A DNA stretch of 64,000 nucleotides from Heterodontus francisci (Eukaryota): positions 11,188,550 through 11,252,549 of the forward strand of contig NC_090404.1 in the NCBI RefSeq assembly GCF_036365525.1. Reading direction: 5' to 3'. The notes beneath the pieces are model-generated. The model was not told the DNA's origin. It searched no databases and worked only from the letters and a program-made list of their open reading frames with translations. Below, piece after piece: positions 1 to 64,000 of this stretch. Within the stretch, counting starts at the first letter, position 1, and each line of letters starts with the position of its first letter. The position numbers and the translations under genes are program-made.

Positions 1-309
1 TGAAGGGCCTGTTTCAGTGCTGTATCTCTAAAGACTAAAAAAAAATCAACAAAAATACATTAACAGGAATTGAATCACTTTGATTTCTTTCTGATGTGTC
101 TGTTCATCTAGAATTAATCACACTTTAAGTCTTTTGGTACCTCCTACAGAAGGCGATGAGTTGGGATATCAGCACAAGTTGTTTCTTGATACATTATTGT
201 CACAAACTAACTGATATCGACATTTTCACAGCATGAGCAATGTCAATGTCTGACCAGTGGATGGCAGTGAAAGCCTAATTCTTGACACGAAACAGGCGCT
301 GCCTCACTG

Positions 310-1135
310 CAATGGAACCTCTCTCTGTTTATATGACACTTAGACCCTGTCTCTGTTTTATGTTACATTGAACGCTGTCCCTAATTATATTACACTTGAT
401 CCCGTCTCTGTTTATATTAAAACTAGACTCTATCTCTCGTTATATTGCACTAGACCTTGTCTCTGTGCACCTGCACTCCAAGGACTGCAGCGGTTCAAGG
501 CAGTTCACCACCACCTTCTCAAGGGCAAATACGGATGGGCAATAAATGCTGGACTAGCCAGCGAAGCACACACCCTATGAAAGAATTTTTAAAAAGAACT
601 AGATCCTGTCTCCGTTTATATTATACTCGACCCTGTCACTGTTTATGTTAATCTAGAACCCCTCTCTGTTTATATTACACTGGACCATGTCGCTGTTTAT
701 ATTATACTATGTCCTGTCTCTGTTTATATTACACTAGACTTCATTCTCTTTATATTACACTGGACCCTGTCTCTGATTATACTAAATTAGACGCCATCTC
801 TGTTTATATTGCACGAGAGTCTGTCTCTGTTTATATGCAACTAGACCCCGTCTCTGTTTATATTACACTGGACCATGACTCTGTTTATGTTGCATTGGAA
901 AATATCTCTTTTTATATTACACTGGACCCTATCTCTGTTTATATATAAGTGGAACCTGTCTCTGTTTATATTACAATAGACCCTGTCCCTGTTTATATTG
1001 CCTTTGTTTATTTTTGTCTAGATCATGTCTGTTTGTATTACACTCGACACTGTCACTGTTTGTATTTCACTGGATCGTGTGTCAGTTTATATTAAACTAG
1101 ACCCCATCAGTGTATATATTATACTAGACCCCATC
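310..1135 (+). repeat. 27-bp minisatellite A (consensus ~CTAGACCCTGTCTCTGTTTATATTACA), interrupted by a LINE 3' fragment at ~470-595
   Basis: Tandem 27-nt periodicity; gives the 9-aa LDPVSVYIT pseudo-ORFs in the ORF track. Confidence 0.9.
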
Positions 1136-1137
1136 TC

Positions 1138-2290
1138 ATAAGAACATAAGAAATTAGGTAATAGGAACAGGAGTAGTCCATTCAGCCCATCGAGCCTGTT
1201 GCCCGATACAACTAGATCATAGATGATCTTCTACCTCAATGCCATTTTACCCACACTCTCCCTATATCCCTTGATATCTTTAATATGCTTCAATGAGGTC
1301 ACAGTTTATTCTTCTAAACTCTAGATAATATAGGCCCAGCTTCCTCAATCTCCCCTCATAGGACAACCCCGCAATCCCAGGGATCAGTTTGGTGAACATC
1401 CATTGCACTCCCTCTATGGCAAGTATATCCTTCCTTAGGTAAGGATACCAAAACTATACACAATACTCCAGGTGCGGTCTCACCAAGGCTCTATACAATT
1501 GCAGCAAGACTTCTTTACTCCTGTACTCAAATCCTCTTGCAATACAGGCCACCATATCATTTGCGTTCCTTATTGCTTGCTGCATCTGCCTGTTAGCTTC
1601 CCGTGACTTATGAACAGGTTCCTTTAGACATCAACACTTCCCAATTTCGCATCACTTAAGAAATACTCAGCATTTCTGTTTTCCTACCAAAGTGTATAAT
1701 TAGACATTTTCCACATTATATTCCATCTGCCATGTCTTTGACCACTTACTTTCCCTGTCTAAATCCTTTTGTAGCCTCTTTTCATCCTCCTCACAACTCA
1801 CATTTCCACCTAGTCCCCACTTCCAAATCATTGATATAGATTGCGAGTAGCTGTAGCCCAAGCCCTGATCCACGTGGTGCCCGACTAGTCACAGCTTACC
1901 AAACTGAGGATGACTTGTTTATTCCTACTCTCAGTTTTCTGTCTGTTAACCAATTCTCAATCCATAGCAGTATATTACCCCCAATCTCACGTGCTTTAAT
2001 TTTGTTTACTAACCTCCCGTGTGGGACCTTATCTAAAGCCTTCTGAAAATCCAAATACACCATTTCCACTGGTTCCCCTTATCCATTCTATGAGTTACAT
2101 CCTATAAAACCTGGAACAGATTTTCAAACATGATTTCCCTTTCATAAGTCCCTGTTGACTCTGCCCAGTCCTACTACTATTTCTAAGTTATTGCATCCTG
2201 TCTAATAGATTTAGCAGTTTCCTTACTACTGATGTCAGGTTAACGATCTGAAGTTCCCCATTTTCTCTCTCCCTCCTTTCTTAAATGTTG
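1138..2290 (-). mobile_element. Degenerate CR1 LINE 3' portion
   Basis: Begins with the ATAAGAAC-type tail shared by other CR1 copies in the window; decayed RT-region similarity on the minus strand. Confidence 0.8.
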
Positions 2291-2455
2291 CAATAGATCC
2301 TCTGTCTCTGTTTATATTAAACTTGACCCTGTCACGGTTTATATCTAAATAGAGTCCATCTCTATTTATATTATACGAGATTGCTTCTCTGTTTAGGTTA
2401 AACTAAAACCCGTTTCCGTTTACATTATACTATACACTATCTCTGCTCATATTTA

Positions 2456-2730
2456 GGGCAGCACAGTGGCGCAGTGGTTAGCACCACAGCTCCAGCGACC
2501 CGCGTTCAATTCTGGGTACTGCCTGTGCGGAGTTTGCAAGTTCTCCCTGTGCCTGCGTGGGTTTTCACCGAGTGCTCCGGTTTCCTCCCACAGACTGACA
2601 GGTTGATAGGTAAATTGGCAATTATAAATTGCCCCTAGTACAGGTAGGGGGGAAGGGGTAGGAATATGGGATTAATGGTTGATGGTCGGCACAGACTCGG
2701 TGGGCCGGAGGGCCTGTTTCAGGCATCTCT
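2456..2730 (+). mobile_element. tRNA-derived V-SINE (HE1-like)
   Basis: A-box TGGCGCAGTGG, B-box GTTCAATTC, V-domain (GGAGTTTGCAAGTTCTCCC...GTGCTCCGGTTTCCTCCCACA) and CR1-like 3' tail; bases 1-35 are the tail of another copy. Confidence 0.85.
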
Positions 2731-2734
2731 AAAC

Positions 2735-3050
2735 AAATATCACTCTCGACCCTGACTCAGTGCCTTTTATCTAGGCCCTGTATCAGAAGTTCCTGCACTA
2801 GGCTATGTCTCAGTTTATATTAATCTAGTCCCTACATCAGCAATCACAGCACTAGACCCTGTCTCAGTTTATATCAATCTAGTCCTTGTATCAGTAATCA
2901 CTGGACTTGACCCTGTCTCAGTTTATATTAACCTAGTCCCTGTATCAGTAATTCCTGCACTAGGCCCTGTCTCAGTTTGTACTAATCTGGTCCCAGTATC
3001 AGTACTCACTGCACTCGGCCCTGTCTCAGTTTATTTTATTCCAGGTCCTG
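2735..3050 (+). repeat. 27-bp minisatellite A (variant units)
   Basis: Repeats of CTAG(A/G/T)CCCTGT(A/C)TCAG. Confidence 0.8.
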
Positions 3051-3079
3051 AAGCTTTATTATAATAAAAGTAAAATGCT

Positions 3080-3975
3080 GTAGATGTTCGCTGCTGATTG
3101 CACAATGTTCAGTACCATTCGCAACTCCTCAGATACTGAAGGAGTCCGTGCAGAAATGCAGCAGGACCTGGACAATATCCAGGCTTGGGCTGATAAGTGG
3201 CAAGTAACATTCGCGCACACAAATGCCAAGCAATGACCATCTCCAGCAAGAGAGAATCCAACAATCTCCCATTGACATTCAATGGCATTACGATCGCTGA
3301 ATCCCCTACTATCAACATCGTAGGGATTACCATTGACCGGAAACTGGTCTGGAGTAGTCATATAAATACCGAGGCTACAAGAGCAGGTCAGAGGCTAGGA
3401 ATCCTGCAATGAGTAACTAACCTCCTGACTCCCCAAAGCCCTTTCCACCATCTATAAGGCACAACTCAGGAGTGTGACGGAATACTCTCCATTTTCCTGG
3501 ATGTGTGCAGCTCCAACAGCACTCAAGAAGCTCTACACCATCAAGGACAAAGCAGCCCGCTTGATTGGTACCCCATCCACAAGCATTCACTCCCTCCACC
3601 ACCGACGAACAGTGGCAGCAGTGTATACCATCTACAAGATACACTGCAGTAACTCACCAAGGCTCCTTAAACAGTACCATCCAAACCTGCGACCTCTGCC
3701 AACTAGAAGGACAAGGGCAGCAAATGCATGGGAACACCACCACCTTCATCCTCCCCTCTAAGTCATGCACCATCCTGACTTGGAACTATATCACCGTTCT
3801 TTCGCTGTCGCTGGGTCAAAATCCAGGAACTCCCTCCCTAACAACACTATAGGTGTTCCTACCTTATATGGACTGCAGCGCTTCAAGAAGGCAGCTCACC
3901 ACCACCTTCTCAAGGACAATTATGGAAGAGCAATAAATGCTGGCCTAGCCAGCGATGCCTACATTCCATGAATGA
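3080..3975 (+). mobile_element. CR1/L2-group LINE 3' fragment (family ending ...HHHLL..AINAGLASDAHIP)
   Basis: Frameshifted RT C-terminal peptides, highly similar to the minus-strand copy at 9870-11508. Confidence 0.85.
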
Positions 3976-4619
3976 AAAGAAAATGCTGGAAATCTGAAAT
4001 AATAGTAAGAAATGCTGGAAATACTCTGCAGGCCTGGCAGCATTTGTGGAGAGAGAAGCAGAGTTAACTTTTCAGGTCAGTGACCCTTCATAATTCTATT
4101 TTCTTCGCTTTCCCCTGTCTCAGTTATTGCTATTGCTAGTTATTAGTAGCCGGTGTTTCTGTTACCATAAAATTTACCATTTCTGTTTATATTACTCTCG
4201 ACCATGTCTCTGTTTATAATACGCTCGGCCCTCGCTCACTTCATATTGACATGACCATGTTTCATTTTCTATTCCCCTAGGCCACCCCGAATCCTAGTTT
4301 ATACTACACTGGCACATGTTTAGATTAATACTGGATGAGACCATGTCTCTATTTATTTTGCATTTGGAATTGTCTCAGTTATTACTGCACAAGGCCCAGT
4401 CTCAAATCATATTACACGCGGCCCTGCGTCAGTCAAGAGTGCACGCTATCCTGTCTCTTTTTATATTACACTAGGTATTATCTTCTTCATTGTTGCACTG
4501 TAAAACATCTTTTAGAGAGAGAGAGAGATAGATAGATAGATAGACAGACAGAAAAATAGCTAGATAGACAGATAGTGACAGTCATACATATTAATAAAAT
4601 AATGATATACATTTGTGTG

Positions 4620-5077
4620 ACGATTTAATCGTCTGTGGCTGGGAGAATACGTTCAGTCTTGTGAATAGCTATCAGCAGCTATGTGCAATTTCTAATTGCT
4701 CTGGTATTATGTGGGCAATATTTGTGTTAAAAGGATCGGGCGAATCTTGTAACAATCTCCCAGAGATGAGCTGGGATTGAGGGACAGGACTAAAGGTGAG
4801 AAATGGTGTACTGCATTTTACACTACTTAGTGACAAACTCTGTCGTGTTAAAGTTTACTAATTCATGTTTGTGTTGCACTGTGTCCATTGCTGACAGTTT
4901 TTTCAATGCTAAGGATTGTTTTATAGTGTGCCAGATTTTCTATTTAACTTTCACCTGACCCATTGATTGTGTTGGACAGAATCTAGAACCGTGTCCTCAC
5001 AGCACCACCAGATGATGTGCATTTGGGTCCTAATGTCCACCCGATTATACACCTCTCAACTCGGTACGTGGTGCAAC
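4620..5077 (+). repeat. ~460-bp locally repeated non-coding module, copy 1 (runs into N gap 5078-5225)
   Basis: Homologous to a minus-strand copy (11690-11509 plus 9860-9620, split by a LINE) and to partial copies at 23570-23790 and 24500-24730. Confidence 0.8.
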
Positions 5078-5225
5078 NNNNNNNNNNNNNNNNNNNNNNN
5101 NNNNNNNNNNNNNNNNNNNNNNNNNNNNNNNNNNNNNNNNNNNNNNNNNNNNNNNNNNNNNNNNNNNNNNNNNNNNNNNNNNNNNNNNNNNNNNNNNNNN
5201 NNNNNNNNNNNNNNNNNNNNNNNNN

Positions 5226-5790
5226 GCGATGTCTCAATTCATTCCATTTTCGCTGCCTCCGGAGAATCCTTGGCATCAGGTGGCAGAAGTCCTCGAGGAG
5301 GCAAACATCCCCAGCATATACACCCTACTGAGCCAGCGGCGCTTGAGATGGCTTGGCCATGGTAGCCGCATGGAAGATGGCAGGATCCCCAAAGACACAT
5401 TGTACAGCGAGCTCGTCACTGGTATCAGACCCACCGGCCGTCCATGTCTCCGCTTTAAAGACATCTGCAAACACGACATGAAGTCCTGTGACATTGATCA
5501 CAAGTTGTGGGAGTCAATTACTAGCGATCGCCAGAGCTGGCGGGCAGCCATAAAGGCGGGGCTAAAGTGTGGCGAATCGAAGAGACTTAGCAGTTGGCAG
5601 GAAAAAAGACAGAAGGGCAAGGGGAGAGCCAACTGTGTAACAACCCCGACAACCAATTTTATCTGCAGCACCTGTGGAAGAGTCTGTCACTCTAGAATTG
5701 GCCTTAATAGCCACTCCAGGCGCTGCTTCACAATCCACTGACCACCTCCAGGCGCTTACCCATTGTCTCTCGAGACAAGGAGGCCAAAGA
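5226..5790 (+). mobile_element. RTE-clade LINE 3' end
   Basis: Peptide RRLRWLGH..RMEDGRIPKDTLYSEL..G.RPTGRP.LRFKD plus C-terminal CxxC..H motif; AAG-repeat tail. Confidence 0.85.
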
Positions 5791-6489
5791 AGAAGAACAA
5801 AAAGAAGTGGTGGGTGGATGGGAGGGGGGCGGGGGGGATGGGGCGGTGGGGGGGGGATGTTGTGGGTGGGTTGGCTGTGTGTGGGTGGCTCTGTGTGAGG
5901 TATATGTTTGTGTATAGTGTGCATACGTCGTGTGTCTGTTTGTTTGTGGGTACAGCGTGCCGAGAACGCATAACTCTGAATGCTTGCAATGCATTGCACC
6001 AAGATAAGTGATTATGTCAACCAAGTGTTTTTCAGCATTTTATTCAATTTCGAATGATTCAAAATGTAATAACATTGCAAATCGTTTAATAACAATAAAA
6101 ATTATTCACAACCCATTCTGTTGTGTGCTTTGTTTAGAAAGTGATCTCATACTGACCATTCCGTTTCCAAGGCAAGCACATCTGTCACCGAACTCACTGT
6201 ACTCTCTCCTCCTCTCTCAGACTGACACCAACTAACTTAAAATCTCCTAGTTTCTAATTCTCTTTGGGGAAAAATCATTCGGTTAATTTTCCCTCATTTC
6301 TCCCAATGATAATCCTCAGTTCATCGCCCACTTCAGTGAATATTAAAGCCCAAATAAGTGTATGTTCTTCATTCTTTAAAATGAGAATGGAGGTGAATAC
6401 GATGGAGGGACCAGAAGCAATCTGTGTGCTGCTTCTTGATGCTGTCAGAGTGAATCCACCCTCACAGGCAGGAAGACTGCTCATGGTGA

Positions 6490-6750
6490 TAACATGAAAC
6501 TGACACCTGCTATTTCATTCTCAGACAACACAACTTCCTGTTTCTCTGCTGTCGGTTCCAAACCGCACATCTAATTTCTGAGCAGAAAATAAATCCAGGG
6601 GCCACAATCTGATGGAAACATCTGCCAATGTGGCCTATATCTGTCCACAGAGTCGGTGCAGAGTCACACAGATCACATTGTGGTGACATTTACAAATGAA
6701 CCTGTTCCTTGTCTGCATTCTCGGTCATAACTGGCGGTGTTTGTGAATCA
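6490..6750. promoter_or_regulatory. Candidate lymphoid enhancer (E-box/ETS/RUNX/MYB motif cluster)
   Basis: CACCTG 6504, ACTTCCTG 6533, AACCGCA 6561, GCCACA 6601, CATCTG 6619, TGTGGC 6629, TGTGGT 6679, TAACTG 6728, all in unique sequence; motif evidence only. Confidence 0.35.
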
Positions 6751-7529
6751 GTCACTGAGCTCCCACTGCTCTCTGAAGCCGGGAGCTGGTAGTTTGCTCC
6801 CTTTCATTTTGTATCATTCTCAATGTGTGTTCCTTGTTCCCTCTATTACTCATTCGTTATCACTCACCTCCTCGTGTTTCTGCCTTTTTGTTGAAGCCTC
6901 TCACAGTATTTTCTTTCTGTCTTTCGCTCTCTCTCTTATTCTCTCGCATCTTTTTCCAAATGTGTGTTCCTATTCCTTGAGGTGTTAAAATAATGAGGGG
7001 TTTTTGATAGATTATGTAAGGAGAAACAAGGGTTCTCCTCCTTATAGCCGGGAAGGTTAAGGGGAGATTTAATAGAAGTGTGCAAAGTTCGGAAGGAGTT
7101 TTGATAGAATAGATAGGGAGAAACCGTTTTCAATAGCAGGAGGGCTTGTAACCAGAGGGCACAGAGATTTAAGATATTTGGAAACAGAACCAGAGGAAGA
7201 GATGAGGAGAATTTAGTTTTTATACAGTGATTTACTGTGATCTGGAATGCACACCCTGAAAGGGTGCTGGAAGCAAATTGAACAGTAACTTTCAAAGGCA
7301 ACTGGATAAATAGCTGAAGGGGAGCAAAGTGGCAGCGTTATGGGGAATGGAACTAATTGAACAGCTCACTCACTTTTGCAGTGCTCTGAATTTTCCTTTG
7401 GTGAGGTTTTGAAGTTTGATTTTTTTTGGTCATCATGAACCTTCAACAGAAGGTTTAGAACATTGGTTTCTAAAAACTGTCAGCTCCACCCCTATGTTTC
7501 TGTGTAACACGGGGACTGCAATAAAGAAA

Positions 7530-7992
7530 AGGAAAGACTTGCATTTATATAGCGCTCTTCACGACCACCGGACATCTCAAAGCTCTTTCTCGCCAATGAA
7601 GTACCTTTGAAGTGCAGTCACTGTTGTAATGTAAGAAACACAGCAGCCAATTTGCAAACGACAAACTCCTCCAAACAGCAATGTGGTAATGACCAGATAA
7701 TCTGTTATTGTGATGTTGATTGAGGGATAAATATTGGCCAAGACACCGGTGATAGCTCCCTTGCTCTTCCTCCAGATGGCACCATGGGAACTTTTACATC
7801 CACCCGAGCAAGCAGACGGGGCCTCGGTTAAGCATCTCATCTGAAAGACAGCACCTCCGGCAATGCAGCACTCCCTCACGCCTGCACTACAGTGTCAGCC
7901 TTGATTTTTGTGCTCAAGCCCTGGAGTGGGTTTTGAACCCAGAAGCTTGTGACTCAGAGGTGAGAGTGTTACCAACTAACGCCCAGCTGACA
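7530..7992 (-). mobile_element. tRNA-headed DeuSINE (SacSINE1-like)
   Basis: tRNA-like head at ~7920-7990 (minus strand), central Deu-like domain and GCGCTATATAAATGCAAG-type 3' end. Confidence 0.75.
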
Positions 7993-8739
7993 GCTGCAGA
8001 AGGATGCGAAGGAGCAGATTATTTTCGGTTCCTCTGAGCGATACACCATTGTCATCTCAGATATCAGAAAACTGTGGAGCCCACCGTGTCCTCATGGTCA
8101 CCCTCTATTGTGTATCAGCTCTTAGTCAGGTGGAATCAGTCCCACGTGCCTCTGTCGTGATGTTTCCATTCGCATTTTATCACACAAATCCCTGTGTCAT
8201 TCACCATAACACAGAAGCCTGCACTAGGCCCAAAACATCATTGCTTCCCTGCACCTTGCCTTCCTATTCCAGCCTGGTGTTTAATAGGCCCCTGCCTCCC
8301 TCAATGTAAGACTACCTGCAGTAAAAGCAGCCTCTGTTATTGATACACTGGAGCCGGCCTCTGTGATTATTATTATACCAGGTCACAGTCTGCCCCGGGC
8401 CCTGCAGTTGTAGCTGCCTTCACAAATCCAAAGGCAAAGAGGTTGCGTTTTTAGGAGTGGGCGGGCACGTCAAACCTGCAGTGATGCCCCAGGAACCCCT
8501 GCCTTGCTGGTTGGAGAAACTATCCAGAGTTGCTCCGTCCGCCATTTTTTTCACTGCTTCTGAGTCTAAGAAAATAGTGGACAAAAGCACAGAAAGCCTT
8601 GTATTTAAACAGCAGTGGGAGCAGCAGGCTAGATTAAGTGGTCGAGTCTCTGGAGTGGGGCTTGAACCCACAACCATCTGACTCAGGGGTTAAAGTGTCA
8701 TCAATTATTTAATGCAGATATGGTCAATCTTCAGTTCCC

Positions 8740-9390
8740 ATTACACTAGACCATGCCTGTGTTCTTACACTAAGTCCATCTCATTCAGACGGCAGTGGTC
8801 ATTGACTCTGTTATTAGGCATTTGGCAAAGAATTTTCTATTATATCTATAGGTTCTCACTCACACACACTATGATCTGAGACCAAAAGTTTGATTTTGGT
8901 GCACTAGATACTGACTCTGTTATCATCACACTGGATCAACTGATGTGCTCATGAATACACTGCATCCTGCCTGTATATCAAATACTGTCTTTGTTACGCT
9001 CAAAGTAAGCCACGTCTTTGTTGTTATACTCTGGGTCCTGCCTCCACTCTTCCTGTATTCGAACATGTCACTGTAATTGTTACACTGAGACCCTGCCATT
9101 GTTAATGTTAGAAAAATAATCTGCCTGTTATTCCGATTCGAGTGCCCGCCTCTATTATTACTGCTGGAAACTTTGTCTCTGTCAGATTTCAATAAGAACC
9201 TATTTCTGGTATTGTTAAAGTTGACCCTGCTTCTGTTAACCTTACACTATGACGTCTTTCAGTTATTATTGTACAAAGTATTGTTTCAGTTATTATCACA
9301 TAAAGACATGTTTCTTCGAGTTTGACTTTAGGTCCTGTCTCCTTGTTATTATTGCACTTGCCCATATCTCTTTTTATATTACACGGTATT
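8740..9390 (+). repeat. Highly degenerate 27-bp minisatellite A
   Basis: Residual CACTAGAC/CTCTGTTATT periodicity. Confidence 0.6.
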
Positions 9391-9869
9391 AAAAATCTGC
9401 AGTTACAGTTTGAATAAAAGGAAATAAAATGCAGAACAAAATCTGGTCAAGTAGGTTCTATATCTTTGTGGAACGACCTTGAAATCATNNNNNNNNNNNN
9501 NNNNNNNNNNNNNNNNNNNNNNNNNNNNNNNNNNNNNNNNNNNNNNNNNNNNNNNNNNNNNNNNNNNNNNNNNNNNNNNNNNNNNNNNNNNNNNNNNNNN
9601 NNNNNNNNNNNNNNNNCTCATTTCAGTTTTTCCTTTTGATCAGATGAGGTTTTATTTTTGGACATTAGGACCCTGCGGCAGCCCTTTGGCCGGTACAGCG
9701 ACGTCACTGTTCCAGGCTGTTTCGCGCACAATCACTCGGTCAGGTGAAAACTAAATTGAAAACCCTGCAAGGCAAAAACATCCTTAACATTAAAAACTAA
9801 GCAATTGTCACAGTACAACACAAGTACGAACTAGTAATCTTTAACACAACAGAGTGTTTTTTTTTTATT

Positions 9870-11508
9870 CATTCACGGGATGTGGGCGTCGCTGGCCAGG
9901 CCAGCATTTATTGCCCATCCCGAATTGCCATTGAGAAGGTGGTGGTGAGCTGCCTTCTTGAACCGCTGCAGTCCATGTGGGGTAGGTACACCCACAGTGC
10001 TGTTAGGAAGGGAGTTCCAGGATTTTGACCCAGCGACAGTGAAGGAACGGCGATATAGTTCCAAGTCAGGGTGGTGTGTGACTTGGAGGGTAACTGGCAG
10101 GTGGTGGTTTTCCCATGTATTTGCTGACCTTGTCCTTCTAGTTGGTAGAGGTCGCGGGTTTGGAAGGTGCTGTCGAAGGAGCCTTGGTGGATTGCTGCAG
10201 TGCATCTTGTAGATGGTACATACTGCTGCCACTGTGCGTCGGTGGTGGAGGGAGTGAATGTCCTGGATGGTATCGAGCTTCTTGATTGTTGTTGGAGCTG
10301 CACCCATCCAAGCAAGTGGAAAGTATTCCATCACACTCCTGACTTGTACTTTGGAGATGGTGGACAGGCTTTGGGGAGTCCGGAGGTGAGTTACTCGCCT
10401 CAGGATTCCTAGCCTCTGACTTGCTCTTGTAGCCACGGTATTTATATGGCTACTCCAGTTCAGTTTTCGGTCAATGGTAGCCCCTAGGATGTTGATAGTG
10501 GGGGATTCAGCGATGGTAATGCCGTTGAATGTCAAGGGGAGATGGTTAGATTCTCTTTTGTTGGAGATGGTCATTGCCTGGCACTTGTGTGGCACGAATG
10601 TTACTTGCCACTTATCAGCCCAAGCCTGGATATTGTCCAGGTCTTGCTGCATTTCTACACGGACTGCTTCAGTATCTGAGGAGTTGCGAATGGTGCTGAA
10701 CATTGTGCAATCATCAGCGAACATCCCCACTTCTGACCTTATGATTGAAGGAAGGTCATTGATGAAGCAGCTGAAGATGGTTGGGCCTAGGACACTACCC
10801 TGAGGTACTCCTGCAGTGATGTCCTGGAGCTCAGGTGATTGACCTCCAACAACCACAACCATCTTCCTTTGCGCTAGGTATGACTCCAGCCAGCGGAGGG
10901 TTTTCCCCCTGATTCCCATTGACCTCAGTTTTGCTAGGGCTCCTTGATGCCATACTCGGTCAAATGCTGCCTTGATGTCAAGGGCAGTCACTCTTACCTC
11001 ACCTCTTGAGTTCAGCTCTTTTGTCCATGTTTGAACCAAGGCTGTAGTGAGGTCAGGAGCTGAGTGGCCCGGGCGGAACCCAAACTGAGCATCACTGAGC
11101 AGGTTATTGCCAAGAAAGTACCACTTGATGGCACTGCTGATGACACCTTCCATCACTTTACTGATGATTGAGAGTAGGCTAATTGGGCGTTAGTTGGCCG
11201 GGTTGGATTTGTCCTGCTTTTTGTGTACAGGACATACCTGGGCAATTTTCCACATTGCAGGTTAGATGCCAGTGTTGTAGCTGTACTGGAACAGCTTGGC
11301 TAGGGGCGCGGCAAGTTCTGGAGCACAGGTCTTTAGTACTATTGCCGGAATATTGTCAGGGCCCATAGCTTTTGCAGTATCCAGTGCCTTCAGTCGTTTC
11401 TTGATATCACGTGGAGTGAATCGAATTGGCTGAAGTTTGGCATCTGTGATGCTGGGGACTTCAGGAGGAGGCCGAGATGGATCATCCACTCGGCACTTCT
11501 GGCTGAAG
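9870..11508 (-). mobile_element. CR1/L2-group LINE, 5'-truncated, with 427-aa RT ORF (9873-11156)
   Basis: Motifs QFGFR, LDIKAAFDRV, GVPQGSVLGP, FADD; inserted into the local module. Confidence 0.92.
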
Positions 11509-11924
11509 TGTCACCAAGTAGTGTGAAGTGCTTTAGTCTTGTCCCTCAATCCCAGTCCATCTCTGGGAGATTGTTACAAGATTCACCTCATCCGTTCAAC
11601 ACAAATATTGCCCGCATTATACCAGAGCAATTAGAAATTTCACACAGCTACTGATCGCTAATAACCGGATTAAACGTATTCATCGATGCAGAAATTGATT
11701 ATAAAACGAGGTAGAAATTGCTGTCAGGCAATGCACAGAACGGACAGCATTGGATTGACTGCGGTATAGGTAGCGCCTAATATTTAATTCTGTTGATTGT
11801 AATGAAACTGAATATCAGGTGCTGCATAAAACGGGCTCACGAGCCAATAGCGCCCGTTTTGGGCCGTCACCCGAAACCAATTTCCAGTCGAACAGCTTTA
11901 TTTATAATAATATATCTTCATCTC

Positions 11925-14900
11925 GTAGAGACATGGCCTAGTGCAGTGATAATCCGACAGGGTCTAGTTTAATATAAACAAAGAGAGGGCCTCGTGCAGT
12001 AAGAACAGTGATAGGGTGTAGTGTAATAGAAACAGAGACACGACGAAGTCCACTGATAACTGAGATAGGGTCTAGTGTAATATAAACAGAGACAGGGCTG
12101 TGCATAATATAAACAGAGAGAGGGCCTAATAGTATGAACAGAGGTCGGGTCCAGTCTAAAAAAAAGACACGATGAAGTCCAGTGTTAACTGAGACAGGGT
12201 CTGGTGTAATATAAGCACAGACAAGGTCTCGTGGAATCCAATCAGAGACAGGGCCTAGTACAGTAAGAACAGAGACAGGGCCTGGTGTAATATAAACTGA
12301 GACAGGGCCTCGTGTAATATAAATTGAGACACTGCGAAGTCCAGTGATAACTGAGACAGGGTCTAGTTTAATATAAACAGAGACAGGGCCTAGTGTAATA
12401 TAAGGAGAGATAGGGACTTGCACAATATTGACCCTGACTGGATCTAGTTTAATATACACAGAGACAGGGTCCAGTGAAATATAAACAGAGACGTGGTCCA
12501 GTCTAAGATAAACAGAGACAATGTCACGTGTAATATAAACAGAGTCAGGGTACAGTGTAATATAAACAGAGAGAGCTCTAGTATAATATAAATAGATGGG
12601 GTGTAGCGTAATATAAAAAGAGACAGGGTCTTGCTTAATATTAACAGAGACTAGGCCCAGTTTCATATACACAGATAGAGCTTCCAGTGTAATAGAAACA
12701 GAGACAGGATCTAGCGTAATACAATCCGACATTGGGTGTAGTGTAATATAAACAGAGACAGGGTGTAGTCTAATAGAAACAGAGACACCATCTAGTATAA
12801 GATAGACTATAGCAGGCTCTAGCTTAATATAGACTGAGACGTGGTCTAGTGTAATATAAACACAGAGCGATCAAGAGTGATATAAACAGATGGAGTGTCG
12901 TGTAATATAAACAGATACAGTGTCGATATTAATATAAACGGAGACAGTGCCGAGCGCAATCTAAACAGAGATGTGGTCTCGGTTAATATAAACAGAGACA
13001 GGGTCTATTGTAATAGAAACAGAGATTGGGTCTAGAGCAGTAAGAACAGAGATAGGTTGTAGTGTAATATAAACAGAGACACGGTGAAGTTCAATGATAA
13101 CTGAGACAGGGTTGAGTGTAATACAAGCTGAGACAAGGCATAGTGTAATATAAAATGAGACAGGGCACACTCCAGTAATAACTGGGATAGGATCTAGTGT
13201 AATATACTCAGAGACATGGCCTCCTGTAATATAAACAGAGACAGGGTCTAGTGTAATTTAAACAGAGACAGGGTCTGGTGTAATTTAAACAGAGACTGGG
13301 TCTAGTGTAATATAAACAGAGGCAGGGCCTAGTGCAGTAAGAACAAAGACAGGGTTTCATGTAATATAAACAAAGGCAGGGTCTAGTACAATATTAACGT
13401 AGAGAGAGGTCTTAGTTTAATATAAAGAGACGTGTTTCAGTGGAGTAATAACAGGGACCTGCATTAGTATAATATGAGCAGGGAAAGAGCATAATGCAAT
13501 ATAAATAGAGCAAGAGCCTATATAAACAGAGAAAGAACCTAGTATAATATAGCATAAAAGAGTTTTAGTGTATAATAAACAGCACGGGTCTCGTGTAATA
13601 TAATCAGAGACACGGCTAAGCCCAATGATAACTGAGACAGGGTGTAGTGTAATATAATCAGAGACATTGACTAGTCCAGCATTAAATGAGACTGGATTTA
13701 ATGTAGTATAAACAGACACAGGGTTTGCTGCAGAAATAACAGAGACTTTGCCAAATTTAATATGAACAAAGAGATAGTCCTGTGCAGTAACAGCTGAGAC
13801 AGGGTCTCGTGCAGTAATAACTGAGAGATGGACGGGTGCAATACGATCGGAGACAGAGTCTGTTGTAATATAAAAAGGAATACAGGGCCTAGTGCACCAA
13901 TTATTGATACAGGAACTATAGTAATATAAATCAACACTGGGTCTAGTTCAGTAATTACTGAGACAGGGCCTAGTGCAGTAAAAACTGAGAATGGGTTTCG
14001 TGTAGTATTAACAGACATGGTCTAGTCTAATTTAAACAGATGCATGTTTCATTGTAATATGAAATGAGTACAATAATAATTGAGACAGAATCTTGTGTAA
14101 TGTGAACAGGTACATGGTATAGTAGTATCATAAGTGAAACAGGGCCTAGTAGAAGAAACACTGAGACGAGGCCCAGTGCAGTTTTACCTGATCGAGGACA
14201 TTGTGTATAATAAACTGAGACAGACCCTCGTGCATTAATTATTGATACAGGACTTCGGTTTCGATGATCTGAGACATGGACAAGTGCAGCAATAATTGAG
14301 ACAGGATTCCGTGTAGTAGTAACATTTAACAGAGAGATGGTTAAGTACAGTAATAACGGAAACAAGGCTTTGTGTGATAGAAACAGAAAGGTGGTCTAGT
14401 GCAGTAATACCTGAGACAGGACATTGTGTATTACAAGCAGAAATATTGTCCAGTATATTACCACCTGAGATTGGGCCAATGTAGAAATACCTGAGGCATA
14501 GACTGCTTTTATATGATCAGAGATAACGTTTGTTGGAATGCAAATAGGAAAATTACCGAGTGTAATATCAACAGAGACACCATCTAAAGATTAAAGCAGG
14601 CTCTAGCTTAATATAAACTGAGGCATGGTCTCGTGTAATATAAACAGATACAGGTCTAGTGTAATATAAACAGAGTCAGGGCCTAGTTTAATGCAAACAG
14701 ACAGGGCCCAGTGTAATATAAGCAGAGACAGCGTCTACTGTAATATAAACAAAGGCAGGGTCTAGTGTAATATAAACAGATACAGGGTCTAGTGTAATAT
14801 AAACAGAGACAGGGTCTAGTGTAATATAATCAGAGTTGGGGTCTAGTGTAACACAAACAGAGACAGTGTGTAGTGTAATATAAACGGAGACAGTGTTTAG

Positions 14901-17900
14901 TGTAATATAAAGAGAGAAAGGGCATACTGTTATATAAGCAGAGACAACGTCTGCATTAATATAAACCAAGGCGGGGTCCACTGTACTATTAACAGAGACA
15001 GGGTAAACAGTAATGTAAACAGAGACAGGGTATAGTGTAATATAAACAGATACAGGGTCTAGTGTAATATAAACAGAGACAGGGTCGAGTGTAATATAAT
15101 CAGAGATGGGGTCTAGTGTAACATAACAGAGACAGGGTGTGGTGTAATATAAACAGAGACTGTGCCTCGTGTAATATAAAGAGAGAAAGGGTGTTCTGTT
15201 ATGTAAACAGACCCAGCGTCTACATTAATATAAAGTGAGGGGTGGTCCACTGTAATGTTAACAGAGACAGGATCTACAGTAATGTAAACAGAGACAGGGT
15301 CTAGGGTAATATAAACAGAGACTGGGCCTAGTGCAATTTAAACAGAGACAGGCCTAGAGATAGATAAACAGAGATATCATCTAGTGTAATATAAACAGTG
15401 AGAGGATCTAGTGTAATATAAACAGGGACAGTGTCTAGTTTAATGCAAACAGACTGGGTCCAGTGTAATATAAACAGAGCCAGCATCTAGTCTAATATAA
15501 ACAGAGACAGGGCCTAGTGCAATATAAACAGTGACATGATCAAGTGTAATATAAACAGCGACAGGACCTGATGTAATATTAACAGAGACAGGGTCGAGTG
15601 CAGAGTCATACAGTCATAGAGTTATACAGCACAGAAACAGGCCCTTTGGCCCACCCTGTTCGTGACGACCATCAAGCCTATCTATTCTAATCCCATATTC
15701 AAGCACTTGGTCCGTAACCTTGTATGCTGTGGCATTTCAAGTGCTCATCTAAATACTTCTTAAATGTTGTGAGGGTTTCTGCCTCTACCACCACTTCAGG
15801 CAGTGTGTTCCAGCTTCCAACCACGCTCTGAATGAAAATGTCTTTCCTGAAATCCCCTCTAAACCCCTTGCTCCTTACCTTAAATCTATGCCCCTGGTTA
15901 GTAACACCTCCGCTAAGGGGAAAAGTTTCTTCCTATCTACCCTATCTATGCTCCTTATAATTTTGTATATCTCAGTCAGATCCCCCTCAGCCTTCTCTGC
16001 TCTAAGGAAAACAACCCTAGACGATCCAATCTCTCTTCATAGCGGAAATGCTCCAGCCCAGGCAACATCCTGGTGAATCTCCTCTGCACCCTCTCCAGTG
16101 CAATCACATCCAGTGTGGCGACCAGAACTGTACACAGTACTGCAATTGTGGCCTAACTGGCGCTTAATACAGCTCCATCATAACCTCCCTGCTGTTATAG
16201 TCTATGCTTGGCTAATAAAGGCAAGTATCCCATATGCCTTCCTAACCACCTTATCTACCTGTGCTGCTGCCTTCACTGATTTATGGACAAGTACACCAAG
16301 GTTCCTCTGACCCTCTTTATTTCCTAGGCTCCTACTATCCATTGTATATTCCCTTGCCTTGTTAATACTCCCAAAATGCATCACCTAACACTTCTCAGGA
16401 TTAAATTCCATTTGCCACTGCTCTGCCCACCTTACCAGCCCATCTATATCGTCCTGTAATCTAAGGCTTTCCTCCTCACTATTTACGACACTGCCAATTT
16501 CCATGTCATCTGCGAACTTACTGATCATACCTCTTATATTCACGTTTAAATCATTAATGTACACTACAAACAGCAAGGTTCCCAGCACCGATCCCTGCAG
16601 TACACCACTGGTCACAGGCTTCCAATCGCAAAAGCAACCCTCGACTATCACTCTTTGCCTCCTGCCACTAAGCCAATTTTGGATCCAAATTACCCTGGAT
16701 CTCACGGGCTCTTACCTTCTTGACCAATCTCCCATGTGGAACCTTATCAAAATCCTTACTGAAGTCCATGTAGACTACATCAACTGCTTTATCCTCATCT
16801 ACACACCAAGTCACCTCCTAGAAAAATGCTATCAAATTTGTTACACATGATTTCCCCTGATAATATAAACAGAGACAGGGTCTACAGTACTATAAACAGA
16901 GGCGGGATCCAGAGTAATATTAACTGAGACTGGGTCTATAGTAATGCAATAGGAGACAGAGTCTAGTGTAATATGAACAGAGACGGGGCCTAGTTCAATA
17001 TAAACAGAGACAGGGTCCAGTGTAATACAAACAGAGACAGCGTCTAGTGTAATATAAACGGGGACAGAGTCTAGTGTAATGTGAACAGAGACAGGGTCTA
17101 GTGTAATGTAAACAGACACGGGGTCAAGTGTAACATAAACAGAGACAGAGTATAGTGTAATATAAACAGAGACTGGTCCAGTGTAGGATAAACAGAGACA
17201 GGATCTAGTGTAATATAATCAGTGATGGAGTGTACTGTAACATAAACAGACACAGGGCGTAGTGTAATATAAACAGTGCCAGGGTACCGTGCAATATCAG
17301 CAGAGATTGGGTCTTGTGTAATGTAAATAGAGACGGGGTACAGTCTAACATAAACAGAGACAGGGCCTAATTTAATGCAAACAGAGACACGGTCCTGTGT
17401 AGTATAAACAGAGACAGGATCTAGTGTAATATAATTAGAGATGGGTTCTAGTGTATCTCAGACAGAGACAGGACGTCGTGTAATATAAACAGACACTGGG
17501 GCTACTGTAATATAAACAGAGACAGGGTCTACTGCAATATATACAGAGAAAGGGCCTACAGTTATATAAACGAAGGCAGGGTGTACATTAATATAAACAG
17601 AGGAGGGGGTCCACTGTAATATGAACAGACACAGGGTCTACAGTAATGTAAAGAGAGACAGGGTCTAGTGTAATATAAACAGAGATAGGGCCTACAGCAA
17701 TATAAACAGAGACGGAACCTGGAGGATTATAAACAAAGGCACGGCGAAATCCAGTGATAACTGAGACAGGGTCTAGTGTAATACAAACAGAGACAGGGTC
17801 TGCAGTAATATAAACAGAGACATGATCTGGTGTAATATAATCAGAGATGGGGCCTAGTGTAACATAAACAGAGGTAGGGTGTAGTGTAGTACAATAGAGA

Positions 17901-19410
17901 CAGGGCCTAGCATAATATAAACGGAGAAAGAACCTACTGTAATATGAACAGACAGGGTCTACATTAATATAAACAGAGGCGGAGTCCAGTGCAATATTAA
18001 CTGAGACAGGGTCTAGTGTAATATGAACAGACACAGGGTCTACAGTAATGTAAAGAGAGACAGGGTCTAGTGTAATATAAACAGAGATAGGGCCTACAGC
18101 AATATAAACAGAGATGGAACCTGGAGGATTGTGTAATATAAACACGAACAGGGTATAGCGCCATGTAAATGGAGACACGTTCCAGTGTAATATAAACAGA
18201 GAGAGTGATTCTAATGTAATATAAACACAATATTAATGAAGAGGGAGGGCTTCATTTGATACGAACAGACATGTTCCAGTGGAGTAATAAGAGGGACATG
18301 GTCCAGTCTCATATAAACGAAGACATTGACTATTCCAGCATTATTTGAGACTGGGTTTAGTGTAGTACAAACAGACACAGGGTTTGGTGCAGCAGTAACA
18401 GAGACTTTGCCGAATTTAATATAAACACAGTCATAGTCCTGTGTAGTAACAGCTGAGACAGGGTCTGAGAGAGGGACAGGCTCTGTTGTAATATAAACAG
18501 GGACAGGGTCTTTGTGCAGGAATACTGAGACAGGGCCTAATGCAACAATTATTGATATTTACCTATAGTAATATAAACCAACATTGGTCTAGTTCAGTAA
18601 TTGCTGAGACAGGGCCCAGTGCAGTAAAAACTGAGATTGGGTCTTGTGTCATATTAACAGACATGGCCTAGTCTAATTTAACAGGTACATGTTCCAGTGT
18701 AATATAAAATGAGACAAGTACAATAATACTTGAGGCAGAGTCTCGTGTAATGTGAACAGGGACATGGTATAGTGTAGTCATAAGTGAAACAGGCTTAGTA
18801 GAAGAAACACTGAGACAAGGTCCAGTGCAGTTTTAACTGATAGAGGACAATGTGCAATATAAACTGAGACAGACCCTCGTGCAGTAATTACTGATACAGG
18901 ACCTCGATTTCTATGAGCTGAGACATGGACAAGTGCAGCAATAAGTGAGACAGGATTCCGTGTAATAGTTAGATTTAACAGAGAGGTGGTTCAGTATAGT
19001 AATAACAGAGACAGAGCATTCTGTGATAGAAACAGAAAGGTGGTCTAGTGCAGCAATAACCTAGACAGGGCATTATGTAGTACAAGCAGAAACATGGTCC
19101 AGTATATTACCACCTGTGATTGGGCCAATCTAGAAATACCTGTGGCATGGATTGCTTTTATATCATCACAGACAATGTTTGTTGTAATACAAATAGGAAA
19201 ATGACCGAGTGTAATATAAACAGAGACACCATCTTGTGTAATCTAGACTCACGCAAGCTCTAGTTTAATATAAACTGAGACTGGGTCCAGTGTAGTATAA
19301 ACTGAGACAGTTTATACTGTCTAGTGTAATATAAACAGAGACAGCGCCTTGTGTGATATAGAGAGAGACAGAGTCTGGAGCAGAAATAACTGAGGCAGTG
19401 CCTGTTTCAT
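11925..19410 (-). repeat. Large 27-bp minisatellite A array in inverted orientation, with a ~1-kb higher-order duplication (13660-14625 ~ 18320-19290), split by a CR1
   Basis: Units TAATATAAACAGAGACAGGGTCTAGTG on +; diagnostic variant units are shared between the two blocks. Confidence 0.92.
15602..16860 (-). mobile_element. CR1 LINE 3' portion inserted in the satellite
   Basis: RT peptides WIQNWL..RRQRV, GVLQGSVLG, KFADD; the satellite unit resumes in register across it. Confidence 0.9.
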
Positions 19411-20479
19411 GTAATGCAAACAATCGGGCTTTCACTGACACCTGGTGGTTGTGTTTCACCATTGGTCCCAATGTGAAAAAGTCGAAGCCAGTTACTGTTT
19501 TTGATATTAATACATCAATAAACAACTTGCATTGAGATACCAGCTCATCATCTTCTCTAGGGTGTCCCAAAGTTTGAGGTGCAATTAATTCCAGATGAAC
19601 GTGGCCGCTCTGTGCACAGAAACATCAGGAATAGAGCAAAGTGGTTGAACTCCTGTTAATATATTTTTTGTTGATCTTGGTGGAAGAGGTTCCGGCACTT
19701 GTGGCAGAACCTGCCTCTCAAGGATTGGCCTTCACAGCCATCAGCAAAGATGCACCAAGAGAAGTAACGCCGCCTAAATGGATGGTTTGCTGCGTTTCGA
19801 TCATCTTTCGTAGATGGAAGGATATCAAACCATGGTTGAAGGGAGGAATGTTGACTAGAACACAGTCTACATCAACAGACAAGGGGAAGGGGAAGGGGAG
19901 AGATTATTGGCTCAAGATATCACCTGAAAGACAGTGGGGGTAATTTTCCCCGATACATTAAGTGCTAAGGAGCCTCCAATGGAGCCAAGGTGGGATCTTA
20001 GGCTGAAGCATTTGTTTAGCCTGTGCTGAGCGGAAGATGTCATATTGGTAAAGACGTTAATGCTTGTGCTAAGATCGGTCGCCCACAGGATCATTCAGCA
20101 GCTGATTGTCACTGAACGCACCTGTTAACGCTCATTAAAGAGGCTGCGCTCCATTTTTGGTAACTAGAGCTTGATAAACCCTCTCTCTTAACAGCAACCA
20201 GCTTATTGGGGGTAAACAAAATATTGCAGAGGTTTTCTGCGCTACTTAAAGGTGCATCACATTTTACTGTCCATTGGTTGCTGGAGGTTTGAAGAGAATT
20301 TTTGAAAACCATCCGGGACACATTTCTGACTTCGTCAACACCCTATCAACAGTTATTCTTCGAAATTCTCTGAAGGCCTCACCCAAAAAGAATGCTTGGC
20401 CATTGGCATCTTGCTGGTTGGACGAATTGGGGGAGGACATGAAGCCAGGGAAAGCAGCACCAACTGCTGCAGGATCGTG

Positions 20480-20600
20480 AGGCAGGAGGATGAGTTGGTG
20501 TCCTTCCCCACTGCGGGTACAGGACATCCTTGCTCCACTGCATGTCCTCCACCAGGACCTGCAGTGCTGTGTTTGAGAATATGTGCACCCACTCAAATGG
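20480..20600 (-). mobile_element. Possible decayed Harbinger Myb/SANT-like ORF remnant
   Basis: Peptide FSNTALQVLVEDMQWSKDVLYPQWG resembles the first helix of Harbinger Myb/SANT proteins as I recall them; no transposase seen. Confidence 0.35.
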
Positions 20601-20917
20601 TTCCTGACCCATCCTGAAACATGTCACTGTGTGTCAGCCAGGTTACCCCACAGTGATAATAGATGTGGGTACATGGATCCCACATATACTGCGTCAAGAA
20701 AATTGCAGTAAATCAGCACTTGAGTGCTAAACCTGTCGGTCTCTGGTTTAACGACTCGAGGCAATTTCAGTTATGGTAATCAGCAATTAGATCAAAATTG
20801 GATGCTAAATCCAGACATTCAAACGGGGATGTTTCATTAGCACTGTGGCCATTTAGCCCCTGTATTCACCAAAGTGTTTATTATATATGCATTTGTGTAT
20901 GAATACGAAACACATCA

Positions 20918-21559
20918 GTGTCCTCAGTACCTTGCTCTATGGCAGCGAGGCCTGGACAATGTATGTCAGCCAAGAGCGATGTCTCAATTCATTCCATCTT
21001 CGCTGCCTCCGGAGAATACTTGGCATCAAGTGGCAGGACCGTATCTCCAACACAGAAGTCCTCGAGGCGGCCAACATCCCCAGCTTGTACACACTACTGA
21101 GTCAGCGGCGCTTGAGATGGCTTGGCCATGTGAGCCGCATGGAAGATGGCAGGACCCCCAAAGACACATTGTACAGCGAGCTCGCCACTGGTATCAGATC
21201 CACCGGCTGTCCATGTCTCCGCTTTAAAGACGTCTGCAAACGCGACATAAAATCCTGTGACATTGATCACAAGTCGTGGGAGTCAGTTGCCAGCATTCGC
21301 CAGAGCTGGCGGGCAGCCATAAAGACGGGGCTAAAATGTGGCGAGTCGAAGAGACTTAGTAGTTGGCAGGAAAAAAGACAGAGGTGCAAGGGGAGAGCCA
21401 ACTGTGCAACAGCCCCGACAAACAAATTTATCTGCAGCATCTGTGGAAGAGCCTGTCACTCTAGAATTGGCCTTTATAGCCACTCCAGGCGCTGCTTCAC
21501 AAACCACTGACCACCTCCAGGCGCGTATCCATTGTCTCTCGAGATAAGGAGGCCAAAGA
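20918..21559 (+). mobile_element. RTE LINE, 5'-truncated, with 13-bp target-site duplication
   Basis: LLYGSEAW...RRLRWLGHV ORF; TSD ACGAAACACATCA at 20905-20917 and 21560-21572. Confidence 0.9.
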
Positions 21560-22109
21560 ACGAAACACATCACATTGTTTGCAGTTCCACAAATATAAAT
21601 AATTACCGTCAACAATTTTTTTCGCATTTTTCTAATTCAAAATGTAATTGCAGATCGAGGGTAATGAGCAGCTTCACACCAGTCCCTGTGCTTTATAGTT
21701 AAGTGATCATCTCACCATAACACAGAAGCTGTTGATATATACCTCACGTGTGTAATGATTTATGCAAGTAATGGTAAAAATGAAACTACCTGTACCCCAT
21801 GTGAAGTTCATCAATCTGTAAATGACCGATTTATTACTTTCCTCGTTTGCACAGAAATGAAACAATTTCTGCTTTCCAGTGAGTTCTGCACAATTTGTGT
21901 TTCCATCGACTTCATTTTTCGCCTGTTACCTTCACTATTTCCTCCCGACATCTTCCAATATTTTTATGGTTAGTTCATGAATAACTGAGACACAAACTAA
22001 CATATTTTAAGAAGTGACATGATTTAGTGGCATAAATAGAGATAAGGCTTAGTGCTGCAATAACTGAGACAAAGCCTAGCCTAATATAAAAAGCGACATG
22101 GTCTAGTGT

Positions 22110-22350
22110 AACAAAAACAAGAAATGCTGGATTCACTCAGCAGGTCTGGCAGCATCTGTGGAAAGAGAAGCAGAGTTAACGTTTCGGGTCAGTGACCCTT
22201 CTTCGGAACAGTTCCGAGGAAGGGTCACTGACCCGAAACGTTAACTCTGCTTCTCTTTCCACAGATGCTGCCAGACCTGCTGAGTGAATCCAGCATTTCT
22301 TGTTTTTGTTTCAGATTTCCAGCATCCGCAGTATTTTGCTTTTATTTTAG
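22110..22350. mobile_element. Penelope-like pseudo-LTR insertion forming a near-perfect palindrome (arms 22110-22209 / 22211-22310)
   Basis: 100-bp arms, one mismatch, 1-nt spacer; same sequence as the 3' end of the GIY-YIG element at 52500-52600; TGGTCTAGTGTAA duplicated at 22099 and 22351. Confidence 0.85.
22210..22246 (+). ncRNA. Putative minimal hammerhead ribozyme (mirror copy on the minus strand at 22174-22210)
   Basis: AGTT-CCGAGGA-A-GGGTC(ACT)GACCC-GAAACGTT-AACT: C(U>C)GANGA core, stem II, GAAA, palindromic ACGT helix III, stem I AGTT/AACT. Confidence 0.5.
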
Positions 22351-23029
22351 TGGTCTAGTGTAATATCAGTGGGACACGATTTCGTATAATATAAGTGGGA
22401 CTAGTGAAGTAATAACTGAGCAAGGTCTAATGTATTATAAACAGGCAAATGGCCTCCTGCACGTGGTCTATTTGAGTAAGCTAAGACAGGGCCTAGTGTA
22501 ATGGAAACGGAGATATAGTCCAATACAGTTATAACTGCAACAGGGCCTAGTGCAATCTGAGAAGAAGTGTGTTCTAGTGCGATAATAACCTAAAATGTGT
22601 TGTGTGAAATATAAACAACGAGATAGTCTAATCCAGTGTGAACTGAGCAAATGTCTAGAGTAATATAAACAGAGACAGGGTCTATTGCAGTAATAAAGCA
22701 GGCAGGGTCTAGTGTAACATAAACAGAGACAGACTACTGTGAAATATCAGCAGAGACTTGATTTAGTCGAGTAACAACTGAAGCAAAATCTAGTGAAATG
22801 GAAATAGAGACATGGTTTCATAACTGAGGGAGGAGAAGGTGTAATATAAACGGAGAGAAAGAGAGCTGGTCGAGTGCATTAATAACTGAGACAGAATCTT
22901 GAATAATATACGAGGAGGCACATTCTTCTGCATTTAAAACTGAGACATAGCCAGAGTGACGTCAACAGAAATAGGGTCGATTGCAATGTAAAGTGTACTA
23001 CAGGACCACGTATATGTTTATATTACACA

Positions 23030-23435
23030 AGAACATTAGAAATGGGAGCAGGAGTAGGCCATTCAGCTCTTCGAGTCCGCTCGCCATTCAATGAGATCAT
23101 GGATGATCTTCTACATCAACACCAAAATCCTGCACGATCCCCATATCCCTTGATGTTTTAAAAATGTGGAAATCTATTTATCTCAGTCTTGAACATATTC
23201 AACGACTGAGCCTCCACAGCCCTCTGGGGTAGAGAATTCCTAAGATTTACTACGCTCTGAGTGAAGAAAGTCCTCCTCATCTCAGTCCTAAATGGTCTGC
23301 CCCTTATTCTGAGACTGTGTCCCCTGGTTCTCGACTCCCCGGTCAGGAGAAACATGCTTCCTGCATCATCTTTGTCGAGCCCTGTAAGAATTTTGCATAC
23401 TTAAATTAGATCACCTCTCATTCTTCTAAACTCCC
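23030..23435 (-). mobile_element. CR1 LINE 3' end (partly duplicated in inverted form at 24270-24503)
   Basis: SRTRGHSLRIRGRPFRTEMRR.FFTQ peptide in both copies. Confidence 0.85.
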
Positions 23436-25244
23436 GTTAAGAAAGGTCCAGTCTATTTCGTTAGGCCTTGTCTCAGTTCTCGTTGCACTAGGCTATAGAC
23501 TACTCGAGTAGAAAAATAATTATTATGCTAATCTTTTACAAAACAACAGTAGGCCTCAGCAGGGTAACATAACAATCTCCCAGAGATGAATTGTAACTGA
23601 AAGACAGGACCAAATGTGAGCAATAATGCATTTCAGTTTTCACTACGTTGTGACAAACTGTTATGTTAACGTTTATCAATTCACACTTGTGTTGTACTGT
23701 GATAATTGCTCACAGCTTCTTTTTGTTGCTAAGGGATGTTTTTCCTGCAGGATTTTCTATCTTCCTATCCTTCCTGCCTGGTGCAACAATCTCTGTACCT
23801 TTAAAGGATGTACATTCTTAAGATAACAGTACCAGGAGTCATTCAAAACGTATAGCACTCACATTTATAGCCCTTTCATAATTGGCTCAAAAGGATTTTA
23901 GTGTATGTCCCTTGGCCACCATATCTCTACACTGTTCCCCCCAATTCAACCTTTCATCAGTAAACTGAAATTGAATTGAATTGAATATCATGTTAGATCA
24001 TAACTGTTTAATTACATTAGACCATGGCTTCGTTTATATTATACCAGGCCGTATCTTGGTTAATTTTACAGCACCAGATCATTTCATTGTTAGATTAATA
24101 TGAATATAAATGAAAATATATGTCTGTGTGTGGTTACGTTAACGTTAACATAAGTTTGTCACAATGTAGTGAAAAATGAAATGGATTATTGCTCACCTTT
24201 GGTCCTGTCTTTCAGTTCCAATGAGGACTGAGACAAGGCCTAACGAAATAGACTGGGCATTTCTTAACGGGAGTTTAGAAGAATGAAAGGTGATCTAATT
24301 TAAACATACAAAATTCCTACAGGGCTCGACAAGGTTGATGCAGGAAGCATGTTTCCTCTGACCAGGGAGTCGAGAACCAGGGGACACAGTCTCAGAATAA
24401 GGGGCAGACCATTTAGGACTGAGATGAGGAGGACTTTCTTCACTCAGAGCGTAGTAAATCTTAGGACTTCTCTGCCCCAGAGGGCTTTGGAGGCTCAGTC
24501 GTTTAATCTTGTTAAAAGCTATCAGCAGCTGTGTGCAATTTCTAATTGCTCTGGTATTATATGGGTAATATTTGTGTTGAAATGATGGGGTGAATCTTAT
24601 AACAATCTCCGAGAGAAGAATGTGTCAGATAGAATCTGGAACCGTGACGACACAGCACAGCGGTATGGGCTGCTTCAGGGTCCTAAAATCCGCCCAATGC
24701 CATAGCTCTCAGCTGCTGGATCGGAGCAACCTAAAACTAACCGAACACACAGACACACACACAAGTGTATATGTATGCGTATGTGTGTATGTATATAAAT
24801 ATATTATATATATATATATTATAGATAGATAGGTGTGTGTGTGCATATATATAAAATGTTTGTGTGTATGTGTGTTTGTCTAGAAAGCACATCATTATTA
24901 ATATTTGCAAGTGATTCGATATATGTAGATGATTATCTTCACAAATTATGTTTTAGCATTGTATTTCCTTCTACTCAAAACGTATTTGGAGATCATTGAT
25001 ACATTTGAACAAGCCTCTAAATTTATTACACACGACTATTTCGCTATTCATATTACACTATATCACCCTCGACATCGTCTCAATTATTACTGCACTCGAC
25101 TACGGCTTTGTTTCTATTACACTCGGTACTGTATCATTTATTATTGCATTGCACAATGTTTCAATTTATATTGCACTACATCCTGCCTCAGTTATTACTA
25201 AACCGTGCCATTCATCTGTCCTCGTCTCAGTTCTCATTACACTA

Positions 25245-26800
25245 GGAAAAATGTGAGGTGATCCACTTTTGTAAGAGGAGTAGAATGTGCAGAGTATTTC
25301 TTAAATGGTGAGAGATTAGAAAGTGTAGATGTACAAAGGGGCCTGGGTGTCCTTGTCAATAAGCCACTGAAAGCTAACATGCAGGTGCAGCAAGCAATTA
25401 GGAAGGCTAATGGTATGTTAGCCTTTATCGCAAGAGGATTTGAGTACAGGAGTAATGAAGTCTTGCTTCAATTGTATAGAACCTTGATTAGACCACACCT
25501 AGAGTACTGTGTGCAGTTTTGCTCTCCTTACCTTAGGAAGGATATTATTGCTATAGTGCCATTATTGCAACGAAGGTTCACCAGACTTGTTCCCGGGATG
25601 GCAGGACGGTCCTATGAAGAGAGTTTGAGGAAACTGGGCCTGTATTCTCTAGAGTTTCCAAGAATGGGAGGTGATCTCATTGAAACCTACAAAATACTAA
25701 AAGGGATAGACAGGCTATATACAGCTAAGATGTTTCCCCTGGTTGGGGAGTCTAGAACCGGGGGTCATAATTTCAAAATAAGGGGGAAGCCACTTAGGAC
25801 AGAGATGAGGAGAAATTTCTTTACTCAGAGGGCTGTGAATCTTTGGAATTCTCTACCCCAGAGGGCTGTGGAAGCTCAGTCATTGCGTATGTTTAAAGTA
25901 GAGATTGGCAGATTTCTAAATACAAATGACATAAGGGGATATGAGGATAGTGTGGGATAGAGACATTGAAGTGGAAGCTCAGCCATGATCATATGGAATG
26001 GCGGGGCAGGTTTTGATAGGCTGAATGGCCTACTCCTGCTCCTATGTTCCTATGTTCCTAGACTACTCCAGTCGAAAAATAATGATCATGATAAACTTTT
26101 ACAAACCAGCAGTAAGCCTCAGCTGGAGTATTGTGTCCAATTCCCGGCACCACATCTTCAGATGGATATCGAAGCCTTGGAGAAGGTCCAGAAAAGATTT
26201 TCTAAGATGGTACCATGGATGAAAGATTTCAGTTACGTGGAGAGAGCGACGAAGCTGAGGTTGTTCTGCTGAGAGCAGAGAAAGTTAAAAGGAGATTTCA
26301 AAATTATGAAGCGTTTGATTGAATAAATAAGCTGAAAATATTTCCAGTGGCAGAAGGGTCGGTAACCAGAGGGAACAGATTCAAGAAAAACAGCAAAGTA
26401 ACCAAAGGCTACATATAGATGACTTGGATCTTGGAATACAGAGTAGAATCGCAAGATTTGCTGATAACACCAAACTTGGAGGCGTGACAAACAGTGAGGA
26501 CGATATGAGTCACCTGCAACAGGACCGAGATAGGCTAGCGGAGTGAGAAGACAAGTGCCAGATGGAATTTAATGCTGACAAGTATGAGGCGATGCATTTT
26601 GGCTGTAAGAATAGGGAGAGGCAATATATACTTAATGACACCGTTCTAAAGAGTGTGCAGGAACAGAGGAACCTGGGGGTGCATGTACATCGATCTTTGA
26701 ATGTGGCAGGACATAAGTGGGAGGAGGATCATGTGCATCATAAGCACCAGCACAGGCAAGTTGGGCTGAGTGGCCTGTTCCTGTGCTGTAAATTCTATGT
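25245..26800 (+). mobile_element. Cluster of CR1 LINE fragments
   Basis: RPHLEYCVQF, RGDLIETYK-like and MEFNADK peptides; CTATGTTC tail at ~26050. Confidence 0.85.
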
Positions 26801-26988
26801 AATTTTCCAGTCTAATCCTTTAAATTCTCAAAAAGAAGGATTGCATCCGCCTCTGTTCCGGGCTGGAAAACAGGACAGGCCCCAGAGGGGAAAAGGAAAA
26901 CATTTAAAATGTCTCTCACATCTAACCAACGGCTTCATTGTCTCTGGAATTCTTCAGTTTATTGACATTTATTTAAATTTTTCTGCAG

Positions 26989-27380
26989 TTAAAGATCTGC
27001 GGGAACCATCCGTGTCTGTCCTCCTGCCCCTGGCAGAAGATGTCTCTGCTCAGAGGTTTCTCTCCCTCACTTGCTTAGTGAGAGGTTTCTCCCCCCGAGA
27101 GATCTTCATCAAGTGGACCGTCAATGACAAGTCGGTGAATCCCGGCAACTACAAGAACACTGAGGTGATGGCAAGGAACGACGATAGCTCCTACTTCATC
27201 TACAGCCTGTTATCCATTGCAGCGGAGGAGTGGGCCAGCGGCACTTCTTACTCCTGTGTGGTGGGACATGAGGCGACCCCCTTGAAGATCATCAACAGAA
27301 CAGTTAATAAATCGAGCGGTAAACTGAGTTTTGTGAACATTTCCCTTGCTCTATTGAACACTGTCAATTCATGTCAATGA
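26989..27380 (+). CDS. IGHM: IgM heavy-chain Cmu4 exon plus secretory tailpiece
   Basis: Acceptor TTTTCTGCAG|TT; C1-set domain [38 protein letters not shown]; tailpiece [20 protein letters not shown] with NIS sequon and penultimate Cys, matching shark mu as I recall it; internal donor G|GTAAA at 27318/27319 for the membrane form. Confidence 0.95.
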
Positions 27381-27408
27381 AAATCTCTCGATTGCATTTC
27401 AGATCTTA

Positions 27409-27425
27409 AATAAAACACCAATAAA
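27409..27425 (+). terminator. Tandem polyadenylation signals for secreted mu
   Basis: AATAAA at 27409-27414 and 27420-27425, just after the stop codon. Confidence 0.8.
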
Positions 27426-27856
27426 GGACTTTTCTTCCAATCACGATTTAAGTACATAACCGTTCAATTAATTTTGCTTCCCACATTTGCTAAGTGTAGG
27501 TCTATTCATCTAAAGTGAGGTGTTTGCAGGTCTCCGGCGCAAGTCTTGTTGAACCAGTGCTCTCAGCTCAGATAGACCACATGTTCGCAACAGAAGAAAG
27601 CTGAGTAATCTCAGGATTCTGTACCGTAAATTCTGCAACTTGTTGCCTTTTATTGGGAGGGGCCAGGGTGGAATTGTGTAATATGAAATTTTCCCTTTTC
27701 TGACAAACACCCGCAGCGCATTTAGATCTCGGTGTTTCTGTGTCTCGTGTTGTCCATCCCTTCAGAATTGGTGTGAGTTTTAAGTTGCAGCATCGCACAC
27801 ACCAGGAGCTAAAATTAGGCCACAGACGAATACGAACTATACCCAAAATGTCCCAT

Positions 27857-28090
27857 CAGAAAGAGGGGAAAGGACAATTTATTAACCCACTGAAACTCTA
27901 CTTCCTAAACAGAGAAAGGGAAAGGACAATTGTTAATCTATTGTAACTCCACATCTCCAATAGAGAGAGGGCAAAGGCAATGGTGAACCGACTGCAGCCC
28001 ATTGCATTCTTCAACAGAGAAAGGAGCAAGGGCATTTGTTAACCCACTATACTTCCACTCCCACGGCAGAGAGATTGGAAGGCAACGGCT
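27857..28090 (+). repeat. Degenerate ~52-bp tandem repeat, 4-5 copies
   Basis: Recurring AGAGA(A/G)AGG..AAGG.CAA..GTTAACCCACT. Confidence 0.6.
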
Positions 28091-28479
28091 CTCTATTATA
28101 TGGACTCAATTGCCATTAGTGCAACGCCAGCTTCTAGCTCACTGTGCGAAGGTTTTAAGCTTTCCACATGGAAATCATATTGTAAGCTACATATATATAC
28201 ATAATATCTTTAAACTTTTCCTTGTTAATCTTATTCGAACAGATTGAATTCTAATAGTCCAATTCTAACTGGCGATAGAATCCTCCTCTGCTTTTTTCAC
28301 GCTTGTATTCCTGATGTTTCTGAGGCCCAGCAGTTGCATTGCTGCATGCATTCAGCTGATGTCATATTACATCTCGCACAGAATGCATTCATACACAGGA
28401 CAGCGAAGAATATTCTCTGCAATGCACACCGTCAAGGCCAGACCCGGTTATTGGTTCTCTTTGGAACTTTGAAAAATAA

Positions 28480-31400
28480 CAAAAATGCACAGGCACGCAG
28501 ACACAAACACACATATATACACACTCACATCCACTACCACACACATGCATCTACACACACGAACAGAACCAAACACTGTTATAAATGCTCCCACAGTCAA
28601 ACATACAAACATAAACATAAACACATACCTTAGTGCAGTCTCACGTACACATGCTAGGCTACACATTAATACACATACATTGACGCACATACTCGCACAT
28701 TAACAGACTCATACACATACAAACAAACACATAGATAAATAGACACATTAACACACTGACACACACACACACATGGATACACAACACTCACAGAAACACA
28801 TACATTAGCACACATGTACACATAATCACACATTAACACACGCAATCATACATAAACATAAGAACATAAGAACTAGGAGCAGGAGTAGGCAATTCAGCCC
28901 CTCGAGCCTGCTCAGCTATTCAATACGATCATGGCTGATCTCATCTCGGCCTCAACTGCACTTTCCTGACCGTACTCCATAACCCTTCAATCCATTACTA
29001 ATTACAAATCTGTCTATTTCCGCCTTAAATTTTTTCAATGTCCCGGCATCCACCGCACTCTGGGGTAGGGAATTCCATAGACTCAAAAACAAAGAACAAA
29101 CAAACAAAGAACAGTACAGCACAGGAACAGGCCAGCCTGCGCTGATCTTGATACCTGCCTAAACTAACACCTTCTGCACTTCTGGGGCCCATATCCCTCT
29201 ATTCCTATCCTATTCATGTATTTGTCAAGATGTCTCTGAAACGTCGCTATCGTATCTGCTTCCACCACCTCCCCTGGCAGCAAGTTCCAGGCACTCGCCA
29301 CCTTCTGTGTAAAAAACTTGCCTCGCACATCCCCTCTAAACTTTGCCCCATGCACCTTAAACCTATGTCCCCTAGTAACGGACTCTTCCACCCTGGGAAA
29401 AAGCTTCTGACTATCCACTCTGTCCATGCCGCTCATAACTTTGTAAACCTCTATCATGTCGCACCTCCACCTCCATCGTTCCAGTGAAAACAGTCTGAGT
29501 TTTTGCAACCTCTCCTCATAGCTAATGCCCTCCAGACCAGGCAACATTCTGGTAAACCTCCTCTGTACCCTCTCCAAAGCCTCCTCGTCCTTCTGGTAGT
29601 GTGGCGACCAGAATTGCATGCAATATTCTAAGTGTGGCCTAACTAAGGTTCTGTACAGCTGCAACATGACTTGCAAATTTTTATACTCTATGCCCCGACC
29701 TATGAACGCAAGCATGCCGTATGCCTTCTTGACTACCTTATCCACCTGCGTTGCCACTTTCAGTGACCTGTGGACCTGTACGCCCAGATCTCTCTGACTG
29801 TCAATACTCCTAAGGGTTCTGCCATTTACTGTATACCTCCCACCTGCATTAGACCTTCCAAAATGCATTACCTCACATTTGTCCGGATTAAACTCCATCT
29901 TCCATCTCTCCGCCCAAGTCTCCAACCGATCTATATCCTGCTGTATCCTCTGACAATCCTCATCATTATCCGCAACTCCACCAACCTTTCTGTCGTCTGC
30001 AAACTTACTAATCAGACCAGCTACATTTTCCTCCAAATCATTTATATATACTACAAACAGCAAAGGTCCCAGCACTGATCCCTGCGGAACACCACTAGTC
30101 ACATCCCTCCATTCAGAAAAACACCCATCCACTGATACCCTCTGTCTTCTATGACCGAGCCAGTTCTGTATCCATCTTGCCAGCTCACCTCTGATCCCGT
30201 GTGACTTCACCTTTTGTACCAGTCTGCCATGTGGGACCTTGTCAAAGGCTTTACTGAAGTCCATATAGATAACATCCACTGCCCTTCCTTCAGCAATCAT
30301 CTTCGTCACTTCCTCAAAAAACTCAATCAAATTAGTAAGACACGACCTCCCCTTCATAAAACCATGCTGTCACTCGCTAATAAGTTCGTTTGTTTCCAAA
30401 TGGGAGTAAATCCTGTCCCGAATAATCCTCTCTAATGGTTTCCCTACCACTGACGTAAGGCTCACTGACCTATAATTTCCTGGATTATCCTTGCCACCCT
30501 TCTTAAACAAAGGCACAACATTGGCTATTCTCCAGTCCTCTGGGACCTCACCCGTAGCCAATAAGGATGCAAAGATTTCTGTCAAGACCCCAGCAATTTC
30601 TTCCCTTGCCTCCCTCAGTATTCTGGGGTAGATCCCATCAGGCCCTGGGGACTTATCTACCTTAATGCTTTGCAAGACACCCAACACCTCCTCCTTTTTG
30701 ATAATGAGATGACTGAGATTATCTGCACTCCCTCCCTAGGCTCATCATCCACCAAGTCCTTCTCTTCGGTGAATACTGATGCAAAGTACTCATTTAGCAC
30801 CTCGCCCATTTCCTCTGGCTCCACACATAGATTCCCATCTCTGTCCATGAGTGGGCCAACCCTTTCCCTGGTTTACCCTCTTGCTCTTTAGATATGTATA
30901 AAACGCCTTGGGATTTTCCTTAATCCTGTTTGCCAATGACTTTTCATGACCCCTTTTAGCCCTCCTAACTCCTTGCTTAAGTTCCTTCCTACTGTCTTTA
31001 TATTCCTCAAGTGCTTCATCTGTTCCTAGCCTTCCAGCCCTTACAAATGCTTCCTTTTTTTTTGACTGGGCTCACAATATCCCGTGTTATCCAAGCTTCC
31101 CGAAACTTGCCAAACTTGTCTTTCTTCTTCACAGGAACATGCTGGTCCTGGATTCTAATCAGCTGACGTTTGAAAGACTCCCACATGTCAGATGTTTTGA
31201 GGGACCTTTTGAGGGAAGTAATTTCTCCTCATCTGTTTTAAATCTGCTACCCCTTATCCTAAAACTATGACCTCTTGTTCTAGATAGCTCTGCCAGAGGA
31301 AACATCTTCCCTACGTCTACTTTGTCAATCCCCTTAATCATCTTATGTACTTTAATTAGATCTCCTCTCATTCTTCTAAACTCTCGAGAGTAAAGGCTCA

Positions 31401-32030
31401 ATCTCTCTTCATAAGACAAACCCCTCATCTCTGGAATCAATCTAGTGAACCTCCTCTGAACTGCCTCCAATGTAACTACATCCCTCCTCAACTAAAAAAA
31501 AGTAGACATCAACACAAAAACACACAAGTTATCACAATTATGGGAGCGCAAGCACACAAAAGCAAGCAGATGAACACACCTATATACACATTCATTCGCA
31601 CATAAACACACATTAACTTAAAGGGACACATAAACACATCCAGCAACACAGAAACACAGATTAATAAGCTCATGGGGGACACAAACACACATATAACCAA
31701 ATGTTAAGGCGCTCATACACACACATGGACAGATAGACACAATACACACACACACACACACACAGGTGGTCACTTGAATACACACATCAATGCATATTTC
31801 CACATTAACACACATTAACATATATGGACACATACACACAACCATCAACAGATAAACAAACACATTAATACACTCGCTTTTGGGTATCCAAACAAACAAA
31901 TAAACAAACTCATTAACACTCACACACACTCACACATGGATACACAAACACAGAGTAATGCAAAGCAAGAGATACTCATACAGACATACAAACGCACTAA
32001 AGCGCACAAACAAAAACACCAGACTGTAGA
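28480..32030. mobile_element. CA-rich low-complexity tract split by nested CR1 LINEs (outer 28855-29085 plus 31195-31495; inner 29086-31195, minus strand, 397-aa RT ORF 29164-30357)
   Basis: GRSCLTNL, YMDFSKAFDKVPH, GVPQGSVLGP, KFADD; lies in the Cmu4-TM1 intron. Confidence 0.9.
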
Positions 32031-32582
32031 CGAAAGCAGAATTCAAATGCACTATTTGAACAGATACCGTCTCCAACATTTTCCATCATACATCACAGTG
32101 AAGCAATGTTCTCACTTAGAAACTGAGATGAATTAATGATTTGCCAACCACTTTCATCACAAATAAACAAACAGGATTGGAACTCTTATCCGATCCCTTA
32201 CCCAGCAACACTGTCAATTTCCAAATAAGTAGCTATCTGAACCTATCTTCAAAATAATTGTTATCGATCAGTAAACCTCCATCGATATCGCACCATAATA
32301 ATCCCTTAGGATAGAACAAAACCAATCCAAAATAAAATAGCGCCTGACATTGAAGAAAAAAAACTGACATATTTTCCAACAGGGCCTAGGCGAGGATCAT
32401 AAGGGTTGAACGCTGAGGAGTTAATGGCAGAAATAGATTGCTGAACGTGATTAACTTAACAATAGATATGCATTGAAGATCAAATTGAAGAACTGAAGGA
32501 AGAAAACTGAATGCAAAATAGCAATCTTATATCCTGCATTAATAAACGATATAAATACATTTGTTCCTCTACATCCCCATAG

Positions 32583-32710
32583 ATTCCTCACACCACATCT
32601 GGATTGAAGACAATGAGGAAGAGAGGGACAACACCTGGACAACCGCTTCCACATTCATCATCCTGTTCTTCCTGAGCATTTTCTACAGTGCTGCCGTCAC
32701 TCTGGTGAAG
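32583..32710 (+). CDS. IGHM: IgM transmembrane exon TM1
   Basis: AG|AT...AAG|GTGAGA; in phase with the Cmu4 internal donor; encodes (D)SSHHIWIEDNEEERDNTWTTASTFIILFFLSIFYSAAVTLVK with the conserved antigen-receptor TM (CART) residues; missed by the ORF track. Confidence 0.95.
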
Positions 32711-32855
32711 GTGAGAATATTCAAACCACTCATACTTTAGTTTCACTGAAACCGTTTGACAAATCTCTAAAAGTTTCAGAGATTTAAGAAAAACTCTGAG
32801 ATGAATGTCCCGGAACATGAAATCTCTGCTTTATTCTTTTATCCCTCTTTTACAG

Positions 32856-32864
32856 GTCAAGTGA
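32856..32864 (+). CDS. IGHM: IgM TM2 exon (VK-stop; cytoplasmic KVK)
   Basis: Polypyrimidine tract plus TACAG|GTC AAG TGA. Confidence 0.9.
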   Translation, partial: VK

Positions 32865-34208
32865 TCGATTGAATTTCGGCCGCCCTGGATTTTGCTCATT
32901 TTTTTAACATCTCTGCATGATCAAAAAAAAAACCTCCAAAAGTAAAATGCTTTCAGTTTATGGTTCCGAATCTATAGCTGAGAAACTCGTAAACATTATT
33001 TCAGTTTTTCTGTTTGAAATTTCTGAGATAATCGTGGCTATAATGTAAATGTACCTTCGAGTTTCACCATTGTCTGATTTTCATGTGTCAATAGGTAACT
33101 ATTCTTCAGTCACAATTGTTTCCTTTCCTTTATGTTGAGCCCCTGTTTTTTCTCTCTGGTCTCTCACAGTTTTATAGACAGCTGGCAACTCAGACTGCAT
33201 GTGTACTATTCCCAATGTGACGATCAGTTGTTATTATTCATTTTGAACCTTCAGTGTAAAATATTCCTTTTGAAAATAGTTAGTAAATTTTGAATAACAA
33301 ATGGAATAAGTTGCACTTTGCTGAATTCCTTGATCCAATGCCCATCCACACGCTCACTTTTCCCTGTTACATATTTTTCCCCTTTCTTGACCAGTCCTGT
33401 CTGGGTTGTGTTTGCGCCCAAGGCCCTTTGGTAAAAGAGCCGCTGCGCCATCCAGAGTCCCATCAGAGTAAACACACCTTTTCCTCTGATTAATTATACC
33501 AATCTTCAGAGACAAAATGACTGCACAGCGACCAGGAGCACCTCACTCTCATCTTATGGTCTGTCACAGTCACATGCCAGGTTATAACAAAGAGCAGCGC
33601 TCTGCTCCATCACAGCCTGACATAGTATAGTATATGGAACATATGGTACATACAGTGTATGTCCCATCAAACTTTTCCAGGGAAGACATGGCATGGATTA
33701 GATACAGAGTAAAGCTCCCTATACATTGTCCCATCAAAGACTGCCAGGACAGGCAGGGGCCAGGTTAAATAAAGAATAAAGCTCAAATACTGGCAATTAT
33801 TCCAAGAGCCTTGGGTCCATCTGACACGCCAGGGAGCACAAACTCGAGGAATGCTCCCGGAGCCTGGGGATTATTTAATGCACCAGAGTGATTTCCAAAG
33901 CCTGAATCCTATGTGAAAAACAAGGAAGCAAAAGTGGTGGGATGATTCCCAGAGCTTGGGGCCTATCTGGCACAAGAGAGAACATAAACTGTGGGAATGA
34001 TTACCGGAGTCTAAGGCCTATCCAATACAGAGACTTAATCTTCACATTTTCTGTTTTGCACACAAACATACACTCTCCAACTGCTCTGTCAGATACAAAA
34101 ACACACTCCAATTTTCTGTTATGCACACGGCGACTCTCTGCCTCCCCCTTTTCTGTTATACTCGGTACCCCTGGCGCTCTGTCATATGTTTGCCTGATGA
34201 CCTTTCTC

Positions 34209-34470
34209 TCTGCTCTGCTCCATTCCCGTCGATACGATCTCCCTGAACTCACAGGACACCACCCCACGGATCTTCTTTCCCTGCTCCGTTCCTTCTGATG
34301 GTATCTCCATGAACTCACCGATCATCACCCCAGGGATCTTATCTCCCTGCTCCATTCTGTCTGGTACCATCTCTCTGAACACACTGGTCATCACCCCAGA
34401 GTTCCTCTCTCCCTGCTTAATTCCTCTCATACCATCTTCCTGAACTCATTGAACATCACCCCAGGATTCG
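34209..34470 (+). repeat. ~66-bp tandem repeat, 4 copies
   Basis: CCCTGCTCC.TTC...ATCTCC.TGAACTCAC...CATCACCCCAG repeated; 22-aa periodicity in minus-strand ORF 34182-34430. Confidence 0.8.
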
Positions 34471-34649
34471 TCAGTGACCGTCACACCTTCTCTTCCTGAG
34501 CTTTCACTCCACCCACTTCACCATCTCATCAGATTTTTCAGAGACCCCCGGCCACTGAAGAGGTTTCTGATCAGACCCGAGTATCTCCGATATTTTCCTT
34601 CTGAAGCAGAACCACATTTATCTGAACAATTCTGTGACGTTTAGTTGTA

Positions 34650-37600
34650 GATCGGAAGATTGGACAGAATTTAAAGACCAGAAAAGAATGACTAAAAAAG
34701 GGAGGTGGAAAATTAGCGTACGAGAGAAAGCTACCTGGAAATATAAATCAGGTAGAAAGAGTTTCTGGAATTCTTTGAAAAGGGAAAGAGTAAAACAAAA
34801 GTGAGTGTCGGTCCTCTGGAGAGTGAATCTGGGGAATTAAAAATGGGAAATGAGGAAATGGCAAAAGCGTTGACTAGATATTTTGTGTCTGTCTTCAACA
34901 CAGAAGACACACATAACATCCTAGACATACTCTAAATCAAGAGGTGAAAGGAAGGGCAGAACTTAAATCACCAGGTAAAGGGTACTGAGAGAACTATTGG
35001 GACTAAAGGCTAACAAGTCCCCAGGACCTGATGAACTTCATCTTGGGGTCTTAAGTGATTGCGGAGATAATAGATGCATTGGTTGTAATTTTCCTAAAAT
35101 CCCTAGATTCTGGAAAGGTCCCATCAAATTGTAAAATAGACCAATATGGCCCCCCTATTCCAGAAAGGAGATAGACAGAAAGCAGGCAACTACAGGTCAG
35201 TTAGCCTAATATCTATCACAGGGAAAATGCTCGAATCTTTCATTAAGGCGATAATAGCAGGGCACTTAGAAAATCTTAATGCAATCAGGCAAATTGAACA
35301 TAGTTTGTGAAAGGGAAATCATGTTTATTTATAATTTATTAGAGTTCTTCAAGGAAATAACAAGCAACGTAGACAAAGGTGAACATATTGATGTGGTGTC
35401 CTTGGATGTCCAAAAGACGTTTTGTAAGGTGCCACATCAAAGGTTACTGCACAAAATAAGAACGCATGATGTAGGGGTAACATATTAGCTTGGATAAAGG
35501 ACTGCTTAGATAACGGGAAGCAGAGAGTAGGGATGCATGGCTCATGTTTGGGTTGGCAAGCTGTAACTAGTAGACTGCCACAGGGATCACTGCTGGGGCC
35601 TCAACAATTTACAATCTATATCAATGACTTGGATGAAGGGACCAAATGTATGGTTGCTAAATTTGCTGATGATGCTGAGATAGATAGGAAAGTAAGTTGT
35701 GGGGACATAAGCAGTTTACAAAGGGATACAGATAGGTTAACTAACTGGCTAAAAATTGGCAGGTGGAATATAATGTGGAAAATGTGAACTTGTCCACTTT
35801 GGTAGGATGAATAGAAAAGCAGCATATCATTTAAATGGAGAGAGATTGCAGAACTCTGAAATGCAGAGGCACCAGAATATCCTGGTACATGAGTCACAAA
35901 AAGTTAGTATGCAGGAACAGCAAGTGATTAGGAAGACAAATTGGATATTATCGTTTACTGCAAGGGGAACGGAATATAAAAGTAAGGATCTTTTGCTACA
36001 ATTGTAAAGGGCGTTGGTGAGACCACATCTGGAGTACTGTGTACAGTTTTGGTTTTCTTACTTAAGAACTGTCCCTGTGGAAACAGGCGGACAATTGAAT
36101 CTCGAGGGTGAAATATCAGACCGCAAAAGACACCTTTCATAAAAGAAAAATAACGACATTTATTTATGTAACGCCATTTGGGATTGCATGACATCCAAAA
36201 GTGCTTTACGGCTGATGAAATAATTTTCAGGTGCTGTTCCTGTTGCAATGCAGAAATAATTATTTACACAGAGGGATCTATAGAATCGTAGAATAGTTAC
36301 AGTGCAAAAGGAGGCCAGTTGGCCCCGTCTCTCGGCAAGTTCAACTCAGCTCGTCCCACACTCCCGCATTTTCCTTGTAGCCCTGCAAATATTTTCTCTT
36401 CAGGTAAATATCTAATTCTCTTTTGAAGGCCTCTATTGAACCTGCCTCCACCACACTGTCAGGCAGTGCATTCCAGATCCTAACCACTTGTTGTGTAAAG
36501 ACATCTTTTCCCTCATATCGCCATTGCTTCTTTTGCCATTCAACTTAAACTGGTGTTCTCTGGTTCTCGATCCTTTAGCCAATGGACAGCTTCTCTCTGT
36601 CCCCTCATGACTTTGAACACCTCCATCAAATATCCTCTCAATCGCTTCCCCAAGGAGGACAGCACCAGCTTCTCCAATCTATCCATGGAACAGAAGTTCC
36701 TCACACCTGGAACCATTCTCATAAATATTTTCTGCACACCCTCTCTAAGGCCTTCACATCCTTCCTAAAGTGAGGTGCCCACAACTTGACTCAATACTCC
36801 AGTTGAACCGAACCAGTGCATTATGCAGGTTTATCATAACCTCCTTGCTTTTGTACTCCATGCCTCTATTTATAAGTCCCAGCATCCCGTATGTTCTATT
36901 AACCACTCTCACAACATGCCCTGCAAACTTCAATGATTTGCCCACATATACACCAGTCCCTCTGCTCTTTTAGAATTGTGTCCTTTATTTTACATGAGAA
37001 CATAAGAATTAGGAGCAGGAGTAGGTCACTCGGCTCCTCGAGCTTGCTCCCCCATTCAACAAGTTCATGGCTGATCTAATCATAACCTCAACTCCACATT
37101 CCAGCCTACCCCGGATAACCATTCACTCGCTTGTTTATGAAGAATCTAGTTACCTCTGTCTTAAAAATATTCAAAGACTTTGCTTCCACGACCTTTTGAA
37201 GAAGAGAATGCCAAACACTCACGAACCTCTGAGAGAAAGAAAATCTCCTCATCTCTGTCTTATTTGGATGACCCTTTATTTTTAAGATGTGATCCCCAGT
37301 TCTAGATTCCCCCACAAGAGGAAATATCCTTTCCACATCCACTCTGTCAAGACGTCTCGGGATTTTATCTGTTTCAAAGAAGTCGCCTCTTACTGTTCCA
37401 AATTCCAGCGGATTAGTCCAGTAAATCTTCTCTATACTGCCTCCAACGCATTTACATCCTTCCTTAAATAAGGAGATCAATACTGTAAAAAATACTCCAG
37501 ATGTGGTCTCACCAATGCCCTCATTTGCCTGATCTTTTCCCACTCACATAACCTGTTTATAATCCCCTTGTAACCTCCTTCTGCCCTCTTCACAACGTAT

Positions 37601-38600
37601 TTTCCTACCTATCTTTGTGTCATCAGCAAATTTATCAACCATACCTTCGGTTCCTTCATCAAGTCATTTATATAAATTGTTAGAAGTTGAGGTCCAAGTT
37701 TTGATCCATTGGCACTCCTTTTGTTACAGCTTACAATTGAAGGCGGCAGGACAGGTTGAGAAAGCAGGTAATCATGTATTTCCTTCATTTTCTTTCATGG
37801 GATGTGGGCATTGCTGGCAAGGCCAGCATTTGTTGCCCATCCCTAATTGCCCTTAAACTGAGTGGCTTGTTAGGCCACTTCAGAGCACAGTTAAGAAACA
37901 ACCACATTGTTGTGGGTCTAGAGTCACATACAGGCCAAACCAGATTAGGACAGCAGATTTCCTTTCATAACGGAAATTCATGAATCAAATGGGGTTTTAA
38001 AACAATCGATGATAAGTTCATGGCACCAATATTGACACTGGCTCTCAACTTCAGATTCCCGTTAATTAATTGATTTTAAATTTCACCAGCTGCTTTGGTG
38101 GGATTTTAACCTATGCCCTCAGGATTTTATATTTGGCTTCTGGATTACTATGCCTGTGATATTCTCACTATCCCACCGTCTGCCATCGAGAAAGATCGAT
38201 ATATTGCCTCTCCTCGTTCACCCTACCTAAATGAATCACGTCATACTTCATTGCATTAAATTTCAACTGACACTTGTCCATCCATTCCACCAGCCTGTCT
38301 ATGTCCTCTTGAAGTCTATCCCTATCTTCCTCACAGTTCACAATTGTGCCCTGTACGCCCAACTCTCTGTCATTAATATATCCAGAAAACCAGTTGTCGT
38401 AACATTGACCCCTGGTGAACCGCACTACAAACCTTCCTCCAGTCCAAAAAACAACTGATCACCATTACTCTCTCTTTCTTCTCACTCAGATAATTTTGCA
38501 TCCATGCTGCTACTATCCCTTTTATCCCATGAGCTCGAACGCTGTTGACAAGCCTGTTATATGGAACTTTATCAAATGCCTTTTGGAATCAATATGCATC
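34650..38600. mobile_element. Series of decayed CR1-group LINE fragments on both strands
   Basis: KVPHQRLL, LPQGSLLGP, KFADD and TRG/FFSQR peptides with stops and frameshifts. Confidence 0.8.
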
Positions 38601-38609
38601 TTGGCATTT

Positions 38610-41600
38610 CTTCACGGATGAAGATTTTAAGAAGGTTGTCTTCATCGGTTGTAGTCCAGCTGGTGGCTAGTCAGGCCTATCCATGACCGGTAGATTCTCC
38701 CACAGCGGGTACAAGTGAAGGTGTAGTCGCTGCTGGGGGCAATTGGATCTATCCTTCTCCTCATTTTCTCTTTCATGCTAGATCTTCACTCAGTATCAAA
38801 GGTGTCAGGAGCACTTCTGATGTAGCATCTCCAGGCACCACGATCTATGGCCTGTGCTTCCCACTGGCGATGGTCAATGTGTCACACAGAGAACGACTTC
38901 TTCAGGGAGTCCTTGAAAGGTTTGCATGGGGCCTCTCTTTCCTTTGAACAGTGGTCAGCTCTCCATACAACACGATCTTGGGCAGGCGACTTGTCATCCA
39001 TCCAGGCAACGTGACCAGCCCAACGTACTTTGCTTTGCAGGAAGATGGCCTCGATGCTCGTGATGTTGGCTGCTCCAGGACTTCAATTGTTGTGATCCTG
39101 CCAGTGGATCTTGAGGATGATGCAGAGGCAGTGCTGATGGAAGTGCTTTAGGAGGCGTACATGACAGCGGTATAGGACCCATAACTCGGCGCCATACAGA
39201 AGGGTGGTGAGGACTACGACGTTATCCACTTTACATTTGGTCTGCGCTCTGAGCCTGTAGTTGCTCCACACTTGTTTGTAGAGTCTGACAAATATAGTGC
39301 TTGCTTTTAAAAGCCTATTGTCCACTTCCTTGTCCATGGTGGCATCAAACGAGATGACACTCCCAAAATTGGTAAATTGCTTGATGGCATTCAATTCAGT
39401 TCCCTCGATGACAATGCTTGGTGGTCTATGTTCTTCTTGGGCTGTAGGCTGATGCAGGACTTCAGTTTTAGAACATTACAGCGCAGTACAGGCCCTTCGG
39501 CCCTCGATGTTGCGCCTACCTGTGAAACCATCTGACCTACATTATTCCATTTTCATCCATATGTCTATCCAATGACCACTTAAATGCCCTTAAAGTTGGC
39601 GAGTCTACTACTGTTGCAGGCAGGGCGCTCCACGCCCCTACTACTCTCTGAGTAAAGAAACTACCTCGAACATCTGTCCTATATCTATCACCCCTCAACT
39701 TAAAGCTATGTCCCCTCGTGTTTGCCATCACCATCCGAGGTAAAAGACTCTCACTATCCACCCTATCTAACCCTCTGATTATCTTATATGTCTCTATTAA
39801 GTCACCTCTCCTCCTCCTTCTCTCCAACGAAAACAACCTCAAGTCCCTCAGCCTTTCCTTGTAAGACCTTCCCTTCATACCAGGCAACATCCTAGTAAAT
39901 CTCCTCTGCACCCTTTCCAAAGCTTCCACATCTTTCCTATAATGCGGTGACCAGAACTGCACGCAATACTCCAGGTGCGGTCTCATCAGAGTTTTGTAAA
40001 GCTGCAGCATGACCTCGTGGCTCCGAAACTCGATCCCCCTACTAATAAAAGCTAACACACCATATGTCTTCTTAACAGCCCTATTAACCTGGGTAGCAAC
40101 TTTCAGGGATTTATGTACCTGGACACCAAGATCTCTCTGTTAATCTACACTACCAAGAATATTCCCATGAGCCCAGTACTCTGCATTCCTATTACTCCTT
40201 CCAAAGTGAATCACCTCACACTTTTCTGCATTAAACTCCATTTGCCATCTCTCAGCCCAGCTCTGCAGCCTATCTATGTCCCTCTGTACCCTACAACATC
40301 CTTCGGCACTATCCACAACTCCACCGACCTTCGTGTCATCCGCAAATTTACTAACCCACCCTTCTACACCCTCATCCAGGTCATTTATAAAAATGACAAA
40401 CAGCAGTGGCCCCAAAACAGATCCTTGCGGTACACCACTAGTAACTAAACTCCAGGATGGACATTTGCCATCAACCACCACCCACTGTCTTCTTTCAGCT
40501 AGCCAATTTCTGATCCAAAGCTCTGAATCACCTTCAACCCCATACTTCCGTATTTTCTGCAATAGCCTACCGTGGGGAACCTTATCAAACGCCTTACTGA
40601 AATCCATATACACCACATCCACTGCTTTACCCTCATCCACCTGTTTGGTCACCTTCTCGAAAAACTCAATAAGGTTTGTGAGGCACGACCTACCCTTCAT
40701 AAAACCGTGCTGACTATCGCTAATGAACTTATTCTTTTCAAGATGATTATAAATCCTGTCTCTTATAACCTTTTCCAACATTTTACCCACAACCGAAGTA
40801 AGGCTCACAGGTCTATAATTACCAGGGCTGTCCCTACTCCCCTTCTTGAACAAGGGGACAACATTTGCTATCCTCAAGTCTTCCGGCACTATTCCTGTCG
40901 ACAATGACGACATAAAGATCAAGGACAAAGGCTCTGCAATCTCCTCCCTGGCTTCCCAGAGAATCCTAGGATAAATCCCATCTGGCCCAGGGGACTTATC
41001 TATTTTCACACTTTCCAAAATTGCTAACACCTCCTCCTTGTAAACCTCAATCCCATCTAGCCTAGTAGTCTGAATCTCAGTATTCTCCTCGACAACATTT
41101 TCTTTCTCTACTGTAAATACTGACGAAAAATATTCATTTAACACTTCCCCTATCTCCTCTGATTCCACACACAACTTCCCACTACTATCCTTGATTGGCC
41201 CTAATCTAACTCTAGTCATTCTTTTATTCCTGATATACCTATAGAAAGCCTTAGGGTTTTCCTTGATCCTATCCGCCAATGACTTCTCGTGTCCTCTCCT
41301 TGCTCTTCTTAGCTCTCCCTTTAGATCCTTCCTGGCTAGCTTGTAACTCTCAAGCACCCTAACTGAGCCTTCACGTCTCATCCTAACATAAGCCTTCTTC
41401 TTCCTTTTGACAAGCGCTTCAACTTCTTTAGTAAACCACGACTCCCTCGCTCGACAACTTCCTCCCTGCCTGACAGGTACATACTTATCAAGGACACGCA
41501 GTAGCTGCTCCTTGAATAAGCTCCACATTTCGATTGTGCCCATCCCCTGCAGTTTCCTTCCCCATCCTACGCATCCTAAATCTTGCCTAATCGCATCATA

Positions 41601-43180
41601 ATTTCCTTTCCCCCAGCTATAATTCTTGCCCTGCGGTATATACCTGTCCCTGCCCATCGCTAAGGTAAACCTAACCGAATTGTGATCACTATCACCAAAG
41701 TGCTCACCTACATCTATATCTAACACCTGGCCGGGTTCATTACCCAGTACCAAATCCAATGTGGCATCGCCCCTGGTTGGCCTATCTACATACTGTGTCA
41801 GAAAACCCTCCTGCACACACTGGACAAAAACTGACCCATCTAAAGTACTCGAACTATAGTATTTCCAGTCAATATTTGGAAAGTTAAAGTCCCCCATAAC
41901 AACTACCCTGTTACTCTCGCCCCTGTCGAGAATCATCTTCGCTATCCTTTCCTCTACATCTCTGGAACTATTCGGAGGTCTATAGAAGACTCCCAACAGG
42001 GTGACCTCTCCTCTCCTGTTTCTAACCTCGGCCCATACTACCTCAGTCGACGAGTCCTCAAACGTCCTTTCTGCCGCTGTAATACTCTCTTTGATTAACA
42101 ATGCCACACCCCCTCCTCTTTTACCATCTTCTCTGTTCTTACTGAAACATCTAAATCCCGGAAACTGCAACATCCATTCCTGCCCCTGCTCTACCCATGT
42201 CTCCGAAATGGCCACTACATCGAGATCCCAGGTACCAACCCATGCTGCAAGCTCACCCACCTTATTCTGGATGCTCCTGGCGTTGAAGTAGACACACTTT
42301 AAACCAAGTTCTTGCTTGCCAGTGCCCTCTTGCGTCCTTGTAACCTTATCCCTGACCTCACTACACTCAACATCCTGTACACTGGAACTACAATTTAGGT
42401 TCCCATTCCCCTGCTGAATTAGTTTAAACCCCCCCCGAAGAGCACTAGCAAATCTCCCCCCGTTATTGGTACCCCTTTGGTTCAGGTGAAGACCATCCTG
42501 TTTGTAGAGGTCCCACCTCCCCCAGAAAGAGCCCCAATTATCCAGGAAACCAAAACCCTCCCTCCTACACCATCCCTGCAGCCACGTGTTCAACTCCTCT
42601 CTCTCCCTAAAGTTTTCTTTAAACTGATTTTTAGTCTGAAGAGTTGTGCTGCCTCCGGAAAATGTGTTGTTACACGTTGCAGGTCTCGCTGAATGTGGGC
42701 CAGGAGAGCACAGTCATCGACAAAAAGAGGTTCATGGATGAGTTTTTCTTGTGTCTTTGTATGAGCCTAAGGCTGTGCTCACAGATTCGAATTCCTTGGT
42801 GAGGTCCATGAAAGTGATGTACAGGCCTTTTTTTTGCTCACGGCACTTTTCTTGTAATTGTCTGAGTGCAAGCACCATGTCTGTGGTGCCTCGGTTTGCT
42901 CTGAAACCGCACCGACTCTCTGGGAGGTATTCATCTGCAATGGTAGGCACAAGCCTGTTCAGAAGTATTTCAGCCAGGATCTTCCCAGCAACAGAAAGAT
43001 GTGTGATCCCATGGTAGTTGGAGCAGTCTGATTTTTCTGTTTGTTTTTGTACAAGGTGATGACAATGGCATCACGAAGATTCCGTGGAATATCGCCCTGT
43101 TCCCAGCAGGCCGTGAAAAACGCATGCAGCTTGGTGTCAAGGGCAGGGCCACCAGGTTTTAAGGCTTCGGGTGGATGATT
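38610..43180 (-). mobile_element. Old RTE LINE (38610-39469 plus 42610-43180) split by a CR1
   Basis: LPESRCGFRANRGTTDMV, LLYGAELW; the reading KISLKKT|EVLHQP rejoins across the CR1, with a short AGTTTT duplication. Confidence 0.85.
39470..42610 (-). mobile_element. Young CR1 LINE: ORF1 esterase C-terminus plus near-complete ORF2 (APE endonuclease + RT) with one in-frame stop at 40140-40142
   Basis: DGLH (SGNH esterase); YFNARS, SETW, GDFN, SDH (APE); RT motifs; ORF 39537-40058 is in frame with 40140-42593. Confidence 0.95.
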
Positions 43181-44275
43181 GCCAATATACATCACATCAA
43201 CAGTATTATGCTCATCCACCATCTCTGTAACCTCTTCAAAAATACTCAGGCAAGTTAGTTAAACATGATTTTCCTTTACAAATCCGTGCTGGATTTCCTT
43301 AATTAATCCGAAAATGCCTAAGTGACTGGCAATTTTGTTTTGAGTTATAATTTCTAAAAGCTTCCCTACCACCAAGGCTGAACTGACTGGCCTGGACTTA
43401 TCCTTACACCATTTTTTGAACAAATGTGTAACATTACAATTATCCAGTTTTCTGGCACCACCCCTGTAACGTAGGAGGATTGGAAAATTATGGCCAGTTC
43501 CACCGCAATTTCTACCCTTACTTATCTCAGTATCCTTGGATGTATCTCATCCAGTCCTGGTGACCTAAGTACAGTCAGTCTATATAATATCTCCTCTTCA
43601 TGAATCTTCAGCCCATCCGGTGTCTCAGCTACCTCCTCTTTCACTGTGTGCAGCATCTTCTTCCATGATAAGGACAAATGCAAAGTGCTCATTTAGTATC
43701 TCAGGTATGTCTGCTAATCTATGCCCAATTAATTATTTTTACCCTGTATTCACCCTTGGCCATTTCCATGGCCAAGCTAAACCTCATCATACTATGATCG
43801 CTGTCCCCTAAATGTTCTCCTGCTGATATTTGATCCACTTGACTCATCTCATTCCCCAGAGCCAGATCCAGTCATGTCTCCTTTCTCGTTGGAATGGAAT
43901 CATACTGATGTAGAAAATTCGCCTGAACAGAATCTAGAAACTCTTGCTCCTCTCTGCCCTTTACGCTATTACTATCTCAGTCTATATGTGGAGAATTAAA
44001 TGTTCACATTATAACTGCTGTATAATTCTTGGACATCCCTGTCATTTCCTTGCACATTTGCTCCTCTATATATTTCCCATTAGTTGGTGGCCTATAAAAT
44101 GCACCCAGCAATGTAATGGTACCTCTATTGTTTCTCAGCTGTAACCAAATAGAATCTGCCCTTGATCTCTCTCTCTCTAGCCCTGTAATATTCAGCTTAT
44201 CAAACTTCTATCCCTCCCACTTACTTTCCTTCCCTATATTTCCTAAACACCTTGTATTCTGAGAACATCTAATTC
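43180..44275 (-). mobile_element. Decayed CR1 LINE
   Basis: Degenerate RT/APE-region similarity to neighbouring copies. Confidence 0.65.
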
Positions 44276-45609
44276 TCTGCCAGAAAGTTTTGTCACTCTG
44301 ACTCATGTGGAGGAGTAAGGGGGGTTGGAAGTCCAGGTACTTTCCAGATAATTTCAATTTTTGGTCAACAATACCAACAACATTCAAACACAACGCAATC
44401 GACACACCACACTGTTTATAACTCACTGAGGAACCGTTTTGGATGGATACATTGTTAGCATCCTTCATTGAATTACGCATTGGACCATGACAGACAGTGA
44501 TTCTGAGTGTTTGCTGTCTCAGTCTCCTCTGCCCTAGCATCTGCAATTTAGATATTATCTCTTGCGCTAAATGCATGATCGTGTGTGGAGCAGTGTCATG
44601 ACAGAAAGATATTTTCTGGAATCCCCAGCTGTCACCTGTGACACCGGTAAACTGATGCCTCTATAAATTTTGGCCACAGATGAGGTGCTGAAGCGTTATC
44701 CCATGGAACATTCGGAGAAACATCAATTCTTAATTTCCTCGTGAATGTTGCTGCATAATATTGCTGGATTATTAATATGCCAGATTATTATAGCTGTTAT
44801 TACTTTCGTTTTATAATTACTGCACCTGCTGCCTTTTATTGTTCTACTTTTACTATCGTTGCTGTTTAATATTAAATTTTTGAGATTATTTGTCTCAGTT
44901 TTCTGGCATGCCCAAGTCAATAAAACAAAGTTCATTTGCATAAACAAGATGGGGCATTCCCATTAATAATTCCACAATTGATAAGGTTGGATTGTTATTT
45001 TTGTAAGAATGGTAATCTGGTGGCTTCCCTAATTATCAAATGCGGACATCAATCACAATTTCATAAATCCATGAATGAAGGGCGATTACTACGCTGCTAT
45101 TGAGTGCTAATCTGTATATTGAGTCAAAACAACACAGATACATGCACACATTTTATATTATATATATATATGTATATATATTGTCTATTGATACAGAGAG
45201 AGTCTCCCTTTACACGGCCCTATCAAACATTGCCAGGGCAGATACAGCACACGTATCGACACTGTTCCATAAAACACTCCCAGGGCAGACATACCAGGGA
45301 ACAGCCAGGGTGAAGATCCTTCTGCCCTGTGACATCAAGGACTACCAGGTCAGCCAGACCAACGGATAAAATTTAGAGACCATTCTGGTTGATCAGGGCC
45401 CATTAAAGGGGAAATAGTGAAAAAATGAACTTATGCTTCTAAATAAAAGGAAATATGATTTTATTCTGTTAAACTACCCGGATGCTGAAATTTGCACATT
45501 TAAACTACTTTTATTTTTACTGATTTTATTTCTGTTTGCACCATCTTCTGAAATCTGCGGCTGATATTCTCCTTAATCCCCATGTCGAGTGGGTTATTAT
45601 ACGAATTAT

Positions 45610-48520
45610 GTATTAGGAGCAGGAGAAAGCCATTCGGCCCTTCGGGCCTGCTCTGCCATTCAATAATTTCATGGCTGAACTGATTACTCCACATTTCCAC
45701 TTACCCCCGATAACCTTCCCTCCCTCTTGCTTATCAAGAATCTATCTACCTCTGCCTTTAAAATATTCAAAGACTCTGCTTCCACCACCATTTGAGGAAG
45801 AGAATTTCAAAGACCCACGAACATCTGAGAGAGAAAAAAATTTCCTCATCTCTGTCTTAAATGGGCGACCCCTTATTTACAAAGATCCTCCCACAAGGGG
45901 AAACATCCTTCCTACATCCACCCTGTCAAGATCCCTCAGGATCTTATATGTTTCAATCAAGTCGCCTCTTACTGTTCCAAATTCCAGCGGATTAGTCTGG
46001 TAAAACTTCTCTGTACTGGCTCCAACGCATTTACATCCTTCCTTAAATAAGGAGACCAGTGCTGTAAAAAAGTACTCCAGATGTGGTCTCACCAATGCCC
46101 TGAATAGCTGAAGCATAACTTCCCTACTATTGTGTTCAGTTGCCCTCGGGAAAAACCATAACATTCTATTAGCTTTCCTAATTACGTGCTGTACCTGCAT
46201 ACTAACCTTTTATGCACTAGGCCACCCAGATCCCTTTGCATTTCAGAGCTCTGCAATCTCTCACCATTTAGATAATATGCTTCTTTTTTATTCTTCATGC
46301 CAAAGTGGACAATTACACACTTACCCACATTTTACTTCATTTGCCAGGTCTTTGTCCACTCGCTTAACCTATCTATACTCCTTTGTTAGCCTCATTATGT
46401 CCTCTTCACAAGTTACTTTCCTACCTGTCTTTGTGTCATCAGCAAATTTAGCAACCATCCTTTGGCCCCTTCATCTATATAAATTGTAAAAAGCACAGAC
46501 CCCTGTGGCACACCACTCGTTACTTCTTGTCAACCTGTTTATGCGTATTCTCTGTTTCCTGTTAGCTAACCAATCTTCTATCCATGCCAATATGTTACCC
46601 CTATATCATGAGCTTTTATTTTCTGCAATAACCTTTGATGTGGCACCTTATCAAATTCCTTCTGGAAATCTAAGTAAAATACATCCACCGGTTTTGCTTT
46701 ATCCACAGCACATGTAACTCCCTCAAAGAACTCCAATAAATTGGTTAAACATGATTTCCCTTTCACAAAACCATGTTGACTCTGTCTGATTAACTTGAAT
46801 TTTTCTAAATTCCCTGCTATAACATATTTACTAATAGTTTCTAACATTTTCCCTAAGACAGATGCTAAGCTAACTGGCCTGTAGTTTCTTGCTTTCTGTC
46901 TCCCTCCCTTTTTGAATAAAGGAGTTACATTCGCTATTTCCCAATCTAATGGAACCTAGGGAATTTTGGAAAATTATAACTAATGCATCAACTATCTCAT
47001 TAGCCACTTCTTTTAACACCCTAGGAGGAAGTCCATCAGGACCCGGGGACGTGTCAGCCCGCAGCTCCAACAATTTGTTCAGTACCACTTCCCTGGTGAT
47101 TGTAATTTTCGTGAGTTTCCCCCTCCCTTCCATTTCCTGACTTACAGCTCATACTGGGATGTTACTTGTATCCTCAATAGTGAAGACCGATGCATAACTT
47201 TCCTCCTTTGTCCTTGAGTGGGCCAATCCTTTCCCTAGTTATCCTCTTGCTCCTTATATATGAATAAAAGGCTTTGGGATTTTCCTTAACCCTGTTTGCT
47301 AAAGATATTTCATGACCCCTTTTCGCCCTCTTAATTCCTCGTTTCAGATTGCGCCTACAATCCCGATATTCTTTCAAAGCTTCGTCTTTCTTCAGTCGCC
47401 TGGACCTTCTGTGTGCTTCCTTTTTCCTCTTAGCTAGTCTCACAATTTCACCTGTCATCTATGGTTCCCTAATCTTGCCATTTCTACCCCTCATTTTCAC
47501 AGGAACATGTCTCTCCTGCACGCTAATCAACCTCTCTTTAAAAGCCTCCCACATATCAAAAGTGGATTTACCTTCAAATAGCTGCTCCCAATCTACATTC
47601 CCCAGCTCCTGCCGAATTTTGGTATAGTTGGCCTTCCCCCAATTTAGCACTCTTCGTTTAGGACTTTGTCCATGAGTATTCTAAAATTTACGGAATTGTG
47701 ATCACTATTCCCAAAGTAGTCCCCTACTGAAACTTCAACAACCTGGCCCGGCTCATTTCCCAACACCAGGTCCAGTATGGCCCCTTCCCGAGTTGGACTA
47801 TCTACATACTGCTCTAGAAAACCCTCCTGGATGCTCCTTACAAATTCTGCTCCATCTAGACCTCTAACATTAAGTGAATCCCAGTCAATGTGGGGAAAAT
47901 TAAAATCTCCTATCACCACCAGCCTGTTGCTCCTACAGCTTTCCATAATCTGTTTACATATTTGTACCTCTATCTCACGCTCGCTGTTGGGAGACCTGTA
48001 GTACAGCCCCAACATTGTTACCGCACCCTTCCTATTTCTGAGTTCTGCCCATATTGCCTCACAGCTCGAGTCCTCCATAGTGCCTTCCTTCAGCACAGCT
48101 GTGATATCCTCTTTGACCAGTAATGCAACTCCTCCACCCCTTTTACCTCCCTCTCTATCCCGCCTGAAGCATCGGTATCCTGGGATATTTAGTTGCCAAT
48201 CATACCCTTCCCTTAACCAAGTCTCAGTAATAGCAATAACATCATACTCCCAGGTACTAATCCAAGCCCTAAGTTCATCTGCCTTACCTACTACACTTCT
48301 TGCATTAAAACAAATACACCTCAGACCACCAGTCCCTTTGCTTTCATCATCTGCTCCCTGCCTACTCTTTCCCTTAGTCACGCTGACTTCATTATCTAGT
48401 TCCTTACAGGCTTTTGTTACTACATCCTTACTCTCCACTGAACTCATTTGGTTCCCATCCCCCTGCCACATTAGTTTAAACCCTCCCCAACAGCGTTTGC
48501 AAAAGCACCCCCAAACATTT
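45610..48520 (-). mobile_element. Two abutting CR1 pieces (RT/3' end 45610-47190; ORF1 end plus APE 47190-48520)
   Basis: SQHGFVKGKSCLTNL; CICFNARS, TETW, GDFN, SDH; ORF1 end AFANAVGEGLN*. Confidence 0.88.
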
Positions 48521-49334
48521 GGATTCTCAGTTTATCAGCGAAACTGTTGCATGATCATGTTGAATTATTACTATGCTAGAGTACTACAGTTGTCATTGTT
48601 TTATTCTTAATATTACTGTAACTGCTGTCATGTTATTGTTTTGCTCTTACCACCGTTGTTATTTTATATTAATTCTGAGATTTCTTGACTCAGTTTTCTG
48701 GAGTGCCCGAGTCACGAGCACATTACATGTGTATTTGTAGACATTAGAAGGACTTCACATTAATAATTCCTCAGTTCATATGATTGGATTTATAATTCGG
48801 TAAGAATAGAAGTCTCTCGACCTCTCGAATCATCAAATACGGAGATCAAGCTACCTTCAGTAAATTCATGATGCAAAGCTGACTAATATTTTGCTATTGA
48901 AGTTTAATCTGTACGTTGAATTGAAACACCATATATATATAAACGAATTTCATTGCATATCAAACAATACCAGTCGGGAACGTTTGGAGTTGGGAAAAGA
49001 GCAAAGCCCTCTGTGCACTGCCTAATCACACACTGCCAGAGCAGGTACAGCATGGCTTAGATACAGAGTAAAGCTCCCTCTACACTGTCCCATCAAATAC
49101 TCCCAGGACAGGTACAGCACGGGATAATAAACAGAGAGTTTCTGCCTGGATCGGGCCCGATGAGGCATGAAATGGTGAAAAAATAAATGCAATTCCAAGT
49201 AAACAGTAAGCATTATTTTATTATGTTAAAATAATGACCCTGATAAGGTACTTACACATTTTAATTACATTATTGTTGATTTTACTTTTATTGCACACGC
49301 CTCTGGAACCTCTCCTCACACCCCATGTCCAGTG

Positions 49335-49654
49335 AGTTCCTGCAGAGGCGCCTTATATCTTTGTTTCACTGTGTCTCACTGCACTCTAATGCACCACAGT
49401 GTCTGACAGCCGAGCCATGTTAACGGTGAGAGTGGTGCAGCCGTTCTCACTGTCCACAGATATTTTAAACCTTCCCTCAACTCTCTCACCTCTGAATGTG
49501 GAAATGAGACACTGGGGAGCTTGATTGGAGCACTGCCGGTACCAGAATACAAATGCTTTTTTGGTGAAAATAGCGTTGTGTTGAAGTGAAATGTTTTGTC
49601 CTTCGGTTCCTTGATGTACCAACATCTGGAATGTCTCCGAGTGACAAGGAACAG
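49335..49654 (-). pseudogene. TCR alpha/delta-type V pseudogene V1 with 23-RSS
   Basis: V-set frame ...FWYRQ..QAPQCLI..GRFKISVD..TLTV..RLSDTVVH*SAVR; both canonical Cys lost, one stop, acceptor AG lost; RSS CACAGTG(49367-73)-23-GCAGGAACT. Confidence 0.85.
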
Positions 49655-49794
49655 TTGTCAAAGCAGGATCAATAATTAACATAATGATGTATGTAAAGAG
49701 AATTAATACAGGCAAAATGGGCTAATCTACATATCTATCGATCGAACGATCTACCTACATTCCAGGCTATCCATCGATAATCTATCTATCTCGC

Positions 49795-50290
49795 TATGTA
49801 TAAATTAATCGACCTCCCTCTCTCCTATATATTAATCTATCTCCCTCTCTCCAGTATATTAATCTATCTCCCTCTCTCCTGTATGTTAATCTATCTCCCT
49901 CTCTCCTGTATATTAATCTATCTCCCTCTCTCCAGTATATTAATCTATCTCCCTCTCTCCTATATATTAATCTATCTCCCTCACTCCAAATATATTAATC
50001 TATCTCCCTCTCTCCTGTATATTAATCTATCTCCCTCTCTCCTGTATGTTAATCTATCTCCCTCTTTCCTATATATTAATCTATCTCCCTCTCTCCAATA
50101 TATTAATCTATCTCCCTCTCTCCTGTATATTAATCTATCCCCCTCTCTCCTATAGATTAATCTATCTCCTTCTCTCCGATATATTAATCTATCTCCCTCT
50201 CTCCGGTATATTAATCTATCTCCCTCTCTCCTGTATATTAATCTATCCCCTCTCTCTTGTGTATTAATCTACCTCCCTCTCTCTCTTGAT
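49795..50290 (+). repeat. 27-bp minisatellite B (TATATTAATCTATCTCCCTCTCTCCTG), ~18 copies
   Basis: Near-perfect tandem array; ILIYLPLSC pseudo-ORFs. Confidence 0.92.
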
Positions 50291-50553
50291 CTATTTATCC
50301 ATCTATTTCGGTGTGTGAGAGGCGTTGTTCAATGTCTATCTTTCTCTGTATGTTGTGCAACCAAACATAGAATATCTTGGCTAATCATGTTTCAATGCAT
50401 TGTATCTGAAGTAACAGCTACAGGATGTTGTAACTGTATCCCGATGGAAGTTTAAACACGGGCCAGTAACATTTCTGAACATCGCCGGTATGTCTGAAGG
50501 ACTGGGACGGGGTGGGGAAGGTTAACGGTGCAGCGGAGACACGGCAGCAAACA

Positions 50554-51012
50554 AGATATTGTGCAACTGGATCCGCTCTTTGCCTCACTGCGTCCCCATA
50601 GCACAGTGGTACAGTCCGGCGCCTTGGCTCGCGGTGCCATCTACAGAGATGGTGTTGGACTTCTTTACTCGGTCCAAGGACAGTGTGTAGCTTCCTTAGT
50701 CTCAGTTCCCTCTTATATGGAGCCGATAAATGTCGGTGCCGCTGTCACTGTTTGTCTGTACCAGGTGTTCCCAGCAGCAATGGAGAGCCGGCAGTCCAGT
50801 TCAGCCCGTTCCCCTTCCCGAGACACCACCTGCTCAGGGTGTAAGCTCGATCCTCACACTGAACTGCTGTGAACTAAACAAAATCACTCAACAACCACAA
50901 GGTATTAAGAAATTGGTGAAATAAGGCATCTGATCAGATAAATAAACTCACACAACATCAACAGCACCAGACCTCCAAATGGAAACAGGTTTTTGTGGAG
51001 GTTTCTGTTCAT
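50554..51012 (-). pseudogene. TCR V pseudogene V2 (leader plus V)
   Basis: Leader MNRNLHKNLFPFGGLVLLML with GTGAGT donor; V ..EGERAELDC..WYRQ..APTFIGSI*..GLYHCAMG with frameshifts; RSS CGCAGTG (broken CAC, 50586-92)-23-ACAATATCT. Confidence 0.85.
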
Positions 51013-51454
51013 GATGGTGAAGATGGACAAAAGGCAGGTCAGTCAGGGTCTGATTTCCAGACTAGGACTTGCTGCCGAGTCCCAGATTCTCAATGGTGAT
51101 GAGGGGGAGGAAAGGGGAGAGCTTTACATTCTCCTCGTACAGTGTGAGACTGATGGGCGACATTCACCACTCGACTATTATGGGCTGTTGCCACCAGACG
51201 TCATTCACAGCACCTCTCAGGGATTGGCTGTTTTTTTAAAAAGCTGGAACCATCACTGGGAATAATTTCTCTTCTTGCACTGAGTAGTGACCAATTAAAT
51301 GGTTCAGGAAGATTTGATCTCTATCTATTTCTATCCCAAACATTCATCGTGGTCTGAAATCATAGAATTTTACAACATTGTTCCAAACCTTATTTATCTG
51401 AACCACTCAATCTTTCTCCTTACTTGCTCCTTTAAAAGAATATTAACTTCATAT

Positions 51455-52600
51455 TTCCCCACTGTTGTTGATAGGACCCTCAACCGTGACCGGCCCATTT
51501 CCCATACCTCTGCCCTCAACCCTTCCCCTCCCTCCCAGGACCGTGACAGGGTTCCCCTTGTCCTCACTTTCCACCCCATCAGCCTCCATATCCAAAGGAT
51601 CATCCTCCACCATTTCCGCTACCTCCAGCGTGATGTCACTACCAAACGCATCTTCCCCTGTCAGCATTCCGAAGGGATCGTTCCCTCCGCGACACCCTGG
51701 TCCACTCCTGCACTACCCCAACACCCTTGTCCCCATCCCATGGCACCTTCCCCTGTAATACCTGCCCATTTACCTCCTCTCTCCTCACTATCCCAGGCCC
51801 CAAACATTCCTTTCAGGTGAAGCAGCGATTAACTTGTACTTCTTTCAATGCAGTATACTGTATTCGCTGCTCACAATGTGGTCTCCTCTACCTTGGAGAC
51901 CAAGCGCAGACTGGGTGACCGTTTTGCGGAACACCCCCGCCCGGTCCGCAAGCAGGACCCTGAGCTTCCGGTTGCTTGCCATTTCAACACTCCCCCCTGT
52001 TCTCATGCTCACATCTCTGTCCTGGGATTGCTGCAGTGTTCCAGTGAACATCAACTCAAGCTTGAGGAACAGCATCTCATCTACCGATTAGGCACACTAC
52101 AGCCTGCCGGACTGAACATTGAGTTCAATAATTTCAGAGCATGACAGCCCCCCACTTTACTTTCATTTTTAGTTGTTTTTTCTTTTTTCTTCTTTTTTTT
52201 TACATTTTTTACAACCCTTTTTTTTTGCATTTAATTCATTTCATCTTAGTTTGTTCAGTTTGCTTACCCACTGTTTTTTTTTTCATGTTTGCACTTGCTG
52301 CTGTTCAATATTCAGTCCGTTAACACCTATTCTGTACAAATACTTTGTCTTTCAACACACCATTAACATATTGTTTGCCTTTGCTCCATGACCTTTTGGT
52401 CAGCTATGTGGCCTTGTCCTATCTGCACCTTCTCCTTTGTTATCTCTTGCCCCACCCCCACCTCACTTGCTTATAACCTGTGACATTTTTAATATTTGTC
52501 AGTTCCGAAGAAGGGTCACTAACCCGAAATGTTAGCTCTGCTTCTCTTCCACAGATGCTGCCAGACCTGCTGAGTGGTTCCAGCATTTCGTGTTTTTATT
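51455..52600 (+). mobile_element. Penelope-like retroelement 3' part (GIY-YIG endonuclease plus pseudo-LTR with hammerhead-like motif at 52501-52537)
   Basis: VYCIRCSQCGLLYLG / ETKRRLGDRFAEH..HF..LEEQHLIYRLGTLQPAGLNIEF; related pLTR remnants at 3975-4090 and 53005-53185. Confidence 0.88.
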
Positions 52601-53486
52601 TCATCTTTCCTTCCCTTGTTTGTTCACTTTATATTTAGCGTGATGTCCCTATGCTCTCTGGTCACTATGGATTTATTGTACAAAACAAACAGAAGCGGGA
52701 ACTTCTAATTGTCCTTTAAATCCGACATCAATGTGGAAACTCCAGACCGGACAGGCGCGCCGCCTGGTGGTGACGTCTGCTAACTGCGTGTTTGCCAAAT
52801 TTAACAAACAATATACTCGCTCCCGAAATCATCTGCAATTTTTCGATTTGCTCTATTGTGGAGAAATGTTTACTGCAGGGATAAATTAATCCACCACTGA
52901 TGTGAATATTGTAGTAACTTCCATATCATTTATGTGATTTGACCTGACGCTAACTAAGAAAAAAACGCCAAAGTATTTTTTGCCAATTACGTTTAAAGTC
53001 GTATAATAAAATCAAAATACTGCGGATGCTGGAAATCTGAAATAAAAACAGAAAAGACAGAAGATACTCAACAGGTCCGGCAGCATCTGTGGACAGAGAA
53101 ACAGAGACCTGAACCGCTAACTGGGTTTCTCTCTCCACAGATGCTGCCACACCTGCCGAGTATTTCCAGCACATTCTGTTTTATTTTTTATATTTTCAAC
53201 TCGTTCTCGGGATGTTGCTGTCGCTTTAATTGGCCATCCCTACCTACCCCTGCTGACTATCTAAACCTCCTTAACTGAGATTTTAACCAATGCAACCCAT
53301 TATATTTTATGCATCCTGGTGAGTCACTGTTGGCGGGTAACCCCAGATACTTTGGAATTCGCACAAATGTTCCCATCTTCACCATTAACGTTATACAACA
53401 ATATTGCAATTCTTATTTTCTACTGTAAATGGAGGCTCGAGAGGGTGAGGATGGAAGTGCTGAACTCGATGATTGAGAAGTATTCG

Positions 53487-54044
53487 AGTTATTGAACAGG
53501 ATGAGCCACCGTTTGCCACAATGTACATCTTCCCACAGTAATATGGCCCGGTGTCCGGAAATGTTATAACTTTTCTTTCTGTCAAGAAAAATTCTGAACC
53601 TTCCGTTCATGTCGGTTATTATGCCCTGATAGACGGAGATTATAAATTTCTACGCCCGGTCCGGTAACTGTCGTAGTCCAAACATTGTGTCTGGTGGTGT
53701 TATCGCACCGGATTTGAACCGCTTGTCCCTATCACCGCCGTCACCAGATCGGTTTGGGACATCCCGTCCTCTCCACGGACCCCTGTTAATAGAAGACAAA
53801 CATGGAAAACTCGCAATTGCTTTAATTTCCTACCCAGCCGTCTTAATTCAGAATAGCCTCATGAGAATAAAACGGTGAATGTCCCATTTGGATGTCTTGT
53901 ATTTGAGGATATTGATTTTGAAACCACAATAATATCAATTGTCTCAGAATCCGCCAGCATCGTTGAATAAGTAGCTTTACCTTGTTTAATTTGCCAGCGC
54001 CTGACGCCAGCGCCGCCACCAGTTAGAGCTTTGTTCTTCAGCAT
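53487..54044 (-). pseudogene. TCR V pseudogene V3 (leader 53981-54044; V exon 53526-53782)
   Basis: AG|GG VRGEDGMSQTDLVTAV/QAVQIRC..VW/RQLPDRA*KFIISVY..NGRFRIFLDRKKS/DTGPYYCGKM with frameshifts and a stop; RSS TACATTG(53519-25)-23-TCAATAACT. Confidence 0.8.
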
Positions 54045-55436
54045 CCAATAGTCAGACAGCTCACATATTTCTCACCGACACGCCCGATATTCGGGCTGTT
54101 GGACATTGTAAACGTCAAAAGTTATTGGTGTCTATTCACTCTGGCAGGGTAGTCAGTTCCTCGCCATGTGTCAGCAGCCAACCTTTCAGCCTCTTGGACT
54201 CTGTGTTGAAATCTGATGCAGACAAAGTGGACAGAGGCCTCCTTTCCTGGTGGGGCTGACTAGAGTGAGCAGTGTGTCGGATCGTTTGCCTTATAAGGCA
54301 ATTGGGCGACCGAATACAGAGAGAAATGAGCATTAGCCGTCCCTTCGAATTGATTCACCCACTCGAGAGAAAAAATGCAATTGTTTGTAGCAAATGAAAC
54401 ATAATGTAGAAACGTGAAAAAGATTGTACAAAAATAGTGATAATGAAGAACATACAAAACTGTTGAGTGGTGTTGCAATAGCTACGGATGAATTTGAAAG
54501 AGCGGCGAGAGTCTGGAGGCCTCAAATTTACAGGGAATGCAGTGGAGAACACGTGGGATACTCGCCAGAATCAGGGGTCTCTTTGCAGGGGATGTTCACA
54601 TTGACAGTGTCACGGGATATAATGTCTGTTCACGCTGTTTGTAGCATTGATCTGTACAGTAAACAAACAGCACATGTGGGAGGAAATTACATCAAGAATA
54701 ATGTACATATTGAAAATGATACAACTGCACTTCTCTGAAAGAACCGTGCTACTGCCAGGCTTGAAAAAGGATTTGAAGCGTTATTATTTAGCTGCAAATA
54801 CCTTCACCACTCAGTTGTGGTTAAACTATGAGGGTGAAAGCAGATGTTGGATGACATAGATAAATCTCAACTAATTGCGAATTCTAATTCTCAATGGCAA
54901 ATGTTTTTATTTCGAAACTGTCAACATGACGTGACTAGCTCATTTGCAGTCAAGTAATATGTGAAATTATTATAGTGTTAGTGAAGGTATAACATTAATT
55001 AATACAAATCCAGGAGTTAAGATCAAGTTCTTGTTAATTTATATAAAAAGCAATGTTAGTCAGTATTCATTGAGTTAACAATGGTGGTGGGACACAGCGG
55101 CCTGTCAGCGCCATCTGGTGACAGGATTTAAAGAATCCTCTTTGAGCGGATCTCACCGACACTGTTCACTATTTGTGTTCTCTCTGTTTCCATTTCCGGG
55201 TTTGATTCAGGGTGACGCGCTGATGCTCTGACGCATGAATTTTCGTCCCACCCTCCATCACTGCTGAGCCTGAAGCTCCCTCCTCCTTCACTTTGTGATC
55301 ACAAGTCCCAGAGACCCGCGGGCACAGTGTCCTGGCGTTGGGTTCACTTTGACACAAAACAGCGCTGCCTTCTCCAGGAGCCTCTCTCCGCCTGGATCTG
55401 CCGACAGTTACTTTACACAAGTGGATAGGATCCAAC

Positions 55437-55916
55437 ATGAAGCTGAGCTTCACTTTAGTTATTATCTCCCTGGATTTCTTACTCTGCCCTCTGCGTGAGT
55501 GTGGTTAATATTGTCAGGAATATTTTACCCTTCATATATATATATAATATTGTATTCTGTTCTGTTGTATTTTATTGTGCTATGTTATTTTGCATTGTGT
55601 TGTGTCATATGAATTATGTATTATATCTGCATATTCTTCTCAGATGCCGCTGGTAATGAAGAGGTATCACAGTCTCCTGAGTCAGTGGTTGTTACCGAGG
55701 GAGACACTGCATCGTTGAACTGTTCCACCACAGTAGCAGGACGGATCCTACAATGGTACAGACAATACCCGGATAGAACCATGCAGCACCTGGCGAGCGG
55801 TAGCAGTGATCAGGACAGGATCACTGCTCGGTTTATTTCAGCAGAGAAGCGCAGTTCTCTGACTGTGAGGGGTGCTCGAGTGACAGACACCGCCACCTAT
55901 TTTTGTGCAGTGGAGG
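55437..55916 (+). CDS. TRAV: TCR alpha/delta-type V gene V4, apparently functional (leader 55437-55494; V exon 55644-55916)
   Basis: Leader MKLSFTLVIISLDFLLCPL, phase-1 GT-AG intron; VSQSPESVVVTEGDTASLNC..WYRQ..DTATYFCAVE; alpha versus delta assignment not certain. Confidence 0.9.
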
Positions 55917-55955
55917 CACAGTGTAGCAAAGATCAGCAGGGATCGTACAAAAACC
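55917..55955 (+). promoter_or_regulatory. 23-RSS of V4 (perfect consensus)
   Basis: CACAGTG-23 bp-ACAAAAACC. Confidence 0.95.
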
Positions 55956-56516
55956 TGCCGGGGTCTGGTCCTGACCCCGTGTAGCCTGTGCAGTTAACAG
56001 AGCACCGGCAGTTTTATAACACATCTTATTTTGCGTCGAACTCTAAACCAGACTCCATGCATTCCCTGTATTCCTTACTCATAATAATAATCGTGCTGCT
56101 GTGTTTAAATGGTCACTGTCTGTCTCATGCGTCACATTCAATACCAAGCATAGACACATATTGTGTTTTGTTACAGAACGAATGATGCAGACTCTGTTCC
56201 AGGACCGTCTGAGTCAACAGTTGCGAAAAAACAGACTGTAATGCCCGGCTACAGTTATCCCACATCTGATCGCTTACTTTACCTCTATCGGTGCATAAAT
56301 ATTCCGGCAAAGTTCTAAGATATTTATTGAACCGGTATAACTGGGGGCATGGAGATAACTCCCAAGATTTCCCAGACTAGTTCTCTGTTGATTGAGTCAA
56401 GGACAAAGAAGCAAATATAACTGTTCGAATTAAATCTGACAGTGTTTGTTCTCCATGGACCTGGCATCAAACTAGCCCTTAAACTAGCACTTAACGGAGC
56501 TGAAAATAGTCGCTGA

Positions 56517-56555
56517 GGTTTGTGTACGGGGTCATGGCTTTTATCTGACGCTGTG
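56517..56555 (-). promoter_or_regulatory. 23-RSS of V5
   Basis: CACAGCG-23 bp-ACACAAACC. Confidence 0.9.
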
Positions 56556-57056
56556 CCTCACTGCACAGTAATAGACCGCTCCGTCCTCCACACTCAGGCT
56601 GCTTATATTGAGGTAACCGTTCTTTTTAGACTTGTCAGCAGCCGCCAGATATCGCCCTGAGATTTCGTTTTCCTTAATTGCTACTAGTTTGCTAATAATC
56701 CAGCTTGGAGGCTGTGCAGGTTTCTGCCAATACCATTGCATACTTTCAATAACCTGAGCTGTATATTCGCAATCTAACTGCACCGAACCGCCTTCTGACA
56801 CGGTCATTGTCACCGGAGATTGAGTTACTGGATCTGCACATAGTCCACCTGTGAAGGAAGAGGAATATAAAACAGCAGGTTAAACAGAATCGATCTAAAC
56901 TTGCGTCTATCTGTATAAGTATGTGTAACCTTTCATCTCCCCAGCTAATTACATTCAATCCCAGTGCAAACTCTTTGCATCAATCTGCTAACCTGCCTTG
57001 ATTATTCTAATCCAGTACTTACTGTCCAACACAGCCGTCAGTATTATCAGAAGCAT
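56556..57056 (-). CDS. TRAV: TCR alpha/delta-type V gene V5, apparently functional (leader 57023-57056; V exon 56556-56848)
   Basis: Leader MLLIILTAVLD|SGLCA; DPVTQSPVTMTVSEGGSVQLDCEY..WYWQKP..DGAVYYCAVR. Confidence 0.9.
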
Positions 57057-58309
57057 GTCTGACTGAATCCCTCGCAGTGAATTGGAATGGAATGAGCCAG
57101 AGATTGAGAAGGGGAGAGAGGTAACCTGGGACCTGTTGAACTCACACACTGCAGGGGGCGGCCCCATTGTGACCTCACTCAGGCAGCGATCCCGATTGGC
57201 TTTTGGCGCTGGCATCACGTGACTTCGTAATTTCCCCATGTTTGAGTTTGCGCCCTCTATTGGCGGATTCTGTTCAATACGGTTTAGAATGGGGCCATTC
57301 TAGGATTTGAGGTTCATTGATTTACGTATCAAAACAGATATCAGACATTGCCTCCCAGAAACCTAAATTGCAGCTGATTAGACCCAATATTAACCACAAA
57401 GTAAAAATGGTTGTTTAAGACATCAGCAAGAATTCTGTGTCTACTTCTGGGCACCACGAATTTGAAAAAAAGGTCAAGACATTGGAGAAGATGTGGCGGA
57501 CATACACCAGAATGGTACCAGGCACGAAGGACTTTTATGGGAACAGACAAAAGACACAGAGATTGTCCTCCTTATATCAAAGTTCAAGGAGAAACTTATT
57601 TGAATTTCTCAGAACTATAAGTGGTTTTGATCGAGTAGATCACACGAAACTGTTTCCCTTAGCAGAAAATTCGATAATCCAAGCACCCAGATTTAAGAGA
57701 ACTGATAAAAAGACAGGGAGCAATGAGATTTATTTCTTACACTGGGTTTAATTAAAATCTAGAATGCACGGCCTAAAAGGGAGGTGGAAAACGATTCAAT
57801 AGTAACTTTCAAAAGGGAACTGTACATGACATGAAAAAGAAAAAAATGCGGCCTTTGTGGGAAATGTGGGGAGTGAAAGATGAATTGGAGAGTTCTTTCA
57901 AACAAGCACAGGTACGATAGGCCGTATGGCCTCATTCCGTGCTCTAAGCTTCTATTATTCCAGTCCCTTCATGCCCTTCCCACTATGTTTGTTGCCTGTC
58001 AATTGAACACTGAGCAGGTGCCAGATGGCCACAGAATTCTGGAGATTCAACCGTCGCTATTTCCGCTCCATCAGTTCCGATTGCAGCTGAGTGTCGCCGC
58101 ACACTTCGCACAATTTTGAGTCAGCGGTATCCCCGCCCACAGCTTCCATTTGCTGCTCTCACTCTGACCCAATTGTGTTATTGGAGGGATTGCTGCCGCT
58201 GGTCAATTCTTGTCATTGGTTGGATCAGCAGTGCAGTGGGACGGGGATCTGTATTTCTGCTCCACCAGAGAATTTCCAGCACTGCAGAGATACAGATTCA
58301 GGAAGTATC

Positions 58310-58808
58310 ATGGGGAACTGTCTCTCACCGCTTCTCATCATTATATCACTTCTCAGTAAGTATCTCCTTCCCAGTAAAAGTCCATTCTCTCCCAGACTGC
58401 TGTAACCCAGATGTTATCGTTGGTACAATAATAGATGGTGATGACTTTTATGTTAATCAATATGAGACCAATTCTGATTGGTGATATTACTATTTTTATG
58501 TTAGAATGGAGCCACCAAGACACAGTAGAACAGACGGTTGCTGAAATAACGGTTGAAGAGGGATGTAACGTCACACTAACCTGCACCTTGAAAACAAGTG
58601 ATTCCAACCCTTATGTGTACTGGTACAGTCAGCACCCCGAACAGCCTCCACACTACATGCTTCATGTTATTGGAGGGGATATATACAGGAACACCGACAT
58701 CACTGTTCGGTTCTCGGCTACGTTCAATAAAACTGACAAGATTACCGAACTAACAATCAGCAATGCCCTGATCTCAGACACTGCTGTGTATTTCTGTGCC
58801 ATGGAGCC
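58310..58808 (+). CDS. TCR alpha/delta-type V gene V6, open frame (leader 58310-58355; V exon 58505-58808)
   Basis: Leader MGNCLSPLLIIISLL; DTVEQ..EEGCNVTLTC..YVYWYSQHP..RFSATF..LTISNALISDTAVYFCAME. Confidence 0.9.
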
Positions 58809-58848
58809 CACACTGCTGCAGAGATAAGGCGGATCCCGTACAAAAACC
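58809..58848 (+). promoter_or_regulatory. RSS of V6 with 24-bp spacer
   Basis: CACACTG-24 bp-ACAAAAACC. Confidence 0.85.
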
Positions 58849-58871
58849 ACACTGAGCTTTCTACTTACCGC

Positions 58872-58885
58872 TCAGCAGAGGGCGC
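58872..58885 (+). promoter_or_regulatory. CTCF-type motif just 3' of the V6 RSS (others at 52757-70, 55108-21, 57148-61, 57250-63, 59792-805, 61955-68, 62394-407)
   Basis: TCAGCAGAGGGCGC versus core CCASYAGRKGGCRS. Confidence 0.65.
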
Positions 58886-60242
58886 TCTCACGCCGATAAA
58901 CAGAGGCAGTAACTCAGCGTCTGCAGTGAGAATCAGGGAGATTCTTAAAACTGCAACAAAGCACAACCCTCAACAACAGGCGAGATCTACATGCGCAATT
59001 ATCTCACTTTGTGACTGTAAATTGCATTCATCATAAAAATGAGCTTTAAAAATCGATGACTGCTGCCTTTATTCACCTTTTGTCTTTCGATGCCCTTTCC
59101 CGACCTACTTATTCCTTATCACAGCCTGTTTCCACTCCTGACCCAGCATTGTGTGCATTTCCTTCTTCCTGTGTTTGGTTTACAGATATAACACTCTGCT
59201 AAATCTCCGGAGGTTTATTCAGAACCACTCCGGCCCAGCTGCCCATAGATTCAACGCTGGCTTAAACCGACTTCACTCATGGAGATTTTGCTTATTATTG
59301 CATAACATAATAATCCTGAAAGTCCGGTCCCGAGCCTGCATTCGCCCACTACGTCATGAATGTGAAAGTGCCGCAGCTCCTATAGAAAGGCAAAGTTGTA
59401 TAATTTTCGAAAGAGACAACATTGTTTAATTCCGTTCCTTACAAGTGGCTACTCCAAGTGACAGCACTGCCTGCGGCAGCCCCGCCCACAGTTTCCATTG
59501 CTGCTGTCTCTCTGACCCGCCGCCCATACCCTGTGCAGTTGGAGATATTGCTACTGTTGTTCCCTGTCTGACCCTTGACATTCCCGGTCTCCACTTTTCC
59601 CCCATAATCGTTTAAACTTCCCTTTTCCGGTCTTCAGTTTAGCAACATAAATTATTCGCTTTTGCTCGGCGTATTACTCGAGAACTGCTGCAGCTCAGCT
59701 TCCTATGAGCATGCACTGTCACGTAAGGACACTCAATAAACAAGAGCGTCTCACACCCTGTCCACCGACATCTGAATGTTTCTTAGAATATTCACCAGGG
59801 GGCAGCAGATCACCGTATTCGCGATGTTTCCATTCACTGACATCCAGCTCACCACGTACTGGTCTCACAGCACCACTGGGGACACTAGGAAGTGAGGTGA
59901 AAGAATCCTGAGACTCGACAGCAGATTATTGAGGGTGGGGATTAGAACTGGTCTCTTCACGTATGTTTCTGTGCTGGATCTGCCTCTCTGATTGGATTCT
60001 GCAGTTTGTTTTCTCGGCCTTTCCTGGAAACAGTTATCGAGTCATAGAGAGATACAGCACTGAAACAGGCCCGTCGGCCTGACCAACAACCAACCATGGG
60101 TGGCAGTTTGATCCGAGGTTAATTTGGTTTCCTCCCAGTGTGTGTTTGAGCGCCTGACAGCGCGCTGCACATTGTGGCTGCATCTGCCCGCGATTCTACA
60201 AAACCCCAAACAGACAGGAGCTCACACCCACAGTCCCAAGAC

Positions 60243-60281
60243 AGTTTTTGTACAGGGGTGAGACTGCTTTCCATCACTGTG
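60243..60281 (-). promoter_or_regulatory. 23-RSS of V7
   Basis: CACAGTG-23 bp-ACAAAAACT. Confidence 0.93.
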
Positions 60282-60746
60282 AGTCTGAGAGCGCAGTAAT
60301 ACACGGCAGCATCAGTCAGCTGCAGACTCGAGATGGTTAAACTGGTGAATTTAGTCGCGGTTTGGAGCTCAGCAGTGAAACGGGTTTTAGCAAAATCTGC
60401 TTCGCCTTCACCAGTAATTGAATGTTTCCACAGTATAAACTCGGGCTGTGTATCTGGGTGTTGCCGGTACCAGTATAAGCTATAGCTGCTCATTGTGGCA
60501 TCATAGGTGCAGTTGAAAGTCGCCGCTTCTCCTTGTGTCTTAACAACTGAGGACAGGAGCTGAATGATAGAATCTCCATTAATAAAATCTGAAAAACATG
60601 TTTTAACAGGAAAAGTTCAAACCAAGGCTGTTTAAAATTCAGAGTTAAAACATGTTTGTGAAATGAGAGAAAAGATTAAATGTGTTTTGTCCACAATTAC
60701 CTGTCAAAAATGCTCCCCACACAACACAGATGCTGAGTAGCTGCAT
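60282..60746 (-). CDS. TRDV: TCR delta/alpha-type V gene V7, apparently functional (leader 60701-60746; V exon 60282-60588)
   Basis: Leader MQLLSICVVWGAFLT; DSIIQLLSSVVKTQGEAATFNCTY..YSLYWYRQHPDTQPEFIL..RFTAEL..SLTISSLQLTDAAVYYCALR; delta assignment tentative. Confidence 0.9.
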
Positions 60747-62431
60747 TGTCGCTGTCCACTCTGTAAAAGGGGAGTTGGATATTTGAAGACACCCGTTCTA
60801 ATCCCCACCCTCAATAATCTGCTGTCATGTCTCAGGATTCTCTCACCTCACTTCCTTGTGTCTCCAGTGGTGCTGTGGGAGCGGCAGGCGGTAAACTGGC
60901 TTCCGGTGAATGGAATCACCCGAGCTGGGCGACTGTGTCACTGTCCTTATATGGGGAATGGTTCCGCTGTTAGAGACGTGGGGCGGGGACTGAAACTCTT
61001 GTCTGGTTATTGTAACCAGAAACATGGGATTGTTACTGGATTTGGATCATTCTGGCGTTAATTCTTCTTCTCTAATTCCAGCATCTTCACTATCAGCAGA
61101 CTGGTAACTGTGACTCGAGTGAGATTTCCCTCACCAATCAATTAACTTGTGAATTAACAATGATTACTTATTTTATCAGAGTGATTTATAGATCTCTCAC
61201 ATTAAAACGATGATCTCTGCTTGTTACTGAACAAACAACTGAACAGACATAAAAAGAATAAACTCTCACTCTTATTTGAAAAGTGTTTCCAGCACTGTGG
61301 TTTACATTTAACATGATGCTTGCATCCTTCTTCTTGAATTCCAACACTATTTTTGTTCGTAATTGTTAAATATATCATTCATAATCTTCAGACTTTGGAT
61401 TTGCGATGAACGACAATAGAGGGAACGGCGCATTGGTGTTTTTAAGCAATTCGCCGCTCATCGGTTGAAAGTGGCGGTAGGAGAGCGCGGGGAATGGGTT
61501 CAAAGCCTTCAAGATGAGGTGTAGGGGAGTTCTCATTAACAAGAACCCAACACCAGCAGGACACGAAAAACTGTTGTCACGACTTTCACCCAGAATATAA
61601 AAAGGAGTGGAGCAGAAAAAGAAACTAAATACAGGTGGTTTCGCTTGCTCTTTCCCTCCTTTAACATTGATCTCCACTAAGGGTACAGCGAGTGATTTCA
61701 GAAATCAAAAACAGGGTCGCTGTCATTGACAGTTCAATATTCTTTTCCCCCATCTTCCACACTTTCCACTCACTTGTCCTGCCCACTGGTTAGTGTCAAT
61801 CCTTCGATACGTGGATGCATCTTTGTGAGGATTATTGTCCGATGTAGCTTCCCAACTCATTGAGTAAAATTGATTTCAACTATTAAACTTCTTGGAGAAA
61901 CCGAAATCACCTCGCTGCCCGGGGTCTGATCCAAAAAGGGAACATTATTTTCTGCCGCCCTCTGGCGGCTATACTGAGAAGTGGTCCGATGGCAGTGAAC
62001 AGGGTGCCTGATCTGGCAGCTCCTGTTTATAGAAAGCTGGATCGGAGTGGTTCTGAATTTATATGCCGAGCAGAAACAAAGGTTTTTAAACTAATAAACT
62101 GAAGACTGGAAGAAGGAAATGTGTTCAGATATGGGTAAAGAATGGATACAGACGATAATGAGGAGCAAGGAGACAGCGAAAGAGCGCAGAAAAACAAAAA
62201 TGGTGTTAAGGCATCACAGATTGAAAATAAAGTTAATTTTTCGTGTAAATGCGCGTTGTAATCTCAAACTTATATAACTATACAAGTGGACATCGGTTGC
62301 TCTTGCTGATTGTTGTGTTTTATTGCAATCTTAAGAAGGTCCCTGTGACTCACAGAGGAGGCTGAATTATTGCTTCTGTTTATCGGTGTGAGGGCGCCCT
62401 CTGGTGAGCTCTAACTGGAGTTCTCAGTGTG

Positions 62432-62978
62432 CGTTTTTGTCCGAGATCCGCCATTTCTCTGCACCAATGTCAAGCTCATGGCACAGAAATACATGGCGGT
62501 GTCAGAGATCAGTGTGTTGTGGATCGTTAGATAGGTAATCTTGACAATTTTGCTAAAAGGAGAAGAGAATCGGTCAGTGAAGTCGGGTTCCGTAGAGATA
62601 AAACACGTACTGTTTAGGCTGCCCGGAGTGCTGACTGTACCAAAACATAGAAGGGGTAGAAATGCTTGTTTTCCAGGTACAGGTTAGTGTGATATTACTT
62701 TCCTCTTCATCCATCATTTCGGGAACCGGCTGTTCCATTGTGTCTTAGTGGCTCCATTCAAAAATACAAAAAACAGTAACAGTCACAATGAGCATCAACA
62801 TCATATGGATCAATATAACCGTCAACACCACTATCATTGGCACGTCACCTATAGAAACAGCTCCACTATGGCAGACAAGGTTGGGGTGGGGGGAGGGAGG
62901 GGAATGGATTTTACTGGGAAGGAAATACTTACTGAGAAGTGCTATAATAATGAAAAGTGGTGTGAGACGGTTCCATAT
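62432..62978 (-). pseudogene. TCR V pseudogene V8, inverted paralog of V6
   Basis: ATG>ATA, acceptor AG>TG, CAA>TAA stop, CDR2 frameshift deletion, heptamer GACATTG, 24-bp spacer, nonamer ACAAAAACG. Confidence 0.9.
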
Positions 62979-64000
62979 GATGCTTCCTGAGTCTGTAACT
63001 CTGCAATCGAGGAAATCCTCAGTTGGTGGAGAAATACAGCTCCCGGCCACACTACACTGCCGATCTAACTAATACCAAACAAGGAACAGCGGCAGCAATC
63101 TCTCCAATAAGACAGAGCAGGCAAGGAAGGTCAGCGAGGGAACAGCAAGCTGAAGCTGTGGACGGGGATGGTGCAAACTGCAGTTTGAGCTACCTCAGGA
63201 TTCTGTGTAACTGCTGAAATTGCGCGGTGATGCTCACATGAACTCGGTTTTGATGGAATGGAAAGGGCGATGGTTGGATGCCAGAATTCTGCTGTCAGGC
63301 TGCACCTGCTCACTGTTCAAGTGACTGGGAACAAATAATTTGCGAGAGAAATGAAGAAAATAGAAGTGTTGGATCATACAGCACGGAATGACGCCATTCG
63401 GCCCATTGAACCTGCGCCGGCTCTTTGAAAGTGCTAACACCTTCGTCTTACTCTCAATGCTCTTTCGACACAGCCTTGCATTTTTCCCGTTCATTTACAT
63501 ATACAGTTCTCTTTTGAAAATTACTATTGAATCTGCTTCCTTCACCTTTCCAGGCAGCGCATTCCAAATCCTGACAATCAAAGTGTGAAAAATAAATCTC
63601 CTCTCCCGTGTCTTTTTTTGTCAATTCCCTTAAATCTGAGTCAGTGGAATATCAAACTTCCTGCCCTTGGAAACAGTTATGTGAGATCTACTCCATCAAA
63701 ACTCCATATATTTATCAACCAAACAATTAAATCTCCATTAATCTTCTTTCATGTAGGGAGAATAATTGCAGCTTCCCGAACCTCTCCACAAGTCCCACAT
63801 CCCTGTACTATCCTAGTACATCTTCTCTGCACCCTCTGCAAGGTCTTCACATCCTTTCTACATAGAATTGGACTCAATACACTCACTGCCACGTACTCAG
63901 TTATTCAGAAAGTTTTGCCACAACTGTCTTCTTAAACAACACCAAAACTAATGACAGGGTCTGTTTACCTCCAATTTACATTTCTAGAATACAACATCTG

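What the first reader, a model, noticed from the sequence alone, without database searches (positions are those of the whole stretch)
1..32864. Apparently orphan but intact Cmu4-sec/TM module: no Cmu1-3, JH or VH seen in 27 kb upstream
Seen: I find no other C1-set exon, J motif or RSS-flanked segment between 1 and 26988. The only unreadable parts are gaps of 148 N and 128 N, nominally too short for a ~300-bp domain exon. Yet Cmu4, both poly(A) signals, the alternative donor, TM1 and TM2 are preserved. Established: shark IgM clusters are normally compact, on the order of 20-25 kb in total. Inference, three options: (a) a satellite-inflated giant Cmu3-Cmu4 intron; (b) a cluster decapitated by the local inversions; (c) a stand-alone tail cassette spliced onto another upstream exon, giving a short-chain or TCR/Ig hybrid with both secreted and membrane outputs.
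Basis: partly seen in the sequence, partly recalled or inferred. Interest (0 to 1): 0.7.

Follow-up and report, generated by a model that had tools for sequence, protein, structure and literature searches.

The report
Beheaded shark IgM, still spliced
A shark antibody (IgM) gene lost its variable part and first three constant exons in one clean deletion, and the leftover tail is spliced to a repeat-derived exon 22 kb upstream that cannot encode an antibody, so it is likely an ordinary transcribed pseudogene rather than a new antibody form.

Summary
No VH, D, JH or Cmu1-3 lies in the window, 200 kb upstream or 100 kb downstream. The cause is neither a giant intron nor an inversion. At 26716/26717, sequence that lies 5-6 kb upstream of VH in sibling IgM clusters is joined directly to the Cmu3-Cmu4 intron: one deletion of 14-19 kb. 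A DNA contig spans the junction. One contig from an RNA-like run matches 4680-4795 and 26989-27061 with no differences, a GT-AG splice across 22,193 nt. That exon comes from a dispersed repeat, has stops in the Cmu4 frame and no leader, so the RNA is likely sterile. The tail is not fully intact: Cmu4 has 8 private replacement and 3 silent changes, and the membrane poly(A) signal reads AGTAAA, against AATAAA in 7 of 7 siblings. The locus sits among TCR alpha/delta-type V genes, as published for other sharks (PMC12227049). This scan already noted a similar IgM tail elsewhere on this chromosome (e1-9831511). Verdict: transcribed IgM pseudogene remnant, low interest.

The parts
4508..26716 (+). 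Retained 5' flank of the IgM minicluster (repeats, LINE pieces, 27-bp satellite). In siblings this sequence lies upstream of VH.
   Evidence: Collinear blastn chain 4508-26715 against positions 2144-16314 of intact sibling cl12232001, whose VH starts at 20983; same pattern in three more siblings.
4588..4923 (+). Dispersed repeat of about 340 bp that carries the splice donor; co-amplified in IgM flanks and also present on contigs C28 and C894 with no Ig exon in the 10-20 kb fetched
   Evidence: no Rfam match in it.
4680..4795 (+). Non-coding upstream exon (true 5' end unknown), spliced from donor AAG|GTGAGA to Cmu4; stops in the Cmu4 frame at about 4693 and 4750
   Evidence: Run X5 contig of 189 nt: 116 nt here and 73 nt at 26989-27061, no differences; frames.
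11956..18114 (.). 27-bp satellite arrays (11956-15600 and 16861-18114); part of the 5' flank, not a Cmu intron
   Evidence: Tandem repeat scan; same satellite upstream of VH in siblings.
26716..26717 (+). Deletion junction between two LINE-like remnants; removes promoter, leader, VH, D1, D2, JH and Cmu1-3 (14.4-19.1 kb in four sibling frames)
   Evidence: unique among 40 scored genome hits; spanned by an X1 DNA contig 26686-26796 with no differences.
26717..26988 (+). Last 272 bp of the Cmu3-Cmu4 intron with an intact acceptor
   Evidence: 71-90% identical to the same intron in 28 siblings; the 29th matches from 26839 only.
26989..27380 (+). Cmu4 exon with secretory tail; internal donor for the membrane form at 27318|27319; 8 private replacement and 3 private silent changes
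27409..27425 (+). Two AATAAA signals for the secreted form
   Evidence: Sequence.
32583..32710 (+). TM1 exon, open, canonical AG/GT
32856..32864 (+). TM2 exon (VK stop)
33282..33287 (+). Membrane-form poly(A) signal, mutated to AGTAAA
   Evidence: AATAAA at this place in 7 of 7 siblings.

Best explanation
This is an IgM heavy-chain minicluster that lost its promoter, leader, VH, D, JH and Cmu1-3 in one deletion, and whose surviving Cmu4 acceptor is spliced to a repeat-derived exon 22 kb upstream, giving an RNA that is likely non-coding, so the locus is likely a transcribed pseudogene. Shown: the junction, what was lost, the splice in one contig, and the closed reading frame of the upstream exon. 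Inferred: the deletion arose in one step by end-joining between two unaligned LINE-like remnants (at most about 2 nt of microhomology, no RSS heptamer). Inferred: transcription starts in or above the repeat, as read-through or from a cryptic start. With VH to Cmu3 gone, the Cmu4 acceptor is the first Ig acceptor downstream of this donor. Inferred: the tail looks intact because only about 11 private changes have built up in 390 nt.
For: Junction anatomy. Junction present in DNA reads. No upstream Ig exon, JH or RSS. Spliced contig is copy-specific: the nearest of 29 siblings differs at 4 or more of 71 positions compared, and the same record (189 nt, depth 12.7) lies on both exons. The first ATG that opens into Cmu4 is Met60 at 27168, the sixth ATG of the modelled RNA; it would give 70 aa (secreted) or 95 aa (membrane) without signal peptide or the first domain cysteine. 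Private changes of 8 N to 3 S fit neutrality (ratio 0.81; binomial p=0.73) and hit residues that are otherwise invariant among the 30 copies (P14L, E62R, N65D, A85T, I96T, P112L, D123N). Mean pN is the highest of 30 copies. Membrane poly(A) is mutated. A frame stays open after 11 random changes in 31-76% of simulations. A second tail-only cluster (L024) has other breakpoints, a frameshift in the tail, and is never sister to this one (0 of 200 bootstrap trees), so such remnants recur.
Against: Relaxed selection is not statistically shown: Fisher p=0.11 against 22 undamaged copies, and whole-lineage pN/pS is 0.30, inside the range of other copies (0.12-0.52). All splice sites, both tails and the secreted poly(A) are intact, and the locus is transcribed and spliced. 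The RNA evidence is one contig in one run of one sample, labelled RNA only by guess; it was not among the contigs laid from X6 or X7. The 5' end of the RNA is unknown. The loose-end table was cut (364 rows not shown), so other upstream exons are not excluded.
Confidence: 0.86

Rival explanations
1. The 4795 donor marks a far-upstream non-coding first exon that is used by IgM clusters in general (a germline or sterile transcript that could open the locus), and the deletion merely exposes it by leaving Cmu4 as its acceptor.
For: AG|GT is kept at the orthologous place in 10 of 11 top IgM-flank copies fetched (L092-L102). Fifteen of the 20 top hits have a same-strand Cmu4 17-43 kb downstream, this locus included. 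The donor is used in this copy. Sterile IgH transcripts are known in sharks (PMC5192425, passage seen).
Against: The donor motif belongs to a dispersed repeat. Related copies read through it unspliced in X5, X6 and X7. Copies off C34 read GTCAG and have no Ig exon nearby. The same review passage says promoters appear to be associated only with V segments. Sibling use of the donor was not tested: one search kept only contigs 95% alike, and siblings are about 77-85% alike.
Confidence: 0.07
2. A TCR V leader, or a rearranged V, from the surrounding TCR alpha/delta region is spliced in frame to Cmu4 and makes a one- or two-domain secreted or membrane protein.
For: Four plus-strand TCR-type V genes with 23-RSS lie 10-27 kb left of the window. 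Leader and Cmu4 introns are both phase 1 (established Ig/TCR gene structure, recalled; Cmu4 phase seen in the sequence). Both tails are open, and long-range splicing into this acceptor occurs.
Against: No J and no RSS between those V genes and Cmu4. The only copy-specific upstream exon found is non-coding. Private changes fall on otherwise invariant residues. Membrane poly(A) is mutated.
Confidence: 0.03
3. The gene is ordinary, and Cmu1-3 are hidden in under-sized N stretches, lie beyond a giant intron, or were lost by misassembly or moved by an inversion.
For: Two N stretches cannot be read. The region is rich in repeats. The best DNA run may be the assembly's own sample. Zygosity was not determined.
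Against: The junction is an exact same-strand join at 26716/26717, far from both N stretches, and is spanned by a DNA contig. Flanks of the N stretches are 5'-flank sequence. No Cmu1/Cmu2 piece lies between 10.15 and 12.04 Mb among 40 scored hits of 58 candidates. The spliced RNA skips from 4795 straight to Cmu4.
Confidence: 0.03

Closest known systems
Horn shark (Heterodontus francisci) IgM heavy-chain miniclusters (P0004, membrane C region)
   Same: Cmu4, secretory tail, TM1/TM2 layout and splice sites; 92% aa identity in Cmu4; sibling L012 is 100% identical to P0004 in Cmu3 and Cmu4.
   Different: No promoter, leader, VH, D, JH or Cmu1-3; first exon replaced by a repeat exon; membrane poly(A) mutated.
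V-less and pseudo IgM models in the elasmobranch antigen receptor complex (Flajnik et al. 2025, PMC12227049)
   Same: IgM copies interleaved with TCR alpha/delta V and NARTCR segments (parts 1-2 of 8 of the text read). Table S1 lists 'IgM (missing V)' and 'IgM pseudo?' models in great white shark (part 1 of 2 read).
   Different: Those are gene models of about 14-19 kb in other species. The parts I read give no Cmu4-only remnant, breakpoint or spliced transcript, and the main text does not mention horn shark.
Nurse shark IgM pseudogenes (Groups 6-8, G2C) and sterile IgH transcripts
   Same: Non-functional clusters are a normal part of the multicluster IgM family (PMC2435157 passages; PMC5192425 passages).
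   Different: Those pseudogenes still hybridise with a VH probe. Known sterile transcripts come from unrearranged loci with V-linked promoters; here the V promoter region is deleted.
Mammalian I-exon germline transcripts and repeat-derived cryptic exons (recalled, no call)
   Same: A non-coding upstream exon with stops spliced to a C exon.
   Different: No switch region or regulated promoter is shown; the exon is a dispersed repeat and the acceptor is Cmu4, not Cmu1.

Membership tests
Functional shark IgM minicluster | Leader-VH-D1-D2-JH with RSS upstream of the C exons | tested here: not met
   positive control in 3 of 3 siblings.
Functional shark IgM minicluster | Cmu1, Cmu2 and Cmu3 exons | tested here: not met
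   Absent from the window, 200 kb upstream and 100 kb downstream.
Functional shark IgM minicluster | Cmu4 with secretory tail, internal donor, TM1 and TM2 | tested here: met
IgM pseudogene remnant | Derived from the IgM cluster family, with paralogous flanks and introns | tested here: met
IgM pseudogene remnant | A disabling lesion that prevents a heavy chain | tested here: met
   Deletion of 14-19 kb at 26716/26717.
IgM pseudogene remnant | Loss of purifying selection | tested here: inconclusive
   Private N:S 8:3, ratio 0.81 against 0.25, Fisher p=0.11; pairwise pN/pS 0.30, not an outlier.
Transcribed pseudogene / sterile Ig transcript | Copy-specific spliced RNA | tested here: met
   One contig, one run, one sample; the run is RNA by guess.
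Transcribed pseudogene / sterile Ig transcript | No in-frame start or signal peptide feeding the C exon | tested here: met
   For the observed isoform only.
Transcribed pseudogene / sterile Ig transcript | No protein product | not testable with these tools
   Needs proteomics or ribosome profiling.
Ig-TCR hybrid receptor (trans-rearrangement, NARTCR, TAILV; defined in PMC12227049) | A rearranging V(D)J joined to the C exon | tested here: not met
   No J or RSS between the upstream V genes and Cmu4; the observed upstream exon is non-coding. Truncated tables leave rare isoforms open.
RAG-mediated germline joining or deletion | Breakpoints at RSS heptamers | tested here: not met
   No heptamer within 40 bp of either parental breakpoint in 4 of 4 siblings.

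The most novel reading that the evidence does not exclude
The repeat-borne donor at 4795 is a far-upstream first exon shared by horn shark IgM clusters, the source of I-exon-like germline transcripts that open each minicluster. The deletion reveals it, and the remnant keeps feeding transcription, or a leader-Cmu4 mini-protein with secreted and membrane forms, into the TCR alpha/delta V region around it.
Probability: 0.08. Interest if true: 0.6.

Novelty: new member of a known kind. Interest (0 to 1): 0.2.

Why it matters
As a pseudogene it is a tidy case of gene death in the shark multicluster IgM family, with an exact breakpoint. It also warns that Cmu4-sec/TM gene models and Cmu4 RNA reads overcount functional IgM. 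It would matter more if the upstream donor were used by intact clusters, because how single shark IgH miniclusters become accessible is still open (PMC2435157, abstract and passages seen) and this would supply a testable upstream transcript.

Tried and rejected
Giant intron and inversion: rejected. Homologous recombination between LINE tails: 26717-26830 matches the intronic tail at 81-86% and the upstream LINE's own tail only partly, at 66-76%, so a one-step join at unaligned positions fits better. RAG-mediated deletion: no heptamer at the breaks. Common origin with the second tail-only cluster L024: rejected. Structured RNA in 3900-12000: one Rfam hit, below its gathering score. The sigma-70 promoter scan does not apply to a eukaryote and was ignored. 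The run search listed no holder on record as RNA. The splice was not among the contigs laid from X6 or X7, and contig depths cannot rank expression, so neither point is used as evidence. One search was meant as a Cmu3 query but covered the Cmu1-end/Cmu2-start stretch; it is read as such. Per-branch substitution counts were not obtained, so the selection test rests on private and pairwise counts. The identity of the C1 exon 70 kb upstream stays open: PDB hits are generic Ig C domains. Three papers could not be opened (PMC3222143, PMC7039070, PMC3360817); nothing is cited from their text. Six literature searches (listings only, apart from the three papers opened) showed no description of this remnant or its splice. 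Most subscription journals are not covered, and the PDF supplement and part 2 of Table S1 of PMC12227049 were not read.
Full report
What is there. The exon at 26989-27380 encodes an open Cmu4 domain plus secretory tail, 92% identical to the horn shark IgM C region P0004. TM1 (32583-32710) and TM2 (32856-32864) follow with canonical splice sites. The window is G000:C34:11188550-11252549. The genome search scored 40 Cmu4 copies out of 59 candidates, all 40 on C34. I fetched 30 of them with 1.5 kb flanks, seven sibling clusters at 40-50 kb each, 200 kb upstream and 100 kb downstream of the window.

The missing part. Tblastn shows no VH or Cmu1-3 in the window or the 300 kb around it, nor does blastn with a sibling's own exons. 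The RSS scan is empty between window -9515 and 28592, while the same scan finds the VH, D and JH signals in 3 of 3 intact siblings. Of the 29 other copies fetched, 28 have Cmu3 within 1.5 kb of Cmu4.

The cause is a deletion. To the right of 26717 the window matches the last 272 bp of the Cmu3-Cmu4 intron of siblings. To the left of 26716 it matches, on the same strand, DNA that lies 4.7-5.7 kb upstream of VH in four siblings. The chain runs back to about 4.5 kb of the window in sibling cl12232001 and includes the 27-bp satellite. The lost interval measures 14.4, 16.9, 18.6 and 19.1 kb in the four sibling frames. The join has at most about 2 nt of microhomology and no RSS heptamer, and it links unaligned positions of two LINE-like remnants (the LINE label is my reading of the sequence, no repeat library was searched). 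End-joining is the likely route; this step is inferred. The junction is unique among 40 scored genome hits. A DNA contig of run X1 spans it with no differences, 31 letters on the left and 80 on the right; that run may be the assembly's own sample. The two N stretches lie inside the 5' flank and do not bear on the junction.

The remnant is spliced. In run X5, one contig of 189 nt and depth 12.7 matches 26987-27061 with no differences and carries further letters that do not fit the intron. The nearest of 29 siblings differs at 4 or more positions there. A search for the upstream donor gave one candidate in 227 kb, at 4795. Laying the runs on 4300-5070 then showed a record of the same length and depth on 4680-4795 with no differences, its loose end being the first 30 bases of Cmu4. 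The intron is GT-AG and 22,193 nt long. X5 is RNA only by the tool's guess, but it also shows Cmu3-to-Cmu4 and Cmu4-to-TM1 joins of siblings. No such loose end was among the rows shown for the DNA run (2 rows not shown). Limits: one contig, one run, one sample; not seen in X6 or X7; level and 5' end unknown.

The RNA is likely sterile. The upstream exon lies in a dispersed repeat of about 340 bp (593 candidates), also found on C28 and C894 with no Ig exon in the stretches fetched. In the Cmu4 frame it holds stops at about 4693 and 4750, and no ATG follows the last stop. The first ATG that opens into Cmu4 is Met60, the sixth ATG of the modelled RNA. It would give 70 or 95 residues without a signal peptide or the first cysteine of the domain. 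The donor itself is kept as AG|GT in 10 of 11 top IgM-flank copies, so it predates the deletion. I infer that the deletion left Cmu4 as the first Ig acceptor available to it. Whether intact clusters use the donor was not tested.

Is the tail preserved by selection? It carries 8 private replacement and 3 private silent changes against 297 and 90 sites, a ratio of 0.81 against 0.25 for 22 undamaged copies (6 damaged copies and the two tail-only copies were left out; all 28 give 41:47). This fits neutrality (p=0.73) but does not differ significantly from the undamaged copies (p=0.11). Pairwise pN is the highest of 30 copies, yet pN/pS (0.30) is not an outlier because pS is also the highest. The membrane poly(A) signal reads AGTAAA where 7 of 7 siblings read AATAAA. 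An open frame after 11 random changes is expected in 31-76% of simulations, depending on the indel rate assumed. The intact look needs no selection, but decay is suggested rather than proven.

Context. The remnant lies among TCR alpha/delta-type V genes on both strands, at 55.4-62.7 kb in the window and from -3.7 to -89 kb upstream (the TCR label rests on low identity to VH, 23-RSS and my reading of the sequences). This arrangement, including V-less and pseudo IgM models, is published for other sharks (PMC12227049). A second tail-only cluster (L024, C34:8333058) has different breakpoints, a frameshift in the tail and a separate place in the tree. No J lies between the upstream V genes and Cmu4, so a rearranged hybrid has no route in cis. 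A leader-to-Cmu4 splice would be in frame and is not excluded, but nothing supports it.

Verdict. A beheaded IgM minicluster with a cryptic, likely sterile transcript: a new member of a known kind, interest 0.2. The one lead worth an experiment is whether the conserved upstream donor is used by intact clusters (probability about 0.08 for the bold reading).

Noticed in passing
G000:C34:8293001-8343000 (L071-L075, L024): Second IgM cluster with Cmu4 and TM1 but no VH or Cmu1-3 in 40 kb upstream; different breakpoints, a 2-nt deletion in the secretory tail, and the same repeat donor 22.2 kb upstream. It would be predicted to give the same kind of spliced RNA.
   Followed up: partly
window 55438-62700: Five TCR alpha/delta-type V segments on both strands; four checked are open V-set domains with 23-RSS-like signals, and the one at 62447-62696 is broken.
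   Followed up: partly
L058:9575-9877 minus (about 70 kb left of the window) and L056-L057: A NARTCR-like cassette on the minus strand (NAR-type V with RSS, a D with two 12-RSS, a V with extra cysteines; label recalled), followed about 7.6 kb further by an open C1-set exon only about 22% like IgM, identity unresolved.
   Followed up: partly
L052-L053 (15-27 kb left of the window): Three near-identical TCR-type V genes repeated at 6-kb intervals, a recent tandem triplication.
   Followed up: no
G000:C34:13630562-13631898 (L034): Sibling cluster L002 has an insertion of about 1 kb inside Cmu3.
   Followed up: no
G000:C34:10473001-10513000 (L044-L047): Sibling cluster L005 has Cmu1-4 and TM1 but no VH hit in about 22 kb upstream of Cmu1.
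   Followed up: no
L021, L025, L027, L028, L030: Other damaged Cmu4 copies: an 8-nt deletion (L021), a one-codon-early stop with loss of the tail cysteine position (L025), and acceptor AG changed to AT (L027, L028, L030).
   Followed up: no
window 4742-4794: Contigs of 1.5-2.9 kb in runs X5, X6 and X7 hold a related copy of the repeat read through unspliced, so the repeat also lies inside another transcript.
   Followed up: no
window 49804-50283 and 34207-34465: A second, unrelated 27-bp array (91% matches) and a 66-bp array; the latter is shared with sibling 3' flanks.
   Followed up: no

What the first reader, a model, noticed from the sequence alone, without database searches (positions are those of the whole stretch)
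26989..62978. IgM heavy-chain gene end physically abuts a TCR alpha/delta V array: a B/T-cell receptor locus junction
Seen: intact Cmu4/secretory tail, TM1 and TM2 on +, then ~16.5 kb made almost entirely of LINEs, then eight TCR-type V segments with 23(24)-RSS. Established: sharks have many small V-D-D-J-C IgH clusters, and chimeric IgHV-TCRdelta rearrangements and Ig-like V genes linked to TCRAD have been reported in cartilaginous fish. Inference: this window is the physical seam that would let a VH upstream of this mu gene reach TCRdelta D/J in cis. It might also let TCR V segments reach IgH D/J, producing TCRV-Cmu hybrids. Six of eight V segments point toward the IgM side, so the IgM gene may sit inside the TCR recombining domain rather than merely beside it.
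Basis: partly seen in the sequence, partly recalled or inferred. Interest (0 to 1): 0.8.

Follow-up and report, generated by a model that had tools for sequence, protein, structure and literature searches.

The report
Shark IgM gene tail beside TCR V genes
In the horn shark genome the last three exons of an IgM antibody gene lie 16.5 kb from eight T-cell-receptor-type V genes (four intact, four dead), a local example of an antibody/T-cell-receptor gene neighbourhood already published for other sharks in 2025.

Summary
An intact Cmu4 exon with secretory tail, TM1 and TM2 lies on the + strand at 26989-32865. A 16.5 kb spacer follows, at least 61% of it LINE-coding sequence. Eight V segments lie at 49.3-63.0 kb, six of them on the - strand.

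Three points weaken the reading.
- Only four V segments are intact (V55 and V58 on +, V56 and V60 on -). The other four, all facing the IgM side, are pseudogenes.
- No Cmu1-3, VH or J was found anywhere in the window, by tblastn, profile HMMs or motif scan (D was not searched for). The "IgM gene" here is only a tail, with no partner exons in 26,988 bases upstream. It is most likely an orphan relic.
- V56 is not clearly TCR-type. It belongs to a family between Ig and TCR V genes that is conserved in catsharks.

RNA contigs show Cmu4-to-TM1 splicing, but the exon sequences seem to be shared with other IgM copies, so expression of this copy is not shown.

IgH clusters linked to TCR alpha/delta, with TCR-type V exons between them, were published for four elasmobranchs in 2025 (PMC12227049). 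This scan has noted the same layout many times elsewhere in this genome. This is a new member of a known kind, not "the seam". No evidence for chimeras was found.

The parts
26989..27380 (+). IgM Cmu4 exon with secretory tail. The internal membrane-form splice donor is at 27317/27318. AATAAA signals lie at 27410 and 27421.
   Evidence: Sequence read. Pfam C1-set 3.4e-21. 92% identity to horn shark IgM P0001. The tail aligns with other shark IgM tails.
32582..32710 (+). IgM TM1 exon
   Evidence: Sequence read. tblastn with P0001 residues 419-461, E 2.7e-14. TM profile E 2.1e-30. RNA contig joint 27317->32582 with GT..AG ends in runs X5 and X6.
32857..32865 (+). IgM TM2 exon (two codons plus stop)
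   Evidence: Sequence read. The loose end after 32712 in X5 reads the TM2 letters.
32866..49334 (.). LINE-rich spacer of about 16.5 kb. It includes a nearly full-length LINE ORF2 (endonuclease plus reverse transcriptase) at 39537-42593 on the - strand.
   Evidence: ORFs. Pfam RVT_1 and Exo_endo_phos on sister copies. 61% LINE protein coverage. No N run.
49335..49660 (-). Pseudogene V. It lacks the first Cys and has TAG where YYC should be. RSS relic at 49373-49335.
   Evidence: Pfam V-set is only 0.0013, below the cut-off.
50554..51010 (-). Pseudogene V with leader. It has in-frame stops and a frameshift, and its heptamer is CGCAGTG.
53487..53750 (-). Decayed V remnant, frameshifted, with a degenerate RSS
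55437..55955 (+). Intact V55: leader 55437-55494, V exon 55643-55916, 23-RSS 55917-55955 (perfect heptamer and nonamer). TCR alpha-like.
   Evidence: Pfam V-set 2.8e-11. The PDB best matches are TCR alpha chains.
56517..57055 (-). Intact V56: leader 57055-57022, V exon 56849-56556, 23-RSS 56555-56517. Member of a V family between Ig and TCR.
   Evidence: V-set 1.2e-17. None of the 60 listed PDB matches is named a TCR. 76% identity to catshark P0110. It branches outside the clade holding the TRA/TRD-named rows.
58310..58848 (+). Intact V58: leader 58310-58355, V exon 58505-58808, 24-RSS 58809-58848. TCR alpha-like.
   Evidence: V-set 6.7e-16. PDB matches are TCR alpha chains. It sits in a 4-row clade (SH-aLRT 99) with a catshark 'TCR alpha chain-like' model.
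60243..60745 (-). Intact V60: leader 60745-60700, V exon 60590-60282, 23-RSS 60281-60243. TCR delta V1-like.
   Evidence: V-set 1.8e-14. 43% identity to a mammalian TRDV1 model. The only TCR entries among the 60 listed PDB matches are Vdelta1 constructs. Its relative P0112 looks like a rearranged cDNA with a long CDR3.
62432..62966 (-). Pseudogene V, a paralogue of V58. It has a TAA stop, a frameshift and a broken heptamer (GACATTG).

Best explanation
The window comes from the horn shark antigen-receptor complex, where IgM gene clusters and TCR alpha/delta V segments are interleaved.

Shown: the IgM part consists only of the last three exons (Cmu4 with secretory tail, TM1, TM2). All three are open and have correct splice and poly-A signals. 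There is no Cmu1-3, VH or J in the 26,988 bases upstream (D was not searched for); that stretch is LINE fragments plus a 27-bp satellite.

Inferred: this is most likely (about 60%) an orphan 3' fragment of a recently duplicated IgM cluster. It would have been cut off by rearrangement or transposon activity and still be intact only because it is young. It is less likely to be the end of a working gene.

Shown: the V array, 16.5 kb downstream, holds four rearrangeable V segments in alternating orientation and four dead ones.

Inferred: these V segments serve TCR delta/alpha. Earlier notes place NAR-TCR cassettes 2-17 kb beyond the window's end. They would join by deletion or inversion according to their orientation.

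Adjacency to IgM reflects locus history, not a demonstrated shared recombination unit.
For: - Identity of the exons.
- Absence of the rest of the gene: tblastn with five shark IgM proteins finds only Cmu4 and TM. Profile HMMs of Cmu1, Cmu2 and Cmu3 against 1,957 ORF pieces hit only the Cmu4 ORF; all other hits have E >= 0.14. A J motif is absent from all six frames. No RSS with a good 12 spacer was found.
- Upstream content: LINEs and a 27-bp satellite at 11956-15600 and 16861-18114.
- V anatomy.
- V class.
- RNA: the Cmu4->TM1 joint is present in 2 of 3 RNA runs. There is zero RNA contig depth on the secretory 3' end (27348-27546) and on the TM 3' UTR (32721-32900; 0.73 in X6). The DNA run covers both.
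- Published arrangement: PMC12227049 sections 6 and 15.
- Earlier unchecked notes report the same layout, and other headless or partial IgM relics, elsewhere in this genome. They also report V genes 14.7-27 kb before the window's start.
Against: - All three exons are fully intact.
- Cmu4 has 0 private changes at the 50 sites invariant in eight other cartilaginous-fish IgM sequences. Against sharks alone it has 3 of 67. This is no clear sign of decay.
- RNA contigs at 98% likeness or more cover Cmu4 and TM1 and show correct splicing. One contig runs on beyond the Cmu4 acceptor, as if spliced to an upstream exon.
- The genome is transposon-rich, so a Cmu3-Cmu4 intron longer than 27 kb is not excluded.
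- The tool warns that holes in contig cover prove nothing.
- I could not see DNA outside the window.
- No TRB, TRG or IgL reference sequences were available for the tree.
Confidence: 0.6

Rival explanations
1. The IgM exons are the true 3' end of a complete, working IgM cluster. Its Cmu3 and the rest lie more than 27 kb upstream, beyond the window's start, behind an intron swollen by LINEs and satellite.
For: - The exons, splice sites and poly-A signals are intact.
- There are no private changes at deeply conserved sites.
- RNA contigs identical to Cmu4 and TM1 show a GT..AG joint. One contig continues past the Cmu4 acceptor.
- LINE insertions are common here; the Cmu4-TM1 intron itself holds a 2.3 kb LINE.
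Against: - No trace of Cmu1-3 in 26,988 bases.
- Earlier notes report V genes, not IgM exons, 14.7-30 kb before the window, and no IgM note within about 680 kb. These notes are unchecked, and a missing note is weak evidence.
- No RNA contig lies on this copy's secretory 3' end, although DNA covers it.
- Summed DNA contig depth is higher on the exons (63.6 and 406) than on the flanks (12-34). This is as expected if near-identical exon copies elsewhere supply the RNA contigs. The tool warns that this depth is not a copy number.
Confidence: 0.27
2. One reading: a functional B/T-receptor seam. The IgM unit lies inside the TCR recombining domain, so that VH reaches TCR delta D/J in cis and the - strand V segments join IgM D/J by inversion, giving TCR-V/Cmu hybrids.
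For: - V56 and V60 are intact, carry 23-RSS and face the IgM side.
- VH-to-TCR-delta rearrangements in sharks are stated as common, and as helped by linkage, in PMC12227049.
- The topology allows inversional joining.
Against: - No VH or J of IgM was found in the window (D not searched for), so there is nothing for the V segments to join here.
- Four of the six IgM-facing V segments are dead.
- The review PMC5192425 (passages) states that Ig rearrangement occurs within clusters, not between them.
- No chimeric transcript was sought successfully. No TCR-V/Cmu chimera is mentioned in what I read of PMC12227049: sections 6 and 15 and the passages.
Confidence: 0.05
3. The adjacency is an assembly misjoin inside the repeat-rich spacer.
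For: - The spacer is at least 61% LINE.
- The only DNA run laid gave contigs of 100-377 bases, and only on 26950-32900. Nothing tested continuity across 33-49 kb.
Against: - There is no N run between 9617 and 64000.
- The same kind of adjacency is published for four species and noted repeatedly in this genome.
- V genes are noted on the other side of the IgM piece too.
Confidence: 0.05

Closest known systems
Antigen-receptor complex (AgRC) of elasmobranchs: IgM, IgW and IgNAR clusters linked to TCR alpha/delta (Flajnik et al., Sci Adv 2025, PMC12227049; sections 6 and 15 read)
   Same: IgM constant exons lie tens of kb from TCR alpha/delta-type V exons. Some V domains are intermediate between Ig and TCR. 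The link to VH-to-TCR-delta rearrangement is already drawn there.
   Different: The species is not among the four analysed; 'horn shark' and 'Heterodontus' occur 0 times in the text. Here the IgM unit is only a Cmu4-TM tail. I could not see table S1 with the coordinates, because supplements are closed. PSMB5 synteny was not tested.
Horn shark IgM heavy chain C region, membrane-bound form (P0001, Heterodontus francisci)
   Same: The Cmu4 part is 92% identical over 110 residues. TM is 79% identical. The splice layout is the same.
   Different: Residues 1-308 of P0001 (Cmu1-3) have no counterpart in the window.
Classical shark IgH minicluster VH-D1-D2-JH-Cmu (review PMC5192425, passages)
   Same: The same constant-region 3' exons and both secretory and membrane ends.
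   Different: No V, J or Cmu1-3 within the window (D not searched for). It is therefore not shown to be a minicluster.
TRAV/TRDV gene segments of jawed vertebrates (for example mammalian TRDV1 model P0050 and TCR alpha chains in the PDB)
   Same: Leader-intron-V exon layout, a 23-type RSS, and best matches to TCR alpha or Vdelta1 chains for V55, V58 and V60.
   Different: V56 matches antibody V domains better and branches outside the TRA/TRD-named clade. Linkage to D-J-C was not seen in the window.
Headless or partial IgM constant relics noted elsewhere in this genome by this scan (s1-871843, s1-873634; unchecked notes)
   Same: Incomplete IgM gene pieces lying among TCR-type V genes.
   Different: Those relics keep other exon sets (the whole constant gene, or CH1-CH2-TM). 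This one keeps only Cmu4-TM1-TM2.

Membership tests
IgM heavy-chain constant gene | Cmu4 C1-set domain with secretory tail (N-glycosylation site, penultimate Cys) | tested here: met
   Pfam C1-set 3.4e-21. The tail aligns with shark IgM tails, including NIS and SCQ.
IgM heavy-chain constant gene | Internal donor in Cmu4 spliced to TM1 and TM2 | tested here: met
   G|GTAAA at 27317/27318, and TM1 and TM2 with AG/GT borders. RNA contig joint 27317->32582 in X5 and X6. The joint is not specific to this copy.
IgM heavy-chain constant gene | Cmu1, Cmu2 and Cmu3 exons upstream of Cmu4 | tested here: not met
   No match in the window by tblastn or by profile HMMs against 1,957 ORF pieces. They could lie beyond the window's start.
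Shark IgH minicluster (VH-D-D-JH-C) | VH, two D and JH within a few kb, upstream of the C exons | tested here: not met
   No VH match upstream. No J motif in six frames. No good 12-spacer RSS. D was not searched for directly.
TCR alpha/delta V gene segment | Leader exon, intron, V exon with Cys-Trp-Cys, open frame | tested here: met
   Met for 4 of 8 (V55, V56, V58, V60). The other 4 are broken.
TCR alpha/delta V gene segment | 23-type RSS directly after the V exon | tested here: met
   Spacers of 23, 23, 24 and 23, with heptamer 6-7 of 7 and nonamer 8-9 of 9, in the four intact V segments. The pseudogenes keep only relics.
TCR alpha/delta V gene segment | Groups with TRAV/TRDV and not with VH, TRBV, TRGV or IgL V | tested here: inconclusive
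   V55, V58 and V60 lie in the clade holding all 10 TRA/TRD-named rows and apart from 10 VH rows. Their best single-V PDB matches are alpha or Vdelta1. V56 falls outside that clade. No TRB, TRG or IgL references were in the tree.
TCR alpha/delta V gene segment | Linked TRD/TRA D-J-C, and use in TCR transcripts | not testable with these tools
   No D, J or C in the window. NAR-TCR cassettes 2-17 kb beyond the end are known only from unchecked notes.
Elasmobranch AgRC layout (PMC12227049) | IgH constant genes and TCR alpha/delta-type V exons on one stretch of DNA | tested here: met
   Both lie in one gap-free stretch, 26989-62966.
Elasmobranch AgRC layout (PMC12227049) | Synteny with PSMB5, IgW, IgNAR and UrIg2 | not tested
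   Outside the window.

The most novel reading that the evidence does not exclude
The intact Cmu4-TM1-TM2 cassette, stripped of Cmu1-3 and embedded among TCR-type V genes, is not a relic but a used module. In that case V56 or V60 would be brought by inversion onto an upstream D/J. Alternatively, a TCR-type V(D)J transcript would be spliced onto Cmu4-TM, giving a short membrane receptor that is part TCR V and part IgM tail.
Probability: 0.03. Interest if true: 0.8.

Novelty: new member of a known kind. Interest (0 to 1): 0.25.

Why it matters
It adds the horn shark, the species in which shark Ig gene clusters were first described (recalled), to the animals with IgM genes interleaved with TCR alpha/delta V genes. 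It also gives base-level anatomy of one junction: which V segments can still rearrange, which way they face, and that the IgM piece is only a tail. That anatomy is useful for anyone mapping how antibody and T-cell-receptor loci separated. It does not open a new question, because both the layout and its link to Ig/TCR chimeras are already in print.

Tried and rejected
Looked for the rest of the IgM gene:
- A regex for C1-set motifs on 1,228 ORFs of 30 aa or more.
- tblastn with five shark IgM proteins.
- Profile HMMs of Cmu1-3 with filters off.
All three found only Cmu4 and TM.

Looked for J segments with a six-frame FGxG motif scan. Nothing was found.

Looked for relaxed constraint in Cmu4. 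By eye several substitutions looked unusual. The count then gave 0 of 50 sites when the chimaera was included and 3 of 67 among sharks. I therefore dropped 'decay' as an argument.

Tried to class the V segments by PDB matches. Two-domain antibody constructs crowd the lists, so this is only a rough guide.

Built a V tree. It had 183 domains of stored proteins plus 4 window V segments, 101 of 149 columns were kept, and the quick method was used. Domains covering fewer than about 75 profile positions were dropped beforehand and I did not count them. The tree has no TRB, TRG or IgL references and many unresolved forks.

Looked up cluster names for ten relatives. No useful names came back.

Considered V56 as an Ig light-chain V. 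I rejected this because no J-C follows it and because the catshark model P0051 holds two such V segments in tandem. This remains weak.

Literature search for horn shark Ig/TCR locus papers: 392 papers held at least 3 of the 4 terms and 15 were listed. Only one listed paper held the species name, and it is on the bowfin genome.

The supplements of PMC12227049 (table S1) were not seen. They may show details that bear on novelty.

Full report
WHAT IS THERE

The window is cartilaginous-fish DNA. The Cmu4 exon is 92% identical in protein to the published Heterodontus francisci membrane IgM C region (P0001). Gene models of that species are the closest relatives of two V segments. Earlier notes of this scan also call the genome horn shark.

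IgM EXONS

Cmu4 is at 26989-27380 on the + strand.
- The acceptor is ...ttctgcag|TT.
- The internal donor for the membrane form is G|GTAAA at 27317/27318.
- The secretory tail has an N-glycosylation site and a penultimate Cys.
- The stop is at 27378-27380, with AATAAA at 27410 and 27421.

TM1 is at 32582-32710 and TM2 (GTCAAGTGA) at 32857-32865, both with proper borders. Pfam gives C1-set at 3.4e-21. The tail and TM align well with other shark IgM sequences. The spliced product was never joined; the exons were searched apart.

THE REST OF THE IgM GENE IS NOT IN THE WINDOW

- tblastn with five shark IgM proteins, including P0001 (Cmu1-4 plus TM), matched only Cmu4 and TM1 cognately. Cmu1-3 gave only cross-domain hits on the Cmu4 exon.
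- Profile HMMs of Cmu1, Cmu2 and Cmu3, run with filters off against all 1,957 stop-free pieces of 20 aa or more, hit only the Cmu4 reading frame. The next best E-values were 1.2, 0.43 and 0.14.
- No VH was found upstream.
- No J motif was found in six frames.
- No good 12-spacer RSS was found.

The 26,988 bases upstream hold LINE fragments (29% by protein homology). They also hold a 27-bp satellite at 11956-15600, 16861-18114 and 598-999 and two short N runs of 148 and 128 bases. I left the N runs alone. They are too short to hide three exons of about 300 bases each.

SPACER

From TM2 to the first V relic is about 16.5 kb without any N. LINE protein homology covers 61% of it. This includes a nearly full endonuclease/reverse-transcriptase ORF at 40140-42593.

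V SEGMENTS

Four are intact, each with leader exon, intron, Cys-Trp-Cys and RSS.

| V | Strand | RSS | Spacer |
|---|---|---|---|
| V55 | + | 55917-55955, perfect | 23 |
| V56 | - | 56555-56517 | 23 |
| V58 | + | 58809-58848 | 24 |
| V60 | - | 60281-60243 | 23 |

The strict RSS pattern occurs twice, against 0.00 expected in 100 shuffles.

Four are pseudogenes, all on the - strand.
- The one at 49.3-49.7 kb lacks the first Cys and has a stop in place of YYC.
- The one at 50.6-51.0 kb has stops, a frameshift and the heptamer CGCAGTG.
- The one at 53.5-53.75 kb is decayed.
- The one at 62.4-63.0 kb is a V58 paralogue with a stop, a frameshift and the heptamer GACATTG.

So only two of the six V segments that face the IgM side could rearrange.

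CLASS OF THE V SEGMENTS

- V55: the best matches are TCR alpha chains, with one delta.
- V58: the best matches are TCR alpha chains and Vdelta1.
- V60: the only TCR entries among the 60 listed are two Vdelta1 constructs, and the rest are antibody fragments. It is 43% identical to a mammalian TRDV1 model. Its relative P0112 reads like a rearranged cDNA with a long CDR3, a J and the start of a C region. Calling that delta is my inference.
- V56: none of the 60 listed matches is named a TCR.

A profile search with the four V segments found 461 proteins among 2,231 candidates. Where the 120 listed carry informative names, these are TCR alpha or alpha/delta, plus a few automatic Ig-like labels.

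In a quick tree of 187 V domains, V55, V58 and V60 lie inside the 167-row clade that holds all 10 TRA/TRD-named rows. V56, with four catshark and unnamed relatives (SH-aLRT 98), branches outside that clade, between it and the VH rows. The tree has no TRB, TRG or IgL references, so exclusion of those classes rests on the PDB lists alone.

V56 is 76% identical to a cloudy catshark model. Even the roughly 150 bases before its start codon are conserved.

READS

One search for runs and one lay were made on 26950-32900 at 98% likeness or more. Three runs guessed to be RNA (X5-X7) and one DNA run (X1) were laid. All came from one sample and were kept as contigs.

- X5 and X6 show a GT..AG joint 27317->32582 that X1 lacks. 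They are therefore RNA, and membrane-form splicing exists.
- A loose end after 32712 reads TM2.
- One X5 contig runs on beyond the Cmu4 acceptor.

This is not specific to this copy. Summed DNA contig depth is 12-34 on the flanks but 63.6 on the second half of Cmu4 and 406 on TM1. That is what near-identical exons elsewhere would give, though the tool warns that depth is not copy number.

The RNA runs have zero depth on 27348-27546, this copy's secretory 3' end. On the TM 3' UTR (32721-32900) X5 and X7 have zero and X6 has 0.73. The DNA run covers both. The tool warns that holes prove nothing.

The DNA contigs are 100-377 bases long, so contiguity of the spacer was not tested.

WHAT IS KNOWN

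Flajnik et al. 2025 (PMC12227049; abstract, sections 6 and 15, and passages read) report the following:
- Some TCR alpha/delta-type V exons lie between IgH clusters.
- Other V domains are intermediate between TCR and Ig.
- This proximity supports VH-to-TCR-delta rearrangements.

Horn shark is not mentioned (0 occurrences). Table S1 was not seen. A review (PMC5192425, passages) states that Ig rearrangement stays within a cluster.

This scan has noted the same layout on other DNA of this genome many times, from 7.5 Mb before to 1.7 Mb after this window. It has also noted headless or partial IgM relics and NAR-TCR cassettes 2-17 kb beyond this window's end. These are unchecked notes.

VERDICT

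The reading as a unique seam is not. This is one of many Ig/TCR junctions of a published kind, and it adds a species to that list.

| Reading | Probability |
|---|---|
| The IgM piece is an orphan tail | about 0.6 |
| It is the end of a complete cluster reaching beyond the window | about 0.27 |
| It is a functional chimera-making unit | about 0.05 |
| It is an assembly misjoin | about 0.05 |

Noticed in passing
window 56517-57240 (-): V56 belongs to a V family that is 64-76% identical in catsharks and an unnamed relative (P0110, P0051, P0136). It branches between the TCR alpha/delta-named V segments and VH. About 150 bases upstream of its ATG are also conserved with the catshark model: 58% identity over 64 translated positions.
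   Followed up: partly
window 55437-60745: The four intact V segments alternate in strand (+ - + -). V55/V56 and V58/V60 are convergent pairs, with their 23-type RSS ends 0.56 and 1.4 kb apart. V56/V58 are divergent, with start codons 1.25 kb apart.
   Followed up: no
window 11956-15600, 16861-18114, 598-999, 2769-3038: A 27-bp satellite (9 codons, so it gives long false ORFs such as ...VSVYITLDP...) fills more than 5 kb upstream of the IgM tail. A LINE interrupts it at 15705-16865.
   Followed up: partly
window 49804-50283: A second 27-bp tandem repeat (17.8 copies, 91% matches) lies between the first two V pseudogenes.
   Followed up: no
window 29167-31488 (-): A 2.3 kb LINE fragment lies inside the Cmu4-TM1 intron, flanked by CA/TG-rich simple sequence at about 28.4-28.85 kb and 31.5-32.0 kb. 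The intron is 5.2 kb long as a result.
   Followed up: partly
stored proteins P0113, P0121, P0127, P0140, P0142 (other sharks): Two-V gene models in other sharks. Their first V domains branch next to VH, and their second V domains lie next to the V58 group in the tree's leaf order. They may be NAR-TCR (NAR V plus supporting delta V).
   Followed up: no
window 5078-5225 and 9489-9616: Two N runs (148 and 128 bases) lie inside LINE-rich DNA. I left them untouched.
   Followed up: no
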